In this document: positions 1-64,000 of the stretch, piece after piece
How the letters are laid out: each line of letters begins with the position of its first letter
Position numbering within the stretch: the first letter of the stretch is position 1
Source of the DNA: Candidatus Nomurabacteria bacterium RIFCSPHIGHO2_01_FULL_37_25
GTDB taxonomy: Bacteria > Patescibacteriota > Minisyncoccia > Phycocordibacterales > UBA9973
Length of the DNA stretch: 64,000 nt
Direction: 5' to 3'
Assembly: GCA_001786765.1 (NCBI GenBank)
Contig: MFTH01000015.1
Span: 1,548 to 65,547 of the forward strand
Made by a program: the position numbers and the translations under genes
Notes under the pieces: model-generated
Database searches by the model: none
Seen by the model: the letters and a program-made list of their open reading frames with translations, nothing else
Told to the model about the DNA's origin: nothing

Positions 1-317
1 CCAACTTGTTGATCTTTTGATAGGTGCTGTGACTTATGATATTAAATTTTCTAAAAATCTCGTTGATGGGTCAAAATATAAGCTTGAAGTTGTTGATTAT
101 TTAAAGAGGAAACTGGGAGCAGATTCTTTTCTCAAAGGGTTTAAGAATCATAATTTTAATATCTTTGTAGACAAAACAGACCATTTAGATATAAGTCAAA
201 ATAATGAAGCAAATGAAAAGGGGCTATCGTCCTAACGGTCGACGCCCCTTTTCTATACTGTATATTTAGTATATCAAGCGGTCGGTGTAAGTCAATAGTT
301 ATCCACAGTTTAATTTT

Positions 318-404
318 ATGGCACTACACAAAAATTTCCCAAAAGACCCATTTGTGATAAAAATGGCAACAGGCGCGGGCAAGACCACAGCGAAAATAGC
401 TTGA
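318..404 (+). pseudogene. Collapsed remnant of a type III restriction (Res)/DEAD-like helicase gene
   Basis: Manual translation MALHKNFPKDPFVIKMATGAGKTTAKIA*. A Walker A motif MATGxGKT directly follows a Res-like N-terminus, then a stop. Confidence 0.55.
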
Positions 405-468
405 ATCGGTAGTCTCTCCCCAGCCGAGAAATTATTGGAATATAAAAGTAAAAAATAACGAAACGAAT

Positions 469-1758
469 ATGGCCAGAATTTGGAATCATTCGACAAAACT
501 CATGACAGGTAAACACAAACAATCATCCTTCGACTACGCTCAGGACAGGAATACCCCTCTTAAACCCCATACCAGTTCGCTACGGGGCAAGCGAAAAGTC
601 TTCGTAGCAATATCAGGAGGGGTAGATAGCGCAGTTTCTGCGGCTTTACTTTTGAAAAAAGGTTACGAAGTCGTCGGGGTTTTTATTAAGACTTGGCACC
701 CGGATTTTTTAGAGTGTAACGAAGAAGAAGAGCGACGCGACGCTATGCGTATAGCGGCTCATTTAGACATTCCATTTTTGACTTTTGATTTCGAAGATGT
801 CTATAAAAAAGAAGTGGCGGATTATATGATTTCTGAATATAAAAAGGGGCGAACGCCAAATCCGGATGTAATGTGCAATAAAGAAGTAAAATTTGGCGCA
901 TTTCTTAAAAAAGCTATTTCAATGGGGGCAGATTTTGTGGCGACTGGGCATTATGCTCGTAATGAAAATTCAAAGAATTTTCCCGCCTTCGCCCTCGGAG
1001 ACATAGGACAGGGGACCCACGGCTCCCAAAATTCTTTGAATTTTCATTTACTAAAAGGTATTGATTTTTCTAAAGATCAAAGTTATTTTTTATGGACATT
1101 AAAACAAGAACAATTAAAAAAAATCTTATTCCCAATTGGGCATTTAAAAAAAATAGAAGTTCGTAAATTAGCTAAAAAATTTAATTTACCAGTAGCAGTA
1201 AAAAAGGATAGTCAAGGGATATGTTTTTTAGGCGATATAAATTTAAAAGAATTCTTAAAACATTATATTAAAGAAAAAAGAGGAAAAGTGCTTAACGAAA
1301 AGAGAGAAGTAATAGGATATCATAATGGGGTAGTTTTTCACACACTTGGAGAACGACATGGTTTTAGCATTACCAAAAAAAATCCAAATGATGGGCCGTA
1401 TTATATAATCGGTAAAAATATTAAAAAAAATATTCTGATAGTTTCGCAAAACAAAAATTTAATAAATTCCCCCGCCTTCGCCCTCGGAGACATAGGACAG
1501 GGGACCCACGGCTCCTCAAATTTATTAAATTTTGTTTTCCTGATAAAAAATGTAAATTGGATTCACGAAACACCAAAATTAAATAAAACTTACACAGCTC
1601 AAATTCGTTATCATGGAGAATTACTTTCTTGTAAGGTAAAAATTACTGGCAAAACAAAAGCAGAGATTGTTTTTCAAAAGCCAATATTAGTCGCTTCCGG
1701 TCAATCTTGCGTCATCTATGATGGGGATATTTGTTTAGGTGGAGGAGTGGCGCATTAA
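469..1758 (+). CDS. mnmA: tRNA 2-thiouridine synthase MnmA, with two in-frame palindromic insertions; true start uncertain
   Basis: SGGVDS, PNPDVMCN, ATGHYA, KDQSYFL, DSQGICF and GQSCVIY motifs. Confidence 0.97.
   Translation: MARIWNHSTKLMTGKHKQSSFDYAQDRNTPLKPHTSSLRGKRKVFVAISGGVDSAVSAALLLKKGYEVVGVFIKTWHPDFLECNEEEERRDAMRIAAHLDIPFLTFDFEDVYKKEVADYMISEYKKGRTPNPDVMCNKEVKFGAFLKKAISMGADFVATGHYARNENSKNFPAFALGDIGQGTHGSQNSLNFHLLKGIDFSKDQSYFLWTLKQEQLKKILFPIGHLKKIEVRKLAKKFNLPVAVKKDSQGICFLGDINLKEFLKHYIKEKRGKVLNEKREVIGYHNGVVFHTLGERHGFSITKKNPNDGPYYIIGKNIKKNILIVSQNKNLINSPAFALGDIGQGTHGSSNLLNFVFLIKNVNWIHETPKLNKTYTAQIRYHGELLSCKVKITGKTKAEIVFQKPILVASGQSCVIYDGDICLGGGVAH
961..1048. repeat. In-frame palindromic element, mnmA copy 1
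   Basis: 21-bp perfect inverted arms (961-981/1028-1048) around a GC-rich core; 982-1026 is identical to 1471-1515. Confidence 0.9.
1448..1538. repeat. In-frame palindromic element, mnmA copy 2
   Basis: About 20-bp inverted arms (1448-1468/1519-1538, one indel) around the same 45-bp core encoding PAFALGDIGQGTHGS. Confidence 0.9.
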
Positions 1759-1800
1759 TCTTTCTTTTTTATTTTTTTTATTATACAATCTTAGGATGCA

Positions 1801-1921
1801 ATCCCGTTAGAAGCTGCAGTAGCAATTTTATTCATAAATCATGTTTATAAAAAATATAAAATTTACTAATATAATCAGGCATAGTTGCAATTTACTGACT
1901 GCGACTTGCTTCTAACGGGAT
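1801..1921 (+). mobile_element. Start-codon-associated MITE-like hairpin element at alaS
   Basis: 14-bp TIR ATCCCGTTAGAAGC/GCTTCTAACGGGAT; GGATGCAATCC duplicated at 1794-1804 and 1918-1928. Confidence 0.8.
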
Positions 1922-3701
1922 GCAATCCAATGAAATAAGATCAAGATTTTTAAAATTTTTTGAAAATCGTGGACATAAAATAATTCCTTCGGCTTCGCTT
2001 GTTCCTCACAATGACCCTTCTGCGCTTTTTAATACGGCTGGAATGCAACCTCTAGTGCCTTATTTAATGGGACAAAAACATCCGACAGGAAAGCGTATTG
2101 CAGACGTGCAGAAATGCGTGCGCACAGGAGATCTGGATGATATTGGCGACAACAGGCATCTTTCTTTTTTTGAAATGATGGGCAACTGGTCTCTTGGAGA
2201 TTATTTTAAGGAAGATGCTATCAAGTGGAGTTACGAATTTTTGACTTCAAAAAAAGAAGGTCTTGGGCTTGATCCAAACCGGCTTTATTTTACAGTTTTT
2301 GAAGGAAATGAAAATGCGCCATATGATGAAGAATCAAAAAAAATTTGGATGAATTTGGGAATTCCAGAACATCGTATTTATGCGCTTCCAGCAGATGACA
2401 ATTGGTGGAGTCCGGGAGACAATGGTCCATCAGGCCCGTGTAGTGAAATGTTTTATGATATGGTAGGTGATGTGGGTGACATAAATCATAAAGAATTTTT
2501 GCTCGCAATTAAAGAAGAGCATGTAGTCGAAATCTGGAATGATGTGTTCATGGAATACGAAAAGAAAAATGGAAAAGTTGTTGGTAAATTAAAACAAAAA
2601 AATGTTGATACTGGCGCTGGACTTGAGAGAATTACAGCGGTGATGCAAGGCAAAAAAACTGCTTATGATACGGATTTATTTAAACCTGTAATGGAAATCA
2701 TAAAAGCCAAATCAAAAAATTACAATGCTAAATCGGCTCGTATAATCGCAGACCATTTGCGCGCTAGTATTTTTATAATTTCCGAAGGCGTATTGCCTTC
2801 TAATAATGGTAGAGAATACATATTGCGTCGTCTATTGCGCAGGGCTGTTAGGCATGCGGATAATATTGGTTTTCCAGAGAATAAACTTGCTCTTAGTTTG
2901 GCAGTGATATTCATAAAACAGTACGCTGAAATTTATCCAGAATTAAAAGAAAAAAAAGATTTAATCACAGGGCAGATTCTAAAGGAAGAAAACAGATTCA
3001 GGGAAACATTGTCTAAAGGTTTAAAAGAATTTGGAAAAGGCACAGATCCGTTTATTTTATTTACGACTTATGGTTTTCCAATAGAACTCACTCTTGAACT
3101 TGCAAAAGAAAAAGGAGTAAAAATTAATATTGAAGATTTTAATAGAAAGATGATAGAACATCAGAAACTTTCTCAAACTGCATCAGCAGGGATGTTTAAG
3201 GGGGGATTAGCGAATCATAATGAAAAGACAATCAAGCTTCACACCGCGCACCATTTGCTTTTGGCCGGACTTCAAAGTGTTGTAGATAAAAATGTAAAAC
3301 AGCGAGGCAGTAATATCACTGAAGAAAGGTTGCGAATAGATTTCACTTGTGACCATAAATTGACCGAGGAAGAAAAGAAAAAGGTGGAAGATTGGGTAAA
3401 TGATAAAATTAAACGGGGGTTAAATGTCGTGCGTAAAGAGATGCCACTTAAAGATGCAGAAAAAATTGGAGCAGAAATGGAATTTGGCGCTAAATACACA
3501 GATATAGTGTCTGTGTATTTTATAGAAGATAAAGCTGGCAATATTGTGTCAAAAGAATTTTGCGGTGGTCCGCATGTCAAGAATACGACAGAATTGTATT
3601 CTTCATTACGAGAAAAATCTGGGGATAATAGCCCATTTAAAATTCAAAAAGAAGAAGCAGTAGCGCAAGGAATTCGACGCATCAAAGCTGTACTTTTGTG
3701 A
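1920..3701 (+). CDS. alaS: Alanyl-tRNA synthetase, short form without C-Ala domain
   Basis: LFNTAGMQP, QKCVR, HLSFFEMMGNWS, DTGAGLER, editing HTAHH and CGGPHV. Confidence 0.97.
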   Translation: MQSNEIRSRFLKFFENRGHKIIPSASLVPHNDPSALFNTAGMQPLVPYLMGQKHPTGKRIADVQKCVRTGDLDDIGDNRHLSFFEMMGNWSLGDYFKEDAIKWSYEFLTSKKEGLGLDPNRLYFTVFEGNENAPYDEESKKIWMNLGIPEHRIYALPADDNWWSPGDNGPSGPCSEMFYDMVGDVGDINHKEFLLAIKEEHVVEIWNDVFMEYEKKNGKVVGKLKQKNVDTGAGLERITAVMQGKKTAYDTDLFKPVMEIIKAKSKNYNAKSARIIADHLRASIFIISEGVLPSNNGREYILRRLLRRAVRHADNIGFPENKLALSLAVIFIKQYAEIYPELKEKKDLITGQILKEENRFRETLSKGLKEFGKGTDPFILFTTYGFPIELTLELAKEKGVKINIEDFNRKMIEHQKLSQTASAGMFKGGLANHNEKTIKLHTAHHLLLAGLQSVVDKNVKQRGSNITEERLRIDFTCDHKLTEEEKKKVEDWVNDKIKRGLNVVRKEMPLKDAEKIGAEMEFGAKYTDIVSVYFIEDKAGNIVSKEFCGGPHVKNTTELYSSLREKSGDNSPFKIQKEEAVAQGIRRIKAVLL

Positions 3702-3713
3702 TACAATTAAGCG

Positions 3714-4913
3714 ATGGGAATTTTTTCGAGAAATAAAGAAAAAAGCAAATTAGTTCTGGTTTTTGATATTGGTTCTTCTTCTGTCGGGGGAACACTTTTT
3801 TATATGGAGAAGTCCAGAATTCCTAAAATAATTATGTCCCTCCGTGAGCCCATAATTTTACAAAAAACTCTTAATATTGATAAGTTTTTATCTTCAACCG
3901 CAAAATCTCTCGATATTGTCGTTAATAAAATTTATAAAGCAGGTATCGGGAAACCCGAAGCGATTTTTTGTGTTCTTTCGTCGCCTTGGCATGTTTCTCA
4001 AATTAGAGTTATCAGACTTGAAAAAAATACACCTTTCATTTTTACTACCAAGCTAGCTGATGATTTAATTCAAAAAGAAATAGCTCTTTTCAAAGAAGAG
4101 TATTTAGCAAAATATTTACACACAGAAAGCCCGGTGAGATTAATTGAATTCAAAAATATCAAAACAATGCTAAATGGCTATGAAACACTAAGTCCCCTAG
4201 AACAAAAAACTAAAGAATTTGAAATGACTATTTTTATTTCAGTTAGCTCAGAGTATATTTTAAAAAAAATAGAAGAAACAATCAGAAAATATTTTCATTT
4301 TAAAAATGTAAAATTCTCTTCTTTTACACTGTCTTCTTTTGCGGTAGCGCGTGATATAGATATTAACCAAAAGAATTTTCTTTTAATTGATATTGGCGGG
4401 GAAGTAACAGATATTTCTATGATAAAAAAGAATGCATTACATGAATCAATTTCTTTTCCATTAGGTCGTAATTTTATAGTACGAAAAGTTGCGTCCGCCT
4501 TAAGTTGTTCGCTTAGTGAAGCGCAATCATACATTTCTCTTTTACAAGACGGACATGCGACTGATTTTATGACAAAAAAACTTAAACCAGTTATAAATAA
4601 ATTCCAATTAGAATGGTTGTATGAGTTCCAGAAATCTTTAGCCAATCTTTCTAGTGATATTTTTATTCCCGCGACTATTTATCTGACTACAGATAAAGAC
4701 TTACTAGATTTTTTTCGTCAAACAATTGAAGCTGAACAGTTTAATCAATATACCTTAACCGAATCAAAATTTAAAGTTATTTTTTTGAGCGCGGAAGTTT
4801 TTCGTAATATGGTGGTATTTGGAAATGGTGTAATTCGTGACCCTAGCCTGATTATTGATTCTATTTATATAAATCGGTTTTTAACTGACTCCGTTTTATC
4901 GGAGCGAGTATAA
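3714..4913 (+). CDS. FtsA/PilM-like actin-fold ATPase
   Basis: VFDIGSSSV and LIDIGGEVTD phosphate motifs. Confidence 0.7.
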   Translation: MGIFSRNKEKSKLVLVFDIGSSSVGGTLFYMEKSRIPKIIMSLREPIILQKTLNIDKFLSSTAKSLDIVVNKIYKAGIGKPEAIFCVLSSPWHVSQIRVIRLEKNTPFIFTTKLADDLIQKEIALFKEEYLAKYLHTESPVRLIEFKNIKTMLNGYETLSPLEQKTKEFEMTIFISVSSEYILKKIEETIRKYFHFKNVKFSSFTLSSFAVARDIDINQKNFLLIDIGGEVTDISMIKKNALHESISFPLGRNFIVRKVASALSCSLSEAQSYISLLQDGHATDFMTKKLKPVINKFQLEWLYEFQKSLANLSSDIFIPATIYLTTDKDLLDFFRQTIEAEQFNQYTLTESKFKVIFLSAEVFRNMVVFGNGVIRDPSLIIDSIYINRFLTDSVLSERV

Positions 4914-4917
4914 TTTT

Positions 4918-6249
4918 ATGTCAAAATATTTACTGCAAGATATGATAAAAGCAAAAAATGCAAATCAGCAGACGCAAATACCTCAAAAAAAGGCTCGTTT
5001 TGACACTGTATTGTCAATAAAAAATTCTGCAAGAAACAATACAGATAATGTTTCGAGGGGGCAAGTAAATGGAACGCGGTACACACTTTGGTCTGTGGCA
5101 ATTATATCAATAATATTTTTTCTTTTTTCTCTTTCGTATTTATTTTTGAGCGCAGTGGTTACAGTAAATCCTAAAATACAAGAGATAACTTTGAACGAAA
5201 GTTTATCTGCTACCAAAGACTCCAATAAGGATGGTTTATTTTTCAATTTACTAGTAGACAATGTTTCTGGAGAAGAGAAGAGAGATATTCAAGCGAATGA
5301 GCAAAAAGATGTTTCAAATAAAGCCGTAGGCACTGCTGTCATTTTTAATTTTTTTAGTTCTTCTCCTCAAAGACTTTCCATAGACACAAGGCTTGAAGGT
5401 TCAAATGGTAAAATTTATAAAACACAGAAACAGTTAATCGTGCCGGGAATGAAAAATGACACTCCCGGGTCTATAGAAGTGGACATTTATGGAGCTGAAG
5501 CGGGCGAAGAATATAATAGTGGTCCGCTTGATTTTTCCATTTTTGGTTTTAAAGGAAGCCCTAAGTATTCTAAGTTTAAAGTGAGGACAAAGACTGGAAC
5601 AAAAATAACTGGTGGATTTATTGGAAAAGTTAATGTTATATCTGATACTGATAAGGCAGCTATTTTGACCGAATTAAATTCATCTCTTAAAACAAAGCTT
5701 TTAGCTAAAGCTACCAATCAGATTCCACCCGGTTTTATTCTTTTTAAAGATGCTATTTTTTTGAATACTGAAGAACCCATTATTTCTCTTACCCCGGATC
5801 AAAATAATAATTTTACAATAACACTCAAAGGCACTCTTTTCGGTTTTTTGTTGAATGAACAAAAATTGACACAAAAAATCGCGCAAGACAATATTGATAA
5901 ATATGATGGCAGTGACGTGTATATATCAAATATTAGAAATTTAACTTTTTCTATTTCTACCGTGCATGCGCAAGAATGGCAGACGAACCTTTCTGATAAA
6001 AAAAATATTCCTGTTGAAAATTTACAAAAGATAGATTTTAATTTATCTGGTGTTGCAAAAATCGTTTGGAAATTAGATGAGAATCAGCTGATAAATGATT
6101 TCTTGGGAAAATCAAAAAAAGATTTCAACCAAATACTATCAGAATATGACAACATTGATTCTGCTAATTTAAAAATCAGTCCTTTTTGGAAAACTTCTTT
6201 GCCTGATAAAATAAAAAATATAAAAATAATTATAAACTATCCTAAGTAA
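4918..6249 (+). CDS. Single-TM membrane protein, baseplate-J-like family typically paired with the FtsA-like gene in CPR
   Basis: TM segment near aa 55-80, KAVGTAVIFN, GEEYN, ITGGF, SPFW; adjacent to the FtsA-like gene. Confidence 0.55.
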   Translation: MSKYLLQDMIKAKNANQQTQIPQKKARFDTVLSIKNSARNNTDNVSRGQVNGTRYTLWSVAIISIIFFLFSLSYLFLSAVVTVNPKIQEITLNESLSATKDSNKDGLFFNLLVDNVSGEEKRDIQANEQKDVSNKAVGTAVIFNFFSSSPQRLSIDTRLEGSNGKIYKTQKQLIVPGMKNDTPGSIEVDIYGAEAGEEYNSGPLDFSIFGFKGSPKYSKFKVRTKTGTKITGGFIGKVNVISDTDKAAILTELNSSLKTKLLAKATNQIPPGFILFKDAIFLNTEEPIISLTPDQNNNFTITLKGTLFGFLLNEQKLTQKIAQDNIDKYDGSDVYISNIRNLTFSISTVHAQEWQTNLSDKKNIPVENLQKIDFNLSGVAKIVWKLDENQLINDFLGKSKKDFNQILSEYDNIDSANLKISPFWKTSLPDKIKNIKIIINYPK

Positions 6250-6252
6250 TCA

Positions 6253-6389
6253 TGAATTACGAAACTCGTCGAAGGCATGTCTTTTTTAGGGGGTTTCGAG
6301 GCTGTCGAGCCGAGAACTTCAGGATTTTTCAAGCTTCGAAAAATCCGTACCCTAGAAAAAGACATGCCTAGAAAGAGTTTCGTAATTCA
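6253..6389 (+). mobile_element. MITE/REP-like element of the GGCTGTCGAGCCGAG family, full copy
   Basis: About 38-bp imperfect TIRs TGAATTACGAAACTC...GGCATGTCTTTTTTAGGG; related copies at 27717, 34941, 38301 and 57856. Confidence 0.8.
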
Positions 6390-6487
6390 AAGTAAGTAAA
6401 ATATATCTCTTCTTGCGTTTGTGCTTTGTTTATATTGTGATATGATATAAATATGAAAAAGAGGAAAATAAAAGGTAAAATATTTTC

Positions 6488-6754
6488 ATGAGCGACCACA
6501 AGAATGAAAAATTGTTAATTGTTAAGGGAGCTATAACCGAAGCTTTACCCTCTACTTTATTTAAAGTGAAAATACTTACTAATAATGCTCCGCATAACAA
6601 TGCAAACTCCGAAGATAAAGAAAAAGAGCAGGAAATTTTAGCTTACCTTTCAGGGAAAATGCGTATGCATAGAATTAAAGTTTTAATTGGGGATTTAGTC
6701 GAAATTGTGCTTGATCCTTATGGAGGAAAGGGGAGGATAGTTAAAAGGTTGTAA
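6488..6754 (+). CDS. infA: Translation initiation factor IF-1 with a loop insertion
   Basis: EALPSTLF, LAYLSGKMRMHRIKVLIGD, GRIVKR. Confidence 0.95.
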   Translation: MSDHKNEKLLIVKGAITEALPSTLFKVKILTNNAPHNNANSEDKEKEQEILAYLSGKMRMHRIKVLIGDLVEIVLDPYGGKGRIVKRL

Positions 6755-6844
6755 TTTTTTTAAGAATAGTGTATTATGATGGAACGGTTTTAAAAAGAGT
6801 AATAGTATCCAAAAAATAAGGGTTTTTTCCTTGTTTTTTATTTT

Positions 6845-6955
6845 ATGAAAATTAAATCAGCGATAAAAAAAATTTGCGATAATTGTAAAGTTATCAGACG
6901 TCAAAGGCACTTAAGAGTGACTTGTTCTAATCCTAAGCATAAGCAAAAACAATAA
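6845..6955 (+). CDS. rpmJ: 50S ribosomal protein L36 (absent from the ORF track)
   Basis: Manual translation [36 protein letters not shown]; lies between infA and rpsM. Confidence 0.95.
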
Positions 6956-6966
6956 TTTTATTTATT

Positions 6967-7347
6967 ATGAGAATACTTGGAATCACAATACCAAATGAAA
7001 AGAGGCTTGAAATCGGTCTGACTTGTCTTTATGGTATTGGTATTTCAAAAGCTCGTAAAATTTTAGATCAGTCTGGTATTGATCGTGGTCGTCGCGCAAA
7101 AGATTTAACTTTAGATGAAGAGAATAAAATTCGTATTGTAATTGAAGGAATTCTAATTGAAGGAAATTTAAAGAGAGAAATCGGAGCAAATATAAAGAGA
7201 ATAAAAGATATTAAAAGCTACCGAGGTATTCGTCATATAAAAAGATTGCCGGTTCGGGGACAAAGAACGAAAACAAATTCTAGAACTGTTCGGGGCAATG
7301 TCCGAAGGACAATGGCGTCAGGTAAAAGAAAAGAAAGCAAGACGTAA
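6967..7347 (+). CDS. rpsM: 30S ribosomal protein S13
   Basis: LYGIG, YRGIRH, LPVRGQRTKTNSRT. Confidence 0.97.
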   Translation: MRILGITIPNEKRLEIGLTCLYGIGISKARKILDQSGIDRGRRAKDLTLDEENKIRIVIEGILIEGNLKREIGANIKRIKDIKSYRGIRHIKRLPVRGQRTKTNSRTVRGNVRRTMASGKRKESKT

Positions 7348-7407
7348 AATATAAAAATCTTAGAGTATCAAGCAAATAGAAAAAGTTAAAGTCTAAAGCT
7401 TAAACAA

Positions 7408-7839
7408 ATGTCAAAAACTAAAACAACAGAAGAAATAAAAGTAGAAACTGAAACAGAAGCCAAAAAGGCTTCACCAAAAACACCTAAAAAGAAAGTAATT
7501 TCTGGCACTCTATCTATTGATGCTACTTTTAATAACACTAAAGTTCTTTTAGCGGATAAGACGGGTAATACATTGTTTTGGTCGAGCGCGGGAAGTTTAG
7601 GTTTTAGGGGAGCAAAAAAAGGAACTCCTTTCGCAGCTTCTAAAGTAGGTGATATTATTGGAGGTAAAGCCGCAATGCTTGGAATCAAAGATGTGAATGT
7701 AGTGGTTATGGGAGTTGGGTCTGGTCGTGAGCCTGCAATTAGAGCGTTTATGGCTCATGGAATGGAAATTACTTCTGTTGCTGACGCGACACCAGTTCCT
7801 CATAATGGACCGAAGGCTAAAAAACCTAGAAGGGTATAG
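7408..7839 (+). CDS. rpsK: 30S ribosomal protein S11
   Basis: ATFNNT, WSSAG, KKGTPFAA, TPVPHNG. Confidence 0.97.
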   Translation: MSKTKTTEEIKVETETEAKKASPKTPKKKVISGTLSIDATFNNTKVLLADKTGNTLFWSSAGSLGFRGAKKGTPFAASKVGDIIGGKAAMLGIKDVNVVVMGVGSGREPAIRAFMAHGMEITSVADATPVPHNGPKAKKPRRV

Positions 7840-7874
7840 AAGAATTATAAAATTATTAGAGTATAATTTTAAAA

Positions 7875-8480
7875 ATGTTAAGTAAACCAAAATTCAAAAT
7901 TTGCAGAAGGTTAGGCCCCGGTGTTTATGACAAGTGTCAAACTGCTAAATTTTCGGCTACCACTGGCAAGATGGCTTTGGCCGGCGCGCGTCGTCCTAAA
8001 GCCCCGACTGAATACGGCACACAGCTTATTGAAAAACAAAAAATAAGATTTTCATACGGAATTACTGAACGTCAACTCTCTAATTATGTTAAAAAGGCTT
8101 CTAGCGCCAAAGGCGCTGGCACCGCAGAAAAACTCTATGAAAGATTAGAATTTCGTCTTGATAATGCAATTTACAGAATGGGTCTCGGAGCAAGTCGTCG
8201 CGCTACCAGACAAATGGTTTCCCATGGGCATTTCATTGTTAATGATAAAAGGGTTACTATTCCGTCATATGAATTAAAATTTGGAGACATTATAAAAATT
8301 CGCGAAGGTTCTAAAGGAAAGAAAATTTTTAATAAAATAGCCGAAAATTTAAAAGATTACAATTCTCCAGCTTGGGTAAGTTTTGATATTAATAGCATGG
8401 AGGGGAAAATTTTAGATAAACCGAAAAATATGGAAGGTTTTATTGATCTTAATGCTGTGCTTGAATTTTATAGTCGTTAA
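7875..8480 (+). CDS. rpsD: 30S ribosomal protein S4
   Basis: EYGTQLIEKQK, RLDNAIYRMG, RQMVSHGH, EFYSR. Confidence 0.97.
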   Translation: MLSKPKFKICRRLGPGVYDKCQTAKFSATTGKMALAGARRPKAPTEYGTQLIEKQKIRFSYGITERQLSNYVKKASSAKGAGTAEKLYERLEFRLDNAIYRMGLGASRRATRQMVSHGHFIVNDKRVTIPSYELKFGDIIKIREGSKGKKIFNKIAENLKDYNSPAWVSFDINSMEGKILDKPKNMEGFIDLNAVLEFYSR

Positions 8481-8538
8481 ATTATTCCACTAGAGGTGGA
8501 CAAGTATTATTAAAATTAAAAGTAACTTTATATAAATT

Positions 8539-9522
8539 ATGCCTGAATATAAAATTGTTATGCCTTCCAAACCTCGTATTTTAGTAGAGGAGGGAAATAA
8601 GGGAGTTTTTGAAATAGACGGTCTATATCCGGGGTATGGTCATACTCTAGGAAATAGTTTGAGGAGAATTATTCTTTCTTCACTACCGGGCGCTAGCCTC
8701 ACCTCTATCAAGATTGAAGGTGTAAATCACGAATTTCAAACGCTTGATGGAATCAAAGAAGATGTAATTGTGATGATTCTAAATTTAAAAAATATTCGTT
8801 TTAAGATGATATCTGATGAACCACAAGTAGTAACACTTTCTATTAAAGGTCCAAAAGAAGTTACAGCAGGACACATAACAACTGGTGGACAAGTAGAAAT
8901 TTTAAATCCCGAACTTCATATAGTGGAAGTTACTGGCAAAGTCAACTTAAATATTGAGATGAGAATTGAAAAAGGATTAGGATTTATTTCCAAAGAAATT
9001 TTTCAGAAAGAAAAAGTGGATGTCGGCACGATTGCTGTTGATGCTATTTTTACTCCCATTCGCCGAGTTTCTTATGAAGTTGAAAATATGCGTGTTGGTG
9101 ATAAAACTAACCACAATCGCTTAAGAATCTTGATTGAAACAGATGGAACACTAACACCACAGGAAGCGCTTTCGCAATCTATAGAAATTATGATAAACCA
9201 GTTAAAGGCTATTATTGATTTTAAAGAACCGGAAAAAATCAAAATTGGAAAAGATGAATTAAAAGAAGATGAAATGACTGGGGATATGGACAATGATATG
9301 AAAAAAGGGGCAGATTTTACTGATATTCTGAAAACTAGAACTGACAGTTTGGGTTTTTCTACTAGAACATTGAATGCTTTAACTGGCGCAAATATTCGCA
9401 CATTAGGAGGATTAGCCAGAAAGAAAAAAGAAGACTTGCTTGAAATTGAAGGTATTGGTGAAAAAGGAATTCATGAAATTAAAAAAGCGCTCAGTAAATT
9501 TGGGCTTAATTTAAAAGAATAG
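8539..9522 (+). CDS. rpoA: RNA polymerase alpha subunit
   Basis: GYGHTLGNSLRRIILSSLPG, DAIFTPI, alpha-CTD. Confidence 0.98.
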   Translation: MPEYKIVMPSKPRILVEEGNKGVFEIDGLYPGYGHTLGNSLRRIILSSLPGASLTSIKIEGVNHEFQTLDGIKEDVIVMILNLKNIRFKMISDEPQVVTLSIKGPKEVTAGHITTGGQVEILNPELHIVEVTGKVNLNIEMRIEKGLGFISKEIFQKEKVDVGTIAVDAIFTPIRRVSYEVENMRVGDKTNHNRLRILIETDGTLTPQEALSQSIEIMINQLKAIIDFKEPEKIKIGKDELKEDEMTGDMDNDMKKGADFTDILKTRTDSLGFSTRTLNALTGANIRTLGGLARKKKEDLLEIEGIGEKGIHEIKKALSKFGLNLKE

Positions 9523-9531
9523 AAGAATAGT

Positions 9532-9885
9532 ATGAGACATAGCAATAACAAAAGAAAATTTGGTAGAGTTAAAAAAGTCAGGAATGCCTTGATTAATTCC
9601 TTGGCGCTTAATCTAATAGCGCGCGGAAAAATAAAGACGACTCTAGCTAAAGCTAAAGAAATGAGACCTTTTGTTGAAAAACTTGTGACTAGCGCCAAGC
9701 GTGGCGATATAGCTACTCGTCGACTTGTAATTTCATCACTTTCAAATCGAAGAAGCGAAGTCAAAAAACTTTTTGAAGTTATCGCGCCAAAGTACATAGA
9801 TAGAAAAGGAGGATACACAAGAATTTTAAAGTTGGGTCCGAGAATTTCAGACGGAGCTCAAATGGCAATTATAGAATTTATATGA
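9532..9885 (+). CDS. rplQ: 50S ribosomal protein L17
   Basis: MRH start, IKTTLAKAKE, RKGGYTRILK. Confidence 0.97.
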   Translation: MRHSNNKRKFGRVKKVRNALINSLALNLIARGKIKTTLAKAKEMRPFVEKLVTSAKRGDIATRRLVISSLSNRRSEVKKLFEVIAPKYIDRKGGYTRILKLGPRISDGAQMAIIEFI

Positions 9886-10005
9886 TCCCGAACGAAATCG
9901 CGGACGCATAAAATAAGTAAAATTATGAAACTGATTAAATATTTTATAAATAATAATAAAAAGGACAACGAAGCGTAAGCGTACGCGTCCTATTTCGTAC
10001 GGGAT
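9885..10005 (+). mobile_element. Start-codon-associated hairpin element at rplM (divergent copy)
   Basis: ATCCCGAACGAAAT/ATTTCGTACGGGAT arms, 121 bp; ATGA at 9882-9885 and 10004-10007. Confidence 0.7.
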
Positions 10006-10372
10006 GAAAAACACAAAAGAAATAATTAATATAAAAATAATAGACGCGCAAGGAAGAACTTTAGGCAGAGTGGCTTCAGAAATTGCGATGTCTTTAATGG
10101 GCAAGACCAAAGCTTCTTTTGAGCGTAATAAATATTCTGGCATACCCGTAAAAGTTATCAACGCGACGAAACTTCGTATTACTGCAAAAAAGTTAGAATC
10201 CATTTATCACACTAGATATTCAGGGATTCCGGGAGGATTGCGTATTACAAAAGGCACGGAAACCGTCCTCACAAAAGGATTCAAAGAATTAATCAGACTC
10301 GCAACATATCAAATGCTTCCGGCAAATAAATTGCGAAGAAAAATGATGAAAAATTTAACAATAACAGATTAA
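10004..10372 (+). CDS. rplM: 50S ribosomal protein L13
   Basis: IDAQGRTLGRVAS, YSGIPGGL, MLPANKL. Confidence 0.95.
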   Translation: MKNTKEIINIKIIDAQGRTLGRVASEIAMSLMGKTKASFERNKYSGIPVKVINATKLRITAKKLESIYHTRYSGIPGGLRITKGTETVLTKGFKELIRLATYQMLPANKLRRKMMKNLTITD

Positions 10373-10376
10373 GTAT

Positions 10377-10850
10377 ATGCCAGAAGAATTAATTGAAAAA
10401 TCAAAACCTGCCCGCAATGCTTCGCATAGCGATACAGGCGGGGATAAATATATTGAAGCCGTAGGAAGACGAAAAACTTCGACTGCCAGAGTGCGTATTA
10501 CAAAATCCGCAAAAGCCAGTTTTTTAGTAAATGGTATTGATAGTAAAGAATATTTCAAAACAGAAGGAGAACGTCGTTTAATTTTAGATCCAATAATAAA
10601 GGGATTGAAGGGGGAACAAGGAAAGGCGAGTTTAAAATGGAATGTGGAAGTGCATGTTTCGGGTGGGGGAGTTCATTCTCAATCTGAAGCAATACGACAC
10701 GGACTTGCTCGCGCTCTTTCCGTATTTGACCCAGAGACTCGCGGAAATTTAAAAGATTTAGGATACTTAAAACGCGATCCGAGAGCCAAAGAACGTAGAA
10801 AATTCGGTCTTAAAAAAGCTCGCAAAGCTCCTCAGTGGAGCAAACGCTAA
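10377..10850 (+). CDS. rpsI: 30S ribosomal protein S9 with a 36-bp in-frame palindromic insert
   Basis: GRRKTSTARV, GGGVHSQSEAIRHG, RDPRAKERRKFGLKKARKAPQWSKR. Confidence 0.98.
   Translation: MPEELIEKSKPARNASHSDTGGDKYIEAVGRRKTSTARVRITKSAKASFLVNGIDSKEYFKTEGERRLILDPIIKGLKGEQGKASLKWNVEVHVSGGGVHSQSEAIRHGLARALSVFDPETRGNLKDLGYLKRDPRAKERRKFGLKKARKAPQWSKR
10407..10442. repeat. 36-bp in-frame palindromic element (PARNASHSDTGG)
   Basis: 33/36 identical to 40837-40872 in scpB. Confidence 0.9.
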
Positions 10851-11018
10851 CTGCTTAGCGTTTGCTGAGGTTCGCAATGAAAGCGAAATTGCCGATGTGA
10901 GCGTAGCGAACAGGCAATAACGGGACAACCGTTGATTTATTGCTATGTGTTAAGTGTCAAAATAATTAATAAAATATTAGCCCTTTCCGGAGGGGATTTT
11001 TTGTGCTAAAATAGACGC

Positions 11019-11597
11019 ATGAACGATGAAGAAGAAAAACCAAAGGAAACCGATTCTGAAGTTCTTGAATTTGAATTCAACGAAGATGGAGAGGAGGATT
11101 TGAAGAAAACTCTAAAGAAATTGAGAGAGGATTTGAAAGTGGCCAAAAAAGAGAAAGAAGAATATCTGACTGGCTGGCAAAAAGAACGGGCGGAATTTGT
11201 TAACTACAAAAAAGGGGAAGATGATAGAAAAGCCATGTTTTCAGAATCAATGCGTGAACGAATATTGACTAGATTTCTTACGGTAGTGGATAGTTTTAAT
11301 ATGGCCTTCGCCAATCGTGAGACTTGGGACAAAGTAGATGAAAACTGGAGAAAAGGCGTAGAATATATTTATGGACAGATGAATACAATTTTTGAAGAAT
11401 ACGGAGTGAAACCAATAGGCGAACTAGGAGAAGTTTTTAATCCAAATATTCATCAACCGATAGAAATGACACCAACAGAAAAAAAAGAGCAAGACTATAC
11501 GGTCTCCAATGTTATTCAAAAAGGATATAAATTAGGTGAGCGTGTTATGCGCCCTGCTCAAGTAAATGTTTATGAGTATAAAAAAGCAGAGAATTAA
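11019..11597 (+). CDS. grpE: Nucleotide exchange factor GrpE
   Basis: AEFVNYKK, FNPNIH, QKGYKLGERVMRPAQV. Confidence 0.95.
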   Translation: MNDEEEKPKETDSEVLEFEFNEDGEEDLKKTLKKLREDLKVAKKEKEEYLTGWQKERAEFVNYKKGEDDRKAMFSESMRERILTRFLTVVDSFNMAFANRETWDKVDENWRKGVEYIYGQMNTIFEEYGVKPIGELGEVFNPNIHQPIEMTPTEKKEQDYTVSNVIQKGYKLGERVMRPAQVNVYEYKKAEN

Positions 11598-11603
11598 AAG
11601 TTG

Positions 11604-12158
11604 TCACTTTCCAAAAGTCTCAAATAAAGATTTTTTTGTTTCTTCATCTACAAATTGAGTGACAATAATCATCATTTCTGTTGTTAAACCCAAATCTCTT
11701 TTTATATTTGTAAATAAATGTTCAAACGGAAAAGGGGAAATCCAAGCAGAATTTTTCAAACAAACAAAGCCAGCTTTTTTAAGAAGATAGCGTAGAGACT
11801 CACGTTCACTTTTTCTCGGCTCTGGCAGATCGAGTAAAATAATTCTCCAAAATCCATCCCATGAAGTATTTACTAGAGTCGTGTCGCTACCCAATTTCAA
11901 GCTATGCATTTTTCTCTTACCATCTTTTGTCAAACGCACAAATTCATTATGCGGAGATGGTATTTGTTCAATCAAACCAGCACCCTTAAGTCCCTTTAAA
12001 GAGCGCGTAATAGCATAATTATCACGAGACAATGCTTTAGACGTTACCTTAGCATCTAAAGCATTGTCTCGAATTTCAGATAGAGATATAGCATTTTTTT
12101 GCCCCAATATTCGTAATATTTTATTAGAATACTGAGTTTTTTGGTTTTTACTTGACAT
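11604..12158 (-). CDS. PaaX-like transcriptional regulator (wHTH plus Cas2-like domain)
   Basis: N-terminal wHTH ending LTKDG; WDGFWRIILLDLPE, LKKAGF and NSAWISP are typical of the PaaX central domain. Confidence 0.75.
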   Translation of the reverse strand: MSSKNQKTQYSNKILRILGQKNAISLSEIRDNALDAKVTSKALSRDNYAITRSLKGLKGAGLIEQIPSPHNEFVRLTKDGKRKMHSLKLGSDTTLVNTSWDGFWRIILLDLPEPRKSERESLRYLLKKAGFVCLKNSAWISPFPFEHLFTNIKRDLGLTTEMMIIVTQFVDEETKKSLFETFGK

Positions 12159-12183
12159 ACCTATATATTATAATATATACTGC

Positions 12184-12225
12184 TTTTTAGCAAATATTTC
12201 GTGATTACTAAATACTTGCTAAAAA
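12184..12225. promoter_or_regulatory. Inverted-repeat candidate operator between the PaaX-like gene and dnaK
   Basis: TTTTTAGCAAATATTT-N10-AAATACTTGCTAAAAA (16-bp arms, one mismatch). Confidence 0.6.
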
Positions 12226-12302
12226 TAAATTATTACTATATAATGGCTTTAATTAATTATTAACCCCAATTATCGGATTGGGATTTAAAATATAAAAATA
12301 TT

Positions 12303-14204
12303 ATGAGTAAAATAATAGGTATAGATTTGGGTACAACAAATTCAGCTGTGGCGGTGATTGAAGGAGGAGTGCCAAAAATTATTGAAAATATCGAAGGCAA
12401 TCGCACTACGCCTTCTGTAGTGGCGACTGCAAAAAATGGTGATCGTGTTGTTGGACTTTTGGCGCGAAGACAAGCTATTACAAATCCAGAAAATACAATT
12501 GCGGAAATCAAGCGTTTTATGGGGCATCGTTTTGATGATGGGGAGGTGCAGAAAGATCGTACTTCAACGTCATTTAAAATTGAAGCTAGCGATGGAGGAG
12601 GAGTGAAAATCAAAATGACAGATAAATTTTACCGACCGGAAGAAATTTCTGCGATGATTTTACAAAAAATAAAAACAGACGTTGAGGCAAAGCTGGGTGA
12701 AAAAATCACTGAAGCTGTCATCACCGTGCCTGCGTATTTTAACGATGCGCAAAGAAAGGCAACCAAAGACGCTGGAGCTATCGCGGGACTAGATGTTAAA
12801 AGAATAATCAATGAACCTACCGCGGCCGCGCTTGCTTATGGTTTTGATAAAAAGAAAAATGAAAAAATAGTGGTCTATGATTTCGGTGGAGGAACTTTTG
12901 ATGTGTCTGTCTTAGAGATAGGCGGGGATGTGATAGAAGTAAAGTCTATTGATGGAGACAGTCATATGGGTGGAGGTGATATTGATAGAAAAATAGTTAG
13001 ATGGATTTCTGACGAATATAAAAAGGAATCTGGCATTGATGTAACTAGAGACCCACTGGCGCATCAAAGATTACGAGAAGCGGCTGAAAAAGCAAAGCAT
13101 GAACTTTCTACGACGATCGAAGCGGAAATAAATATTCCTTTTATAACTTCGGACGCTACCGGACCAAAGCATTTACTTATGAAAATGTCTCGCGCTACTC
13201 TAGAGTCGCTTACGAAAGATTTGATTGATCGTTCTATTGAAATAACTAAAAGAGCGCTAGATGCTTCACCCTTCAAGATAAATGAAATAAATGAAATCAT
13301 TATGGTGGGTGGGCAGACTCGAATGCCTAAGATTGTGGAAGCTGTTAAAAATCTTTTTGGCAAAGAACCAAATATGTCTATCAACCCTGATGAAGTGGTA
13401 GCGCTCGGCGCCGCAGTTCAGGCAGGTGTGCTCGCTGGAGATGTGCGTGATGTGCTTTTGCTCGATGTCATACCACTTTCTTTGGGCATTGAGACACTTG
13501 GAGGGGTGGCTACAAAATTAATTGAAAGAAATACGACTATTCCATCAAATAAATCTCAAGTATTTTCCACAGCGGCTGATAATCAAACTTCTGTGGAAAT
13601 TCATATTGTCCAAGGGGAGCGTCCTATGGCATCCGACAACAGATCCTTAGGCCGATTTATCTTAGACGGAGTTCCGCCAGCTCCTAGAGGCATGCCTCAG
13701 ATTGAAGTGTCTTTTGATGTTGATGCAAATGGAATTTTGAATGTTACAGCTAAAGACAAGGCTTCTGGTAAAACTCAATCAATTAAAATAGAAGCGAGTT
13801 CTGGATTAAAAGACGAAGAAATTAAAAAAATGCAAAAAGATGCAGAACTTAACGCTACCGAAGATAAAAAAAAGAAAGAAGTTGTTGATATAAAAAATAC
13901 CGCGGAGATGATTATTTATACCGCTGAAAAAGCATTGAAGGATAATGAAACAAAAATTCCTGCTGAATTAAAAGACAGCGTCAATGCTAAAATTACTGCG
14001 CTAAAAACTGTAAAAGATGGAACTGATGGAGAAGCAATTAAAAAAGCTACAGAAGAACTATCTGCCGAAATGTCAAAAATAGGAGAAGCGATGGCAAAAG
14101 CCGGAACTCCTCCTCCATCTGGAGCTCCAGAAGAGCAAAATCCTGAAGTAAAAGACGCGGAATTTAAAGAGAAGAAAGAAGGAGAAGAAGAAACGCCAAA
14201 ATAA
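12303..14204 (+). CDS. dnaK: Chaperone DnaK
   Basis: [32 protein letters not shown]. Confidence 0.99.
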
Positions 14205-14221
14205 TAATTGTCTACATATAA

Positions 14222-14254
14222 ACTAGAAAGCACCAGAGAGCAGTGCTTTCTAGT
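14222..14254. terminator. Hairpin after dnaK, probably bidirectional
   Basis: ACTAGAAAGCAC/GTGCTTTCTAGT perfect 12-bp stem. Confidence 0.7.
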
Positions 14255-14260
14255 GCTTGG

Positions 14261-14338
14261 TCATAATCCGGAGACCCGGATTATGCCAATAATTAAAATT
14301 GACACTGTGATTATCGCTAACCAATATAATGCTGGCAT
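14261..14338 (-). CDS. 25-aa hydrophobic peptide, type I toxin-like (absent from the ORF track)
   Basis: MPALYWLAIITVSILIIGIIRVSGL*, preceded by SD GGAGGTG and extended -10 TGCTATACT. Confidence 0.55.
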   Translation of the reverse strand: MPALYWLAIITVSILIIGIIRVSGL

Positions 14339-14424
14339 AATCACCTCCAGTTGGAGTATAGCACAATATGGTTAACTGTACATGCTCTTGACACAGGTGA
14401 TACACTTTTGATACACTATCTTAT

Positions 14425-14646
14425 ATGACCACAATTAAAAAAAGAATAAATATTTCGTTATCACCAAGCTTAAATATAATGCTCTCTCGCATTGCAAAAC
14501 GTGATAATATTCCTCAAGCCACAAAAGCTATCCATCTTCTTGAGATGGCTCTTGAAATAGAAGAGGATTTTGTTTTTGATAAAATTGCGCGTGAGCGTGA
14601 TACAAAAAACGCTCGTTTTTTAGATCACAAACAAGTCTGGGCGTAA
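14425..14646 (+). CDS. Putative ribbon-helix-helix antitoxin
   Basis: KKRINISL beta-strand plus helices; immediately upstream of a RelE-like gene. Confidence 0.7.
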   Translation: MTTIKKRINISLSPSLNIMLSRIAKRDNIPQATKAIHLLEMALEIEEDFVFDKIARERDTKNARFLDHKQVWA

Positions 14647-14649
14647 AAT

Positions 14650-14928
14650 ATGAGTTATAAAATATTATACGTAGATAAGGTTGTAAAAGATGATATTCCT
14701 AAAATATCAGGTTTATATAAGAGTCGTATTAAGCAAGCTATTGAAACAAGATTGGTTACTACGCCGGATTTATATGGAAAACCGCTACGAAAATCACTAA
14801 AGGGTTATTTGAAACTAAGGGTTGGTGATTACAGAATAATTTTTAGAATAGAAAATTTAAGGGTAAAAATTTTTGCAATTGCGCACCGCAAAATAGTTTA
14901 TGGAATTATTAGCGGAAGAATTTACTAG
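14650..14928 (+). CDS. RelE/ParE-family toxin
   Basis: GKPLRKSLKGYLKLRVGDYRIIF and IAHRK. Confidence 0.85.
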   Translation: MSYKILYVDKVVKDDIPKISGLYKSRIKQAIETRLVTTPDLYGKPLRKSLKGYLKLRVGDYRIIFRIENLRVKIFAIAHRKIVYGIISGRIY

Positions 14929-14960
14929 ATTTTAATACTAAAATCACGTATAATTTAAGG

Positions 14961-16970
14961 ATGGATCTACCTGAAATACCCATAAATAAAGAGATTACAT
15001 ATCTTGGGCTCACCACTTATCGGGATAAGAATCAGCTTTTTGGTATCAAGCGTAAAGACAGACGTCAGCATGTTTATATTCTCGGAAAGTCTGGTACCGG
15101 TAAATCAGCATTGATGTTTAATATGATCATCCAGAACATCCAAAATGGCGACGGAGTTTGTATGGTTGATCCCCATGGAGAAAATGTCGAAGCAGTTCTC
15201 TCTGCTATTCCGCCACATCGAATGAAAGACGTAATTTATTTTAACCCAGCCGACGCAGATCATCATATTGGATTTAATGTCTTAGAACTTATTGACCCGC
15301 AATACAAACATTTAGTGGCTTCGGGACTAATGGGTATTTTCACTAAAATTTGGGCGAATGCGTGGAGCGCCCGAATGGAATATATTTTAAATAATTGTAT
15401 TTTGGCATTACTTGATACTCCGGGAACGACGCTCCTCGGAATCCCTCGTATGTTAGTGGACAAGGATTATCGTCAAAAAATAATTTCAAATTTAAAAGAT
15501 CCGGTGATTAAAGCTTTTTGGGTGCACGAGTATGAAGCTTGGCAGGATAAATTTAGAAATGAAGCTATTGCGCCGATCCAAAATAAAGTCGGACAATTCC
15601 TTTCCACTTCTATTATTCGAAATGTCGTTGGTCAATCCAAAAGTACTATAAATATTTTTGATATGATGAATGACGGAAAGATTTTTCTGGTGAATGTTTC
15701 AAAAGGACGCATTGGTGAAGACAATTCATCTTTGCTTGGTGGAATGATTATTACCAAAATCCAGCTTGCCGCTATGGAGCGTGTGCGTATCCCGGAAGAA
15801 TCTCGCAAAGATTTTTATCTTTATGTGGATGAATTTCAAAATTTTGTGACTGACGCTTTTGCCGGTATTTTATCTGAAGCTAGAAAATATAGATTAAATT
15901 TAACCGTTGCTCATCAATACACCGCTCAACTTATTTCAGACAAAAGTTCAGCGGTGCGGGACGCTGTTTTTGGCAACGTCGGCACAATGATAGTTTTTAG
16001 AGTTGGATCTGATGATGCAGAATTTTTAGAAAAAGAATTTGATCCAGAATTTACTCCGCAAGATATAGTGAATTTACCTAACTACAAGGTTTATTTAAAA
16101 TTAATGATAGATGGTGTGACCTCTCGTCCTTTTTCGGCGAAAACCTTACCGCCTTTGATAAAGTCAGGCGATCAAAAAATCGAAGCAGAAGTAATCAGGA
16201 CATCTCGCGAACTCTATTGCCGTCCCAAAGAAGTAGTGGAAAAAGAAATAAATGACTGGAGCGGAATGTCGCTAGGCAATGATAATGAGCATGGAAATGG
16301 AAATATGGAAAAATTTCCAGTGATATGTTCATTTTGCAAGAAAGAAACTACAGTGCCTTTCAAGCCGGAAAAAGGAAGGCCAGTTTATTGTAAAGACTGC
16401 ATAGCTAGAATAAAGTCCGGTGAGATAAAAGTAGAGAAAAGTTCGGAGAATCAAATTAAATATGATGAAACAAAATTTTTTAAACCGCTGGCTGATCTAG
16501 GCATAGAGTTTCAGCCAAAAAGTGAGCCTCTGCAGGCAAAAAAAATCCAAGAAGAAAGATATCCAGAGAGAGTTGATAAACATCAGATAGAGAAACCTCC
16601 TTCCGCCCTGCCTGTCCAAAAGGCGACTTTGGGCAAATCTGGAATATTGGGAACTATTAAAAAAGTTTTTAGTAAAAACAATACGACCTCAACAAAACCC
16701 GTCAAAGAAAATATTGCGTTAAGGGAAGTTTTAAATAAAATAAATGAACCGGTTTCACTCGACACACTAAAAAATAAAACTAAAAAAACTGCGCCCACAA
16801 AAGACCGCTCTGCTAGTCCTGAAGATATGAATAAATTAAAAGATTTGATTTTAGAAAAGACTGAAAAAACTAAAGAAACAGAAGTCAAAAAAGAAGAAAC
16901 AACTCCACCCGCTACTTCTAAAACTAAAGAAGTGCCAGAAGATGTTCTAAGAAAAATTTTAGAATCATAA
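14961..16970 (+). CDS. VirD4/TrwB/HerA-like ATPase with a C-terminal CxxC-x17-CxxC zinc domain
   Basis: Walker A GKSGTGKS, DPHG, Walker B YVDEFQNF, SEARKY, CSFC and CKDC. Confidence 0.85.
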   Translation: MDLPEIPINKEITYLGLTTYRDKNQLFGIKRKDRRQHVYILGKSGTGKSALMFNMIIQNIQNGDGVCMVDPHGENVEAVLSAIPPHRMKDVIYFNPADADHHIGFNVLELIDPQYKHLVASGLMGIFTKIWANAWSARMEYILNNCILALLDTPGTTLLGIPRMLVDKDYRQKIISNLKDPVIKAFWVHEYEAWQDKFRNEAIAPIQNKVGQFLSTSIIRNVVGQSKSTINIFDMMNDGKIFLVNVSKGRIGEDNSSLLGGMIITKIQLAAMERVRIPEESRKDFYLYVDEFQNFVTDAFAGILSEARKYRLNLTVAHQYTAQLISDKSSAVRDAVFGNVGTMIVFRVGSDDAEFLEKEFDPEFTPQDIVNLPNYKVYLKLMIDGVTSRPFSAKTLPPLIKSGDQKIEAEVIRTSRELYCRPKEVVEKEINDWSGMSLGNDNEHGNGNMEKFPVICSFCKKETTVPFKPEKGRPVYCKDCIARIKSGEIKVEKSSENQIKYDETKFFKPLADLGIEFQPKSEPLQAKKIQEERYPERVDKHQIEKPPSALPVQKATLGKSGILGTIKKVFSKNNTTSTKPVKENIALREVLNKINEPVSLDTLKNKTKKTAPTKDRSASPEDMNKLKDLILEKTEKTKETEVKKEETTPPATSKTKEVPEDVLRKILES

Positions 16971-16971
16971 A

Positions 16972-17316
16972 ATGCGAATAAAAATAATAGATAAAAAAAT
17001 ATCAAAAGACGAACTTCAAGAAATTGCAAAGGAATTTTATGTTGTGATGATAAAAGGTGTTGTGGATGTCGAGCGTGACATTTTAGCCGTGGGTGGAGAA
17101 TACCACATGGATGCAAATAATGTTCTTATTGAAAATAATTCCAAACAGCAAAATATTTGGGGTTTTAACTGGTATTTAGATAAGTCCACAGAGGAATCTA
17201 TTGAATATGTTTCACTTATAAATATTCGTCCAGCGCAAGGCAATAGAGTAATGGAGGTACAAGATTCGTCTTTGCGTGATAAAATGAAATCCATAATATT
17301 AAAATATTTATCATGA
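16972..17316 (+). CDS. Conserved hypothetical protein (DUF5674-like)
   Basis: KGVVDV, GGEYHMDA, IWGFN, SLINIRP. Confidence 0.6.
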   Translation: MRIKIIDKKISKDELQEIAKEFYVVMIKGVVDVERDILAVGGEYHMDANNVLIENNSKQQNIWGFNWYLDKSTEESIEYVSLINIRPAQGNRVMEVQDSSLRDKMKSIILKYLS

Positions 17317-17603
17317 ACACAACTAGAACACCTTTATTTTATATGGCTAATTTAGGAAGTGAAATGTCACGCGCCGTTTTGGCGTATCAAAAAGCAGATT
17401 TTACAAGTATGAACGATTCAATAATTCGCGCGAAAAATATAATTGAAAAAATCAAAGAATTTCCAGAAATGAAAGGAAGGACAAATGAACTAGAAATTTT
17501 AGAATCTATAGTGGAAAATATGAGACAAAAAAAATTCGAGATGGATAAAAATCAACTTCTAGATTATTTTTCTCCATTTGCCACTAGACTTATGTCTATC
17601 TAA
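17313..17603 (+). CDS. Hypothetical helical protein
   Basis: ATGA overlap with the upstream gene; MANLGSEMSRA. Confidence 0.6.
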   Translation: MNTTRTPLFYMANLGSEMSRAVLAYQKADFTSMNDSIIRAKNIIEKIKEFPEMKGRTNELEILESIVENMRQKKFEMDKNQLLDYFSPFATRLMSI

Positions 17604-17624
17604 ATATTTAATATTCATTAAATT

Positions 17625-19406
17625 ATGGTGTATGAAAATAAAAAGAAAATATGTCAAAACTGTAAACAAGAATTCACCATAGAACCAGAGGATTTTAATT
17701 TCTATGAAAAAATAAAAGTGCCAGAGCCAACTTTTTGCCCGGAATGTAGAATGATTCGTCGGATGACTTGGCGCAATGAACGTTCGCTTTTCAAACGACC
17801 TTGCGATAAAACTGGAAAACAAATCATTAGCATGTTTCACCCCGAAGCTAAGGTTGTAGTCTATGATCATGACATTTGGTGGTCTGACCAATGGGAGCCG
17901 ACTGATTACGGTAAAGATTACAACTTTAACCGTCCATTTTTTGAGCAATTTAAAGAACTGCTTTCTCAAGTTCCATTAGCCAATCTAGGAAATTCAAACA
18001 GTGTTGGCAGTCCTTATGGCAATCATAACGCAGATTGCAAAGACTGTTACTTATTATATGCCTCATTCGGAAGCGAGCGAACGCATTATTCTTATGGAGC
18101 AGTTCATTTGAAGGATTGCATGGATATGTATACTTGCCTTGATTCTGAATTGTGTTACGAAGACATTGTGAGCGCTGATTTATATAAAACTCATTTTTCT
18201 TATGATGCGGATGAATCCCTCAATTGCTTCTTTCTGAAATATTCCAAAAATATGCAAGACAGCATCGGCTGTATAAATTTAAGAAATAAAAAACGGTGTA
18301 TTTTAAATGTAGAATATTCGAAAGAAGAATATGAAAAAAGAAAAAAAGAATTAGATTTTGGTAGTTACCGTACACTATCTCAATTTGAAAATACTTTTCA
18401 TCAATTCGTCTTAAATTTTCCTTATAGATACGCGCACACAATGAAATCTCTAAATGTTACAGGGGATAATATTATAAATTCTAAAAATGCAAAAAACTGT
18501 TTTGATCTTTATGGAGGAGCTGAAGATGTGAAGTATGTAACTCATTTCGTAGAGGGAAAAGATAGCTATGATTTATACGGAGGGGGAGCAGGAGCATCTC
18601 TTATGTATGAAGGAGTTGACGTTGGAATACAAGCGTCTAAAGAATTATTTGCTGTATTTACTCATGGTTGCCTTGAAACTTATTATACTTACATGTGTTA
18701 CAGTTCTAAAAATCTTTTTGGATGCATCGGTATGCGTGGCAAGCAATACTGTATTTTAAATAAACAATATACTAAAGAAGAATATTTTAAACTTGTGCCG
18801 AAAATTATTGAACAAATGAATACCGTGCCGTATTTTGATAAAAAAGGAATAACTTATAAATATGGGGAATTTTTCCCCAGTGAATTATCTCCTTTTACTT
18901 ATAATGAAACTATTGCCCAAGAGTATTTTCCAAAAGAAAAAGAAGAAATTATTAGAAACGGATACAGCTACAGAGCATCGCTAGAAAAAGATTACCAAAC
19001 GACCATCGAAAGTGATGACTTGCCGGATCATATAAAAGATGTTTCAGAAGCAATCACAGAGGAGGTAATCGCTTGTCCTAATAACGGTAGTGTTCTGACT
19101 CAATGCGCTAAAGCTTATCGCATTATCAAATCGGAATTGGATTTTTTAAAAAACAACAATATAGCTTTGCCTCGATATTGTCCAAATTGTCGTCATTACA
19201 AGAGACTGAAACAAAGAAATCCATTTAAACTCTGGCATGCTAAATGCCAGTGTTTCGGGTCTAATTATAAAAATGAAAAATATAAAAATACGGTAGAGCA
19301 TATTCACGGAGATGAACCCTGTCCAAACGAATTTGAAACAAGTTATGCTCCAGACCGACCAGAAATTATTTATTGTGAGAAATGTTATCAGCAAGAAGTT
19401 TACTAA
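17625..19406 (+). CDS. Cys-rich protein with several CxxC zinc ribbons and a beta-solenoid-like middle
   Basis: CQNC, CPEC, CPNC, CEKC; repeated FGCIG/IGCIN-type motifs. Confidence 0.75.
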   Translation: MVYENKKKICQNCKQEFTIEPEDFNFYEKIKVPEPTFCPECRMIRRMTWRNERSLFKRPCDKTGKQIISMFHPEAKVVVYDHDIWWSDQWEPTDYGKDYNFNRPFFEQFKELLSQVPLANLGNSNSVGSPYGNHNADCKDCYLLYASFGSERTHYSYGAVHLKDCMDMYTCLDSELCYEDIVSADLYKTHFSYDADESLNCFFLKYSKNMQDSIGCINLRNKKRCILNVEYSKEEYEKRKKELDFGSYRTLSQFENTFHQFVLNFPYRYAHTMKSLNVTGDNIINSKNAKNCFDLYGGAEDVKYVTHFVEGKDSYDLYGGGAGASLMYEGVDVGIQASKELFAVFTHGCLETYYTYMCYSSKNLFGCIGMRGKQYCILNKQYTKEEYFKLVPKIIEQMNTVPYFDKKGITYKYGEFFPSELSPFTYNETIAQEYFPKEKEEIIRNGYSYRASLEKDYQTTIESDDLPDHIKDVSEAITEEVIACPNNGSVLTQCAKAYRIIKSELDFLKNNNIALPRYCPNCRHYKRLKQRNPFKLWHAKCQCFGSNYKNEKYKNTVEHIHGDEPCPNEFETSYAPDRPEIIYCEKCYQQEVY

Positions 19407-19430
19407 ATTTTATGTTAAAATAATTTCTAT

Positions 19431-20981
19431 ATGCCAAAGCCAAATCGAGTTCAAATAATAAAATACGGACCTCCGCCACCAGAATTACCTGTTTTTGGCA
19501 AGGTAAAACCGGAAGATGTTTCTTTTATTGGGCGGACAAATTATGTGGCTTCACTGGAAGAAAAGAAGTTTATTTTTGGCATTAAGCGAATAGACAGAAG
19601 ACGCCACCTTTATATCATAGGGAAGTCAGGTGTGGGTAAAACCAAGCTTCTCGAGCTCATGCTTCGACAGGATATTACGTACAAGCATGGGCTTTGCCTG
19701 ATTGACCCACACGGAGATGTGATAGAAGCAATGCTTGACTACATACCAAAAGAACGCATTGAGGACGTCTGCATAATAGACCCCACTGACCTTGATTTTC
19801 CAGCTTCTTTTAATCCGCTCGCGAATGTTGATCCATTATTCAAATTTCAACTAACTCAAGGATTAATCGAAGTTTTTCAAAAACAATTTGGAGCAAACTG
19901 GACACCAAGACTGGAGCACGTTTTCCGTTTTACTTGTCTCGCGCTTTTAGATTATCCGCATGCCACTATGCGCGGAATGATATCTATGCTAACAGATAGA
20001 AATTATCGGCAGAAGGTGGTGGAATATATTACGGACGACATGGTAAAAAGATTCTTCGCTATAGAATTCGCCGATTGGTCTGAAAAATTTGACACCGACG
20101 CCATCATTCCTTTAGTAAATAAACTCGGGCAGTTTCTTTCTGACCCGCTACTACGCAATATTTTTGGACAAAAGCAAAACAAGATAGATATCAGTAAATT
20201 GATGAATGATGAGAAAATTATTTTGATTAATCTTTCAAAAGGTCGCCTCGGTGAAGAAAACTCTTCTTTCCTCGGTTCTATATTTTTAACCAAGATCAAA
20301 CAAGCTGGTATGGAACGCGCCGCTATCCCTGAAAAAGAACGCAAGGACTTTTATATATATGTAGATGAGTTTCAAAATGTGGTAACGCAAACATTTGAAA
20401 ATATTCTCTCTGAAGCGCGCAAATACGGACTCAACCTTACTATGGCGCATCAGTATGTAGGTCAGATTATTACTAAGGTTCATCAAGCTGTGCTCGGCAA
20501 TTGTGGAAGCATCATAACCTTCCGCGTTGGCGGGGAAGACGCAGTTAAGATGAAACCCGAATTCTCTCCACTATTTGATGTGAAGGATATGATTAATCTT
20601 GCCGTGGCGGAATTCTACATAAAAATGACAATAGACGGTGAATCCTATGATCCATTTTCAGCCGAGACTCTACGGGTATTACCTCCAACTCATCCATCAT
20701 ATAAACAAGAAATAATTGACTCATCTCGTAGAAAATATTCTATTCCAAAAGGGGATGCGGCTAAACTCATTGCTGAAGAAGAAGCTACGATAATCAGAAG
20801 CGCAGAAGAAAAAGCGATTATTGAGAGTAAGGCTAAAAGGCTTGCCCGTAGCGCTACGTCCGAAGAAAAAGAGGGGAATGGGGTGGAAGCCCCAACGCTT
20901 GAAGAGGTCGGGGTCCCGACCGAAAGCGTCGGGGAAAAACCTAACCCAAAAACTTCGCAAGAAGCGGAGCCTATGATATAA
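19431..20981 (+). CDS. Second VirD4/TrwB/HerA-like ATPase, paralog of 14961
   Basis: GKSGVGKT, DPHGD, YVDEFQN, SEARKY. Confidence 0.85.
   Translation: MPKPNRVQIIKYGPPPPELPVFGKVKPEDVSFIGRTNYVASLEEKKFIFGIKRIDRRRHLYIIGKSGVGKTKLLELMLRQDITYKHGLCLIDPHGDVIEAMLDYIPKERIEDVCIIDPTDLDFPASFNPLANVDPLFKFQLTQGLIEVFQKQFGANWTPRLEHVFRFTCLALLDYPHATMRGMISMLTDRNYRQKVVEYITDDMVKRFFAIEFADWSEKFDTDAIIPLVNKLGQFLSDPLLRNIFGQKQNKIDISKLMNDEKIILINLSKGRLGEENSSFLGSIFLTKIKQAGMERAAIPEKERKDFYIYVDEFQNVVTQTFENILSEARKYGLNLTMAHQYVGQIITKVHQAVLGNCGSIITFRVGGEDAVKMKPEFSPLFDVKDMINLAVAEFYIKMTIDGESYDPFSAETLRVLPPTHPSYKQEIIDSSRRKYSIPKGDAAKLIAEEEATIIRSAEEKAIIESKAKRLARSATSEEKEGNGVEAPTLEEVGVPTESVGEKPNPKTSQEAEPMI
20890..20934. repeat. 45-bp in-frame palindromic element (VGVPTESVG)
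   Basis: GTCGGGGTCCCGACCGAAAGCGTCGGG matches the reverse complement of the recR insert at 25872-25916. Confidence 0.8.
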
Positions 20982-21020
20982 AAATTTTGATTTTTTAGTA
21001 TAATTTGATAATATAAAATT

Positions 21021-22121
21021 ATGAATAAAGATTATTACAATACCTTGGGTGTTAATAAGACTGCCTCAAAAGACGAAATAAAAAAGGCTTTTTATAAATT
21101 GGCGCATAAATATCATCCTGATAAAAAAGAAGGTAATGAGGCGAAATTTAAGCAAGTAAATGAGGCTTATCAGGTTCTTTCAGATGACACTAAGCGCTCC
21201 AAATACGATCAGTACGGGGCGGGTTTTGAAAATATAGGACAGGGATATGGCGGAGGTCAGCAAGGTGGCTTTGGTGGTTTTGATTTTTCTGGTGCTGGAG
21301 GTTTTGGAAATGGCAATGCTGAATTTGATTTTGCCAATCTGAATGATATTTTTAGTGATTTCTTTGGTGGTGGCGCGAGTCAAACGAGGAGGGAAGTAAG
21401 ACGAGGCCGAGATATTTCAACGGAAATCCAAATCTCTTTTTCTGATTCTATTTTTGGCGCTAATAGAAAAATTTTAATTACTAAAACATCAAATTGTCTG
21501 ACATGTCATGGTTCTGGAGCAAAAACAGGTTCGGGGGTGGTAACTTGTAAAACTTGCAATGGCCAAGGTCATGTTCGTGAATCAAAAAGAACAATTTTTG
21601 GAAATATTGCGAGTACAAAAATTTGTGAAATTTGTCTGGGAACAGGGGAAATACCTAAAGAGGTTTGTGAGACATGCAGAGGTAAAGGTGTCTTGCGTCG
21701 TGAAGAAGAAGTTTCAATTGTTATTCCAGCCGGGATAAGAGATGGAGAGATGATTCGAATGACAGGTTATGGTGAAGCAGTTTCAAAAGGAACAGCTGGT
21801 GACCTTTATATAAAAATAAATGTGGCGCCACACGCCGTATTCAAGCGTGATGGTAGCGATCTAGTGATGAATTTGAATTTAAAACTTTCTGACGCCCTTC
21901 TAGGCGCAGAATATCCAATTCAAACCTTAGATGGTGAAATCAAGGTTACTATTCCAGAAGGTGTATCAATAAACGAAATTCTTCGCGTCAGAGGCAAAGG
22001 TGTGCCAACAGCCAAAAATAGACGCGGGGATCTTCTCATTAAACTCAACATAAAACTTCCTTCAAAAATTTCTCGCAAATCTCGCGAACTAATAGAAGAA
22101 CTAAAAAAAGAGGGCGTGTAA
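21021..22121 (+). CDS. dnaJ: Chaperone DnaJ
   Basis: HPD J-domain, G/F-rich region, four CxxCxGxG repeats. Confidence 0.98.
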
Positions 22122-22124
22122 AAG

Positions 22125-22706
22125 ATGCTTCCTGAAAAAATTATCTATATTAGTTTAGTCATAACCTTAGTAGCATATTTTTTCTATTTCAAAGATATAC
22201 TTTTGGGAAATACTAAACCAAATTTAGTTTCGTGGTTTTTGTGGATGTTGGGGCCATTTCTTGGTGTATTTTTTCAAATTAAAGCTGGAGCGGGGCTTTC
22301 TGTAATTCCCGTATTTATTGCTGGTTTTGGACCTTTGCTTGTTGTTATTTTTACTGTTTTTAGAAAAAACGCATATTGGAAATTAAATATTTTAGATTTA
22401 TTTTGTGGAATATTTTCTATACTCGCATTAGTATTGTATGTTGTGACACATAATTTAGCATTATCAATTATTTTTGCAATTTTGAGCGACTTTTGGGCTT
22501 TCATACCAACTTATATAAAAGGATGGAAATTCCCGGAAACTGAAACAGCGAGTGTTTACTTGTCAGGTATATTTAATAATATTTTGGGTTTGCTTATTAT
22601 AAAAAATTGGTCTTTTACCATATATTCATTTGGGGTGTACCTAATAATTGCTAATATTATTATGGTTTATTTTTTATACAGAAAAAAGATTTTTAAACAA
22701 CTATGA
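22125..22706 (+). CDS. Multi-pass membrane protein of unknown function
   Basis: About six hydrophobic segments; TKPNLVSWFLW and IPTYIKGWKFPETET. Confidence 0.7.
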   Translation: MLPEKIIYISLVITLVAYFFYFKDILLGNTKPNLVSWFLWMLGPFLGVFFQIKAGAGLSVIPVFIAGFGPLLVVIFTVFRKNAYWKLNILDLFCGIFSILALVLYVVTHNLALSIIFAILSDFWAFIPTYIKGWKFPETETASVYLSGIFNNILGLLIIKNWSFTIYSFGVYLIIANIIMVYFLYRKKIFKQL

Positions 22707-23602
22707 CAGAAAATTATTTAGAAAAAAGAAAAATGAAAGTAAAAGTTTTTAGATTAAATTCTTTTACTAACACTCCAGAAGGTGGCAATCCTGCAGGAGT
22801 TGTTCTGGATGCGAAAGGTCTCTCAGAAGAACAAATGCTCTCTACAGCCCAAGCTGTTGGTTTTTCAGAAACTGCTTTTGTAACAGAATCAAACAAAGCA
22901 GATTTTAAAGTTAGATTTTTTACTCCAACAGATGAAGTAGATATTTGCGGTCATGCTACCATAGCAACTTTTTCCTTTATGCACACAAATCATCAAATTA
23001 AAAATGGAAATTACACACAGGAAACCAAGGCCGGGATTTTAGGGATTGAGATACAAAATGATGGAACAGTATTCATGAGTCAAAATGCACCAGAATATTT
23101 TGAAGAATTAGATAAAACTGAAATTGCTGATAGTTTAAACATCCCTCCAGAATATCTGGATAATGAATTACCCATTCAGATTGTTTCAACCGGAGCGAGA
23201 GATATTTTTATTCCAATTAAATCGCTTCATTATTTATCGGAAATAAAGCCAGACATGGAAAAAATTGCAAATATTTGTAAAAAACATACAGCAATTAGCT
23301 ATCATATTTTTACCCTTGACTTATTACAGAAAAGTACTGCACACTGTAGAAATTTTGCTCCATTATATGGTATCCCAGAAGACTCCGCTACGGGAATTTC
23401 TACCGGAGCCTTAGCTTGTTATTTATTTAAGCATGGAAAGATTGAAAATAGTCAGCTATCTAAACTAGTTTTTGAACAAGGTGAATCTATGGGTAAACCG
23501 TCTGAAATATTAGTAAAATTAGTTGTTTCAGATGAAGAAATCAAGGAAGTGAAAGTAGGAGGCAAAGCAATTATTTCAAAAGAATTAGAAATTGAGGTTT
23601 GA
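22703..23602 (+). CDS. PhzF-family epimerase/isomerase
   Basis: GGNPAGV, FSETAF, RFFTPTDEVDICGHAT, EDSATG. Confidence 0.9.
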   Translation: MTENYLEKRKMKVKVFRLNSFTNTPEGGNPAGVVLDAKGLSEEQMLSTAQAVGFSETAFVTESNKADFKVRFFTPTDEVDICGHATIATFSFMHTNHQIKNGNYTQETKAGILGIEIQNDGTVFMSQNAPEYFEELDKTEIADSLNIPPEYLDNELPIQIVSTGARDIFIPIKSLHYLSEIKPDMEKIANICKKHTAISYHIFTLDLLQKSTAHCRNFAPLYGIPEDSATGISTGALACYLFKHGKIENSQLSKLVFEQGESMGKPSEILVKLVVSDEEIKEVKVGGKAIISKELEIEV

Positions 23603-23663
23603 AAAACATGTATTAAAACAAAAGTCTTGTTGTTAATTTTTGCATATGCGCGATTTAAAAACA

Positions 23664-25040
23664 CTAAATTTTAGAAACTTTCTGCCCTTCTGGCGTATCT
23701 GTTACTTCGTATCCTAGGGAATTTATTTTTTTTCTAAGTTCATCGGATTTTGTGAAATCTTTATTTTGACGAGCTTGTTCTCGTTCTTCTATTAGTTCTT
23801 GTATCTCTTTTGGGATTTTTTCTGTTCTTATTTTTTCTATATCTTTCTTTGTTTGTTCAAATCCAAGTCCTAGCACTTTATCAAAGTCTAAAACTGTAGC
23901 TTTTTTGTCATCATTAGAAATATTTTCATCTTTGAGAATATCCCACAAAACGGTTAAAGCCTTTGGAGTATCTAGATCATCTTCTATACATTCTTTGAAT
24001 TTTTTCTGATATTCTTTATTAATTTTCCCAATATCCTTCCCGAGTCCTATGTATAGATTATAAAGGCGTTTTAAGGCTGTTTCTGCGCCCTCTAAGGCTT
24101 CCCAGACGAAATTCACCCTAGTGCGGTAGTTTGCCATCAAAAGCCAAAATCTGTAAGCTATGGGATTTATATCTCTATTTATAATATCTTTTAGAACATA
24201 GAAATTATTCTTGGATTTGGCCATTTTTTTCTTATCTACCAATAACCACTCATTATGCATCCAATACTTTACAAAATGCTTCCCGGTTACGCCTTCGGAT
24301 TGGGCAATTTCATTTTCATGATGAGGAAATATATTATCCACTCCGCCTGTGTGTAGGTCTATTTGTTCTCCAAGATTTGCCATAGACATTGCTGAACATT
24401 CGATGTGCCAACCCGGACGGCCTTTACCTAAAGTTGTTTTCCAAAAAACATCGCCATCTGTTTTATCCCAAGATTTCCAAAGAGCAAAGTCTTGCGCATT
24501 ATCCTTACCATATTCATCAGACTTGATTCTACCTGACGCATTCTCTTTCTGATTTTCCAGTATCAAACCAGATAGCTTGCCATAGTTCTTGAACTTTCTG
24601 ATGTTAAAGTACACAGACGCTTCTTCACTTTTGTAAGCCAAACCTTTTTTAAGCAGTTTTTTTATGATATCAACCATCTCGTGGATATAATCGGTGGCTT
24701 TAGTAAATTTAGTCGGATTTAATATATTGAGAGCTTTTATATCTTTGAAAAATTTTTCTGCATAGAATTGAGTAAATTCCTGTAGCGACTTTCCTTCGTT
24801 TTGCGAATTGCGAATAGTTTTATCATCAACATCAGTCAAATTCATTATATGTTTAACTTTATATCCTTCATACAATAAAACTCTTTTTAAGGTGTCAGCG
24901 AAAATATATGACCTATAATTCCCAATATGAGCATAATCATAGACTGTCGGTCCGCAGGTATACATCCTGACTTCTTTTTTATTGATAGGGGAGAAGTTTT
25001 CTTTTTTATGTGTTAAGGTGTTAAAGAATCTTAAAGCCAT
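23664..25040 (-). CDS. cysS: Cysteinyl-tRNA synthetase
   Basis: CGPTVY, HIGN, GRPGWHIECSAM, KMAKS. Confidence 0.98.
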   Translation of the reverse strand: MALRFFNTLTHKKENFSPINKKEVRMYTCGPTVYDYAHIGNYRSYIFADTLKRVLLYEGYKVKHIMNLTDVDDKTIRNSQNEGKSLQEFTQFYAEKFFKDIKALNILNPTKFTKATDYIHEMVDIIKKLLKKGLAYKSEEASVYFNIRKFKNYGKLSGLILENQKENASGRIKSDEYGKDNAQDFALWKSWDKTDGDVFWKTTLGKGRPGWHIECSAMSMANLGEQIDLHTGGVDNIFPHHENEIAQSEGVTGKHFVKYWMHNEWLLVDKKKMAKSKNNFYVLKDIINRDINPIAYRFWLLMANYRTRVNFVWEALEGAETALKRLYNLYIGLGKDIGKINKEYQKKFKECIEDDLDTPKALTVLWDILKDENISNDDKKATVLDFDKVLGLGFEQTKKDIEKIRTEKIPKEIQELIEEREQARQNKDFTKSDELRKKINSLGYEVTDTPEGQKVSKI

Positions 25041-25097
25041 TCTTATATATTAAGACATATTTGCTTTTTTTACAAATTTTGTATAATATAAATCAAT

Positions 25098-25424
25098 ATG
25101 AATACAGAGGAATTTGCAATCATACAAACAGGCGGAAAACAATATAAAGTCTCCAAAGGGAGCCTTGTTTTGATTGAAAAAATTAAAGGAAAATACACTA
25201 AAGGAGATAAGATTTCTTTTGATAAGGTTTTACTTGTTGATGATGGTAAAAATACAACTATAGGCACTCCTTATATAACAGGCGCTAAAGTAGATGCGGA
25301 AATTATAGAAATTAGCCGGACTAGAAAAATTCTCGTTGTAAAATACAAACAAAAATCTCGCTACTTACGTCGCAACGGTCACCGTCAGCCGTTTTTTAAA
25401 GTAAAGATACTTTCAATAAAATAA
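25098..25424 (+). CDS. rplU: 50S ribosomal protein L21
   Basis: TGGKQYKV, GHRQPF. Confidence 0.97.
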   Translation: MNTEEFAIIQTGGKQYKVSKGSLVLIEKIKGKYTKGDKISFDKVLLVDDGKNTTIGTPYITGAKVDAEIIEISRTRKILVVKYKQKSRYLRRNGHRQPFFKVKILSIK

Positions 25425-25452
25425 AAAATGTCGATATAAAAATCGACATTTT

Positions 25453-26100
25453 TTATTGTCTATTCTTCAGAGCATTTTTGAGAGTGTCATTGTCGGAGTA
25501 TTCGAGTTCGGTGCCAGTGGAAAGCCCTTTACCGAGAGAGGAAATTTTGATGCCAGATTTTTCTGCCGTATCTTTAAGTTGTTCTCGAATATAAGAATCA
25601 GTATGGTCGCCTTGAGGGCTTAAGGAAAAAGCTAAAATTATTTCTCTCAGTTTATTTGGGTTTTCATCTTTTGATATTTTTTGCTTCAATTCTTCAATCC
25701 TCACTCTATTTTTAGTATTTTTCTCAACAATAGGCACGAGTCCGCCTAAAATAAAATATTTACCATTATAAATTCTACTTTTTTTTACACTCTCTAAATC
25801 AGAGTCTTTTTCAACAATCATCAGAATGGAAGAGTCCATATTTTTATCAGAGCAGATTTCACATATCTTATTCCCGACGCTTGCGGTCGGGACTCCGACC
25901 CTATTAGGGCGTCGGAGAAAAAATCTAAAACATTCTTTACATTGCGATATATCTTTTTTTAAATCTAAAATTAAGCTAGATAAATTTTCTGTATAACCAT
26001 TAGTTCGAGACATTAAAAAATAAACAAAACGTCTTGCTTGCCTCTCTCCAATTCCCGGAAATTCTTTAAAAATTTCAGCTAATTTGTCTATAATATCCAT
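25453..26100 (-). CDS. recR: Recombination protein RecR with an in-frame palindromic insert in the zinc finger
   Basis: PGIGERQARR, CKEC and CEIC, Toprim domain, GTELEYSD. Confidence 0.95.
   Translation of the reverse strand: MDIIDKLAEIFKEFPGIGERQARRFVYFLMSRTNGYTENLSSLILDLKKDISQCKECFRFFLRRPNRVGVPTASVGNKICEICSDKNMDSSILMIVEKDSDLESVKKSRIYNGKYFILGGLVPIVEKNTKNRVRIEELKQKISKDENPNKLREIILAFSLSPQGDHTDSYIREQLKDTAEKSGIKISSLGKGLSTGTELEYSDNDTLKNALKNRQ
25872..25916. repeat. 45-bp in-frame palindromic element (RRPNRVGVPTASVG)
   Basis: Nested inverted repeats CCGACGC/GCGTCGG and GGTCGG/CCGACC; homologous to 20890-20934. Confidence 0.8.
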
Positions 26101-26222
26101 CCCGTTAGAAGCAGATCGCGATCAATTCACGTATCTGATATTTTATATTATTAACTTTTCCAATATTACTTAATTTCATATTTTGTTTATATTTAAATTG
26201 CGATCGCGGCTTCTAACGGGAT
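26099..26222 (-). mobile_element. Start-codon-associated hairpin element at recR
   Basis: 14-bp TIR ATCCCGTTAGAAGC; interior nearly the reverse complement of 44576-44696. Confidence 0.85.
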
Positions 26223-26226
26223 CTAT

Positions 26227-27669
26227 TTAAAATTCATCTAAATCTCCTTTTACTTTTGATGGAGCGAATTCACTAATGTTGCTTTTTTCTAGAGTTTGGA
26301 AAGTCGTAGTTTTTTCATCGAAATAAAGCTCGACTTTTCCAGTAGGGCCATTCCTGTGTTTTTCAATTAGAATTTCAGCGATGTTTGTTTTTTCTGATTC
26401 TTCTTTTCCTTTATCATCCCTATGAATAAACATTACGACATCAGCGTCTTGTTCTATAGACCCTGAATCACGAAGGTCGGAGAGTCTTGGTTTACCACCT
26501 CTTGATTCTACCGCGCGAGAAAGTTGAGAAAGCGCGAGAACTGGCACATTTAGCTCTTTTGCTAAACTTTTCAATGATCTTGAAATTTCTGTCACTTGAT
26601 TGACCATTGAATCGTAGTTTTTTGAAGTTGTCATAAGTTGCAAATAATCAACCACAATAAGGTCAAGTCCTTTTTCCATTTTTAATCTGCGAGAGAGAGC
26701 TTTCATTCTAACAATAGAGTTTCCGGGTTGGTCGTCAATATAGATTTTAGCTTTGGCGAGTTTATCTAATGAATCTCGAAGTTGAGAAAATTCTCTATCA
26801 GAAGACAAACGTCCCGTACGCAAGTTCCAAGCATTTACTCGGCTTTCAGCGGAGAGCATTCTGTCCACTAACTGTTGAGAAGACATCTCTAAAGAAAATA
26901 TTACTACGGATTTTTCATGAGTAGTTGATGCCATGCGAGCAATATCCAGAGCCAAAGTAGTTTTACCCATGCTCGGTCTTGCCGCAATAATAATCAAATC
27001 TGCTTTTTGTAAGCCCGAAAGTATAGTGTCCAAATCTCTAAAACCAGTCGGAAGTCCGCGTAGCATTCCTTTGTGTTCATGCAGTTTTTCAAGACGCTCC
27101 CAAGCTTCCGGTAACGCATCTTTTAAGTTCACAAATTTTTGATTCTTTGGAGATGAAACTACGTTGAAAATTTTCTTTTCTGCCATATCCAGAATGTCAT
27201 TCATATGGTCATCACCCTCTTCAAAAGCAAGCTCTGACACATAGTCTGCCGCTTCTATCAAACTTCTAAGAACATATTTTTTTTGCACGATATCGGCGTA
27301 GTGTTTGACATTAATACTTGAAGGAACAACATTCACTATTTCTGCTAGATAAACATTACCCCCAATATTATCAAGCAACTTCTGCTCATTTAGTTTGGTG
27401 GACAAAGAAAGCATATCTATCGGTTCATTTTTAAGAGAGAGATCTAGCATGGCTTTAAAAATCATTTTATGTTTTTCAACATAAAATGAATCTGGAGACA
27501 AAATATCTTCTACTTCATGCATCGCATCTTTGCGGAGCATTATTGATCCTAAAACCGCTTGTTCTGACTCTATGCTCTGCGGCGGAATGCGTAGATTAGT
27601 TTTATTATTTTTTATTGTATTTTGTTTTCTAGTTACCATATTTTTATTATTGCATTTTAGCATAAACAA
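26227..27669 (-). CDS. dnaB: Replicative DNA helicase DnaB
   Basis: AARPSMGKT, FSLEMS, DYLQLM, LSQLSR, SDLRDSGSIEQDAD. Confidence 0.98.
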   Translation of the reverse strand: MFMLKCNNKNMVTRKQNTIKNNKTNLRIPPQSIESEQAVLGSIMLRKDAMHEVEDILSPDSFYVEKHKMIFKAMLDLSLKNEPIDMLSLSTKLNEQKLLDNIGGNVYLAEIVNVVPSSINVKHYADIVQKKYVLRSLIEAADYVSELAFEEGDDHMNDILDMAEKKIFNVVSSPKNQKFVNLKDALPEAWERLEKLHEHKGMLRGLPTGFRDLDTILSGLQKADLIIIAARPSMGKTTLALDIARMASTTHEKSVVIFSLEMSSQQLVDRMLSAESRVNAWNLRTGRLSSDREFSQLRDSLDKLAKAKIYIDDQPGNSIVRMKALSRRLKMEKGLDLIVVDYLQLMTTSKNYDSMVNQVTEISRSLKSLAKELNVPVLALSQLSRAVESRGGKPRLSDLRDSGSIEQDADVVMFIHRDDKGKEESEKTNIAEILIEKHRNGPTGKVELYFDEKTTTFQTLEKSNISEFAPSKVKGDLDEF

Positions 27670-27716
27670 AAAAATGTCAAAGTTAAAAAGTGCGTAAAAC
27701 TGTTATTAATGTGTGC

Positions 27717-27837
27717 AAAAACTAAAACATAACTTTTGAAGGGGTTTCGAGACTGACGAGCACTGAACTTCAAGATTTTTCAAGACTAATTTTTATTTGA
27801 AAAATCCGTACCGAAAAAAGTTCATGTTTTAGTTTTT
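27717..27837 (+). mobile_element. GGCTGTCGAGCCGAG-family element with different inverted arms
   Basis: Core GGGGTTTCGAG...GAACTTCA.GATTTTTCAAG...GAAAAATCCGTACC as at 6289-6351; arms AAAAACTAAAACAT/ATGTTTTAGTTTTT. Confidence 0.7.
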
Positions 27838-27861
27838 ATATTTTTATGTTAAAATCTAACT

Positions 27862-28815
27862 ATGTCTAAAAAAATATCATTATCAGGTATACAACCTTCA
27901 GGGAAACCACATATTGGTAATTATTTTGCCATGATGAAGCAACTAGTAGACCAACAGGAAGAATATGATGTCTATGCTCTTATTGTTGACTATCATGCAA
28001 TGAAATCAGTAAAAAATCCAAAAGTAATGAAAGAAAATATAATAAATGTTGTACTTGATTATTTAGCAATAGGCCTCGACCCAGAAAAAGTAACTTTCTT
28101 TAAACAAAGCGATGTCTCCGAACACACGGAGCTTTGTTGGATTTTTGACACTATTACCACAATGCCATACTTGATGCGCGCGCACGCTTTCAAAGATGCG
28201 CAAGCAAAGAACAAAGAAATTGATGTTGGAACTTTTAATTATCCAGTATTAATGGCGGCTGATATTTTACTCTATAACCCAGATATAATCCCAGTGGGCG
28301 CAGATCAGAAACAACATGTAGAAATAGCGCGAGACATAGCAGAAAAATTCAATAATAACTTTGGTCAAACTTTTAAACTACCTGAAGCGGTGATAATGAA
28401 AGATGTGGCAGTTGTGCCGGGAACCGACGGACGAAAAATGAGCAAAAGTTACAATAACACAATTCCTCTTTTTTCTGAATATGAAGAAATTAAAAAAATA
28501 GTAATGAGTATTGTTACAGATTCAAAAGAGGGAATTCCCAAAAATGTCTATGCAATACACAATCTACTTCGTCCAGCAACAGAGCTTCTGCCTTTATATG
28601 AAAGTAAGGCTGGAAAATATAAGGAATTGAAAGAATTATTGATAGAAGATTTAGAAAAATTTATTGCGCCGCTAAGAGAAAAGCGGAAAGAATTTGCAAA
28701 GGATATTCCAAAAGCTCTGGCAATACTAAAAACAGGCGGCAAAAAAGCTAAAAAAATTGCATCTCTCAAAATGAATGAAGTGCGAGAAAAAATTGGAGTA
28801 AATGTTTATGAGTAA
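27862..28815 (+). CDS. trpS: Tryptophanyl-tRNA synthetase
   Basis: SGIQPSG, HIGNY, YPVLMAADILLY, VGADQKQH, KMSKS. Confidence 0.98.
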   Translation: MSKKISLSGIQPSGKPHIGNYFAMMKQLVDQQEEYDVYALIVDYHAMKSVKNPKVMKENIINVVLDYLAIGLDPEKVTFFKQSDVSEHTELCWIFDTITTMPYLMRAHAFKDAQAKNKEIDVGTFNYPVLMAADILLYNPDIIPVGADQKQHVEIARDIAEKFNNNFGQTFKLPEAVIMKDVAVVPGTDGRKMSKSYNNTIPLFSEYEEIKKIVMSIVTDSKEGIPKNVYAIHNLLRPATELLPLYESKAGKYKELKELLIEDLEKFIAPLREKRKEFAKDIPKALAILKTGGKKAKKIASLKMNEVREKIGVNVYE

Positions 28816-28830
28816 TTTCAATAATACAAA

Positions 28831-28854
28831 TATCAGCGTACTAGTATGCTGATA
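28831..28854. promoter_or_regulatory. TrpR-type operator upstream of trpR
   Basis: Near-perfect palindrome TATCAGCGTACTAGTATGCTGATA with an ACTAGT core; repeated at 29203-29226. Confidence 0.75.
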
Positions 28855-28867
28855 TTTAAAAAATAAA

Positions 28868-29152
28868 ATGAAAAATAATTCTGATCAATACAAAAAGGAA
28901 TTAATTGAAGTAATTTATAAAATTGCCAAAAACAAACAACTTTTGGCGGATTTTATTAGAGATATATTAACGCCTAGAGAATTTGAAAATATTGGAGTAC
29001 GTTGGCAGATAGTGAAGCGTTTGGCAAAAGGGGAGCATCAGACAGCTATTGCGGAAGACCTACATCTTGGAGTAGCGACAGTCACGCGTGGCTCCCGCGA
29101 GATGCGTAAAAAAGAAGGAGGGTTTAGACGCACTCTCAAGATTATCAAATAA
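28868..29152 (+). CDS. trpR: Trp repressor family protein
   Basis: ILTPRE, RWQIV, IAEDLHLGVATVTRGS; adjacent to trpS. Confidence 0.85.
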   Translation: MKNNSDQYKKELIEVIYKIAKNKQLLADFIRDILTPREFENIGVRWQIVKRLAKGEHQTAIAEDLHLGVATVTRGSREMRKKEGGFRRTLKIIK

Positions 29153-29182
29153 AAGTTATCCACATGTGAGCAAGTTTTATCC

Positions 29183-29226
29183 TTGCTTTTATTTTTTATA
29201 TATACTAGCATACTAGTATGCTGATA
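29183..29226 (+). promoter_or_regulatory. Sigma70 promoter overlapped by a second TrpR-type operator
   Basis: TTGCTT-N17-TAGCAT, 6 nt before ATG 29218; operator TACTAGCATACTAGTATGCTGATA. Confidence 0.65.
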
Positions 29227-29331
29227 ATAAGAAAGTTAAAGATTAATAAAGTATATAAAGTATGCGAAGTATGTAAAATCAGAAAATCTTGGTGGGGCGC
29301 AGAGCTTGATGCTTTTGCGCTGTTCTGTTGA
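29218..29331 (+). CDS. Putative Trp leader peptide (37 aa, tandem TGG TGG)
   Basis: Manual translation MLIIRKLKINKVYKVCEVCKIRKSWWGAELDAFALFC*; WW is followed directly by alternative hairpins. Confidence 0.65.
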   Translation: MLIIRKLKINKVYKVCEVCKIRKSWWGAELDAFALFC

Positions 29332-29384
29332 TTTCTTCAGTCCCTAGAACCTAACCTAGGCACTAACCTATAAGGAATCCATTA

Positions 29385-29418
29385 AGTGGCGCAACGAAGC
29401 GCCACTATTTTGTTCTTT
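29385..29418 (+). terminator. Attenuator terminator (3:4 hairpin)
   Basis: AGTGGCGC/GCGCCACT stem followed by ATTTTGTTCTTT. Confidence 0.65.
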
Positions 29419-29837
29419 GGGTCTTTTATATACCCGGAAAGGAGGATGTATGTTGTGGGATATAGAAGAATGGTTTATTTAGGGTCGTAGCGATAGATAG
29501 ACTACGACCCTGAGATTGTGGCGATCGTTTCTTAAAGAAACGGTCGCCAATTTTTATTTTTTTAATAAAATATGAAGAATTAAGTAGAAAGTTTATGAAA
29601 ATAATTATCCACAGAGGGGTATTTACATTTATTTTAAATATGCTAGATTGTGAACGTGAATAAAAAATTACAAGCAAATAAGATTTTCTTTTTCAACTAC
29701 TTTAGTAAAACTAGAGAGCTGATATTTGCGCTGTAAAAACTAACTAAAACAAACTTACAACTTAAATACCGGCTCTCTAGTGAGAACCGGTATTTTCGTA
29801 ATAGAGCGGAAATAAAAAGTTCTTTGGAGGATATAGT

Positions 29838-29996
29838 ATGAGGCACATAAAATGCATCAAAAAGCTGGGTCAGCACCGGGAGGTTGTAAGGGAAGGAACG
29901 AGAAAGTATCCAATATTTATATGTTGGGTGTGTGGTAAGGCCGGCTGGGGTTGTGCTAATCGCCTCTCGGCGCAACTTTGTAATAAGAAAAAGTGA
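29838..29996 (+). CDS. 52-aa Cys/His-rich protein, putative zinc finger (absent from the ORF track)
   Basis: SD GGAGG; MRHIKCIKKLGQHREVVREGTRKYPIFICWVCGKAGWGCANRLSAQLCNKKK*; hairpin 30005-30033 follows. Confidence 0.6.
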   Translation: MRHIKCIKKLGQHREVVREGTRKYPIFICWVCGKAGWGCANRLSAQLCNKKK

Positions 29997-30026
29997 CCGC
30001 ATCCGGCGACTGCTCTCACAAAAGAG

Positions 30027-30147
30027 CAGTCGCCTAAGTTTTTATTTTCGTTCTTTGATAAATTAATAAATTATCTTCAAAACAGTGGTTATAGCCAAAA
30101 GGTACTGATCATTCGGTATTTTCTGGCTATGACTACTGTGGTTATAG
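30027..30147 (+). repeat. Structured leader repeat, copy 1
   Basis: About 120-bp direct repeat of 30443-30561 containing a 16-bp stem. Confidence 0.8.
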
Positions 30148-30178
30148 TAATTTACTCAAAAAAGGGAGGTGGGAAATA

Positions 30179-30319
30179 ATGCCTGAATTTTTTTGTTTCG
30201 ATCACCTAGAGTTCAAAGTATCGGTAAGGGTTTTTCTTTGTAAACGGTGCGGAACCGTTTACTTAGAAAAACCCTCCGTCGGGACTAAGTGTAAGGTCCC
30301 GACGGAAAAAAAAATTTGA
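30179..30319 (+). CDS. 46-aa Cys/His-rich protein, putative zinc finger (absent from the ORF track)
   Basis: SD GGAGGTG; MPEFFCFDHLEFKVSVRVFLCKRCGTVYLEKPSVGTKCKVPTEKKI*. Confidence 0.55.
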   Translation: MPEFFCFDHLEFKVSVRVFLCKRCGTVYLEKPSVGTKCKVPTEKKI

Positions 30320-30442
30320 GGGGGTCCTAATAAACCCCTCATGAGAGCCGAGCGAGACTAAAAGATCGCTTGGCTTTTATAATTTTAAATATTGTACTTA
30401 TTTATTCTTACGGGATATAAAAAAACTTTGAATTTACAAGCA

Positions 30443-30561
30443 CAGTCGCCAAAATTTTTTTTGTTCTTTTAAAATTGATAAATTACTTACAAAAACAGTA
30501 GTCGTAGCCAAAAGATCCTGATTATTCGGTATTTTCTGGCTATGACTATTGTGGTACATAG
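30443..30561 (+). repeat. Structured leader repeat, copy 2
   Basis: Direct repeat of 30027-30147; stem substitutions retain pairing. Confidence 0.8.
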
Positions 30562-30615
30562 CCCCACCTCGGATAGAGGAAAAAATAAAAATTTAACCTA
30601 ATAGGGGGGTATAAA

Positions 30616-31080
30616 ATGGCAAGTTATGTTATTAAAATAGGTCGTTTTAAAAAAGAGTGTCCAGATTTTTTAAAACGATTACACCACCCACTGGTTGAGA
30701 TGTTCAGACCTCAAAGCTATAACCTTTTTGAGGAGGTGGAGCCATGGCTCCATGAAGAACAAAAGAAGAAAGATGCAAGCGTACCTGGAAAAGTTATATA
30801 TCATAATATAACTAAAGAGGAGTTCAGCCTTGCGTCCCAGTTGAGTTTTATGGATGGTTTGGAAATCATCAAGATCGTGGGGAGAGATCTGATGATTTTT
30901 CGAGAGATTTTTGGCTCCAACACAACACTTACCCTTTGGGGGTCAAAAGGGGAGGACTACTTAGGGTACCCTTGCGTACCAGTCCTAAGAGAGGAAAAAG
31001 GAGGTTTGGTAATTAAGCCAAAATACCTAAATTCTTTTTGGACCAAAGAGTGTCCTGGACTTAGGTTCAACAAGAAGTAA
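30616..31080 (+). CDS. Orphan-family protein, homolog of 35143-35751
   Basis: Shared HP..E, VE.WLH..QK, DGL.I, LWGS, VP.L.E and P.LRF motifs; G-rich SD; hairpin 31094-31128 follows. Confidence 0.75.
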   Translation: MASYVIKIGRFKKECPDFLKRLHHPLVEMFRPQSYNLFEEVEPWLHEEQKKKDASVPGKVIYHNITKEEFSLASQLSFMDGLEIIKIVGRDLMIFREIFGSNTTLTLWGSKGEDYLGYPCVPVLREEKGGLVIKPKYLNSFWTKECPGLRFNKK

Positions 31081-31188
31081 AATATCTCACAATAAGCGGG
31101 CTAATCGGAATATTCCGACGCCCGCTTTAACTTTTTATGGGAGAAAAAAGTTGCCAACATTTTTTAGTATTTGTGCTAAAATAAATGC

Positions 31189-31359
31189 ATGCAAATAAAT
31201 ATAAATAAAGAAGACAATATGAACGATTATGATGATTGTGAGGTTTGTAAGCTTATGAAAAAAGGTGACCATAACTATGGAGATTTAGCAGAAGCTTTTG
31301 CCAAACAAAATGCAAAGAATAAATTAAATGAAGAAATATCAAGAGAAAATAAAGAATAA
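31189..31359 (+). CDS. 56-aa hypothetical protein with CxxC (absent from the ORF track)
   Basis: MQININKEDNMNDYDDCEVCKLMKKGDHNYGDLAEAFAKQN...; TGCTAAAAT 6 nt upstream. Confidence 0.45.
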   Translation: MQININKEDNMNDYDDCEVCKLMKKGDHNYGDLAEAFAKQNAKNKLNEEISRENKE

Positions 31360-31618
31360 TATTGTAATTTATCAAACACCAAGTGGTTCTATTGAATTTC
31401 GAGGTGATTTTGAAAAAGAAACTATGTGGGCAAACTTAAATCAAATTGCTCAAGTTTTTGGCGTACAAAAAGCTACTATTTCTAAACACTTAAAAAATAT
31501 ATATGAAACTGAAGAATTAACTAAAAACGCAACTGTTTCCAAAATGGAAACAGTTCAAGTTGAGGGTAATCGTTCAGTTAGTCGTTTGATTGCGTTAGTT
31601 ACTCAGCTCTTAAAATAA
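31328..31618 (+). pseudogene. RhuM-family (Fic-associated) N-terminal fragment, probably internally deleted
   Basis: IVIYQ, ETMWANLNQIAQVF, TISKHLKNIY and VQVEGNRSVSR, then an abrupt end. Confidence 0.65.
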
Positions 31619-31753
31619 AATGGTTCAAGAGCAGGCGTTGAATATTTAAAAACAAGGGCGAATGTTTTTTTGACTGACGAGACTAGAGAAAAATAGGCTT
31701 GTAAAATAACTATTTTTTATTTTTTATTTATGCTAAAATATTTTCAATACTTG

Positions 31754-31819
31754 TCCCGTTAGAAAATCAGCGGGCGGGTAAAAAGGACAGGTTTTACTAT
31801 TTTAATTTTCTAATGGGAT
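31754..31819 (+). mobile_element. Short start-codon-associated hairpin element at aspS
   Basis: TCCCGTTAGAAAAT/ATTTTCTAATGGGA arms ending in GGG-ATG. Confidence 0.65.
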
Positions 31820-33173
31820 GCAAAACCGTATTTATATAAAAGACTTAAAAGATCATCTAGACACCCATTCGACAGGCTCAGGACAAGAAGAAGTAACTAT
31901 AGCCGGATGGGTAGATGTCAGACGCGATCAAGGAAAGATGGTTTTCTTTGATATGCGTGATATGACAGGTAAAGTGCAATGCGTAGCGTTGCCTTCCCGA
32001 ACAGAGATTATTGGAAAAGGGAAAGAAATAAGACCGGAATGGGTTTTGAAAATCACTGGCATGGTGAATAAAAGGCCAGAAAAAAATATAAAAACTGGGG
32101 TATTAAACGGCGATGTAGAGCTAGAAGCGACAAGTATTGAAATTTTATCCAAAGCGGAAATACCTTTTGAACTTAACGAATCTTTGAATTTAGATACTCA
32201 TTTAGACAATTTACCTTATACTCTACGCTCCGAGCGCGCCAAAGATATCTTTACCATGCAGTCCAGTATCTTAGAAGCGTATAGGTCATCATTACGATCT
32301 CAAGGATTCATAGAATTTATGTCTCCTGCGATTGTCGGTGGAGATGCAGAGGGTGGTTCAGCTGTTTTTTCTGTAAATTATTTTAAAGATCATAAGGCAT
32401 ATCTAGCGACTAGCCCGCAATTTTATAAACAAATCATGGTCGGAGCATTTGAACGAGCCTGTACTATCGCTAAAGTTTTTCGCGCAGAGAAAAGCGCTAC
32501 GACTAGGCATTTGAGTGAAATAACTCAAATGGATTTTGAATTAGGTTTTATTGAAAATGAAAGAGAGCCAATGAAAGTTCTAGAACAAACAATTCGTGAC
32601 ACTGTGAGAGTAGTGGGAGAAAAACATAAAAATATATTTGCTCGTTTTAATACTACTGTGCCAGAAATTCCAACAGAAATTCCAATATTTACTCTAGCGG
32701 AGGCTCAAGCGTTAATAGAAAAAGAATTCAACCGTACAACCGAAGATACTGATGACATGTCTCCGGAAGATGAACGCCAACTCTCCGAATATGTAAAGAA
32801 AAACCTAAAATCAGACTTCGTTTTCATTACAAGATTTCCGACAAAAAAACGCGCCTTTTATACATATGAAGACCCAAGTGAAGCCCCTTTTTCTCGTGGA
32901 TTTGATTTATTATTCCGTGGACTCGAAATAAATAGTGGAGCGCAACGAATACACGATTACGATATGCTTGTAAAAAAAATAAAAGATTGGGGAATGGATC
33001 CAAAAAAGTTTTCTTTTTATCTGCAAACATTCAAATGTGGTATGCCACCTCATGGAGGCTCGTCCACGGGGCTTGAACGTTTTACAGCTCGAATGCTTGA
33101 GCTCGCCAATGTCAAAGAAGCTACAGCTTTTCCCAGAGACATGACTCGCATAGATAGCAGACTTGCTGAATAA
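31818..33173 (+). CDS. aspS: Aspartyl-tRNA synthetase, short non-discriminating type
   Basis: OB fold, SPQFYKQ, FRAEKS and RHLSE, EINSGAQRIH, PPHGG, GLER, FPRD. Confidence 0.93.
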   Translation: MQNRIYIKDLKDHLDTHSTGSGQEEVTIAGWVDVRRDQGKMVFFDMRDMTGKVQCVALPSRTEIIGKGKEIRPEWVLKITGMVNKRPEKNIKTGVLNGDVELEATSIEILSKAEIPFELNESLNLDTHLDNLPYTLRSERAKDIFTMQSSILEAYRSSLRSQGFIEFMSPAIVGGDAEGGSAVFSVNYFKDHKAYLATSPQFYKQIMVGAFERACTIAKVFRAEKSATTRHLSEITQMDFELGFIENEREPMKVLEQTIRDTVRVVGEKHKNIFARFNTTVPEIPTEIPIFTLAEAQALIEKEFNRTTEDTDDMSPEDERQLSEYVKKNLKSDFVFITRFPTKKRAFYTYEDPSEAPFSRGFDLLFRGLEINSGAQRIHDYDMLVKKIKDWGMDPKKFSFYLQTFKCGMPPHGGSSTGLERFTARMLELANVKEATAFPRDMTRIDSRLAE

Positions 33174-33180
33174 TCTTAAA

Positions 33181-33528
33181 ATGAATTATGTAATCTCTGG
33201 AAAAGTTATTAGGGGCGATGGATATGGCAGAAAGATTGGTTTTCCTACGGTAAATTTAGAGACAGAAAAATCTAGGACGGAGGCGTTGCCTCCGGAAGGG
33301 GTATATAGAGGAACAGTAATGTTAAATACTGAATTTTTAACATATAAAGCGGGGATTGTGATAGGTCCAAACGAAAAAATAGAAGCGCATTTGATAGGGT
33401 ATAAAGGGGATGCGTATGGTAAACAAGTAACTTTAGAAATACAAAAATTTTTGAGAAAATACAAGAAATTTGAAACAGAAGCAGAATTAATTATTCAAAT
33501 AAAAAAAGACCTGCAAGCTTGTAAATAA
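33181..33528 (+). CDS. Riboflavin kinase (stand-alone RibF C-terminal domain)
   Basis: GKVIRGDGYGRKIGFPTVNL, EGVY, IEAHL, QIKKD. Confidence 0.85.
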   Translation: MNYVISGKVIRGDGYGRKIGFPTVNLETEKSRTEALPPEGVYRGTVMLNTEFLTYKAGIVIGPNEKIEAHLIGYKGDAYGKQVTLEIQKFLRKYKKFETEAELIIQIKKDLQACK

Positions 33529-33548
33529 GAAATTTCTTATTTACAAGC

Positions 33549-34484
33549 TTGAGTGCTATACTAAAGTTTATGGAAAAATCATACACATACACAGGTCCGA
33601 TATTCATACTTATCGCCGCGACACTTTGGGCTTTTGATGGACTCATCCGCCAGCATTTATATTCTCTTCCGCCAATTACCATAATTTTCTTTGAACATTT
33701 GATTGGTTTGATAATACTATCTCCATTTGTTTTTAAATATGTTCGAGAAACAAAGCTCGCAAAACAAGAGTGGTGGCTCGTTGTTTTGATTGCAATTTTA
33801 AGCGGACTTTTTGGCACACTCTGGTTCACGACCGCGCTCGGAAAAGTTCAATACATTTCTATATCCGTAGTATTTCTTTTGCAAAAACTTCAGCCGATAT
33901 TTGCCATAACTAGCGCCAGAATTTTCTTAAAAGAAAAGCTCGATGGGCGATATATAAAGTGGGCGCTCTTAGCTATCGTCGCCGCTTACTTTGTAACATT
34001 CAAAAATGGATATGTGGATTTTGCAACAGGCGAGGGGACGATAGTCGCCGCGCTTTATGCTCTAGGCGCCGCATTTGCTTGGGGTTCTTCAACAACATTT
34101 TCTAAAATGCTTTTAGGAAAAGTGGATTCTAAAGTCAGCACTTTTTATAGGTTTCTATTCACTACCATAGTCGCTCTGCCATTATTGTTTTTATTTAGTA
34201 ATTCAGCCGACGCAAGTATATCTATACCAACCGTGAACCAATTCGGCTGGTTAGCTCTTATAGCTGTCTCCACTGGCATGGTAGCGCTACTTATTTATTA
34301 CAAAGGGCTTGCGAAAACTTCTGTGCATATTTCCACTATTTTAGAACTTACTTTTCCTTTTATAGCGATTCTCCTCGATATGATAGTCAACAACACTGTT
34401 CTTTCTGTTTCCCAGTGGATTGTTTCCTTAGCGCTTGTTTTTAGCATTTATCAAATTACAAAGTTGCGAGAAGAAAACTCTTAA
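33549..34484 (+). CDS. DMT/EamA-family transporter
   Basis: About ten TM segments, QPIF, FLKEK. Confidence 0.85.
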   Translation: MSAILKFMEKSYTYTGPIFILIAATLWAFDGLIRQHLYSLPPITIIFFEHLIGLIILSPFVFKYVRETKLAKQEWWLVVLIAILSGLFGTLWFTTALGKVQYISISVVFLLQKLQPIFAITSARIFLKEKLDGRYIKWALLAIVAAYFVTFKNGYVDFATGEGTIVAALYALGAAFAWGSSTTFSKMLLGKVDSKVSTFYRFLFTTIVALPLLFLFSNSADASISIPTVNQFGWLALIAVSTGMVALLIYYKGLAKTSVHISTILELTFPFIAILLDMIVNNTVLSVSQWIVSLALVFSIYQITKLREENS

Positions 34485-34522
34485 AATACAATTCTTAAGA
34501 ATTTTTTTGCTATACTATAAAA

Positions 34523-34873
34523 ATGGATTTACTAAATAAAAAATGTGTGCCGTGCGAAGGGGGAGCAATGCCTCTTACACTTCCAGAAATAGAAAAATTC
34601 ATGAAGCAAGCCTCTGGCTGGACGCTCACCTCGGACGAAGATCCTAAAGAAGGGATAGTGAATGCTAGAATTTTCAAAGAATATAAATTCAAAGATTTTA
34701 TCGGCGCGATAAACTTTGTGGAGCGTGTGGCAGATGTCGCTGAAATGGAAGATCATCATCCGGATATTCATATTTATTACAACAAAGTAGTATTAGAGTT
34801 ATGGACTCACGCCATAAACGGACTTTCTGAAAATGACTTTATCGTCGCTGTGAAAGTGGATGCGATGAAATAA
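34523..34873 (+). CDS. Pterin-4a-carbinolamine dehydratase family
   Basis: CVPCEGG, HHPDI, LWTHAINGLSENDFIVA. Confidence 0.9.
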   Translation: MDLLNKKCVPCEGGAMPLTLPEIEKFMKQASGWTLTSDEDPKEGIVNARIFKEYKFKDFIGAINFVERVADVAEMEDHHPDIHIYYNKVVLELWTHAINGLSENDFIVAVKVDAMK

Positions 34874-34917
34874 AAATATTCTAATATTCTCTAAAATTAC
34901 AGAACGAAAACATTATC

Positions 34918-34937
34918 TACTTTAGTTTAGTAAAGTA
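34918..34937. promoter_or_regulatory. Third copy of the TACTTTA-N6-TAAAGTA operator
   Basis: TACTTTAGTTTAGTAAAGTA, same motif as 36252-36289. Confidence 0.6.
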
Positions 34938-34940
34938 TTT

Positions 34941-35098
34941 TAAACTACGAAACTCTTTTTAAGTATATCTTTTTTTAGGGTACCGATTTTTGAAGCTCTG
35001 CCTACCCGGCAGGTAGGTTAAAAATCCTGCCTTGCCCGTGCCGGGACGACCGAGGGAAGTTCTCAGCTCGACAGCCTCAAAACCCCACAAAAAAACAC
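34941..35098 (-). mobile_element. GGCTGTCGAGCCGAG-family element, inverted, with nested GC-rich inserts
   Basis: Reverse complement of the 6253 core, interrupted by CTGCCTACCCGGCAGGTAGG and GCCTTGCCCGTGCCGGGACGACCGAGG. Confidence 0.7.
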
Positions 35099-35142
35099 AA
35101 GTGAGCGTGGAATAATCACGGCTCACTTGTGTGAATGATGCG

Positions 35143-35751
35143 TTACTTAAAACGGAGGGCGGGACTGCCGGGGAAGTAGCCGTGATCGGCTATCCAACTC
35201 CAGCCTACCACGACCTCGCCACCGCGCTCGTGGAGATACGGTACATGCAGGCCGCCCCGGCGGTCCTGCACGACCGAACCCCAGAGAAAGACCTCCTTGC
35301 CCGCAAACAACTTGCGGAACACGGCGATACCCTTGGCTTGAATGGCAAGCCCATCCTGTAAGTTCAGGCAAGTACCGATAGCATTGTCTTTCTTCAGGCG
35401 GTCGTAGATGGTGTTGTTGCCAACCATCCCCCCACGCTTCTGGTCGTGGTGGAGCCACTGCTCCACGTCGGTCTGGAGGTCGTATTCGACAGGACCCGAG
35501 CACTCCAGCTCGGGATGCTCCAACTTCCTGAACCATGCGGGGTAAGAGGTCGGCTTGACGACCCTGTCCACAAGAATAAGGAAGTCCAGTGGGGGATCGG
35601 GGGGCTTCGGCGTTGCCCCGATCAGAAGCTTTTCGCAATGAAGACAGTATTCTCCTGGAATCACCACGCCCCAGTCTTCCTTAAGATTAATGTCTTTCCC
35701 CACAACCACCGTCGTCATTGCGTGTTTGCATGTTTCTGTTTTTTTTGCCAT
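35143..35751 (-). CDS. GC-rich orphan-family protein: N-terminal CxH...CxxC module plus a domain homologous to 30616-31080
   Basis: SD GGAGGAG; motifs shared with 30616; GC content visibly above the flanks. Confidence 0.75.
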   Translation of the reverse strand: MAKKTETCKHAMTTVVVGKDINLKEDWGVVIPGEYCLHCEKLLIGATPKPPDPPLDFLILVDRVVKPTSYPAWFRKLEHPELECSGPVEYDLQTDVEQWLHHDQKRGGMVGNNTIYDRLKKDNAIGTCLNLQDGLAIQAKGIAVFRKLFAGKEVFLWGSVVQDRRGGLHVPYLHERGGEVVVGWSWIADHGYFPGSPALRFK

Positions 35752-35789
35752 AACTCCTCCATAAAGAACTAAAGAGTTTGCTAAATTGC

Positions 35790-35821
35790 AAAACCCCTTC
35801 CTAAAAACTTAGGAAGGGGTT
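35790..35821 (-). terminator. Terminator hairpin of the putative His attenuator
   Basis: AACCCCTTCCTAA/TTAGGAAGGGGTT 13-bp stem; short U run on the minus strand. Confidence 0.7.
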
Positions 35822-35847
35822 GATTTCGAAAAAATATTTACAAATAA

Positions 35848-36246
35848 TTACGAGCTCAAAAGCAACTCTTTCCTAAGTTTGGAGGAGTTGTGATGATGAC
35901 TTGATAATCTAGCCAAAATTAAACGGTAACCGCCCAAGTTGCCTTTGAGCCATTTTGCAATTCGAGCAATAGTCGCAGAGGAAAGTCCTGTTTTTTCAAT
36001 TATATAATTATATTGCATATTAGAAAAAAGAAGGGAAGCAGCCTCGAGACGATTAGCAAATTCTTGAATTTCGCCTTTTGTCATTAAATCACGCAGAAAG
36101 AGTTTAGCTTCATCAGCATTTTTCAAAACCAAGATAGCCTCAATTAACTGCTTGTTCTCCCGTGTACTCCAGTCTATTTTAGACCCAATTTGCCTAACTA
36201 ATTTGACTGTTTCTATTGATGTTTTATCATTCATTCCTTTACTCAT
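35848..36246 (-). CDS. YerC/YecD (TrpR-family, HisR-like) repressor with an HHH-containing tail
   Basis: FLRDLMT, EI, RLEAA, TGLSSATIARIAKWL, GGYRL. Confidence 0.85.
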   Translation of the reverse strand: MSKGMNDKTSIETVKLVRQIGSKIDWSTRENKQLIEAILVLKNADEAKLFLRDLMTKGEIQEFANRLEAASLLFSNMQYNYIIEKTGLSSATIARIAKWLKGNLGGYRLILARLSSHHHNSSKLRKELLLSS

Positions 36247-36251
36247 TCCGA

Positions 36252-36289
36252 TACTTTAGCAAACTAAAGTACTTTAGTCAAGTAAAGTA
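36252..36289 (-). promoter_or_regulatory. Two overlapping TACTTTA-N6-TAAAGTA operators covering the promoter of the YerC-like gene
   Basis: Boxes at 36252-36271 and 36270-36289; minus strand reads TTGACT-N17-TAAAGT-N6-ATG. Confidence 0.8.
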
Positions 36290-36372
36290 GATATGAGGGT
36301 GTGGATAAGTATAATTTATTTATATAATTAAAGTACTTGCATTAATATATGCGAATATGCTAATATACACAT

Positions 36373-36660
36373 ATGTCTGAATTATGCAAACAAATGGCCA
36401 AAATGGGGAAGGGTTTAGGCAATGAAAACCGTTTTACTATTCTTCAGGTTCTTATGAAAAAACCAAGTACCGTGGGAGAAATTAGTAAAAAAGTAGAATT
36501 GCCTCAGCCTTCCGTATCACAACATTTAAAAGTTCTCAAAGAGGCAAATCTTGTAGAAAATACTCGCAAAGGGCAAGAAGTTTTATATAAAGTTAATGTT
36601 TCTTTTATGGCTTCTTTACTTAAAACATTAACAACTAATCTATCAAATAAAAATTATTAA
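36373..36660 (+). CDS. ArsR/SmtB-family regulator
   Basis: LGNENRFTIL, QPSVSQHLKVLKEANLV, RKGQEVLY. Confidence 0.9.
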   Translation: MSELCKQMAKMGKGLGNENRFTILQVLMKKPSTVGEISKKVELPQPSVSQHLKVLKEANLVENTRKGQEVLYKVNVSFMASLLKTLTTNLSNKNY

Positions 36661-36685
36661 CTAATTTATATAAATACTAAATACT

Positions 36686-37303
36686 ATGAATTACAACAAA
36701 TTAGCAACAAAAGAAGTAGTACAAAAAGTCGTCCAGGCTCTTGGTAAGAGAAATGTTGAAGCTGTTGTGGTAGAAAATGGTAGGGAAGCATTAGCAAAAA
36801 TAAAAGAGCTCATTCCAAAAAATACATCGGTTATGAACGGATCTTCTGTTACGCTTGAGCAAATAGGTTTTATAGATTATCTAAAAGAAGAGAAACATGG
36901 ATGGAATAACCTTCATGCAGGAATAATTGCGGAAAAAGATCCCACAAAACAAAGTTTGCTTCGTAAGCAGGCTCTGCTTTCTGATTATTATTTAGGAAGC
37001 GTGCATGCTCTCGCAGAAACAGGCGAATTTATCATTGCATCAAATACTGGCAGTCAATTACCACATATAGTTTTTTCTTCTTCTAATCTTATTTTTGTAG
37101 TTAGTACAAAGAAAATTGTTCCGACTCTTCCAGACGCCACAAACCGCCTCATAAAACACGTAGTACCACTTGAAGACGCGCAAATGAAAAGAAAATATGG
37201 CGTTGGCACTGCAGTTAATAAAGTTTTCACATTCTATAATGAAAATCCGATGATGGGTAGAAAAATAATAATGATATTAGTAAACGATGACCTTGGGTTT
37301 TAA
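36686..37303 (+). CDS. LUD-domain (lactate utilization family) protein
   Basis: GSSVTLEQIG, LGSVHALAETG, SNTGSQ, KKIVP. Confidence 0.8.
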   Translation: MNYNKLATKEVVQKVVQALGKRNVEAVVVENGREALAKIKELIPKNTSVMNGSSVTLEQIGFIDYLKEEKHGWNNLHAGIIAEKDPTKQSLLRKQALLSDYYLGSVHALAETGEFIIASNTGSQLPHIVFSSSNLIFVVSTKKIVPTLPDATNRLIKHVVPLEDAQMKRKYGVGTAVNKVFTFYNENPMMGRKIIMILVNDDLGF

Positions 37304-37308
37304 TCAAA

Positions 37309-39885
37309 TTATTTATCCAAAAACTTCTCAATAATTTTTTCATCTCTTTTTAGCCAAGCGATATTGCCTTCTAGTCGCTCTAGGACTTGCTCTATAGCGC
37401 GTTTAGCGCCCGGAGCATCATGAGTGGTAAAGAATTTTTTGAAAGACCTCAAGTGTTTTACTTCTGCAGTTCCCCCTATCGCTTTGACTAATCGCGACAA
37501 TGTATGTCCACCGTCGCCATAGCGTAAGACAAGTGTCTTCCAGTTTTTTCGAATAAAATCAAACCAAATATCACGACCCACCACATTTCCTCCTACAGAG
37601 AAAATGATGCTGATGCTGTCTTGAGCGCGGACGTGTTTTGATAATGAAAATTCACAAGCGAGTTTTAATAACTTAGGATCTTGGAAATCTCCCAAGGCGT
37701 TGCCAATTCTATTTTTCTCCTCATGCAAAGTTTCTCGCTTGTATTTTTTTATAAAAGTTTGATATTCTTTTCTGCCGCCATTTGTGGCTACAACTGCATA
37801 TATGCTTGCGCGAATATCAGGATTAATATAGCCTCCAGATTGCATTTTTGCAAATTTTTTTCTCGCTTCAGAAATTATTTTTTTATCACCAGAACGTCCA
37901 GCGCGAGAAATCGCAAGTGAACGAAGTAAAGTATCAGTATGAGTTTCATTTTTCTTTTTTTCCCAACCGAGCTTCGTAGCGAGAGGGGAGAATAATTTGA
38001 GTATTAGCCCACCCAATTTAATTTTCATTTTCGTTTTAGCGAGAAGGGCTTCGAGTCTTCCGAGACCCATCGCAAGCTCAAGCCAAACACTATAATTATC
38101 TTCATTTTCATAGCTAGATAAAAATTCCAATGCATAACTCGTAGAAATAGCGCCTGCTTCTGCTAGAGCGAAAAGGTCTCTGATGATACCAAGTCTATCG
38201 CGAGGAGATAAGAGTTTGTTTTTTACAGGTATTTTTAGTTTTTCTAAAAGTTCTCTGGAATACGCTGTTCGATAAAAACCAGCCTCACCAAAGTTTAGTT
38301 TCAGAAAATTCTTTCTTAGTGCAAATTTTCTCTCAACGCGAATATTTTTCTGCTGAAAAATTGCTATACTCGGCTCGACAGCCTGCGCAATGTTTCGCGA
38401 AAATTGCACTTGCGACGAATTTTTGATAGGCACTTGCCATAAAGTTTTATCTTTTATTTTAGATTTAGAAATAGGGCTTGCAAAAAATCTTTCTTGAGAC
38501 AAATTTATTTTTTTATTTACAATATCTGCTCTTATCACCGGATAGCCAGATTTTGAAGTCCAGTTATGCATTATTTTTGTAACGGGCTTTTTGGAAACTT
38601 TTTCAAATGCTTGCCAAAGATGGAGAGTTTCTGTATTTTTATAACTATGCTTTTTTAAATAATACCGCAGTCCGTCTCTAAAATCTTTTTCTCCTAAATA
38701 ATCAGCAAGCATGCGAATGATTGACGCTCCTTTGGCATACGATACTTCATCAAATATTTCACCAATTTCATCAGGATGATATACTTCGATTTCAATAGGA
38801 TGAGTATTAAGAAGAGCGTCTAGCCGTAATGCCGCGCCTAATTCGTTAGTAGAAAATTGAGTCCAAATGTCCCATTTGGGAAAAAGTTTATCAACAGCTA
38901 AATATTCTATATAGGAAGCAAAACCTTCATTTAACCATAAATGCGTCCACCACTGCATCGTCACTAAATTGCCAAACCATTGATGCGCTATCTCGTGCGC
39001 AATAACAAGCGCGACCCATTGTTTATTTGATAGAGATGAATGATCTTCGTCAACCAAAAGCGCGCTTTCTCGGTAGGTGATTGCGCCCCAATTTTCCATC
39101 GCCCCAGATGTAAAGTCTGGTATAGCTATCATGTCTAGTGCAGGTAGGGGGTAAGCAATGTTAAAATATTCATTATAAAATTCTAAGGTTTTCACTGCGC
39201 ACTCTAATGCAAATTTAGCTTGATGTTTTTTTCCAAAAGTAGTAAAAACACGCACCTTTATATTATTTTTTGTTTTAGATTCAAGATATTCAAAATCACC
39301 TACAATAAACGCTACTAAATATGTAGACATCTTTGGCGTGGGAGAAAATCTCACAATTTGGTATCCTCCTTCATGCTCCGATACTGAAACTGGTAAAGTG
39401 TTTGAAATAGCGCTTTTGCCTTTTTGGATAATAAGTGAAATATGGAAAATGGCTTTTTGCGCTGGTTCATCAAAACAAGGGAAAGCCCTTCTTGCATCTG
39501 TGGGCTCAAACTGCGTTGTTGCTATATGATGTTCTTTATCTAAAATAAAATATTTACTTTTGTAAAACCCTCGCATTTTATCATTGAGTATTCCTCTAAA
39601 TACGATAGTGAGTTTTGTTTTGCCAATAGGAATAAATTTAGAAAAAATAAAAGTTGCTGTTTCGTTTTTTTTATTATAAGACACTTCAGCGAACAGCTCA
39701 CCTATGCGAACTGTTGCTATTTCAAGCTCTTTTGAATGAAGAGTTAATGTTTTAGTTTTTTTAAAAACAGAAAATGTTATAGTTTCCACGCCTTCAAAAG
39801 TAAAATTATCCAAATCTGGCTTTAGCTCTATATTGTATTCTATCGGAATAATGTTTTTTGAAAGTCGGACTCCTTTTAATTTCAT
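37309..39885 (-). CDS. pepN: M1-family aminopeptidase
   Basis: TQFEPTDARRAFPCFDEP, GAMENWG, HEIAHQW...NEGFA, ERAP1-like C-terminus. Confidence 0.95.
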   Translation of the reverse strand: MKLKGVRLSKNIIPIEYNIELKPDLDNFTFEGVETITFSVFKKTKTLTLHSKELEIATVRIGELFAEVSYNKKNETATFIFSKFIPIGKTKLTIVFRGILNDKMRGFYKSKYFILDKEHHIATTQFEPTDARRAFPCFDEPAQKAIFHISLIIQKGKSAISNTLPVSVSEHEGGYQIVRFSPTPKMSTYLVAFIVGDFEYLESKTKNNIKVRVFTTFGKKHQAKFALECAVKTLEFYNEYFNIAYPLPALDMIAIPDFTSGAMENWGAITYRESALLVDEDHSSLSNKQWVALVIAHEIAHQWFGNLVTMQWWTHLWLNEGFASYIEYLAVDKLFPKWDIWTQFSTNELGAALRLDALLNTHPIEIEVYHPDEIGEIFDEVSYAKGASIIRMLADYLGEKDFRDGLRYYLKKHSYKNTETLHLWQAFEKVSKKPVTKIMHNWTSKSGYPVIRADIVNKKINLSQERFFASPISKSKIKDKTLWQVPIKNSSQVQFSRNIAQAVEPSIAIFQQKNIRVERKFALRKNFLKLNFGEAGFYRTAYSRELLEKLKIPVKNKLLSPRDRLGIIRDLFALAEAGAISTSYALEFLSSYENEDNYSVWLELAMGLGRLEALLAKTKMKIKLGGLILKLFSPLATKLGWEKKKNETHTDTLLRSLAISRAGRSGDKKIISEARKKFAKMQSGGYINPDIRASIYAVVATNGGRKEYQTFIKKYKRETLHEEKNRIGNALGDFQDPKLLKLACEFSLSKHVRAQDSISIIFSVGGNVVGRDIWFDFIRKNWKTLVLRYGDGGHTLSRLVKAIGGTAEVKHLRSFKKFFTTHDAPGAKRAIEQVLERLEGNIAWLKRDEKIIEKFLDK
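38301..38426 (-). repeat. GGCTGTCGAGCCGAG-family element in frame inside pepN
   Basis: 38369-38384 is the exact reverse complement of 6299-6314; arms AGTGCAAATTTTC/GAAAATTGCACT. Confidence 0.65.
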
Positions 39886-39931
39886 ATGTTTCAGTATATC
39901 TTTTTTTACAAAAAATGCTACTATTATAAGG

Positions 39932-40672
39932 ATGGAAAAAGAAATTTATCAAATAAAGACAACTGGCTTTGAAGGTCCATTCGGTCTACTTTTAGAGTTA
40001 ATAGAGAAGCGAAAGCTTTTTATCAACGATGTATCACTTGCGAGTGTTACAGAAGATTACTTGAATTATATGCAAAAATTGGGCGGACTTAATAGCGCAG
40101 AAATCTCCTCTTTTGTTCTAGTGGCGTCAACATTGATTCTAATCAAATCAAAATCTCTTTTGCCAAATTTAAATCTAACAACAGAAGAAGAAGGAGATAT
40201 CAAAAATCTAGAAGAAAGATTGCGTTTGTATGAGCTATTTATAAAATTAAGCAGAAACATAAAAAATAATTTTGCTAAAAAAATAATTTTCGCGCCGCTT
40301 GAAAGAAAAAATGATGTTTTGGTATTTTTGCCAGATGACCAAATTACCAAAGAAAGTATGATGATTTTTGCTCGTAATGTCTTAGGAACAATACCTAAAA
40401 AAGTATTCTTGCCGAAAGTAGAAGTGCGAAAAGTCATCAGTATTGAAGAGATGATTGAAAAATTAACGCAAAGAATAAAAAATTCGCTAAAAATGAATTT
40501 CAAAGACCTAAATGGGGAAATAGCCACCCGTGAAGAAAAAATAGTTATGATTGTGGGATTTCTTGCTATGCTAGAGCTTGTTCGGCAAGGAATTATTCAT
40601 GCAGCGCAAGATAGCGGTTTTTCCGACATTATTCTAGAGAAAACGGAAACTAAAGAAAATAATAATTTATGA
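39932..40672 (+). CDS. scpA: Segregation/condensation protein A (start moved to ATG 39932)
   Basis: FEGPFGLLLELI, IKSKSLLP, FLAMLELVRQG. Confidence 0.93.
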   Translation: MEKEIYQIKTTGFEGPFGLLLELIEKRKLFINDVSLASVTEDYLNYMQKLGGLNSAEISSFVLVASTLILIKSKSLLPNLNLTTEEEGDIKNLEERLRLYELFIKLSRNIKNNFAKKIIFAPLERKNDVLVFLPDDQITKESMMIFARNVLGTIPKKVFLPKVEVRKVISIEEMIEKLTQRIKNSLKMNFKDLNGEIATREEKIVMIVGFLAMLELVRQGIIHAAQDSGFSDIILEKTETKENNNL

Positions 40673-41259
40673 TCACCTTAGAATCAAAAATTGAAGCAAT
40701 ACTTTTTTGGAAAGGGGAGCCAATTTCACGAAAGAAACTCGTAGAGATTTTAAAAGTTACTCCAAATGAAATAAACGAGGCAATAGAGAAATTAAAAATA
40801 AACTTGCAAAGTAGGGGAATAGTCTTATTAGAAAAACCCGCCCACAATGCTTCGCATAGCGATGCAGGCGGGGAAAACGAAATCACGCTCGGCACGGCGC
40901 CTGAGCTCTCTAAACTTATTGAGGATTTACAGAAAGAAGAATTAAATAAAGAACTTTCTAAAGCCAGCCTAGAAACACTCTCAATAATTCTTTATAAAAA
41001 TGGAGCAAATAGAGCTGAAATTGACTATATCAGAGGAGTCAACTCTAGTTTTACTTTGCGCGCTTTATCTATCAGGGGTCTCGTAGAGAAAAATCTAGAT
41101 TCTAAAGATAGTAGAAGGTATATTTATAAACCGAGTTTTGAATTAATGTCTTATATGGGCATAAAATCTATGGAAGAATTACCTGACTATGGTGAAGTTA
41201 ACAGCTCAATAAATACTGCAGTAAAAAATTTAGAAGAGGAGGATAATGGGAAGGAATAA
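40669..41259 (+). CDS. scpB: Segregation/condensation protein B with a 36-bp in-frame insert
   Basis: IEAILF, LSKASLETLSIILY, RAEIDYIRGVNS. Confidence 0.93.
   Translation: MITLESKIEAILFWKGEPISRKKLVEILKVTPNEINEAIEKLKINLQSRGIVLLEKPAHNASHSDAGGENEITLGTAPELSKLIEDLQKEELNKELSKASLETLSIILYKNGANRAEIDYIRGVNSSFTLRALSIRGLVEKNLDSKDSRRYIYKPSFELMSYMGIKSMEELPDYGEVNSSINTAVKNLEEEDNGKE
40837..40872. repeat. 36-bp in-frame palindromic element (PAHNASHSDAGG)
   Basis: 33/36 identical to 10407-10442. Confidence 0.9.
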
Positions 41260-41404
41260 TAATAAGAAGAATAATACGGAAGAAAAAATAGAATAAAAAA
41301 AATGTTTAACCAAATACTTACAACTCTGCTATCGCAGAAATATAAGTAAAAATGAAATAAGTTATGAATAATAATAAACAAGATAATTATCAGCAAGAAG
41401 TGTA

Positions 41405-42215
<811 letters not shown>

Positions 42216-42217
<2 letters not shown>

Positions 42218-42335
42218 CCCGTTAGAGACAGGTCGCAGTCTTCGCTTTCTGTGAATTATTTTTAATATAGTTGATTGTCATAGTAATATTGATTTATTTA
42301 TTATATCCCATTGCGACCGCGGTCTCTAACGGGAT
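42216..42335 (-). mobile_element. Start-codon-associated hairpin element at the VanY-like gene
   Basis: 14-bp TIR ATCCCGTTAGAGAC/GTCTCTAACGGGAT; inner stem GGTCGCA/TGCGACC. Confidence 0.8.
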
Positions 42336-42395
42336 TCACTTAAAAACAATAACACATTGCTGTATTTTAATCAAAAAAATGTTATATTTACTCAT

Positions 42396-43454
42396 ATGTA
42401 TTTCAATTTGATTAAAATATTTTTGCCAACGACAGTGGCTTTTTTCTTAGGTCTTTCCTTCACGCCGATAGCCACCCATTTTTTTTACAAATACAAAATG
42501 TGGAAAAAATATTCCAGAAGCGCAATAACAACCACTTCTTCCGACTTTTCAAAAATCCATAATGAAAAAGCTGAATTAAAAACTCCTCGGATAGGCGGAA
42601 TAATAATCTGGATTTCTGTTCTTGCAACTGTTATTATTTTTTATTTTATATCAATTTTATTCCCATCAACGGGAAGTTCGGAAATAAATTTTCTAAGTAG
42701 AAACCAGACTTTTATACCACTCTTTACCCTTATCGCAGGGTCTTTGATTGGATTATTGGACGATCTAATTCAAATCTACGGAACAGGAAAATTTGCTCGC
42801 GATGATAAATCTTGGCGTAAATGGAAAGCTTTTTTAGTAGGGTTTCTTTCTCTTCTTATTGGTATTTGGTTTTTTTATAAATTAGGAATGACTTCTATTC
42901 ATATTCCATTTATGGGAGAAATGTATTTGGGTATTTTAATTATTCCATTTTTTATAATAGTCGCCTTGGCGACTTTTTCTGGGGGAGTGATAGATGGAAT
43001 AGACGGACTCTCTGGAGGAGTTTTAGCTTCAATTTTCGCGGCTTACTCCACGATAGCGTATGCCAACAGTCAAATAGACCTTGCCGCATTTTCTGCTGTT
43101 ATAACTGGAGCAATACTGGCATTTCTTTGGTTTAATATTCCACCAGCCAGATTCTATATGGGTGAAACAGGTATTATGGGACTTACGATAACTTTAGCGA
43201 CACTAGCCTTTTTAACTAACACAGTTTTGATTCTTCCGATTGTTGCATTACCCCTTGTTGTTACATCTCTTTCTGTTATTTTACAACTAGCTTCAAAAAA
43301 ATTGCGAGGGGGTAAAAAAATATTCAAACTAACGCCGATTCATCACCATTTTGAAGCGATTGGATGGTCATCGTATAAAGTAACCATGCGTTTCTGGATT
43401 CTTTCAGTCGTATTTGCCATAATTGGTATAATTTTAGCAATTATCAGCAGGTAA
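42396..43454 (+). CDS. mraY: Phospho-N-acetylmuramoyl-pentapeptide transferase (start moved to ATG 42396)
   Basis: TPRIGG, GLLDD, DGIDGL, FYMGETG, PIHHHFE. Confidence 0.93.
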   Translation: MYFNLIKIFLPTTVAFFLGLSFTPIATHFFYKYKMWKKYSRSAITTTSSDFSKIHNEKAELKTPRIGGIIIWISVLATVIIFYFISILFPSTGSSEINFLSRNQTFIPLFTLIAGSLIGLLDDLIQIYGTGKFARDDKSWRKWKAFLVGFLSLLIGIWFFYKLGMTSIHIPFMGEMYLGILIIPFFIIVALATFSGGVIDGIDGLSGGVLASIFAAYSTIAYANSQIDLAAFSAVITGAILAFLWFNIPPARFYMGETGIMGLTITLATLAFLTNTVLILPIVALPLVVTSLSVILQLASKKLRGGKKIFKLTPIHHHFEAIGWSSYKVTMRFWILSVVFAIIGIILAIISR

Positions 43455-43478
43455 ATATATGCTAAAAAATAAATAATA

Positions 43479-44585
43479 ATGAAAGAGAAAAAGATAGATA
43501 GATTTTTTTTAATAATCCTCGGCCTCTTGCTCGTTATTGGAATTTCTATGTTTGTTTCCGCGTCATTGGGAGTCTTAATAAGAAATGAAAAACTTTTTTA
43601 TTCAGTGCTTTTTAGCCAGTTAGTTCTCGGTCTTGGTTTGGGGCTTCTTGGCATGTATTTTTGTTTAAAAATAAATTATAAATTTTGGCGCAGATATTCT
43701 TTTCTGATTTTTTTAGGTTCGATATTATTAACAGCATCCGTCTTTATTCCTTATTTAGGATGGACTCATGGGGGAGCGCAGAGATGGATAAAATTGGGGA
43801 ATTTTTCTTTTCAGCCCGTTGAGATTTTAAAATTTGGATTTATAATTTATTTTGCGGCTTGGTTATCTTGGGTTAAAAATAAAGTGCAAGATTTTAGGTT
43901 TGGAATTTTACCATTTGGTATAATGCTTGCGATTATCGCTACAATTTTACTCAAACAACCTGATATTAAAAGTTTCATTTTAATTACAGTAACTGGAACC
44001 TCAATGCTTTTTATTTCTGGAGTCCCTGTAAAATATATTTTAGGAGTGGGAATGGGGGCTTTACTTGTTTTAGGATCTCTTGTATTTTTTACACCGTATC
44101 TTCAAGAACGAGTAAAAACTTTTATTAATCCGGAAGCTGACCCCCGAGGGTCCTCTTATCAAATTCAACAATCCCTTATTGCCTTAGGGTCAGGCGGAAT
44201 AATTGGAAGAGGTTTTGGTCAAAGTATTCAAAAATTCGGTTATCTTCCAGAACCACAAGGAGATTCTATTTTCGCTGTTATAGGTGAGGAATTTGGTTTT
44301 ATTGGAACAAGTGTTACAATATTTCTTTTTTTGCTTTTTGCTTTGCGAGGATTTCGTATTGCCAATAATTCTCCAAATCTTTTTAGTAGACTTTTGGTCT
44401 CTGGAATTGTTATACTGATAACAGCGCAGTCATTTATGCACATTGCCTCCATTACTGGAGTATTTCCATTGACGGGGGTACCGCTTCCTTTTATGAGTCA
44501 TGGAGGCACTTCGCTTATGATATATCTTATAGCAACAGGTATTATTCTTAATGTATCAAAATTTCAAAAGCATGAATCCCGTTAG
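43479..44585 (+). CDS. ftsW: SEDS-family protein FtsW
   Basis: GAQRWI, FQPVE, QPD, LPEPQGDSIF, PLTGVPLPFMSHGG; between mraY and murG. Confidence 0.9.
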   Translation: MKEKKIDRFFLIILGLLLVIGISMFVSASLGVLIRNEKLFYSVLFSQLVLGLGLGLLGMYFCLKINYKFWRRYSFLIFLGSILLTASVFIPYLGWTHGGAQRWIKLGNFSFQPVEILKFGFIIYFAAWLSWVKNKVQDFRFGILPFGIMLAIIATILLKQPDIKSFILITVTGTSMLFISGVPVKYILGVGMGALLVLGSLVFFTPYLQERVKTFINPEADPRGSSYQIQQSLIALGSGGIIGRGFGQSIQKFGYLPEPQGDSIFAVIGEEFGFIGTSVTIFLFLLFALRGFRIANNSPNLFSRLLVSGIVILITAQSFMHIASITGVFPLTGVPLPFMSHGGTSLMIYLIATGIILNVSKFQKHESR

Positions 44586-44696
44586 AAGTCGTGATCAGGA
44601 TTGAAATATAAACAAAATATGAAATCAAATATTGAAAAAATTAATAACATAAAATATCAGATACGCGAGTTGATCGCGACCTGCTTCTAACGGGAT
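44576..44696 (+). mobile_element. Start-codon-associated hairpin element at murG; also supplies the ftsW stop codon
   Basis: TIR ATCCCGTTAGAAG/CTTCTAACGGGAT, 121 bp; ATGAA at 44572 and 44695. Confidence 0.85.
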
Positions 44697-45837
44697 GAAA
44701 ATAGTTTTTACAGGTGGCGGAACAGGCGGACATTTTTATCCCATTATTGCCATCGCTCAAAAAGTAAATCAAATAATAGATCGTGAACATATACTAGAAG
44801 GAAAGCTCTTTTATATTTCTGATAGCCCTTATGATAGGGAAATGCTTTTTGAAAATGGACTTTTGTATGAAGAAATTAATACTGGTAAGATGCGCACTCA
44901 TTTTTCCTTTAAAAGTTTTTTCCTGAATTTTTTTGATATTTTTAAAGTTTTTTTTGGTGTTATAAACGCATTTTACAAAGTTTTTTCTATTTATCCAGAT
45001 GTTGTTTTTGGTAAAGGCGGATATGCTTCATTCCCAACAATTTTTGCCGCTATAGTTTTACGTATTCCGGTTGTGATTCATGAATCAGATTCTGCGCCCG
45101 GACGGGTAAATAAGTGGGCTGGGTATTTTGCTAAAAAAATAGCTGTTTCTTTTATAGAAACAGCTGATTATTTTCCCAAAAAAAATGTAGCTTGGACGGG
45201 TCAACCCATAAGAATTGAAATAGAACATCCCGCAAATCAAAAGGAAGCGCTTGATTATTTCAAACTGGAGAAAGATGTGCCGGTCATACTTATTTTAGGA
45301 GGCTCTCAAGGCGCAGAACTTATTAATAATACTATCTTAGACGCATTGCCAAAACTTGTTAAAGATTATCAAATTATCCACCAAACTGGTGTTAAAAATT
45401 TTAAAATGGTCACAAATATGGCAAAAATTGCATTAACCGACAATCAACATGAATTGAGATATCTATCTATGGCTTTTTTAAATCCTTTAGCTATGAAAAT
45501 GGCTGCGGGTGTGGCAACTATAGTTATTTCTAGAGCTGGCTCAATGTTATTTGAAATAGCGTCTTGGGGTGTGCCATCTATTTTAATACCTATAACAAAT
45601 ACAAATATGGATCATCAAAAAAAGAATGCTTTTAATTATGCTCGAGCGGGAGCTTGTAGTGTTATTGAAGAGATGAATATGACTGCTAATATTTTAACTT
45701 CAGAAATTAAAAGAATAACAGAGAATAAAGTAATATATGAAACTATGGCTCAAAATGCTAAATCTTTTGCTAAAGGAGATGCTGCGATGAAAATTGCGCG
45801 CGTGTTAGTGAACATAGCTTTAAGTCACGAGAAATAA
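44695..45837 (+). CDS. murG: MurG glycosyltransferase
   Basis: TGGGTGGH, GGYAS, GGSQGA, SRAG, HQKKNA. Confidence 0.96.
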   Translation: MKIVFTGGGTGGHFYPIIAIAQKVNQIIDREHILEGKLFYISDSPYDREMLFENGLLYEEINTGKMRTHFSFKSFFLNFFDIFKVFFGVINAFYKVFSIYPDVVFGKGGYASFPTIFAAIVLRIPVVIHESDSAPGRVNKWAGYFAKKIAVSFIETADYFPKKNVAWTGQPIRIEIEHPANQKEALDYFKLEKDVPVILILGGSQGAELINNTILDALPKLVKDYQIIHQTGVKNFKMVTNMAKIALTDNQHELRYLSMAFLNPLAMKMAAGVATIVISRAGSMLFEIASWGVPSILIPITNTNMDHQKKNAFNYARAGACSVIEEMNMTANILTSEIKRITENKVIYETMAQNAKSFAKGDAAMKIARVLVNIALSHEK

Positions 45838-45853
45838 ATGCTAAAATGGTTTT

Positions 45854-47311
45854 ATGTCTAATAAAGTTATTACACGATATGCGCCTAGTCCTACAGGACT
45901 ACCTCATTTAGGCACCACAATGTATGCTTTGCTTAACTATATTTATGCTCGCCAAAATAATGGTGAAGTGATTATGCGTTCTGAAGATACTGATCCTATT
46001 CGTTCAAAACCTGAATTTGAAGAAGCTATAAAAGAAGGACTCGCTTGGGTGGGAATCAAATTTGATAAGTTTGTTCGTCAATCTGAACGTAAAGATATTT
46101 ATAAAAAATACATTGCAAAAATGGTTGAAGAAAAAACAGCCTATATATCTAGAGAAAAAAATGAAGAAGGAATAGAAAGAGACCTTGTAAGATTTAAAAA
46201 TCCAAATAAAATTATAACTTTCCATGATATGGCTCGAGGTGATATATCAGTAGATACCACAGACCTTGAGGATTTTATAATTGCTCGCGATATAAATTCT
46301 CCTCTTTACCATCTGACAGTTGTGGTGGATGATTTTGAGATGGGAATAACTCACATTATTCGCGGTGAAGACGGTTTAGCAAACACACCTCGTCAGATTT
46401 TGATTCAAGAAGCTATCGGCGCGCCCAGACCAATATATGCTCATTATCCTTTTGTTCTTATGTCTAATAAAAAAAAGATGGGCAAGAGAAATGGCGCTGT
46501 GAGTCTGCAAGATTACAGAGCGCAAGGGTATTTACCTGAAGCTATAATAAATTTCACTATGTTGCTTGCTTGGCATCCTAAAGATGATAGAGAACTTTTC
46601 TTGCTGGAAGACTTAATAAAAGAATTTCAACTGGAGAGAATTGGCAAAAGTGGAGCTATCTTAGGTGATGATAAATTAAATTGGTTTAATAAAGAATATA
46701 TAAAAAAATTAAGTGAATCTGAATTTCTTAAAAAAGCAAAGTCGTACATTAATCCAGATACAAAAATTATAAAAAAATTAAGTGAATCTGAATTTGATAA
46801 ACTGATTCTTCAATTTAGAGAGAGAATTAATAAATTTAATGATTTAAATAATCTTATTTTAGGCAGTGCCAACACTACTGATAGTTCTTTTTTTTCAACA
46901 ACAACTGAACACTTAAAAACTACCCCAGATAGCTCAATTATCCAAGAAAAAACCATAATCGTTTCCGGGCCAAATGATTATTTACTCAAAGATAAAGACC
47001 CAATCATTAATGATATAAAAATATTAATTCCAAAAGACGTGAGAAAAGAAGATGTTGTAATATATTTAAAGAATATTAAAGATTTAATAGAAAAAAATGA
47101 TTGGGGGAAAATTATAGAAAAAAATGATGAAAATAATTTATGGATGTATGCTAGTAAAGAGGGAAGGGGAAAAGTGCTTTGGCCACTTAGAGTCGCTTTA
47201 TCTGGTGAACTAAAATCTTCTGATCCTTTTGAAATTATGAAACTAATAGATAAAGATTCTTCTTTGCGAAGAATAGAAAAAGGAATAGAAAAACTAATTC
47301 ATTTACATTAA
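45854..47311 (+). CDS. gltX: Glutamyl-tRNA synthetase
   Basis: RYAPSPTG.PHLG, EDTD, THIIRGED, KMGKR, PLRVALSG. Confidence 0.95.
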   Translation: MSNKVITRYAPSPTGLPHLGTTMYALLNYIYARQNNGEVIMRSEDTDPIRSKPEFEEAIKEGLAWVGIKFDKFVRQSERKDIYKKYIAKMVEEKTAYISREKNEEGIERDLVRFKNPNKIITFHDMARGDISVDTTDLEDFIIARDINSPLYHLTVVVDDFEMGITHIIRGEDGLANTPRQILIQEAIGAPRPIYAHYPFVLMSNKKKMGKRNGAVSLQDYRAQGYLPEAIINFTMLLAWHPKDDRELFLLEDLIKEFQLERIGKSGAILGDDKLNWFNKEYIKKLSESEFLKKAKSYINPDTKIIKKLSESEFDKLILQFRERINKFNDLNNLILGSANTTDSSFFSTTTEHLKTTPDSSIIQEKTIIVSGPNDYLLKDKDPIINDIKILIPKDVRKEDVVIYLKNIKDLIEKNDWGKIIEKNDENNLWMYASKEGRGKVLWPLRVALSGELKSSDPFEIMKLIDKDSSLRRIEKGIEKLIHLH

Positions 47312-47338
47312 AACTTTAATTTGTTATAGTTATAAATC

Positions 47339-47710
47339 ATGTTAAAAGTTAATTTTTTACATATTTGTGAAAATGCAATAGTAGAACAGGGGAGTGGCAA
47401 TCTTTCTATTATTGGTATTTTTGAGAATATCAATGCGCAAAGTTTTCCGGCAATGCACCCCACCATGAGTGTCGTTGTTGGGTTTGAAAATAATAATCCT
47501 GGTATTTATGATACTGAACTTATATTTTTAGATGAAAAAGAGGAAATATTAAAAATCCAAGCGAAAATTACTATTGGTTCTAATCTAAAAGGTAACTGGA
47601 TATATAAGATAGTCGGCTATCAAATTCCGCGTGAAATGACTCAAAAAATAAAATTAAATTACGAAGGGAAAACTATTTGCTCCGGATACCTAACGATAAA
47701 TAACAAATAA
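47339..47710 (+). CDS. Hypothetical beta-rich protein
   Basis: ICENA, GNLSIIGIFENI, FPAMHP; -10-like motif just upstream. Confidence 0.65.
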   Translation: MLKVNFLHICENAIVEQGSGNLSIIGIFENINAQSFPAMHPTMSVVVGFENNNPGIYDTELIFLDEKEEILKIQAKITIGSNLKGNWIYKIVGYQIPREMTQKIKLNYEGKTICSGYLTINNK

Positions 47711-47753
47711 ATCTATTACAGTATTTCAAGTAACTTTGTTATAATAATTAGTA

Positions 47754-48470
47754 ATGAAAACAAATTTACCTAACAAGGGTAAGAATTTAATAATAGAAGT
47801 TGCTGGTCAAAAATACGCTAGAATACCAATCAAGACGAACCTTGTAAATTTTGGCGATGATCTAATGTCAATTATAGAAAAATATATCTCACTAGAATTT
47901 GGAGAATTCCAAAATAAAGATTATTTAGTTATTTCAGAAAAAATAATTTCTGTCTGCCAAAATAATTTTCGTCACATTAGCACTGTGAAAGTCGGCTGGT
48001 TAGCTAAGCTCATTGTGAAAGGAGTAAAAAAGTATCCAAATGATATAGGTTTTTCTCGAGCAGAAAAAATGCAAGTGGCAATAGACATTTCAGGTAGACC
48101 CAGAATGATTTTAGCGATGATTTTAGGAATACTTGGAAAAATTGTTGGAATAAGGGGAATTTTTTGGATTGTGGCAGGGAAGCGAGTATCAGAAATTGAC
48201 GGCTTTAATCCGGACGCAATGGATATGTATAAAGAGCATGCTATTTTACCACCGGAAAATCCTGTGAAAACTTGCCAAGAAATTGAAAACAAATTTGATT
48301 TTCCGACAGTAATTATAGATGGAAATAATATAAATACAAAAATTCTTGGTAAAAGCAAAAAAGTCTTATTAAATGAAAAAGAGCTCAGGCTTATATTACT
48401 CGACAACCCAATGGGTCAAAATGACGAAATGACGCCCTTTATTGTCATCCGAAAAATGCAAAAAGAATAG
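47754..48470 (+). CDS. Coenzyme F420:gamma-glutamyl ligase (CofE)-like protein
   Basis: PIKT, VISEKIIS, IDG, DNPMGQ, TPFIVIR. Confidence 0.7.
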   Translation: MKTNLPNKGKNLIIEVAGQKYARIPIKTNLVNFGDDLMSIIEKYISLEFGEFQNKDYLVISEKIISVCQNNFRHISTVKVGWLAKLIVKGVKKYPNDIGFSRAEKMQVAIDISGRPRMILAMILGILGKIVGIRGIFWIVAGKRVSEIDGFNPDAMDMYKEHAILPPENPVKTCQEIENKFDFPTVIIDGNNINTKILGKSKKVLLNEKELRLILLDNPMGQNDEMTPFIVIRKMQKE

Positions 48471-48492
48471 ATTATGATATAATTTAAGTATT

Positions 48493-48696
48493 ATGAAAAA
48501 TAATATAACAAATAATAAAGAAAAAGGTTTTATAGAATTGATAATAATCATTATCATCGCTCTTCTTTTGATGAAATATTTTGGTCTTACTATAACTGGG
48601 ATTCTAAATTATTTTCATCTAACTTGGCCTGAAATTCTAAATTGGCTCAAACAAGCTCTAAATTGGTTCAAGGATTTAGTTTATAGTGTATTATAA
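48493..48696 (+). CDS. Small membrane protein with a prepilin-like KGF-hydrophobic N-terminus
   Basis: EKGFIELIIIIIIALLLM. Confidence 0.6.
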   Translation: MKNNITNNKEKGFIELIIIIIIALLLMKYFGLTITGILNYFHLTWPEILNWLKQALNWFKDLVYSVL

Positions 48697-48762
48697 GAGC
48701 TCCTTGTATATTCTAAGTTGTTATTAATTGCACTAAAGATATATTGTGCGACATGATATGTT

Positions 48763-49170
48763 TTATTTGCACGAACTCGAAAACTCATATCCTGCCTTCT
48801 CTGCCTCTTCCCTTGTAAAAAAATAAACTCTATTTTCTTGTTTGATTGTTTTGCCAGCAGAACAACTAAAAGAATAATATTTACTTCCCCGATTGGAAGC
48901 GAAAAAATTTTTTCCAGAATTTGAATTCTGAACTTGAACAGTTTTTGTACTTATGTCAAAGATGCCCTTTGATATGCTATCAGTCGCAGATATTACATTG
49001 GTTTCTTGATTCGGATATTCTATCTTAATGCCTGAACTTATATTGTTTTTTGATAATCTACCTAACTCAAACGACCCCAAACCTAATAAAATAACAATCA
49101 GAACTATTAAAATGTCTTTCCCTTTCTCATTTTCTAAGCTATATGTTATTATTTGCTTGATTTTTTCCAT
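48763..49170 (-). CDS. Membrane-anchored protein with a C-terminal Ada-metal-binding-like domain
   Basis: ASNRGSKYY...C...IKQENRVYF...EEAEKAGY...C. Confidence 0.7.
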   Translation of the reverse strand: MEKIKQIITYSLENEKGKDILIVLIVILLGLGSFELGRLSKNNISSGIKIEYPNQETNVISATDSISKGIFDISTKTVQVQNSNSGKNFFASNRGSKYYSFSCSAGKTIKQENRVYFFTREEAEKAGYEFSSSCK

Positions 49171-49196
49171 GAAATTGTTTATACTGTATCACACAT

Positions 49197-49469
49197 ATGG
49201 CACATAGAAAAGCTGGCGGAACCGCCAAAAATTTAAGAGATTCTAACCCACAATATCTCGGTATTAAGCTTTCTGATGGGCAAAGGGCTCAATCTGGCTC
49301 TATTATCGTCAGACAACGCGGTACAGCCATTATGGCAGGCAATAATGTCTCTGTAGGCAAAGACCACACACTTTTTGCCCTAAAACCCGGTATAGTAAAA
49401 TTTGGCTCTAAACGCAAAATTTCTTTTAATGGCACAACAGTAGAAAAAAAAGTAGTGAATGTAAATTAA
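49197..49469 (+). CDS. rpmA: 50S ribosomal protein L27
   Basis: [25 protein letters not shown]. Confidence 0.97.
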
Positions 49470-49490
49470 TTTAAGATCTTGAGTTTCTTA

Positions 49491-49934
49491 TTATATCTTC
49501 TCTATAATAAGTTGGAAAGACGATTTTTTGTTTTTTATCTCAATTGGAATTTTAAACTCCCCTACTTCTTTGATTGGTTTTTCTAAAATAATGAATTCTT
49601 CGTTAATTTCTATATGATGTCGTTTAGACATTTCATCTAGAATTTCTTTTTTATGAATTGCGGAAAAAAGATGACCTTGATCATTCGTTTTACATTTTAT
49701 TATAACAGCCTTATCTTTTATTTCCTCTAAATTTTTCATTAAAAGATCCTCTTGCACTTCCCTTTCAATAATAATTTCTTTTTTCTTCATTTCAAGTTCT
49801 GCCACGGCTTTTGGTGTAGCAACAACAGCTAATTTCCTAGAAAATAAAAAATTCATGGCGTAGCCGTCATTTACTTCCTTGATGTCATATTTTCTTCCCA
49901 CCCTCGGCACATCTTTTAAGAATATTACTCGCAT
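49491..49934 (-). CDS. rplI: 50S ribosomal protein L9
   Basis: MRVIFLKDV, VNDGYAMNFL, PIKEVG. Confidence 0.95.
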   Translation of the reverse strand: MRVIFLKDVPRVGRKYDIKEVNDGYAMNFLFSRKLAVVATPKAVAELEMKKKEIIIEREVQEDLLMKNLEEIKDKAVIIKCKTNDQGHLFSAIHKKEILDEMSKRHHIEINEEFIILEKPIKEVGEFKIPIEIKNKKSSFQLIIEKI

Positions 49935-49948
49935 AATTAGGTTCTTTT

Positions 49949-51169
49949 CTAGGGGCTAGGTTCTAATAATAGTTGTGTCGCTTTATCTAATTGTGGATCC
50001 TTTTTATCTTCTAAATCTTTTTTAATAAACTCCACTTCATAATCCGGCGTGAGTCCTTTTCCTTCAATCAAATTTCCATTAGGTGTGAGCCATTTAGCCA
50101 CCGTAATTTTAAGAAGAGTGTCTGGGGTAATTTTTATTGCTTCCTGCACTGAGCCTTTTCCAAAGCTTTGCTTCCCTACCAACTTTGCAATTTTATAATC
50201 TTGCAGAGCCCCAGCCAAGATTTCAGATGCCGAAGCAGATCCACCATCTATCAAGACAACAAACTTTAATTTGTCATTAAATACATCATAACCTCGACTT
50301 CTAAATACTTCTGGTTTTGTGTTGTTGCCATAATCTTCAGTTACAATAATTTTCCCTCCGGGCAAGAACCAGCTTGCCATATCCACCGCCGCATCTAAAT
50401 ATCCACCAGGGTTTCCTCGTAGATCCAGTAACAATTTATCAGTCCCCGATTCGGCAAATTCTTTGATTGCATTACGGAAAAGACTGGCTGAGTTAGCAGA
50501 AAAACTATAAAGTTTTATTACAAAAATACCGTTTGATTGGAGTTCTGTATCAAGGGTTGGAACATCAATGACATCTCTTACAATTTTTATTTCTATCGGA
50601 TCTTTATTCCCCTCACGAAAGATTGTGAGTACAACTTCTGTGCCCTTCTCCCCTCTTATTAATTTAATTGCTTTTTCAATACTTAAACCAGAAGTGACTG
50701 TTTTGTCAATCTTCAAAATTTTATCACCAGGCTTAATGTTTGCCCTATAAGCGGGAGTGTCTTTGAGTGGAGCGATAACTGTGAGAACTTTGTCTTTTAT
50801 GCCAACCTCCATGCCAACTCCAGTAAAGTTGCCAGCTATTTCATCTTCAAAAGCTTGCGCGTCATCCGGGTTAAAAAACACACTGTATGGGTCGTCTAAA
50901 GAGCTCATCAAACCCGAGATAGCGCCATAAATTTTATCTTGGTCAGATGTTTCATCAGCTCTGGGATATTTTTCGTTAATAGTGTTCCAGACCTTCCAAA
51001 AAGAAGCAAAATCTGCATTTGTTGCGATTTGCGTTTCTTTATTAGAAAGACCTATAACTTTATCTATTTCTGGACGATTGTGAACACCAACATAAACACC
51101 AAAAATAAAAAATAAAACAACAAGAAAAACAACAGTAGGAATATATCTTGTTTTTGAGAATTGCTCCAT
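49949..51169 (-). CDS. S41A C-terminal processing protease with PDZ domain
   Basis: LDDPYS, DLRGNPGG, SASASEILAGAL, FGKGSVQ. Confidence 0.93.
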   Translation of the reverse strand: MEQFSKTRYIPTVVFLVVLFFIFGVYVGVHNRPEIDKVIGLSNKETQIATNADFASFWKVWNTINEKYPRADETSDQDKIYGAISGLMSSLDDPYSVFFNPDDAQAFEDEIAGNFTGVGMEVGIKDKVLTVIAPLKDTPAYRANIKPGDKILKIDKTVTSGLSIEKAIKLIRGEKGTEVVLTIFREGNKDPIEIKIVRDVIDVPTLDTELQSNGIFVIKLYSFSANSASLFRNAIKEFAESGTDKLLLDLRGNPGGYLDAAVDMASWFLPGGKIIVTEDYGNNTKPEVFRSRGYDVFNDKLKFVVLIDGGSASASEILAGALQDYKIAKLVGKQSFGKGSVQEAIKITPDTLLKITVAKWLTPNGNLIEGKGLTPDYEVEFIKKDLEDKKDPQLDKATQLLLEPSP

Positions 51170-51184
51170 AATCTAAATCAGATA

Positions 51185-51421
51185 TTATATTTCTTTTTTT
51201 ATTTCTTCTCTGTTAAAAAAGTTATTTTCTGAAAAGTTGTCAAAAGTTTTTTCTTCATTATTTTCTTTTACTTTTGATTCTTTATATAGTGTATAACTTA
51301 TGTAAATAAGCCCCAACCCGGAAAGAGTCGTTAAAACATCCTTCCAAGAATATGGAAAGCCTAGATATGGCAATACTGCCACCCAGATGCCTAAAATTAA
51401 AAGTGTGTAGACTTTACGCAT
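51185..51421 (-). CDS. Small two-TM membrane protein
   Basis: LGIWVAVLPYLGFP...WK hydrophobic pattern. Confidence 0.65.
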   Translation of the reverse strand: MRKVYTLLILGIWVAVLPYLGFPYSWKDVLTTLSGLGLIYISYTLYKESKVKENNEEKTFDNFSENNFFNREEIKKEI

Positions 51422-51461
51422 AGAAACATTATACTTTATGATTAAGATATATGCAACGAGA

Positions 51462-52841
51462 TTATTCTTTGAATTTCTTTAGGCAGTATATTAAAAGAGA
51501 AATTACAAAAGCAATTAATAAAACAGGTAGAATGCAATATTCTTGAATCAAGCTAGCTAAAATCATCACCAAAAAAGAAGAACCTACAAAAAAAAGGTAG
51601 AATCTATTCCAAATTTCCTTTTCTGGCATTCTAGATTCTTCATACTTTTTTCTAATCCATAAATGCCAAATCATATATAATGCTAAAAGTATGAGAATGC
51701 CAATTAAAGTACAAATCGATACTAGATTATCAAAACCAGAAAGCAATACATTAGCGACTAAATTATTATCTAAATCTAGATTATCATCTTCTATTTGAGA
51801 CGCATCCCCTTCAGAATTTGTGTCAGAAAATTCTGAGCTCGTCGGACTTGAAAACCCTTCAGAATCTGAACGGTCCGTTGATGAATCATCTGTGTTTACG
51901 GAGGAGTTTCCTCCGTCTATGTTTGGATTATTTGGATTATTCGTAGCGAGTAAAGGTACTGCGAAATATTTTTCAAAACTTATAGTCGGTGGTGAAGCGC
52001 GAGAAACAACACGATAAACATAAGTTTGTCCTGGAGTAAGTCCTGTTATTAATACAGAGTGATGCAAAACTTTGGTTGGGTCTTCAATAGTGCCAGATGG
52101 GTATCCAAAATATAATGCATTCATATCCAGAGTATATAAAGGAGGAGTTGGTCCATAAACGACCTGACTAGTTGACAGAACATTCGTGTCCCAAGTTATT
52201 GTCGCTGTAGCTGTCGCTGGGAATCCGCCTACTTCCGTAATATCTACTGTTTTTTCATTAAATATAGTAAGAACTATTGGCCCTCCCCCACTTCCGCCTC
52301 CATTCGAAGGACCTCCGCCTGTCGAGGGGCCTCCGTCTGTATCATTTTCATCTCCCACAACAGTATCGCCACAATGTTTTGTCCCGCCTGAAAATCCAAC
52401 GCAGACATCAAAACCAAGAGTTTTCCCTTGATAAGAATTATCACTTGAATCAACAAAAGAAATAGTATAAGTAAAAACCTTGGATTCTCCGTTAGTAATT
52501 GCGCCTAAAGAAACTTCACCGGCAGTTGAGAGAAAATTAGCAAGAGTATCATCAAATAAAATTCCGCTAGTTCCTGCTATTTCAAGATGCAAAAGACTGC
52601 CAAAATTATCATTGTCTGTTACATTAATTGCTTCAGTTAAAATAGTCTGTGACGCTCCAGAATTATTGGTGACTGTTATCTCTCCATTTGTTTCATCGCT
52701 AGGTAGAAAGTTGGGTTTGTTAAATAATGGATCCGGGACAAATGTTACCTGAAGCGGCGCGGCGAAAACATTCGAAGTAAAACCAAAGAGCGTTATTATT
52801 GTGAGTACAGAGAATATAAATTTTTGAATTAATGTTTTCAT
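51462..52841 (-). CDS. Exported surface protein with an Fn3-like domain and C-terminal TM anchor
   Basis: Signal peptide; ATITWDTN and HSVLITGLTPGQTYVYRVVS; three C-terminal hydrophobic segments. Confidence 0.75.
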   Translation of the reverse strand: MKTLIQKFIFSVLTIITLFGFTSNVFAAPLQVTFVPDPLFNKPNFLPSDETNGEITVTNNSGASQTILTEAINVTDNDNFGSLLHLEIAGTSGILFDDTLANFLSTAGEVSLGAITNGESKVFTYTISFVDSSDNSYQGKTLGFDVCVGFSGGTKHCGDTVVGDENDTDGGPSTGGGPSNGGGSGGGPIVLTIFNEKTVDITEVGGFPATATATITWDTNVLSTSQVVYGPTPPLYTLDMNALYFGYPSGTIEDPTKVLHHSVLITGLTPGQTYVYRVVSRASPPTISFEKYFAVPLLATNNPNNPNIDGGNSSVNTDDSSTDRSDSEGFSSPTSSEFSDTNSEGDASQIEDDNLDLDNNLVANVLLSGFDNLVSICTLIGILILLALYMIWHLWIRKKYEESRMPEKEIWNRFYLFFVGSSFLVMILASLIQEYCILPVLLIAFVISLLIYCLKKFKE

Positions 52842-52845
52842 ATTT

Positions 52846-55335
52846 TTATGGTTGTGGTTCTGTGGCTATTACTTCCGGCGCTGACTCTATAATTTGTTCT
52901 ACTTCACCCGCGGTAGCTTCCGGTAAAGGTTGGGATTCTATAATAGCTCCTTCTGGTTCACTTGCGATAACAGGTTCACTTTCTGTTACTAAAACGGGAA
53001 CCTCTTCAGTTTCGGGCTCTGGTGTTGGAGGTGGTGTGACAGATTCTACTATAGTATCTACTACTTCTAATATTTTTGTTACTGCTTCTGGTACTACTGC
53101 CGGAGGAACATCTTCTATAATTTCTCTCATGGTTTCTTCTGTATTTACTTCGGGATTTATATTTCCTGCTGTCGTCATCTCTACCACTGTTTCTTCTTCT
53201 AGAAGGGTCTCTCCTTTTTCTGCAAGTAAAGCAATGATTAGTTGTATTGTGCCCTCGTCAAGTCCCGCATTTATCAAATCTTGCATACTTACACGATTTG
53301 ACTCCCCGGGTGTTGGTTCTGGGTCAACCCAAATACCGCCGTTTGGAATACGCTGATGTGATTTGCCAACTGCAGTACTTGGATATGCATGTCCATCCAT
53401 AAATATATTTGTAGAATTATATAGACGCACAGTATCACCTGTATTATTTAGACGAGCTGTCAAATTTCCAAACTCAAGAACAAGCAATCCGCCAGACGGA
53501 ATGATTGTACTTGCTCCAGCATACGGCTGTACTTGATTGGCAGTCGCTCCTGAAGCGACCACAGAGTAAAATGTTTCCGTCGCTCCTGCTATTTCTGAAA
53601 TTTTCCAATCTAAAACATCAATAGAAGAAGCGGTGGTGTTGTAAAGTTCTATCCACTCACGATCGCTCGGCGCAACACCACCGGCAGGACTAGGGTAGAT
53701 TTCATTCAGCGCTATATCAGAGACATTAGAAGGAACCGAATAAATTCCAAAGAATGGACCAACGAGAGTTATATTATTAGCGCCTCCAAGTCGTATTTGC
53801 TCAGCGCTGTAAAGCGCGCCCCAAACATCAGTGTTATTGCCTGTGGTAATGCCAAACTCATTGGGTAAGTTACTTTTAGTTGAATAAATTGTGCCGTACC
53901 AATCGTTGCTACCACCTAAACTTACCACGCCACCACTTTCTAAATATATTTTATCTGCAGTTCCACCCGTAAGATTAAAGTCAAGATTGCTACCGGTAGT
54001 TACATCGCCTACTACAAATATGAGTATCTCCCCGCCGGACACATCAGCATTTATAATATTATTCCCAGCTAGACTGAAGGAACGAAAGACGTAAGTTCCC
54101 GCAGTCAAGTTAAGTGTCTTACTGTTAGTACTTGTTAAGTCACGATAAATGCCCGGAGCTAAAGTGAGCGGAGAATTATCGGTATTTATATTTATGTCTT
54201 TACCCGCATCGGCATTTGCGCTAAAAATATTTGGTGTTGGTAGAGAAATATCAGTAAAAGTATCTGGAGTCGCTGGAAGTGGTGTCCCATCATTATTGAG
54301 TGTTCCGACGGTAGCATCACCGACAAGCGTCGGCAATACAGTATTCGGCAATGTAAGAGTTCCTAAAATATCAGCGCTGTTGCCCAAAGTAGCGCTCTGC
54401 GCATCCACATCCAAAGACGCCTGTGTGTTAGCGCCTGTAGAAAATAATCCGCCAGACACAACATCTCCATTAAGATTAGTACTGCTACCGACAGTTACGC
54501 TTGCGCCATGAACACTGCCATTTATAATGTTAGATCCACCTAGTGTCACTGAACCGTTTACGATAATTCCTTTTGCGCCTATTGTAACGTTGTCGTGGGT
54601 AGTTACCTTACTCCCTGCCCGAATGCCGAGCTGTACATTCAAGCTACCAATTTCAACGCTTCTATTACTGCCTATCATTCCACCTACAATGTATGAGCTA
54701 TTGCCTGTTTCAGTTTCATTAGTATCACTTACATCACTTGCGCCAAATACAGCAAAATCCTCAATAGGTCCATAATCCAATCCCCAAGTTTCAGCTGTGA
54801 CTGTATTAGTAATAGTTTCTGTATCGTTAAAGCCTATGGGCGATGGCCCAGTTAAATCCGTCTGCCAACCGAAATATTCAAAATTAAATTCACAAGTCAT
54901 TCCTTCTAATTCAGGCGCGTCTGATGTGAGTGTGGCGGTAAAATCCCAATTTTCTGGCGCGTTAAAATTAAACGGGCCAATTTCAAAAGTGGAGAGCGAC
55001 TCGGTAACTGGCAATCCCCCATCTAAAGAAGCTGATAAATCCAAAGCGTCACACAGACCACCTATCACGCCAGTTGTTTTTATTGTGTATTGAAATCCTA
55101 AACTTCCATCATTTGAAATTGAAATGCTTCGCAGGGCATTAATTTCTGGATTCACCTCCGGCGCAAAGTCAGCGTCAGAGTTGAGTGAAAAATCTAAAGA
55201 GGAAGTAGAGAAAAAATTACCACCGGAAGTTTCTTTATCATCATAATATGCATTTGTTTTTTCTACTCCAGAAAAGCCTAAGGTTAGAAGCAAAATTAAA
55301 GTCAAAGCTATTATTTTATTAGACTTCTTTTTCAT
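52846..55335 (-). CDS. SipW-cognate secreted protein: TasA-like N-terminus, beta-solenoid-like middle, lamin-tail domain, acidic P/E/T tail
   Basis: TNA-YYDDKETSGGNFFSTSSLD; LNEIYPSP and EWIELYN; PTPG. Confidence 0.75.
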   Translation of the reverse strand: MKKKSNKIIALTLILLLTLGFSGVEKTNAYYDDKETSGGNFFSTSSLDFSLNSDADFAPEVNPEINALRSISISNDGSLGFQYTIKTTGVIGGLCDALDLSASLDGGLPVTESLSTFEIGPFNFNAPENWDFTATLTSDAPELEGMTCEFNFEYFGWQTDLTGPSPIGFNDTETITNTVTAETWGLDYGPIEDFAVFGASDVSDTNETETGNSSYIVGGMIGSNRSVEIGSLNVQLGIRAGSKVTTHDNVTIGAKGIIVNGSVTLGGSNIINGSVHGASVTVGSSTNLNGDVVSGGLFSTGANTQASLDVDAQSATLGNSADILGTLTLPNTVLPTLVGDATVGTLNNDGTPLPATPDTFTDISLPTPNIFSANADAGKDININTDNSPLTLAPGIYRDLTSTNSKTLNLTAGTYVFRSFSLAGNNIINADVSGGEILIFVVGDVTTGSNLDFNLTGGTADKIYLESGGVVSLGGSNDWYGTIYSTKSNLPNEFGITTGNNTDVWGALYSAEQIRLGGANNITLVGPFFGIYSVPSNVSDIALNEIYPSPAGGVAPSDREWIELYNTTASSIDVLDWKISEIAGATETFYSVVASGATANQVQPYAGASTIIPSGGLLVLEFGNLTARLNNTGDTVRLYNSTNIFMDGHAYPSTAVGKSHQRIPNGGIWVDPEPTPGESNRVSMQDLINAGLDEGTIQLIIALLAEKGETLLEEETVVEMTTAGNINPEVNTEETMREIIEDVPPAVVPEAVTKILEVVDTIVESVTPPPTPEPETEEVPVLVTESEPVIASEPEGAIIESQPLPEATAGEVEQIIESAPEVIATEPQP

Positions 55336-55891
55336 TTTGTATATTTTCTACAACTTCTTCTTTTTGTTTACCCTGAGCTTGTCGAAGGGCTCGCATTTTT
55401 TTAACTTCACTAAATATTTTCATCCCTTCGTCATAAATAACAATAATTGCTGGAAGGATAATAAGAACCGCAAATCCAAGAGGTTTGCGAGCCAAGTCTA
55501 TGATGTAACCCAAAAACGGAATATTAAATAAAACTTTTCCGTGAATATCATTCTGGCGTATTTCATTTGTGTCAGAGTCTTCATTGGCATCCCCTTTGGT
55601 GGTGAACATTATCACCCCACTTTGCGCGCGACTAGAGACTATGCGGTGGGTAGTCGGAATATCTTTTTTTGTGTCTTTGCCAAAAGTCACAACATCTCCC
55701 ACTGTATAATTTAGGCTTGGCTTTATGACAACAATGCTTCCTGTCTTAATGCTCGGTTCCATTGAACCAGATTGCACAATTTTTATTTGATAATTGCCTT
55801 TAATCGGGAAAAGAGCAATCAGTAAAAAAGCGATGACAATAATGATTGTTATGTAAAATGTTGTATAAAGAATTTTAAAGGCTTTATCCAT
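55319..55891 (-). CDS. sipW: ER-type signal peptidase I (SipW-like)
   Basis: VQSGSMEP, GDVVTF, THRIV, TKGDANE, IPFLGY. Confidence 0.88.
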   Translation of the reverse strand: MDKAFKILYTTFYITIIIVIAFLLIALFPIKGNYQIKIVQSGSMEPSIKTGSIVVIKPSLNYTVGDVVTFGKDTKKDIPTTHRIVSSRAQSGVIMFTTKGDANEDSDTNEIRQNDIHGKVLFNIPFLGYIIDLARKPLGFAVLIILPAIIVIYDEGMKIFSEVKKMRALRQAQGKQKEEVVENIQNEKEV

Positions 55892-55985
55892 TTTTTACAG
55901 GCTTTTTAAAAGCCTTATCCTCCCTCACATACTCGATTGCATATGAGGGATTATAAAACTTCAAAATTAATTGAAAATTTTAGTA

Positions 55986-56732
55986 TTATAGATTCACATC
56001 CGCGCACTTGAAGTTTGGATTGTTGCGATACTGTTCACCATAGATAACAAGATCAGCCGAAAGTGAATCGGTTTGAGCCTTGTCGTTCATAGATCCGCCG
56101 TTACATGTTACTTCTCCGCCAAAACCTGCGCCGGGAGCAACTACATGATTTCCTCCACATAGACTCATAGCGAGAAGTTCTGTCTGAATAGGATCAGTAG
56201 GACCATTCCCTGTTGTTGAGTCTCGAAGCGGTAAATCAGTAAAGACATCAAAGAAAGAATCAATGAGAATCGGTTCGTTGGTCTGATGCACTAGGTCCGG
56301 AACAATTTCTTTCCAAACGAGCACATGCACATTTTGACTCAATTCCCCGACAGATGCTGTTGTGTCTCCAGCGTCATCTTCGGCTTCGTTTATGCCATTC
56401 TCTTGATCGTTAAGATTTTTTTTACCGATACAGAGCCAAGCTGGATTACTAGAAACGTGGGCGCTGATACTTCGGTTGTAAATATCAGCCGGCTTTAAAT
56501 CTTCTAAAGTAAAGAATTTCTCATTCGTCAAGTTCATCGCAGGCCAACTCGCATCTTGCACGAGCGCGCCATTGTAAGTCGCTCCGAAAGAGTCAACAGT
56601 AAGATCAACTGAACCAGCGGTAAAGATATTGCCTGTTGAAGTTTCGGTATCATTAAAGAAAGCAACAGTGCCTCCTGCGACAGCTCCGGCAACGACAATA
56701 ATCACAGCCATGCTTAATAATATCTTTTTCAT
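55986..56732 (-). CDS. TasA/CalY-family SipW-dependent protein
   Basis: GGTVA-FFNDTETSTGNIFTAGSVDL; LKPAD; AQTDSL; EQYRNN. Confidence 0.85.
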   Translation of the reverse strand: MKKILLSMAVIIVVAGAVAGGTVAFFNDTETSTGNIFTAGSVDLTVDSFGATYNGALVQDASWPAMNLTNEKFFTLEDLKPADIYNRSISAHVSSNPAWLCIGKKNLNDQENGINEAEDDAGDTTASVGELSQNVHVLVWKEIVPDLVHQTNEPILIDSFFDVFTDLPLRDSTTGNGPTDPIQTELLAMSLCGGNHVVAPGAGFGGEVTCNGGSMNDKAQTDSLSADLVIYGEQYRNNPNFKCADVNL

Positions 56733-56758
56733 AGTTTTTTTAGTTAACTAATAAAAGA

Positions 56759-57679
56759 TTAAAGATCAAATGGGCTAGGGTTATTTCTGTGTTGTTCAAC
56801 TTCAAACGCAATATCACCACTTAGGCTGTCAGTTTGGACTTCATTACCAGTACTCCAAGGAAGATTCCAATTTAGACCAAAGTAATAAGTCGTGCTTCCA
56901 ACCATTCTTCCATCTAAAGCTAGACCGTGACAAAGAAGATAATTATTATGACCATCTACACTTCCTCCTAAATCACCACAAGAATCTTCACCGTCTCCGG
57001 TATTATATGCATTTGTTAAGACTGAAGAAAATTCTTTTTCATCAGTTAAACTCCATGGTTGTCCTTCGTATGACTGCCAAACATTATCTCCTTCTGTTGT
57101 ATCAGGACAACTTACTACTGGAACTCCATCAGGACCTACACACTGAAATCCAGGAGTAGAACCTTGGTCAAGCCACATAGAGAATCCAGGAAGCATTGCG
57201 CTTAATAATTCTCCATCAGAATCACAACCAGGATTATTTTCTGCACTTCCTTCCGGCTCCGTACAGGTGTTATCTAAACTACCACCCAATGTCATTAAAA
57301 CTCTCCCCCACGCATCGTTGTCATAAACATGAAGAGAAATTGTGTCCTCTCCTTTGTCTCCTGGTTTAAGATCATCAAAGCTAAAGAATTTATGTACCCC
57401 ATTTTCAAGATCAGTTTCTGACCAATTGCCCATTACTACTGGACCAGTTTCGTCAGGATCTGTACAACCAACATCTACGTATCCATCTCCATTTGGTCCT
57501 GATTGTCCACCAACATATTGGTAATAATGACACTGACTGTCAACTTTCAAATCAATTGCGCCAGCGGTAAAGGTGTTACCTGTTGATGTCTCTGTATCAG
57601 AGAAAAATGCGCCTGTTGCGCCAGCAACTACAACTCCGACCACTGCTATCATACTCAAACTAAGTAATATTTTTTTCAT
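56759..57679 (-). CDS. TasA/CalY-family SipW-dependent protein, Cys-rich paralog
   Basis: GATGA-FFSDTETSTGNTFTAGAIDL; DLKPGD; NEVQTDSL; EQHRNN. Confidence 0.85.
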   Translation of the reverse strand: MKKILLSLSMIAVVGVVVAGATGAFFSDTETSTGNTFTAGAIDLKVDSQCHYYQYVGGQSGPNGDGYVDVGCTDPDETGPVVMGNWSETDLENGVHKFFSFDDLKPGDKGEDTISLHVYDNDAWGRVLMTLGGSLDNTCTEPEGSAENNPGCDSDGELLSAMLPGFSMWLDQGSTPGFQCVGPDGVPVVSCPDTTEGDNVWQSYEGQPWSLTDEKEFSSVLTNAYNTGDGEDSCGDLGGSVDGHNNYLLCHGLALDGRMVGSTTYYFGLNWNLPWSTGNEVQTDSLSGDIAFEVEQHRNNPSPFDL

Positions 57680-57855
57680 AATTTTATTTTTTTTAATTTA
57701 TAATTTTTAATTTATAATTTTTTCTCGACCTTACGAATTCTTGGTTTTCTGCGAAAACCATAATTTATTTATACACAAGTAGATTATACTCACCTTTTTA
57801 TCCTGTCAAGCTAGGGTGTGAATTGGAAAGTGGATAAAAAAATTACGAATTATCC

Positions 57856-57916
57856 TGAATTACGAAACTTGTCGAAGGCGTGTCTTTTTTAGGGGGTTTC
57901 GAGGCTGTCGAGCCGA
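57856..57916 (+). mobile_element. Truncated GGCTGTCGAGCCGAG-family element (left half)
   Basis: Nearly identical to 6253-6313; ends at the stop codon of the PBP gene. Confidence 0.75.
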
Positions 57917-59626
57917 TTATTTGAAATATTCAGGAGTATTAATAGACATCCAATCCAGCAATTGACGCATTATAGATGAAGCGCTAGCCCCACCTGAGGG
58001 TCCGGATTCCATTAATATTGTAAAAGCGTATTTTGGATTTTCATACGGAAAAAAACCTATCACCCAGGAGTTCACTCTCTTTCTGGCGACTCCAAGTTCA
58101 GCTGTGCCTGTTTTAGCAGCAACCTTTACATAAGGCACATTAAGAGCTACCGCAGTGCCATAAGTGACTGCTTGTCGCATACCATCATGCACTATGTCAA
58201 AATATTCTTTTTTTATATTTTCAATTTGATTTTTCTCTTCCATTTTTTTATCACCTAAAATAAAATGCGGGGTAACGAGCGCGCCATAATTAGCGATTGC
58301 TGATACTGCTCTCACTATACCTATTGGAGTAACTTGAAACCCATACTGCCCAATAGAGGTATGATATGTATTCCCAATACGCCAAGGATCACCTGGAAAA
58401 TTTTTTATTTTCCATTCTGGACTTGGAATAACACCCTGCTTTTCACTCGATAAGTCAACTCCCGTCGCCTCTCCGATACCAAAAAGTTTGGCATATTTTT
58501 CAATATTCATAATCCCAAGACCTTTTTGGTCTCCAAAACCCCCTCCAATGCTATAAAAATACACGTCAGAAGAAACAGCTATGGCTTCCGTCATATTTGT
58601 CCAGCCATTTACTCTCCAATCTTTAAAAATAGTTTTCTGATCTGGAAAATAAGGATTCGGAATTGAAATAGAACCAGTTGAAAGAATTTCCTTGTATTGG
58701 TCAATCACACCTTCTGTCAAAGCGCCTAAGCTTAAAAATGGTTTTATAATCGAACCTGGAGTATAAAGCCCCGATATATTTCTATCTAAAAAAAACTTTC
58801 TTTTATCTGTTATATAATTATTAATTATATCTGCATCTTTACCTAAAGATAAAATCTCAGAATCATATTCCGGGAAACTGGTAGAAACTATAATCTCTCC
58901 ATTTTGAATATCCATTAATACCGCTCCCCCGCCTAAAAATCCACTGCGTTGTGATAAATCTTTAATCAAAGTAAATAACTCCATTTGAATTCGTGAATCA
59001 ATGGTTGTTGTTAAATCATTGCCAACCTTTGGAGTATTGATAATATTTTCAGAATGCACAATCCCTCTTGCGTCTGTTTCTATTATTTTTGAACCATTCT
59101 CACCGCTAATCTTTTCATTGTATTGTTTTTCTAATCCAGCTTTACCTATAAATTCGTTTTGCCAATAATTCCCTGAGCTATCTTTGGCTGGATAACTAAT
59201 ATAACCAAGAACATGAGAAAATCCGGGTGATAAATAAGAGCGTGTATATAAGCTAGATGGGTCATCATTTTTTTTATTCCAAACTAATTTTTCTTTATTT
59301 CTATCATAAATCATCCCTCTTTCGGCAAAAATATTTATTTTTTTAAGAATATTATTTTCACTTCTTTTTCTATAAGAATCTCCATTTTGTACTTGAAGAT
59401 TTATCAAACGAATACTAAATATAGATATTATCAATATAAAAAAAATACCGAGATAATTTATTGTTTTCTTAGAGATTGCTTTTTCTATTCTGCCTTCAAA
59501 CTGTTGCGTGTTAAAATTTTCTAAATTTTTTGAATCAAGAAAAATTTCATCCGGTTCCATAAAAGTATTTTTAATTTTATTTACCCCTCTATAATGGCGG
59601 TTTTTTGTAAATTTTTGAAAAATCAT
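57917..59626 (-). CDS. Class B penicillin-binding protein (PBP2/MrdA-like)
   Basis: RGMIYDRN, GLEKQY, PGSIIK (SxxK), SSD, KTGT. Confidence 0.9.
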   Translation of the reverse strand: MIFQKFTKNRHYRGVNKIKNTFMEPDEIFLDSKNLENFNTQQFEGRIEKAISKKTINYLGIFFILIISIFSIRLINLQVQNGDSYRKRSENNILKKINIFAERGMIYDRNKEKLVWNKKNDDPSSLYTRSYLSPGFSHVLGYISYPAKDSSGNYWQNEFIGKAGLEKQYNEKISGENGSKIIETDARGIVHSENIINTPKVGNDLTTTIDSRIQMELFTLIKDLSQRSGFLGGGAVLMDIQNGEIIVSTSFPEYDSEILSLGKDADIINNYITDKRKFFLDRNISGLYTPGSIIKPFLSLGALTEGVIDQYKEILSTGSISIPNPYFPDQKTIFKDWRVNGWTNMTEAIAVSSDVYFYSIGGGFGDQKGLGIMNIEKYAKLFGIGEATGVDLSSEKQGVIPSPEWKIKNFPGDPWRIGNTYHTSIGQYGFQVTPIGIVRAVSAIANYGALVTPHFILGDKKMEEKNQIENIKKEYFDIVHDGMRQAVTYGTAVALNVPYVKVAAKTGTAELGVARKRVNSWVIGFFPYENPKYAFTILMESGPSGGASASSIMRQLLDWMSINTPEYFK

Positions 59627-59631
59627 TTTCT

Positions 59632-59907
59632 TTATTTTGAGTGAAATCTTAATTTCTTTTTTAATAATTCTAAAATTATAAAACAGATAAGCATCAGACT
59701 TAGAGAAACAAAAACTATATTAAAAAGATATGATTCAGGCGCTCCATAAAGCAAATCTGACAGGAAAAATAAGAAAACAGCTTCTAGAAAAAATGAAAAA
59801 TATGCCATACTCGCAAATGCCAAAACGAGAGACAGCCAAAGAGGCATAAAAAGTATTGAGAAAAACAGAAAAATAGAAGCCAAAACTCTAAGTGTTACTT
59901 TTGACAT
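59632..59907 (-). CDS. Small multi-pass membrane protein, possibly MreD-like
   Basis: Hydrophobic, DLLYG, directly upstream of the PBP2-like gene. Confidence 0.5.
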   Translation of the reverse strand: MSKVTLRVLASIFLFFSILFMPLWLSLVLAFASMAYFSFFLEAVFLFFLSDLLYGAPESYLFNIVFVSLSLMLICFIILELLKKKLRFHSK

Positions 59908-59916
59908 GCTTTTATA

Positions 59917-61332
59917 TTACCTTGAAGCAAGCTTGGAAGCTAGACCAGTATAGTTCTCTGGAGTTATTTTCAACAATTCTTTTTTTATTTTATCACTGAC
60001 GGACAAATCATTTATAAATTTATGAATCTCCACAAGTGTCACCCTTTTACCCCGAGTTAATTCCTTTAATTTCTCATACGGCATAGCTACTTTCTCGCGT
60101 CGGAGAATAGTCTGGATAGCTTCAGTGATAACTTCTGGATGATTATCTAAATCTTGTTTTACGATATTTTCATCCACAGTAATTCCAGCTAATCCTTTTA
60201 ATAAATTTTTATAGGCCACCAAACAATGTCCAAAAGCGGACCCAAAGTTTCTCTCCACCGTAGAATCAGAAAGATCGCGCTGAAGTCTAGAGATTGGTAA
60301 TTTGCGAGCAAAAAACTCAAAAAGCGCGTTGGCTAAGCCTAGATTGCCTTCGCTATTCTCAAACTTAATCGGATTTATTTTATGAGGCATAGTTGAAGAA
60401 CCGACGGCATCCTTTATAAATTTTTGCGTAATCCATCCATCGCTAATATACCGCCAGATATCTTGATTGAAATCAATCAAGATAGTGTTAATTCTGCGTA
60501 AATTATCAAAGATTTCCACTTCACTATCATGAGGGTCGATTTGCGTTGCCGTAAGATTTAATTCAAGTTCTATATTCCTGTTTGTGTTTAATTTTTTAAT
60601 AAAATTTTTAGCAAAAAAAATCCAATCAATTTTTGGAAAAGCAACTATGTGAGCATTGAAGTTCCCTGAAGCGCCACTAAATTTAACAGAAATTTTCTGA
60701 CTCTTTAATTTAATAAGTTGTTTTTTTAGTCTTTCGCTAAAGACTTTGAATTCCTTGCCAAAAGTGGTCGGAGACGCAGGCTGACCGTGCGTGCGCGCGA
60801 GCATTGGCAACCCACTGTATTTTTTTGCAAAGTTATCTATTTTTTTTATGATATGTTCAATTTCGGGTACAATTATTTTTGTTAAAACATCACTTAGCAT
60901 CATACCCCTTGCCAGAGTGTTTGTGTCATAAGAAGTTAAAGCAAAATGTATCCATTCTGAAATATCTACTAAGCTCGTCTTAGACAACTTATATTTTATA
61001 TAATATTCTATTGCTTTTACATCGTGGTCGGTGGCCTTGAAATTTTTGTATCCTTTAATTTCTATATCAGAAATAATTTGCGCGTCTTTTTCTGATAAGT
61101 TGTACAAAGATCTAATTAAACTTTTTTCTTTGTCAGAAAATTTCTTAAGCAGTTTTATATCTGAAAGAGCTATAAGATATTCGCTTTCTACGATGATGCG
61201 ATACTTCATCAACGCCATTTCGCTAAAGTACATACTCAGAACTTCAGTATATTTCTTATAACGTCCGTCTATTGGTGAAATTGAGTTTAATGAATTTGCC
61301 ATGATTTTCTCTATTTTTGAATTACTATTCAT
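59917..61332 (-). CDS. purB: Adenylosuccinate lyase
   Basis: SPIDGRY, HDVKAIEY, RTHGQPA, GSSTMPHKINP. Confidence 0.96.
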   Translation of the reverse strand: MNSNSKIEKIMANSLNSISPIDGRYKKYTEVLSMYFSEMALMKYRIIVESEYLIALSDIKLLKKFSDKEKSLIRSLYNLSEKDAQIISDIEIKGYKNFKATDHDVKAIEYYIKYKLSKTSLVDISEWIHFALTSYDTNTLARGMMLSDVLTKIIVPEIEHIIKKIDNFAKKYSGLPMLARTHGQPASPTTFGKEFKVFSERLKKQLIKLKSQKISVKFSGASGNFNAHIVAFPKIDWIFFAKNFIKKLNTNRNIELELNLTATQIDPHDSEVEIFDNLRRINTILIDFNQDIWRYISDGWITQKFIKDAVGSSTMPHKINPIKFENSEGNLGLANALFEFFARKLPISRLQRDLSDSTVERNFGSAFGHCLVAYKNLLKGLAGITVDENIVKQDLDNHPEVITEAIQTILRREKVAMPYEKLKELTRGKRVTLVEIHKFINDLSVSDKIKKELLKITPENYTGLASKLASR

Positions 61333-62263
61333 TTAAATTATATTTTTTTAAATTATTTTCAATTCTTTTTTCAATATCTCCTATTTCTATTTTAAAAGGC
61401 TCTCCAGTAATTTGCTCGCAAATTCTGACATATCTGCTAGAAAGTTCCATTACCATATTAAATGGAGCTTCTGGGAGTTTTTCATTTTTATATGGATCGC
61501 AATTGTCCCTAAACCATAAACGCAGAAATTCTTTATCAAAATTTTCTGGTTCTAGTCCCTCGTCTATTCGCTTTTGATATGAGCTAGCTTGCCAATAACG
61601 GGAAGAGTCCGGAGTGTGAATCTCATCTATGAGCATAATTTCTCTTTCTGGTGTAAGTCCAAATTCATATTTAGTATCCACTAAAATTAATCCCCTTTTC
61701 AAAGCGACCTCTTGCCCTCTCTCAAAAAGTTTCAAAGCAATCTGGCAAACTTTTTGCCAAATTGCTGGTTCCATAAACTTTTCTTCTATCACCATTTTAC
61801 TAGTTAGATTTCTGTCATGCATTTCATGTTTTGTAGTTGGAGTGATGACAGGTTTATCTAATTTTTGATTTTTTTTCATTCCCTCGGGTAAAACAAAATC
61901 TCCAAAATCTCTCTGACCTTTTTGATAATTCACCCAAAGAGAAGTGGAAGTCACTCCAGTAATATACCCCCGCACCACCATCTCCACGGGAAGCACCGCG
62001 CATTTTTTACCCACCACCACATTCGGATCTGGAAAATCTATCACATGATTCGACACAATGTCGCGCGTTTGTTCAAACCAGAATTTACTAGTCTGTGTTA
62101 GAACTTGTCCCTTGTATGGTATCAACGCGAGATTGCGATCAAAAGCCGAATATCTATCAGTTGAAACCATAATTATCTTGTCTTTCTGTATATAGACATC
62201 CCTCACCTTGCCAGTATATTTTTCCCCGAGATTTTTAAAATTTGTTTTTTCTAGAATATTCAT
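61325..62263 (-). CDS. purC: SAICAR synthetase
   Basis: GKVRDVY, DRYSAFD, VEMVVRGY, DTKYEFG, DEIHTPDSSR. Confidence 0.96.
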   Translation of the reverse strand: MNILEKTNFKNLGEKYTGKVRDVYIQKDKIIMVSTDRYSAFDRNLALIPYKGQVLTQTSKFWFEQTRDIVSNHVIDFPDPNVVVGKKCAVLPVEMVVRGYITGVTSTSLWVNYQKGQRDFGDFVLPEGMKKNQKLDKPVITPTTKHEMHDRNLTSKMVIEEKFMEPAIWQKVCQIALKLFERGQEVALKRGLILVDTKYEFGLTPEREIMLIDEIHTPDSSRYWQASSYQKRIDEGLEPENFDKEFLRLWFRDNCDPYKNEKLPEAPFNMVMELSSRYVRICEQITGEPFKIEIGDIEKRIENNLKKYNLNE

Positions 62264-62284
62264 CTTATAAAAAATTAAAAATAA

Positions 62285-63406
62285 TTATTTTCCCGGCGGT
62301 GTAAGAATTATTTTTTCCGGTTCAAATATAACTTGCCGTTTACCTGCCTCTACAATACCGATATCCGCAAGAGTATACCCGCTATTTTTGCCTATTTTCA
62401 GTATTTTAGCAACTTCTTCTCTTGGCGCAAAAATATAATACCCTACTCCCCAATTAAAAGTTTTTAAACAATCTTCTATAGGAATGCCAATTTTTTTATG
62501 AAAATATTCCATAAGCGGCGGAACCGAAAGCCATGAATGAATTCTGTATGTGAATGGTCTTTTGTCAAAAGCTATTTTCCCCACACCATCGCCTGTGCCA
62601 GGCAGTAATGCATGAATCTTTATTTTGTTTTTTAATAATGACTCAACGAGCTTTACATATGAACGAGTAGGGATGAGGGCTTCTGCGCCAATAGTATTTC
62701 CATTTGCTAATTTTGTTAGAAATTGTTTTGGAAGTTCAAGAGATTTTTTAATAACTAAACTTATACCGTTTGCATGAAGCCCAGATGATGCTACGCCAAT
62801 AATATGGTCACCAACGGCTAAATCTTGTCCGGTAATTAAATTTTCTTTTGGCGCAACAAGACCGGTAACTGAACCACTCAAGCTGGCTATTTCCTTGACA
62901 GGACTTTTGGGATTAATTAAATATGTAACACTCGCGGACTCTCCAGCTGGCAATGCCATGCCTACTTCTTTACAGATTTTCAAAAATCCATTTGCAAAAT
63001 CTTTTGACCTTTTTTTATCTCCATACCAATCGCTTCGACTTGCTTCCAGTTGGTCAGTAAAAACTACCGGCATAGCGCCTTGAGCAATGACGTCGTTCAC
63101 CACAATGAGCGCAGTATCAATAGCGATAGAATCATAATAAGATTTACCGGTTTTCTGATACATCCATTCCGCAATCCAATTTTTATTACCGAGGTCTTCC
63201 TGAGTTTGGCACCAGATATGACTTTTTCCTCCGCGGTATTCAAATACTGCGCCATGCGCGTGTGTTGCGTCTTTATTAATGAACACGCCTCTTTTATTTG
63301 GAAACTTTAAAGTTTTTTTTCCCGCTGTGATCATTGCCATTTTGAATGGCTCCATAACAGTATAATCTACCCCCGCCTTTGCATACTCGCTTTTTTTATT
63401 GCTCAT
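62285..63406 (-). CDS. purM: AIR synthetase, divergent
   Basis: YAKAGVD, VNDVIAQGA, GESA, SSGLHANG, TFNWGVG; between purE and purC. Confidence 0.85.
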   Translation of the reverse strand: MSNKKSEYAKAGVDYTVMEPFKMAMITAGKKTLKFPNKRGVFINKDATHAHGAVFEYRGGKSHIWCQTQEDLGNKNWIAEWMYQKTGKSYYDSIAIDTALIVVNDVIAQGAMPVVFTDQLEASRSDWYGDKKRSKDFANGFLKICKEVGMALPAGESASVTYLINPKSPVKEIASLSGSVTGLVAPKENLITGQDLAVGDHIIGVASSGLHANGISLVIKKSLELPKQFLTKLANGNTIGAEALIPTRSYVKLVESLLKNKIKIHALLPGTGDGVGKIAFDKRPFTYRIHSWLSVPPLMEYFHKKIGIPIEDCLKTFNWGVGYYIFAPREEVAKILKIGKNSGYTLADIGIVEAGKRQVIFEPEKIILTPPGK

Positions 63407-63927
63407 TATTTATTTTCCAAGTATTTTTTAAATCCAATTTTTAGAAGTTTTTCTCCTTTAATTTTATTATCTTCTTCTAGCTTTTTTTTATAAATAATCA
63501 TTTTATTTTCTAAACTTTTGTCACTTATCGCAAGTATTTGCAGAGCTAAGATTCCAGCATTTTTCGCCGCATTTATTCCGACGGTTGCGACCGGCACTCC
63601 GGGAGGCATTCCCACAGTTGAGAGCAAGGAATCAAGTCCGTCTAAAGTTTTTGCTTTTGTTGGTACCCCAATAATAGGGAGAGTCGTGAGAGATGCTGCC
63701 ACCCCTGCCAAATGCGCCGCTCCGCCGGCGCCCGCTATAATAATTTTAATTCCTCTGTTTTTAGCATTAGTTACATATTTGCGCGCCAATTCTGAACTTC
63801 GATGCGCAGAAGCGACTGTCATTTCGTAAAATACGCCAAATTCCTCAAGTATTTTTGCCGCTTCAGACATTACTTCTAAATCTGAATCTGAACCCATAAT
63901 TATTCCAACTTTAATGTCTTTTTTCAT
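63406..63927 (-). CDS. purE: N5-CAIR mutase
   Basis: [30 protein letters not shown]. Confidence 0.97.
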
Positions 63928-64000
63928 TATTTTATCTTAGCATTATTTTGATATAAAACAATAACAAACTTTCAATCACGAAACTCTAAAAATATAACTT

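Follow-up and report, generated by a model that had tools for sequence, protein, structure and literature searches.

Bacterial MITEs with a parent IS (Correia/NEMIS, RUP, ERIC) combine short terminal inverted repeats (TIRs) with target duplication, arise as internal-deletion derivatives of a parent that has the coding capacity and are co-transcribed with genes. The nearest precedents for the element described here are two other systems, the MIRUs and Ssn/NTS. MIRUs are short, seemingly mobile repeats at start codons whose own ORF is coupled to that of the host with a spacing of −4, and coupling is reported to be most efficient at −4 to +3 nt and reduced out to about +40 nt (PMC12548453). Ssn nucleases (cd10448), which have the catalytic residues Y6, Y17 and E64, occur with NTS/dRS3/SRM hairpins in an architecture whose IS-like character has been remarked upon (Chenal et al. 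2025, PMC11893778).

The window, a 64,000-nt stretch of DNA from Candidatus Nomurabacteria bacterium RIFCSPHIGHO2_01_FULL_37_25 (contig MFTH01000015.1, forward-strand positions 1,548–65,547), had been described in a first-pass annotation as containing six hairpins seated on start codons. All six are present where they were claimed to be, each finishing on a start codon that opens a long ORF (Table 1), and sequence comparison has confirmed them as belonging to a family of small mobile DNA elements of ultra-small, Patescibacteria-type bacteria; an index-level literature search found no published description of it. The TIRs are 13 bp and the copies 65–122 bp long, measuring, with one terminal base per end included, 119, 119, 122, 65, 118 and 119 bp on alaS, rplM, recR, aspS, the VanY-like gene and murG, respectively. 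Domain matches assign the host products to AlaRS, L13, RecR, a non-discriminating AspRS, a weak VanY-like carboxypeptidase and MurG, with the RecR and MurG matches just below their cut-offs and the VanY match far below. On rplM the copy is of a variant subfamily whose ends read TCGTACGGG (n = 4 copies in the genome), and the TACAAT that precedes the alaS element may be a promoter −10.

Table 1. Element copies and associated features in the window (window coordinates).
Feature	Position	Strand	Details
Short element on alaS	1802..1920	+	TIR of 13 bp without mismatch; the alaS ATG has its A at 1920
alaS upstream flank	1784..1801	+	−10-like TACAAT, 6 nt, original ATG at 1796 (from sequence)
alaS 5-bp duplication TGCAA	upstream copy 1797–1801, downstream copy 1921–1925	+	From sequence
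alaS mini-ORF, 24 codons	1841..1915	+	Stop TAA in right TIR, 4 nt before alaS ATG
Variant-TIR element, rplQ stop to rplM start	9886..10004	+	3-bp duplication TGA from ancestral ATGA overlap
rplM mini-ORF, 17 codons	9925..9978	+	Stop 25 nt before rplM ATG
Short element on recR, 3′ of dnaB	26100..26221	-	Upstream duplication copy decayed: TAGA vs TGGA
recR mini-ORF, 24 codons	26105..26179	-	Stop 4 nt before recR ATG
Degenerate 65-bp element on aspS	31754..31818	+	One TIR mismatch, no ATG mini-ORF
Short element on VanY-like D,D-carboxypeptidase gene	42217..42334	-	Duplication TGAA
VanY-like mini-ORF, 19 codons	42222..42281	-	Stop 4 nt before host ATG
Short element on murG, overlaps ftsW end	44577..44695	+	Duplication TGAA at 44573–44576 and 44696–44699
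murG mini-ORF, 23 codons	44619..44690	+	Stop 4 nt before murG ATG

The way in which the element meets the start codon requires one correction. It had been proposed that the terminal GGGAT supplies the AT of the downstream ATG; the element gives the A alone, and the T is part of the duplication. A TIR that includes the AT and a duplication of 2 bp would agree numerically with many copies but fails for the 13 of 67 in which the base opposite the T (the left partner) is G, and it is also contradicted by ATG-to-GTG conversions, ten copies having ATG upstream, GTG downstream and a C..G terminal pair. A model in which the element gives no base and the duplication is 6–7 bp fits just 17/67. The duplication is 3–5 bp in 57 of the 67 start-located copies, 4 bp in 42 of them and usually TGNN, and it is 4 bp in 27/43 held-out copies. 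The first bases of the gene recur at the far end as first described, except in the aspS copy, which has no recognisable duplication.

Relatives mostly lack the element at orthologous sites. The rplM site is empty in 29/29 genus relatives (the ancestral rplQ-rplM ATGA overlap postulated earlier is intact in three of these, and the element is there in none), the alaS site in 4/4 relatives, the recR site in four of five, the fifth having a right-end remnant, and the aspS site in all four loci examined, three of them distant AspRS homologues. The same murG start codon is filled in 5/31 genomes by differing subfamilies, and since at least three types of interior and two variants of the TIR are represented among these copies, repeated independent landings are indicated. 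For empty alleles in the same population, contigs of four DNA runs were compared over positions 31,000–46,000; no precise excision joint was among the joints listed, beyond which there were 130 further joints, so this comparison carries no weight either way. Exact-pattern short copies are common yet patchy, occurring in 82 of the 201 class genomes sampled and in 12/41 of the other set, while the reversed pattern gave 0 in both the 41 and the 201 genomes; counts throughout include kin, and relatives are non-independent. Empty sites, target duplications and patchy distribution together bear out the initial suggestion of a non-autonomous mobile element aimed at translation starts.

How strictly it is aimed is a separate question. 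A genome-wide pattern search located 45 sites, 40 of them exactly on start codons, as opposed to about 29% expected if all start and intergenic ATGNR sites were used equally (353 vs 876 sites, respectively, from crude gene calls), so that copies are clearly non-random with respect to start codons. The assertion that the hairpins sit only on start codons holds in the window but not for the family: 5/45 genome sites lie elsewhere, as do 16/17 in genome G027, and −35 boxes are a second target class in other genomes. These exceptions, along with the short motif that target sites have in common (TGAA, TTGA, TAAA), would suit a process with no active targeting, in which the element's nuclease (below) cuts TNNA-type sites indiscriminately and selection spares just those insertions that restore a start codon or a −35 box; selection could likewise remove intergenic copies that harm promoters. 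We regard this as conceivable but on balance unlikely, given the excess on starts and the repeated, independent hits on one murG start.

Changes in one hairpin arm are mirrored in the other in 150/170 copies (28 expected), as the first-pass annotation had noticed, and the stem would bury the A and U of the AUG, also as it had stated, at a predicted opening cost of 13–27 kcal/mol in the five longer window copies and merely 7 kcal/mol in the aspS element. An internal CGGG motif that could form a competing hairpin is seen in a minority of copies (17/67 vs 0 in reverse). The 16S 3′ end of the host is without CCUCC (anti-Shine-Dalgarno). Of the three rescues proposed earlier, re-initiation gains support at the level of sequence, as RNA processing and ribosome bypass do not, from built-in ORFs that end beside the AUG: five of the six window copies have an ORF of 17–24 codons whose stop lies 4 or 25 nt ahead of the buried AUG, and such mini-ORFs are found in 23/27 copies of at least 105 bp in the source genome, where 29 of the 40 start-located sites have an internal ORF beside the host start (a count of arrangement only). 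Among close relatives, they occur in 44 of 67 copies vs 11 on the reverse strand and 15.0 ± 3.4 in shuffled sequences, and the enrichment holds among cluster representatives (22/38 vs 8.9 ± 2.3). The signal is weak in the held-out set (16/43 vs 10.6 ± 2.5), reaching 20/43 vs 13.1 when read-through from the upstream ATG is included, a value matched in 5/500 shuffles; when start codons are ignored, open-frame length is almost the same on both strands, with medians of 16 vs 13, and 11 vs 10 in held-out copies. A frame that runs on unchanged from the upstream ATG across the entire element (11/67) is not general. Nor, in the window copies, do the mini-ORFs appear to be relics of the C-terminus of the nuclease discussed below: a profile match to it was found in 1/110 short copies, at the N-terminus, and interior DNA scores the same as shuffles.

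The weak held-out signal is one reason to consider that the mini-ORFs are incidental and that the AUG is instead freed by RNase III cutting of the stem or by a promoter in the AT-rich loop. RNase III is encoded in the genome, an ATG mini-ORF is absent from 23/67 discovery copies as well as from the aspS copy, and some ORF-less copies have extended −10-like motifs inside (identified by eye). This account nevertheless strikes us as improbable, since ORF enrichment in close relatives is strand-specific and survives clustering, ORFs are retained in all five murG copies, including one that has lost the left arm, and long copies commonly display a classical ATGA overlap with the host gene. Coupling of host gene translation to the element's ORF is likely.

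The long copies in question also change the picture of mobilisation. A cognate transposase is indeed missing from the window, as annotated, but a longer coding element with the same ends, which the annotation had proposed to look for, is present elsewhere in the same genome as two 278-bp copies. Its sole gene, by Pfam domain match, encodes a GIY-YIG nuclease of ~85 aa, which is not a known transposase; no DDE, HUH (Y1/Y2), serine or DEDD transposase was found in the long form, whose only ORF this is, and one long copy (L279) gave no Rfam match above the gathering score. In other genomes the nuclease is matched in 66/81 long elements of 263–293 bp. Y6, Y17, G19 and E63 are invariant across 51 aligned proteins, which form a tight subfamily with a mean column identity of 58%; the closest solved sequences are 1zg2 (E 5e-9) and 1ywl, and the fold resembles those of UPF0213 (1zg2) and Slx1. 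A host start lies at most 15 nt downstream of the nuclease gene in 51/66 cases and on the other side in 5/66. In 31 intact long copies exactly on a start, the nuclease stop falls in an ATGA overlap in 23 and 4 nt before the host start in seven, the upstream ATG is in frame in 18, and in ten the duplicated host ATG is the sole possible nuclease start, which is so in none of 29 intact copies not placed exactly on a start.

The gene is also built into the ends of the element. Its C-terminus is encoded by the TIR itself, and hidden in its codons, immediately inward of the right end, there is a second covarying stem, where compensatory pairs fill 509 paired cells vs 425 ± 7 in permutations (41/66 anchored). 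The inner stem starts at position 85–95 in 43 long copies and 81–93 in 31 short copies, although held-out short copies show no enrichment for it (10 vs 11 of 43). One copy (L301) is an internal deletion that retains both nuclease termini, a deletion intermediate from long to short. Short copies occur in 20 of 26 genomes with a close nuclease vs 61/174 otherwise; six genomes have a close nuclease but lack short copies of the exact pattern, and eight have at least ten short copies but no nuclease at E ≤ 1e-39. These copy-rich genomes invite the alternative of an ordinary MITE whose transposase, conventional or Y1 (RAYT-like), acts in trans, with the GIY-YIG gene as cargo captured between two ends. 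The genome holds three Y1-transposase-like matches, two above cut-off, that could act in trans on the element, and the same ends enclose tRNA genes in three genomes and appear as short REP-like hairpins. It is difficult to reconcile cargo with a gene that is built into both ends and recurs in most long elements, or Y1 mobilisation with the lack of any TIR motif within 450 bp of the three matches, and we hold this alternative to be quite improbable. No strand-transfer chemistry is known for the GIY-YIG domain, a point against the nuclease as mobiliser, but we consider that role likely. A fixed, domesticated cis-regulatory RNA, which covarying stems and persistent uORFs might suggest, is largely refuted as an origin by the empty sites and duplications, the unrelated host genes and the patchy occurrence, and is very improbable.

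Overall, the reading we favour, with a probability of about two in three, is that the window hairpins are gene-less copies of an element that inserts into start codons, is likely mobilised by its GIY-YIG nuclease and likely leaves its host genes translated by restart after its own ORF. Slx1 cuts branched DNA. In a plausible scheme, the nuclease would recognise and nick a single strand of the element folded as a branched hairpin, and host repair would complete insertion at TNNA-type sites; on entering a start codon the element duplicates 3–5 bp and supplies the first base of a new ATG or GTG. Such a landing would place the full form under the host's promoter and lend it the host's start and stop codons while routing host expression through the element's ORF, and the host gene is likely still translated because ribosomes finishing that ORF would restart at the hairpin-buried AUG. 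In a host without the 16S anti-Shine-Dalgarno, the stem by itself would prevent initiation, which may be why a dummy ORF has been retained in short copies.

More tentatively, with the odds somewhat against it, the element might represent a new class of transposon, of ~278 bp, parasitising gene starts, moving as folded single-stranded DNA with an ~85-residue GIY-YIG protein alone, hiding the rebuilt AUG in its hairpin and making translation of its hosts, essential genes included, dependent on its own ORF, the dummy ORF of the short forms serving as a key. The GIY-YIG class is not known to transpose without a reverse transcriptase, and if the nuclease is the mobiliser, the element would be among the smallest autonomous transposons. 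A selfish element can evidently fill a 0.7-Mb genome, including its ribosomal-protein operons, without gene knockout, and its copies are natural material for testing translational coupling where there is no Shine-Dalgarno pairing. Annotation is affected as well, since at these sites the element is the source of start codons and small ORFs.

The element shares with REP/REPIN-RAYT and Rickettsia palindromic elements the hairpin repeats, the short clustered forms in other phyla and the occasional in-frame insertion (leuS), but its enzyme is GIY-YIG, not HUH, its main target is the start codon and, unlike in REPIN/RAYT, its repeats do not flank a RAYT gene (within 450 bp of the three Y1 matches). 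UPF0213/YhbQ, Slx1 and HIGLE, the nearest sequences and folds, are not known to belong to mobile elements, and the element's protein is a separate, tight subfamily. Like a MITE, it has short TIRs without a transposase, duplications with empty sites and a coding parent with the same ends; unlike in a MITE, that parent has no gene for a DDE, Y1, Y2 or serine transposase, the arms covary as if pairing matters and insertion rebuilds start codons. With MIRUs, as summarised in PMC12548453, it has in common start-codon insertion and an internal ORF beside the host gene, a likeness by analogy, whereas the present element has a long form that encodes a nuclease, 13-bp TIRs that bury the AUG, a duplication of defined length (3–5 bp) and −35 boxes among its targets, and the stops of its short copies fall mostly at +4 or ~+21 nt.

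With Ssn the element has in common a small single-domain GIY-YIG gene between hairpin repeats that are also dispersed alone, and Y6, Y17 and E64 of Ssn correspond to its Y6, Y17 and E63; site-specific ssDNA cleavage is a plausible model, by analogy, for its nuclease. Neither "start codon" nor "Patescibacteria" occurs in the account of Ssn (Chenal et al. 2025, PMC11893778). The repeats appear to differ, the element's ends and the printed NTS having only a TCCCG..CGGGA core in common, and it is the present element whose ends overlap nuclease codons and which has target duplications, empty sites and start-codon targets.

Every one of the six hairpins reported in the window (alaS, rplM, recR, aspS, VanY-like and murG) is present and ends on a start codon. 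The first-pass annotation held that they sit only there, which is true of the window but not of the source genome (G000; 726 kb, 17 contigs), where a catalogue hand-curated from exact and near-exact end motifs contains 45 sites, 40 of them at the ATG or GTG that opens an ORF of at least 60 codons. Equal use of start and intergenic ATGNR sites (353 and 876, from crude gene calls) would place about 29% on starts. The five exceptions are two 48-bp hairpins, a 98-bp copy and insertions in two genes that we take, from their peptides, to be leuS-like and dnaG-like. The former carries two tandem 72-bp units in frame, and its start codon bears another copy; the latter is entered a few codons in, and the element's internal ATG, in frame with the remaining gene, would give it a new start. 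One 7.4-kb region has five copies, each ahead of a gene (presumably rplC, rplD, rpsS, rplV and rplE), and two 74-bp copies are reversed relative to the host gene.

The boundaries of the element were drawn from 67 start-located short copies in 12 genomes (out of 85 with the exact pattern, the other 18 being off starts) and give the structure Y-CCCGTTAGA-NNN ... NNN-TCTAACGGG-R. In all 67 the base just outside CCC/GGG is paired, and the second base outward is not part of the repeat, G standing opposite T in 13; the terminal GGGAT thought to supply the AT of the ATG thus provides the first base, but not the T. TIR positions 10-12 are paired in 67, 67 and 64 copies, and arm changes are mirrored as described, the variable triplet matching in 150 of 170 short copies against 28 expected, with 13 different triplets. 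The duplication following the last base measures 4 bp in 42 copies, 3 bp in 10 and 5 bp in 5, and is unrecognisable in 10. In ten copies whose ends are C..G, an upstream ATG is matched by GTG downstream; the new start codon therefore gets its first base from the element. An identical one-base insertion in the right TIR (TCTAAACGGG), which bulges the stem beside the AUG, recurs in five copies of differing interior types. At one locus (L284) a 119-bp element is in tandem, its copies spaced by ATGAAT, which shows re-insertion into a rebuilt start codon; GGGATG upstream of several other copies marks a neighbouring earlier copy.

Comparison with relatives revealed empty orthologous sites at four loci. 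None of the 29 best-matching genus relatives has the element at the rplQ-rplM junction (three keep the ATGA overlap), and the site is empty at alaS in 4/4, at aspS in 4/4 (three being distant homologues) and at recR in 4/5, the fifth holding a right-end remnant. Of 31 genomes, 5 carry a copy at the murG start, and these copies are of three or more interior types, the variant TIR among them; in three further genomes this start forms an ATGA overlap with ftsW. Short copies with the exact pattern are present in 12 of 41 relatives and in 82 of the 201 class genomes, and the reversed end pattern, used as a control, in none of either. We put the probability that the family is a mobile element at about 0.95. 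In the ftsW-murG spacer of two loci (L255, L264), a related hairpin with CCCGTTAAAT-like ends lies nested in a REP-like repeat, off the ATG.

Among 60 copies off starts, 22 of 119 flanks begin with xTTGA, and TAnnnT follows 16-18 nt beyond in 16 of these 22 versus 12 of the other 97, an excess that identifies predicted -35 boxes as a second target class, whether by active targeting or by survival. Like start codons, the boxes hit are rebuilt intact downstream. In three other genomes the same end pair encloses whole tRNA genes, and in one of these (L366) the end repeat extends the acceptor stem. Two other small GIY-YIG genes (L373, L374) lie directly upstream of tRNA-like sequences recognised by eye, and ahead of each is an apparent duplicate of that tRNA's 5' part, broken by a REP-like hairpin; they possibly represent a tRNA-targeting sister element.

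A longer coding element with the same ends, which the first-pass annotation had suggested seeking, exists in two copies in the source genome, each spanning 276 bp from CCC to GGG and encoding an 84-aa GIY-YIG product; the nuclease at L019 (record titled Nomurabacteria) is 92% identical. A GTDB scan for 263-293-bp elements returned at least 122 stretches, of which 80 loci (81 elements) were examined; their titles are mostly Patescibacteria, with Omnitrophota, Planctomycetota, Nitrospirota, Bacteroidota and Proteobacteria also present in bins that may be contaminated. The nuclease was matched in 66 of the 81 (60 scored intact), and the other 15 include short-hairpin clusters. The ends take the form of clustered, very short REP-like hairpins at L034, L035, L038 and L080 (titled Nitrospirae, Planctomycetaceae, Deltaproteobacteria and Pirellulales). 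Y6, Y17, G19 and E63 are invariant across 51 aligned proteins, and the structure model (pLDDT 94) resembles UPF0213 BH0048 and Slx1. Of the 66, 51 have a host start no more than 15 nt past the end of the nuclease gene, and 5 have one on the other side. Where an intact copy sits exactly on a start (31 copies), the nuclease ORF ends in an ATGA overlap (23) or 4 nt before the AUG (7), or reads on (1); the duplicated upstream ATG is in frame with it in 18 and its sole start in 10. Each of the remaining 29 intact copies, none exactly on a start, has a nuclease start of its own. In many cases, then, the target supplies the element with its start as well as its stop. At L020 and L085, long copies occupy the GFT motif of pilin-like genes and the nuclease frame continues into the pilin.

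Just internal to the right TIR, past one bulged T, lies a segment for which 45 of 66 long copies contain a pairing partner (reverse orientation, 14), at position 85-95, inside the LRKR codons, in 43. Covariation in the 41 of 66 copies that could be anchored by codon pattern gave 509 paired cells versus 425±7 (maximum 450) with arms permuted; positions 5, 8, 9, 11 and 13 show G-C/A-T swaps. This inner stem recurs in 48 of 67 short copies of close relatives versus 24 in reverse: in 31 it forms a local hairpin beginning at 81-93, the expected outcome of deleting the long form's loop, and in 17 it pairs with position 16. It was not enriched, at 10 versus 11 of 43, in a held-out set drawn from the class's other families, limited to first-listed genomes and cleared of nested copies; the 85 copies of this set comprise 43 on starts, 7 no more than 15 nt away and 35 elsewhere. 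L301, a 125-bp deletion derivative, retains both nuclease termini in one frame. Short copies occur in 20 of 26 genomes with the nuclease at E<=1e-39 versus 61 of 174 others, kin not being independent, and eight copy-rich genomes lack a close nuclease at that threshold.

The idea that the stem buries part of the AUG agrees with the predicted fold, which pairs its A and U and costs 13-27 kcal/mol to open in the five longer copies of the window, against 7 for the degenerate aspS copy; CCUCC is absent from the host's 16S 3' end. Five of the six window copies contain an ATG ORF of 17-24 codons, which stops 4 nt short of the AUG in four copies and 25 nt short of it in the fifth. A fixed test (ATG, at least 12 codons, stop between -25 and +2 relative to the right end) was passed by 44 of 67 close-relative copies versus 11 on the reverse strand and 15.0±3.4 shuffled, and by 22 of 38 versus 8.9±2.3 with one copy per similarity cluster. 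In the source genome, 29 of 40 pass (23/27 of at least 105 bp, 6/13 shorter) with a slightly wider stop range, -28..+10, picked after seeing the data and allowing upstream-ATG read-through. Held-out copies gave 16 of 43 versus 6 reverse and 10.6±2.5 shuffled, or 20 versus 13.1 with read-through, a value reached in 5 of 500 shuffles. Together with the long-form counts, these figures support translational coupling well as an arrangement, both for this lineage and for the long form, and weakly for other families; of the proposed rescues, re-initiation has backing from the sequence. Coupling is probably the main rescue of host genes in this lineage; internal promoters or RNase III, which the genome encodes, may serve those behind other copies. 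The mini-ORF peptides are not nuclease relics.

Further hairpin repeat families occur in the window, several within coding regions, such as two 88-bp copies in mnmA.

Coordinates of copies and related features (C, contigs of G000; L, other loci)
Feature	Sequence	Position
leuS-like tandem (L281)	G000:C3	43409-43546
dnaG-like copy	G000:C16	62771-62847
Five-copy region	G000:C8	32153-39548
Reversed 74-bp copies	G000:C1; C13	8372-8445; 121574-121647
Right-TIR insertion	G000:C3	17279; 18910
Right-TIR insertion	G000:C8; C10; C13	32153; 93616; 75511
Enclosed tRNA Ala-CGC	L339	618-688
Enclosed tRNA Pro-CGG	L290	1516-1587
Enclosed tRNA Ser-CGA	L366	614-701
GIY-YIG gene (L373)	G000:C3	8877-9110
GIY-YIG gene (L374)	G000:C16	18914-19147
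Other hairpin repeats	window	965-1052, 1454-1541
Other hairpin repeats	window	6249-6394, 27734-27784, 34936-35094, 57852-57936
Other hairpin repeats	window	10403-10447, 40833-40877
Other hairpin repeats	window	20906-20938, 25868-25900

A literature search covering papers outside subscription found no account of this family, and there is a real chance that it is a new transposon class. SsnA makes site-specific cuts in ssDNA close to a hairpin (PMC11893778), and by analogy we lean slightly towards the GIY-YIG nuclease being the mobiliser, working on a folded single strand. The Ssn/NTS system is likewise a precedent for a small GIY-YIG gene between hairpins, its IS-like architecture being suggested rather than demonstrated (PMC11893778), and MIRUs, as summarised in PMC12548453, are a precedent for insertion at start codons together with a coupled ORF.

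Follow-up and report, generated by a model that had tools for sequence, protein, structure and literature searches.

The attenuators of enterobacterial his and trp operons combine tandem cognate codons with mutually exclusive protector, antiterminator and terminator helices, and stalling of the ribosome leads to read-through (described in the available parts of PMC9413887 and PMC7755916). The HisR/YerC regulon, as set out in the available parts of Ashniev et al. 2022 (PMC9413887), involves a TrpR-family protein, a 20-bp operator and autoregulation, with hisR heading a his operon in some phyla; histidine-dependent DNA binding is given there as demonstrated for the R. gnavus protein only. Attenuators were sought in that study, according to the same parts, only where HisR and T-boxes are absent, and Patescibacteria are not named in these parts or, by term search, in eight supplements. 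In Chlamydia, a WWW codon run in the repressor-encoding ORF of YtgCR ties starvation to termination, and the gene order trpR-(putative trpL)-trpBA puts after the repressor gene a separate predicted leader, a trpL that is unvalidated and atypical (available parts of PMC7755916). The S. meliloti leader peptide peTrpL functions in trans (PMC7298713, in its available parts). Our literature search, which reached few subscription papers, returned no description of a repressor ORF acting as an attenuator leader or of HisR in Patescibacteria.

A leader peptide is usually a short, disposable product, but in the Patescibacteria locus described here a single reading frame would serve as repressor and leader at once. 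From comparative sequence analysis we give a rough probability of 0.85 to the reading that the last ~17 codons of its HisR (YerC) gene are the leader of a ribosome-mediated histidine attenuator, likely a classical leader that was fused to the gene. That the 3′ codons of hisR serve as a His-attenuator leader was the central proposal of a preliminary description of this DNA, and it is strongly supported by codon position, covariation, histidine depletion and gene context. If true, it would be direct evidence of ribosome-coupled attenuation in Patescibacteria, in which gene regulation is almost unstudied.

The hisR gene, its operators and its orthologs

The window, which is the whole 64,000-nucleotide stretch of DNA analysed, comes from a 726-kb, 98%-complete genome, and the closest named loci homologous to its hisR locus are mostly Candidatus Nomurabacteria or Patescibacteria records. 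The hisR gene (36246-35848, minus strand) encodes a 132-aa protein of the YerC/TrpR family that is His-free before its tail. It scores 64.1 bits against TIGR02531 (YerC/YecD; cutoff 42.2), also matches PF01371, and has 3FRW, 3G1C and 3KOR, all solved HisR-type structures, as its top PDB matches; together with the HisR-type operators at its own promoter, this bears out the earlier description of the ORF as YerC-like and of the HisR family. A second TrpR-like gene in the window (28868-29152), after a tryptophanyl-tRNA-synthetase-like ORF, scores closer to TrpR than to YerC.

Two tandem operators (neither assigned to a strand) precede hisR. The upstream one, TACTTTA-N6-TAAAGTA at 36270..36289, overlaps the predicted -35 element TTGACT (36281-36276, minus), and the second, at 36252..36271, overlaps the predicted -10 element TAAAGT (36258-36253, minus), with the ATG 6 nt further on. 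Both are exact-core sites that agree with the Firmicutes-type HisR consensus cacTTTAnnnnnnTAAAgtg published in the available parts of PMC9413887. Upstream of hisR, 114 of the 131 ortholog loci have at least two operators and 127 have at least one. The predicted promoter is TTGACT-17-TAAAGT, with TTGACT found 17 nt before the -10 hexamer in 118/131 loci and the first in-frame ATG 6-7 nt past that hexamer in 101/131. Because of this spacing the hisR mRNA is predicted to be leaderless, and its whole leader would thus be the repressor ORF.

A lone third operator (34918..34937, no strand) lies past the controlled cargo gene, at the 3′ end of a convergent pterin-dehydratase-like gene. Resembling distal sites are seen at G000 C13:113651 and C7:4127, and in loci L025, L059, L060, L067, L073, L079, L113 and others; these HisR-type operators, lone or tandem, lie at gene 3′ ends, often between convergent genes, and not at obvious promoters. 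Within the window, hisR and the cargo gene are flanked by a 29-bp inverted repeat that the distal and promoter operators form, and a REP/MITE-like repeat of ~140 nt (34945-35085), present in many copies on most contigs, sits between the distal operator and the cargo-gene terminator. Candidate roles of the distal operators are roadblock, antisense promoter, looping or mobility. An operator-flanked inversion or transposon is not favored: the gene order seen in relatives is not what a simple inversion would give.

The ortholog collection began with 167 loci, from which 18 low-scoring or non-scoring TrpR-like paralogs, 9 duplicates and 9 incomplete loci were removed to leave 131. In 121 of these the element could be anchored in frame on its RNA segments 2 and 3; the other 10 comprise 5 without a tail and 5 His-tailed forms with degenerate or truncated RNA parts. 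The tailed share of this collection is inflated, because the query contained the tail and metagenome hits were limited to the 80 best of 385. As an unbiased counterpart, the 70 best-scoring new loci were fetched out of some 198 TIGR02531 matches across 400 genomes in the phylum, and these divide into 27 with His-run tails, 10 classed as carrying a short His leader apart from hisR (one of which, L236, is probably a one-His fused form) and 33 with neither. Eight of the 27 tailed loci, family f42, lack a clear antiterminator; the remaining 19 represent 13 families, and 13 of these 19 loci have a terminator plus an antiterminator duplex whose strength none of 100 shuffles equals. Family f42 (L188, L198, L202, L207, L209, L211, L215 and L226) was excluded from the element count because its antiterminator is non-significant. 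Its YerC proteins have long His tails with an HRHH motif and His-free bodies, hisI lies downstream once and ribD-like genes in others, and the family may be an independent His-sensing design.

Pairing segments and the histidine run

The hisR frame ends in a series of RNA parts, all on the minus strand. The His run CAT CAT CAC (35898-35890) is the predicted stall site, judged from the sequence and from codon positions in orthologs. Segment 1 (35881..35890), the protector strand, pairs with segment 2 and in the source genome is also a perfect anti-SD. Segment 2 (35855..35880), the 5′ strand of the antiterminator, encodes K-L-R-K-E-L-L-L; segment 3 and the loop of the terminator are its pairing and covarying partners. 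Past the stop codon, an A/T-rich spacer (35823..35847) ends in TTTTTTCGAA, which extends the 2:3 helix, and may hold a pause site. The intrinsic terminator 3:4 (35790..35822) has a perfect 13-bp stem (35821-35809 with 35804-35792), a 4-nt loop, a short U tract and an energy of -21.0 kcal/mol, and beyond it a region with an SD (GGAGG; 35752..35782) is complementary to segments 1 and 2 in the source genome only. Every sequence in the preliminary description was found where it had been placed on the minus strand, the His run included: AACTCCTCCA (35889-35880) is a perfect 10-bp complement of TGGAGGAGTT (35761-35752) in the downstream SD region, AAACTTAGGAA (35880-35870) is a perfect 11-bp complement of the terminator 5′ arm and loop (35815-35805), AAAGAGTTGCT pairs with AGCAAACTCTTT (35782-35771), with one bulge by that account, and the CAACTC/GAGTTG protector stem is present. 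The 11-nt and 10-nt complements were matched by 1 and 7 of 5000 tail shuffles, respectively.

These parts are conserved. In 120/121 loci the local fold contains a 1:2 hairpin with 5 bp or more, and the 3:4 terminator hairpin is found in 113/121, 111 of them with at least 4 T; in the spacer, T[CT]GAA precedes segment 3 in 80/121 loci and TTNTTT occurs in 50/121. Columns 8-17 of segments 2 and 3 are paired at 0.911, compared with 0.734 (maximum 0.771) in 2000 partner shuffles. Of 82 double changes that lie outside both anchors in 60 tree-independent pairs, 67 are compensatory; slid registers give 1-13. Bases of the terminator loop pair with segment 2 in 422/468 cases, which a mere copy of the terminator 3′ arm would not yield. 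A hand-picked alignment of 16 sequences was 94% paired, a value reached by 0/500 shuffles. Alignment of yerC 3′ ends, which the preliminary description had put forward as a check, thus recovered both His runs and covariation in 121 loci; the His run, protector, antiterminator and terminator are kept among orthologs, but the pairings on the SD side are not. Rfam gave no match at gathering threshold, only generic hairpins below threshold, and RF00514 (His_leader) was absent up to an E value of 10. The element was also considered as a genomic repeat and rejected, as the leader has no second copy in the source genome. In L190, the His codons and antiterminator lie out of frame just past an early hisR stop, in what is either a frameshifted copy or an assembly error.

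The placement of the His codons follows the RNA. Across the 121 anchored loci, the linker from the HTH to the His run varies from 19 to 35 codons and the distance to segment 2 hardly changes, so what sets the position of the His codons is the RNA strand and not the protein domain. Of 303 upstream His codons, 276 occupy codons -9..-7 counted from the Lys codon of segment 2, and at least one His is present in 121/121 loci and at least two in 114/121. Codons at these positions are CAT (209), CAC (67), CAA (2) and CAG (0), and the 110 His-His comparisons available from independent pairs include 24 synonymous CAT/CAC swaps.

Upstream of the tail, His is nearly absent. The ortholog ORFs contain 1 His in 11,827 residues, and that one precedes the probable start; ~67 or more would be expected from the rates in long ORFs of the source genome (1.6%) and in Clostridia-like HisR (60 in 10,605 residues, or 0.57%; n = 119). 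In the phylum sample, body His numbers 0 in 2350 residues for the 27 tailed loci, 19 in 878 for the 10 with a separate leader and 46 in 2937 for the 33 others, and among 128 cluster representatives it occurs in 3/46 tailed and 50/82 untailed forms; as the trait is common to kin, such counts overstate independence. Tail-less members within the main tailed clade (L010, L194 and L206) do have His.

A tail that belongs to the protein could act there, since His runs bind metals: it could bind metal or mimic the co-repressor internally, while the RNA pairings serve mRNA stability or default antitermination, and 2:3 does form in 96% of ribosome-free transcripts that end at segment 3. We find this very improbable, given that the His position tracks the RNA strand, that body His is purged only in tailed forms, that residues 117-132 are predicted to be unstructured (pLDDT <50 in a weak monomer model), and that the same element exists as a separate short ORF in L174-L176. 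In L174, the hisR stop is followed, ahead of hisG, by a 23-codon ORF with two His codons, and this separate leader has the same AAAGGGTT strand and CCCCTTCTC terminator; L175 and L176 resemble it in having a separate short leader ORF after hisR. The simplest reading of these sequences is that a classical His leader was likely fused onto hisR. A quick tree of 91 columns has starred branches that force at least two changes between tailed and untailed states, with their direction and the number of events not fixed by the tree. Overall, the element is a real, conserved and probably functional His attenuator fused to its repressor.

Ribosome position, coupling and the SD region

In the attenuation mechanism we propose, a promoter beneath the tandem operators would produce a leaderless mRNA from the hisR AUG. 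Since no further His codon occurs in the ORF, a ribosome starved of His-tRNA would run unhindered to the HHH and stall there, covering segment 1 and ending at the start of segment 2. Segment 2, left free, would pair with segment 3 as it emerges, so that no terminator forms and RNA polymerase reads through. With plentiful His, the ribosome would reach the stop and cover segment 2, and the 3:4 terminator would yield a short, repressor-only transcript, letting repressor synthesis continue while the downstream genes are off. The gene would then sense both free histidine, as the putative co-repressor, and charged tRNA-His, through the stall. Some 450 bp would thus supply two histidine inputs, a compactness suited to streamlined genomes.

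Folding with ribosome masks agrees in part. A 12-nt mask laid out from the last His codon reaches exactly to segment 2, a mask on the His codons gives 2:3 in 99-100% for transcripts ending at segment 3, and a mask at the stop gives the 3:4 terminator in 92% of 120 loci. Family-wide, the 2:3 share in full-length transcripts is 65% with the mask at the first His codon, 38% at the last and 52% ribosome-free, so the protector is weak. The preliminary description had singled out 35740-35910 for folding, and this 171-nt region does fold far below its shuffles (z = -5.4; 0/200 equally low), but the full-length transcript of the source genome retains the terminator at equilibrium even under the stall mask. 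Switching there would therefore have to be kinetic, that is, co-transcriptional.

The source genome has nusG and nusB, and a search of it for rho found none. The distance from stop codon to terminator stem is a sign of runaway transcription, or loose coupling, and 7 of 16 roughly called terminators are no more than 12 nt from a stop; together with the missing rho, this may mean that transcription and translation are loosely coupled. Ribosome-controlled attenuation in B. subtilis works with NusG-dependent pausing at TTNTTT (available parts of PMC9226507). The source-genome spacer contains this motif, which lends weak support to a pause, the DNA being A/T-rich.

A translational layer was a further part of the preliminary description: when not covered by a ribosome, segments 1 and 2 would sequester the downstream gene's SD. 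Part of this stood: the pairing is real in the source genome, where the minimum-energy fold of the whole region pairs segment 1 with the SD, and among 120 loci no other such duplex is as strong (-18.5 kcal/mol); it is also the sole strong genuine SD duplex. L036, with a related downstream gene, has a matching double change in the segment-2/post-terminator pairing and is one possible covarying partner. The family-wide signal is absent, however. Segment-1/SD duplexes average -3.7 kcal/mol in 112 loci and -3.57 with shuffled partners, and a second test gave -4.92 vs -4.90 for segment 1 and -6.28 vs -6.33 for segment 2. These shuffled-partner energies rule out, for the family as a whole, a conserved anti-SD and a conserved segment-2/post-terminator pairing. 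Furthermore, complementarity to GGAGG comes naturally to a pyrimidine-rich segment 1, and an inverted repeat of this kind could have been perfected by template switching without selection. We consider translational control by these segments doubtful, with the anti-SD a possible local add-on in the source genome. Between the terminator and the SD lies a GTTCTTT(G)A motif (window 35770-35763), present in its strict form in 45/120 loci and rare genome-wide in longer forms, which we take to resemble a boxA antitermination site.

Downstream genes and comparison with known systems

The controlled gene (35143..35751, minus) encodes 202 aa with a Cys/His N-terminal module and has 57% GC, against about 36% for the genome. 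Its product has no Pfam or NCBIfam match and no named Atlas family; it has 155 unnamed homologs, and the part beyond the N terminus belongs to a large unnamed Patescibacteria family. Residues 1-~50 (window 35751-35590) match small Cys/His proteins encoded behind the attenuator in L026, L032, L036, L037 and L074, and GC content jumps past them, the module and the jump suggesting that the cargo gene is chimeric.

In 126 loci, the first gene downstream belongs to one of 56 clusters (111 of the 126 genes were scanned against Pfam). They include hisS (8), hisI (6) and hisG (4), 18/126 in all, and SLOG (13, four of them in tail-less loci); 108/126 are not recognisable histidine genes, many being small proteins without assignment. 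L238 has a complete hisS-G-IE-D-C-B-H-AF operon behind the switch, L170 and L235 have tRNA-His there, and the hisD genes found in 3 of 61 hisR genomes all lie about 3 kb downstream of hisR. The five tail-less orthologs do not have this terminator, and three of them (L029, L097 and L134) have an operator just after the hisR stop instead, directly before a SLOG cluster-4 gene. Since an operator replaces the attenuator before it, this family seems to be a true regulon member. In L008 and L095, a hisR-attenuator-hisS-his operon directly follows a large ORF that by eye looks like a serine recombinase, hinting that the operon is mobile.

The linkage of hisR to histidine genes seen in relatives is absent in the source genome: hisG, hisI, hisD and hisA/F were not found in its 98%-complete assembly, and hisS is located elsewhere, away from hisR. 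It could be argued from this, and from the scarcity of hisD among hisR genomes and the diversity of first genes, that the attenuator is real in the family but decayed or merely inherited here, the terminator simply ending the hisR transcript and the downstream gene being a passenger. The equilibrium advantage of the terminator would fit, as would a Glu codon where Gly is usual (2/121 loci), with one extra 2:3 mismatch. We nevertheless judge a relic to be improbable, since the source copy retains three His codons, a His-free body, the perfect 11-bp 2:3 core and both operators, and since covariation persists in genomes mostly without hisD, which implies ongoing selection. As a working attenuator, the switch of the source genome would report the external histidine supply to a cargo gene of unassigned function. 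The genes behind the switch also have value as markers, being candidates for the starvation response of host-dependent bacteria: SLOG, radical SAM, methyltransferase and small Cys/His proteins, and the 202-aa cargo protein.

A more complete history, which we favor by a narrow margin over its negation, would center on a leaderless mRNA whose entire 5′ leader encodes a working transcription factor. A classical His leader would have been fused onto a Patescibacteria HisR and the body purged of His so that stalling occurs only at the switch, with fused and unfused states both surviving. The dual sensor would have been kept in lineages where histidine synthesis was lost, as a gauge of histidine supplied by the host that gates a rapidly exchanged cargo gene.

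Like enterobacterial hisL (RF00514) and trpL, the hisR tail has cognate codons at a fixed distance from the switch, and its antiterminator and terminator are mutually exclusive and covary. Unlike the short leader peptides of hisL and trpL, the leader ORF here is a DNA-binding repressor of 105-135 aa (132 in the source genome) that contains segment 2 entirely, and no Rfam family reaches threshold. Where attenuators of that type have their U tract, only 4 T follow the 13-bp, -21 kcal/mol stem, and a consensus terminator scan made no call. The YerC fold and the operator cacTTTA-n6-TAAAgtg at its own promoter are as in the HisR regulon of Ashniev et al. 2022, but His tails, found in Patescibacteria, occur in 0/119 Clostridia-like HisR. 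In Chlamydia trpR-trpL and S. meliloti peTrpL, as far as the available parts of those papers describe them, leader and repressor are not in one reading frame, as they would be in hisR. Chlamydia YtgCR does share with hisR an amino-acid codon run inside a repressor ORF that is linked to transcription termination; in the available parts of PMC7755916, stalling on YtgCR promotes termination and lowers the amount of a repressor acting in trans, whereas for hisR the prediction is that a stall blocks termination, in cis and by way of covarying helices located where the ORF ends.
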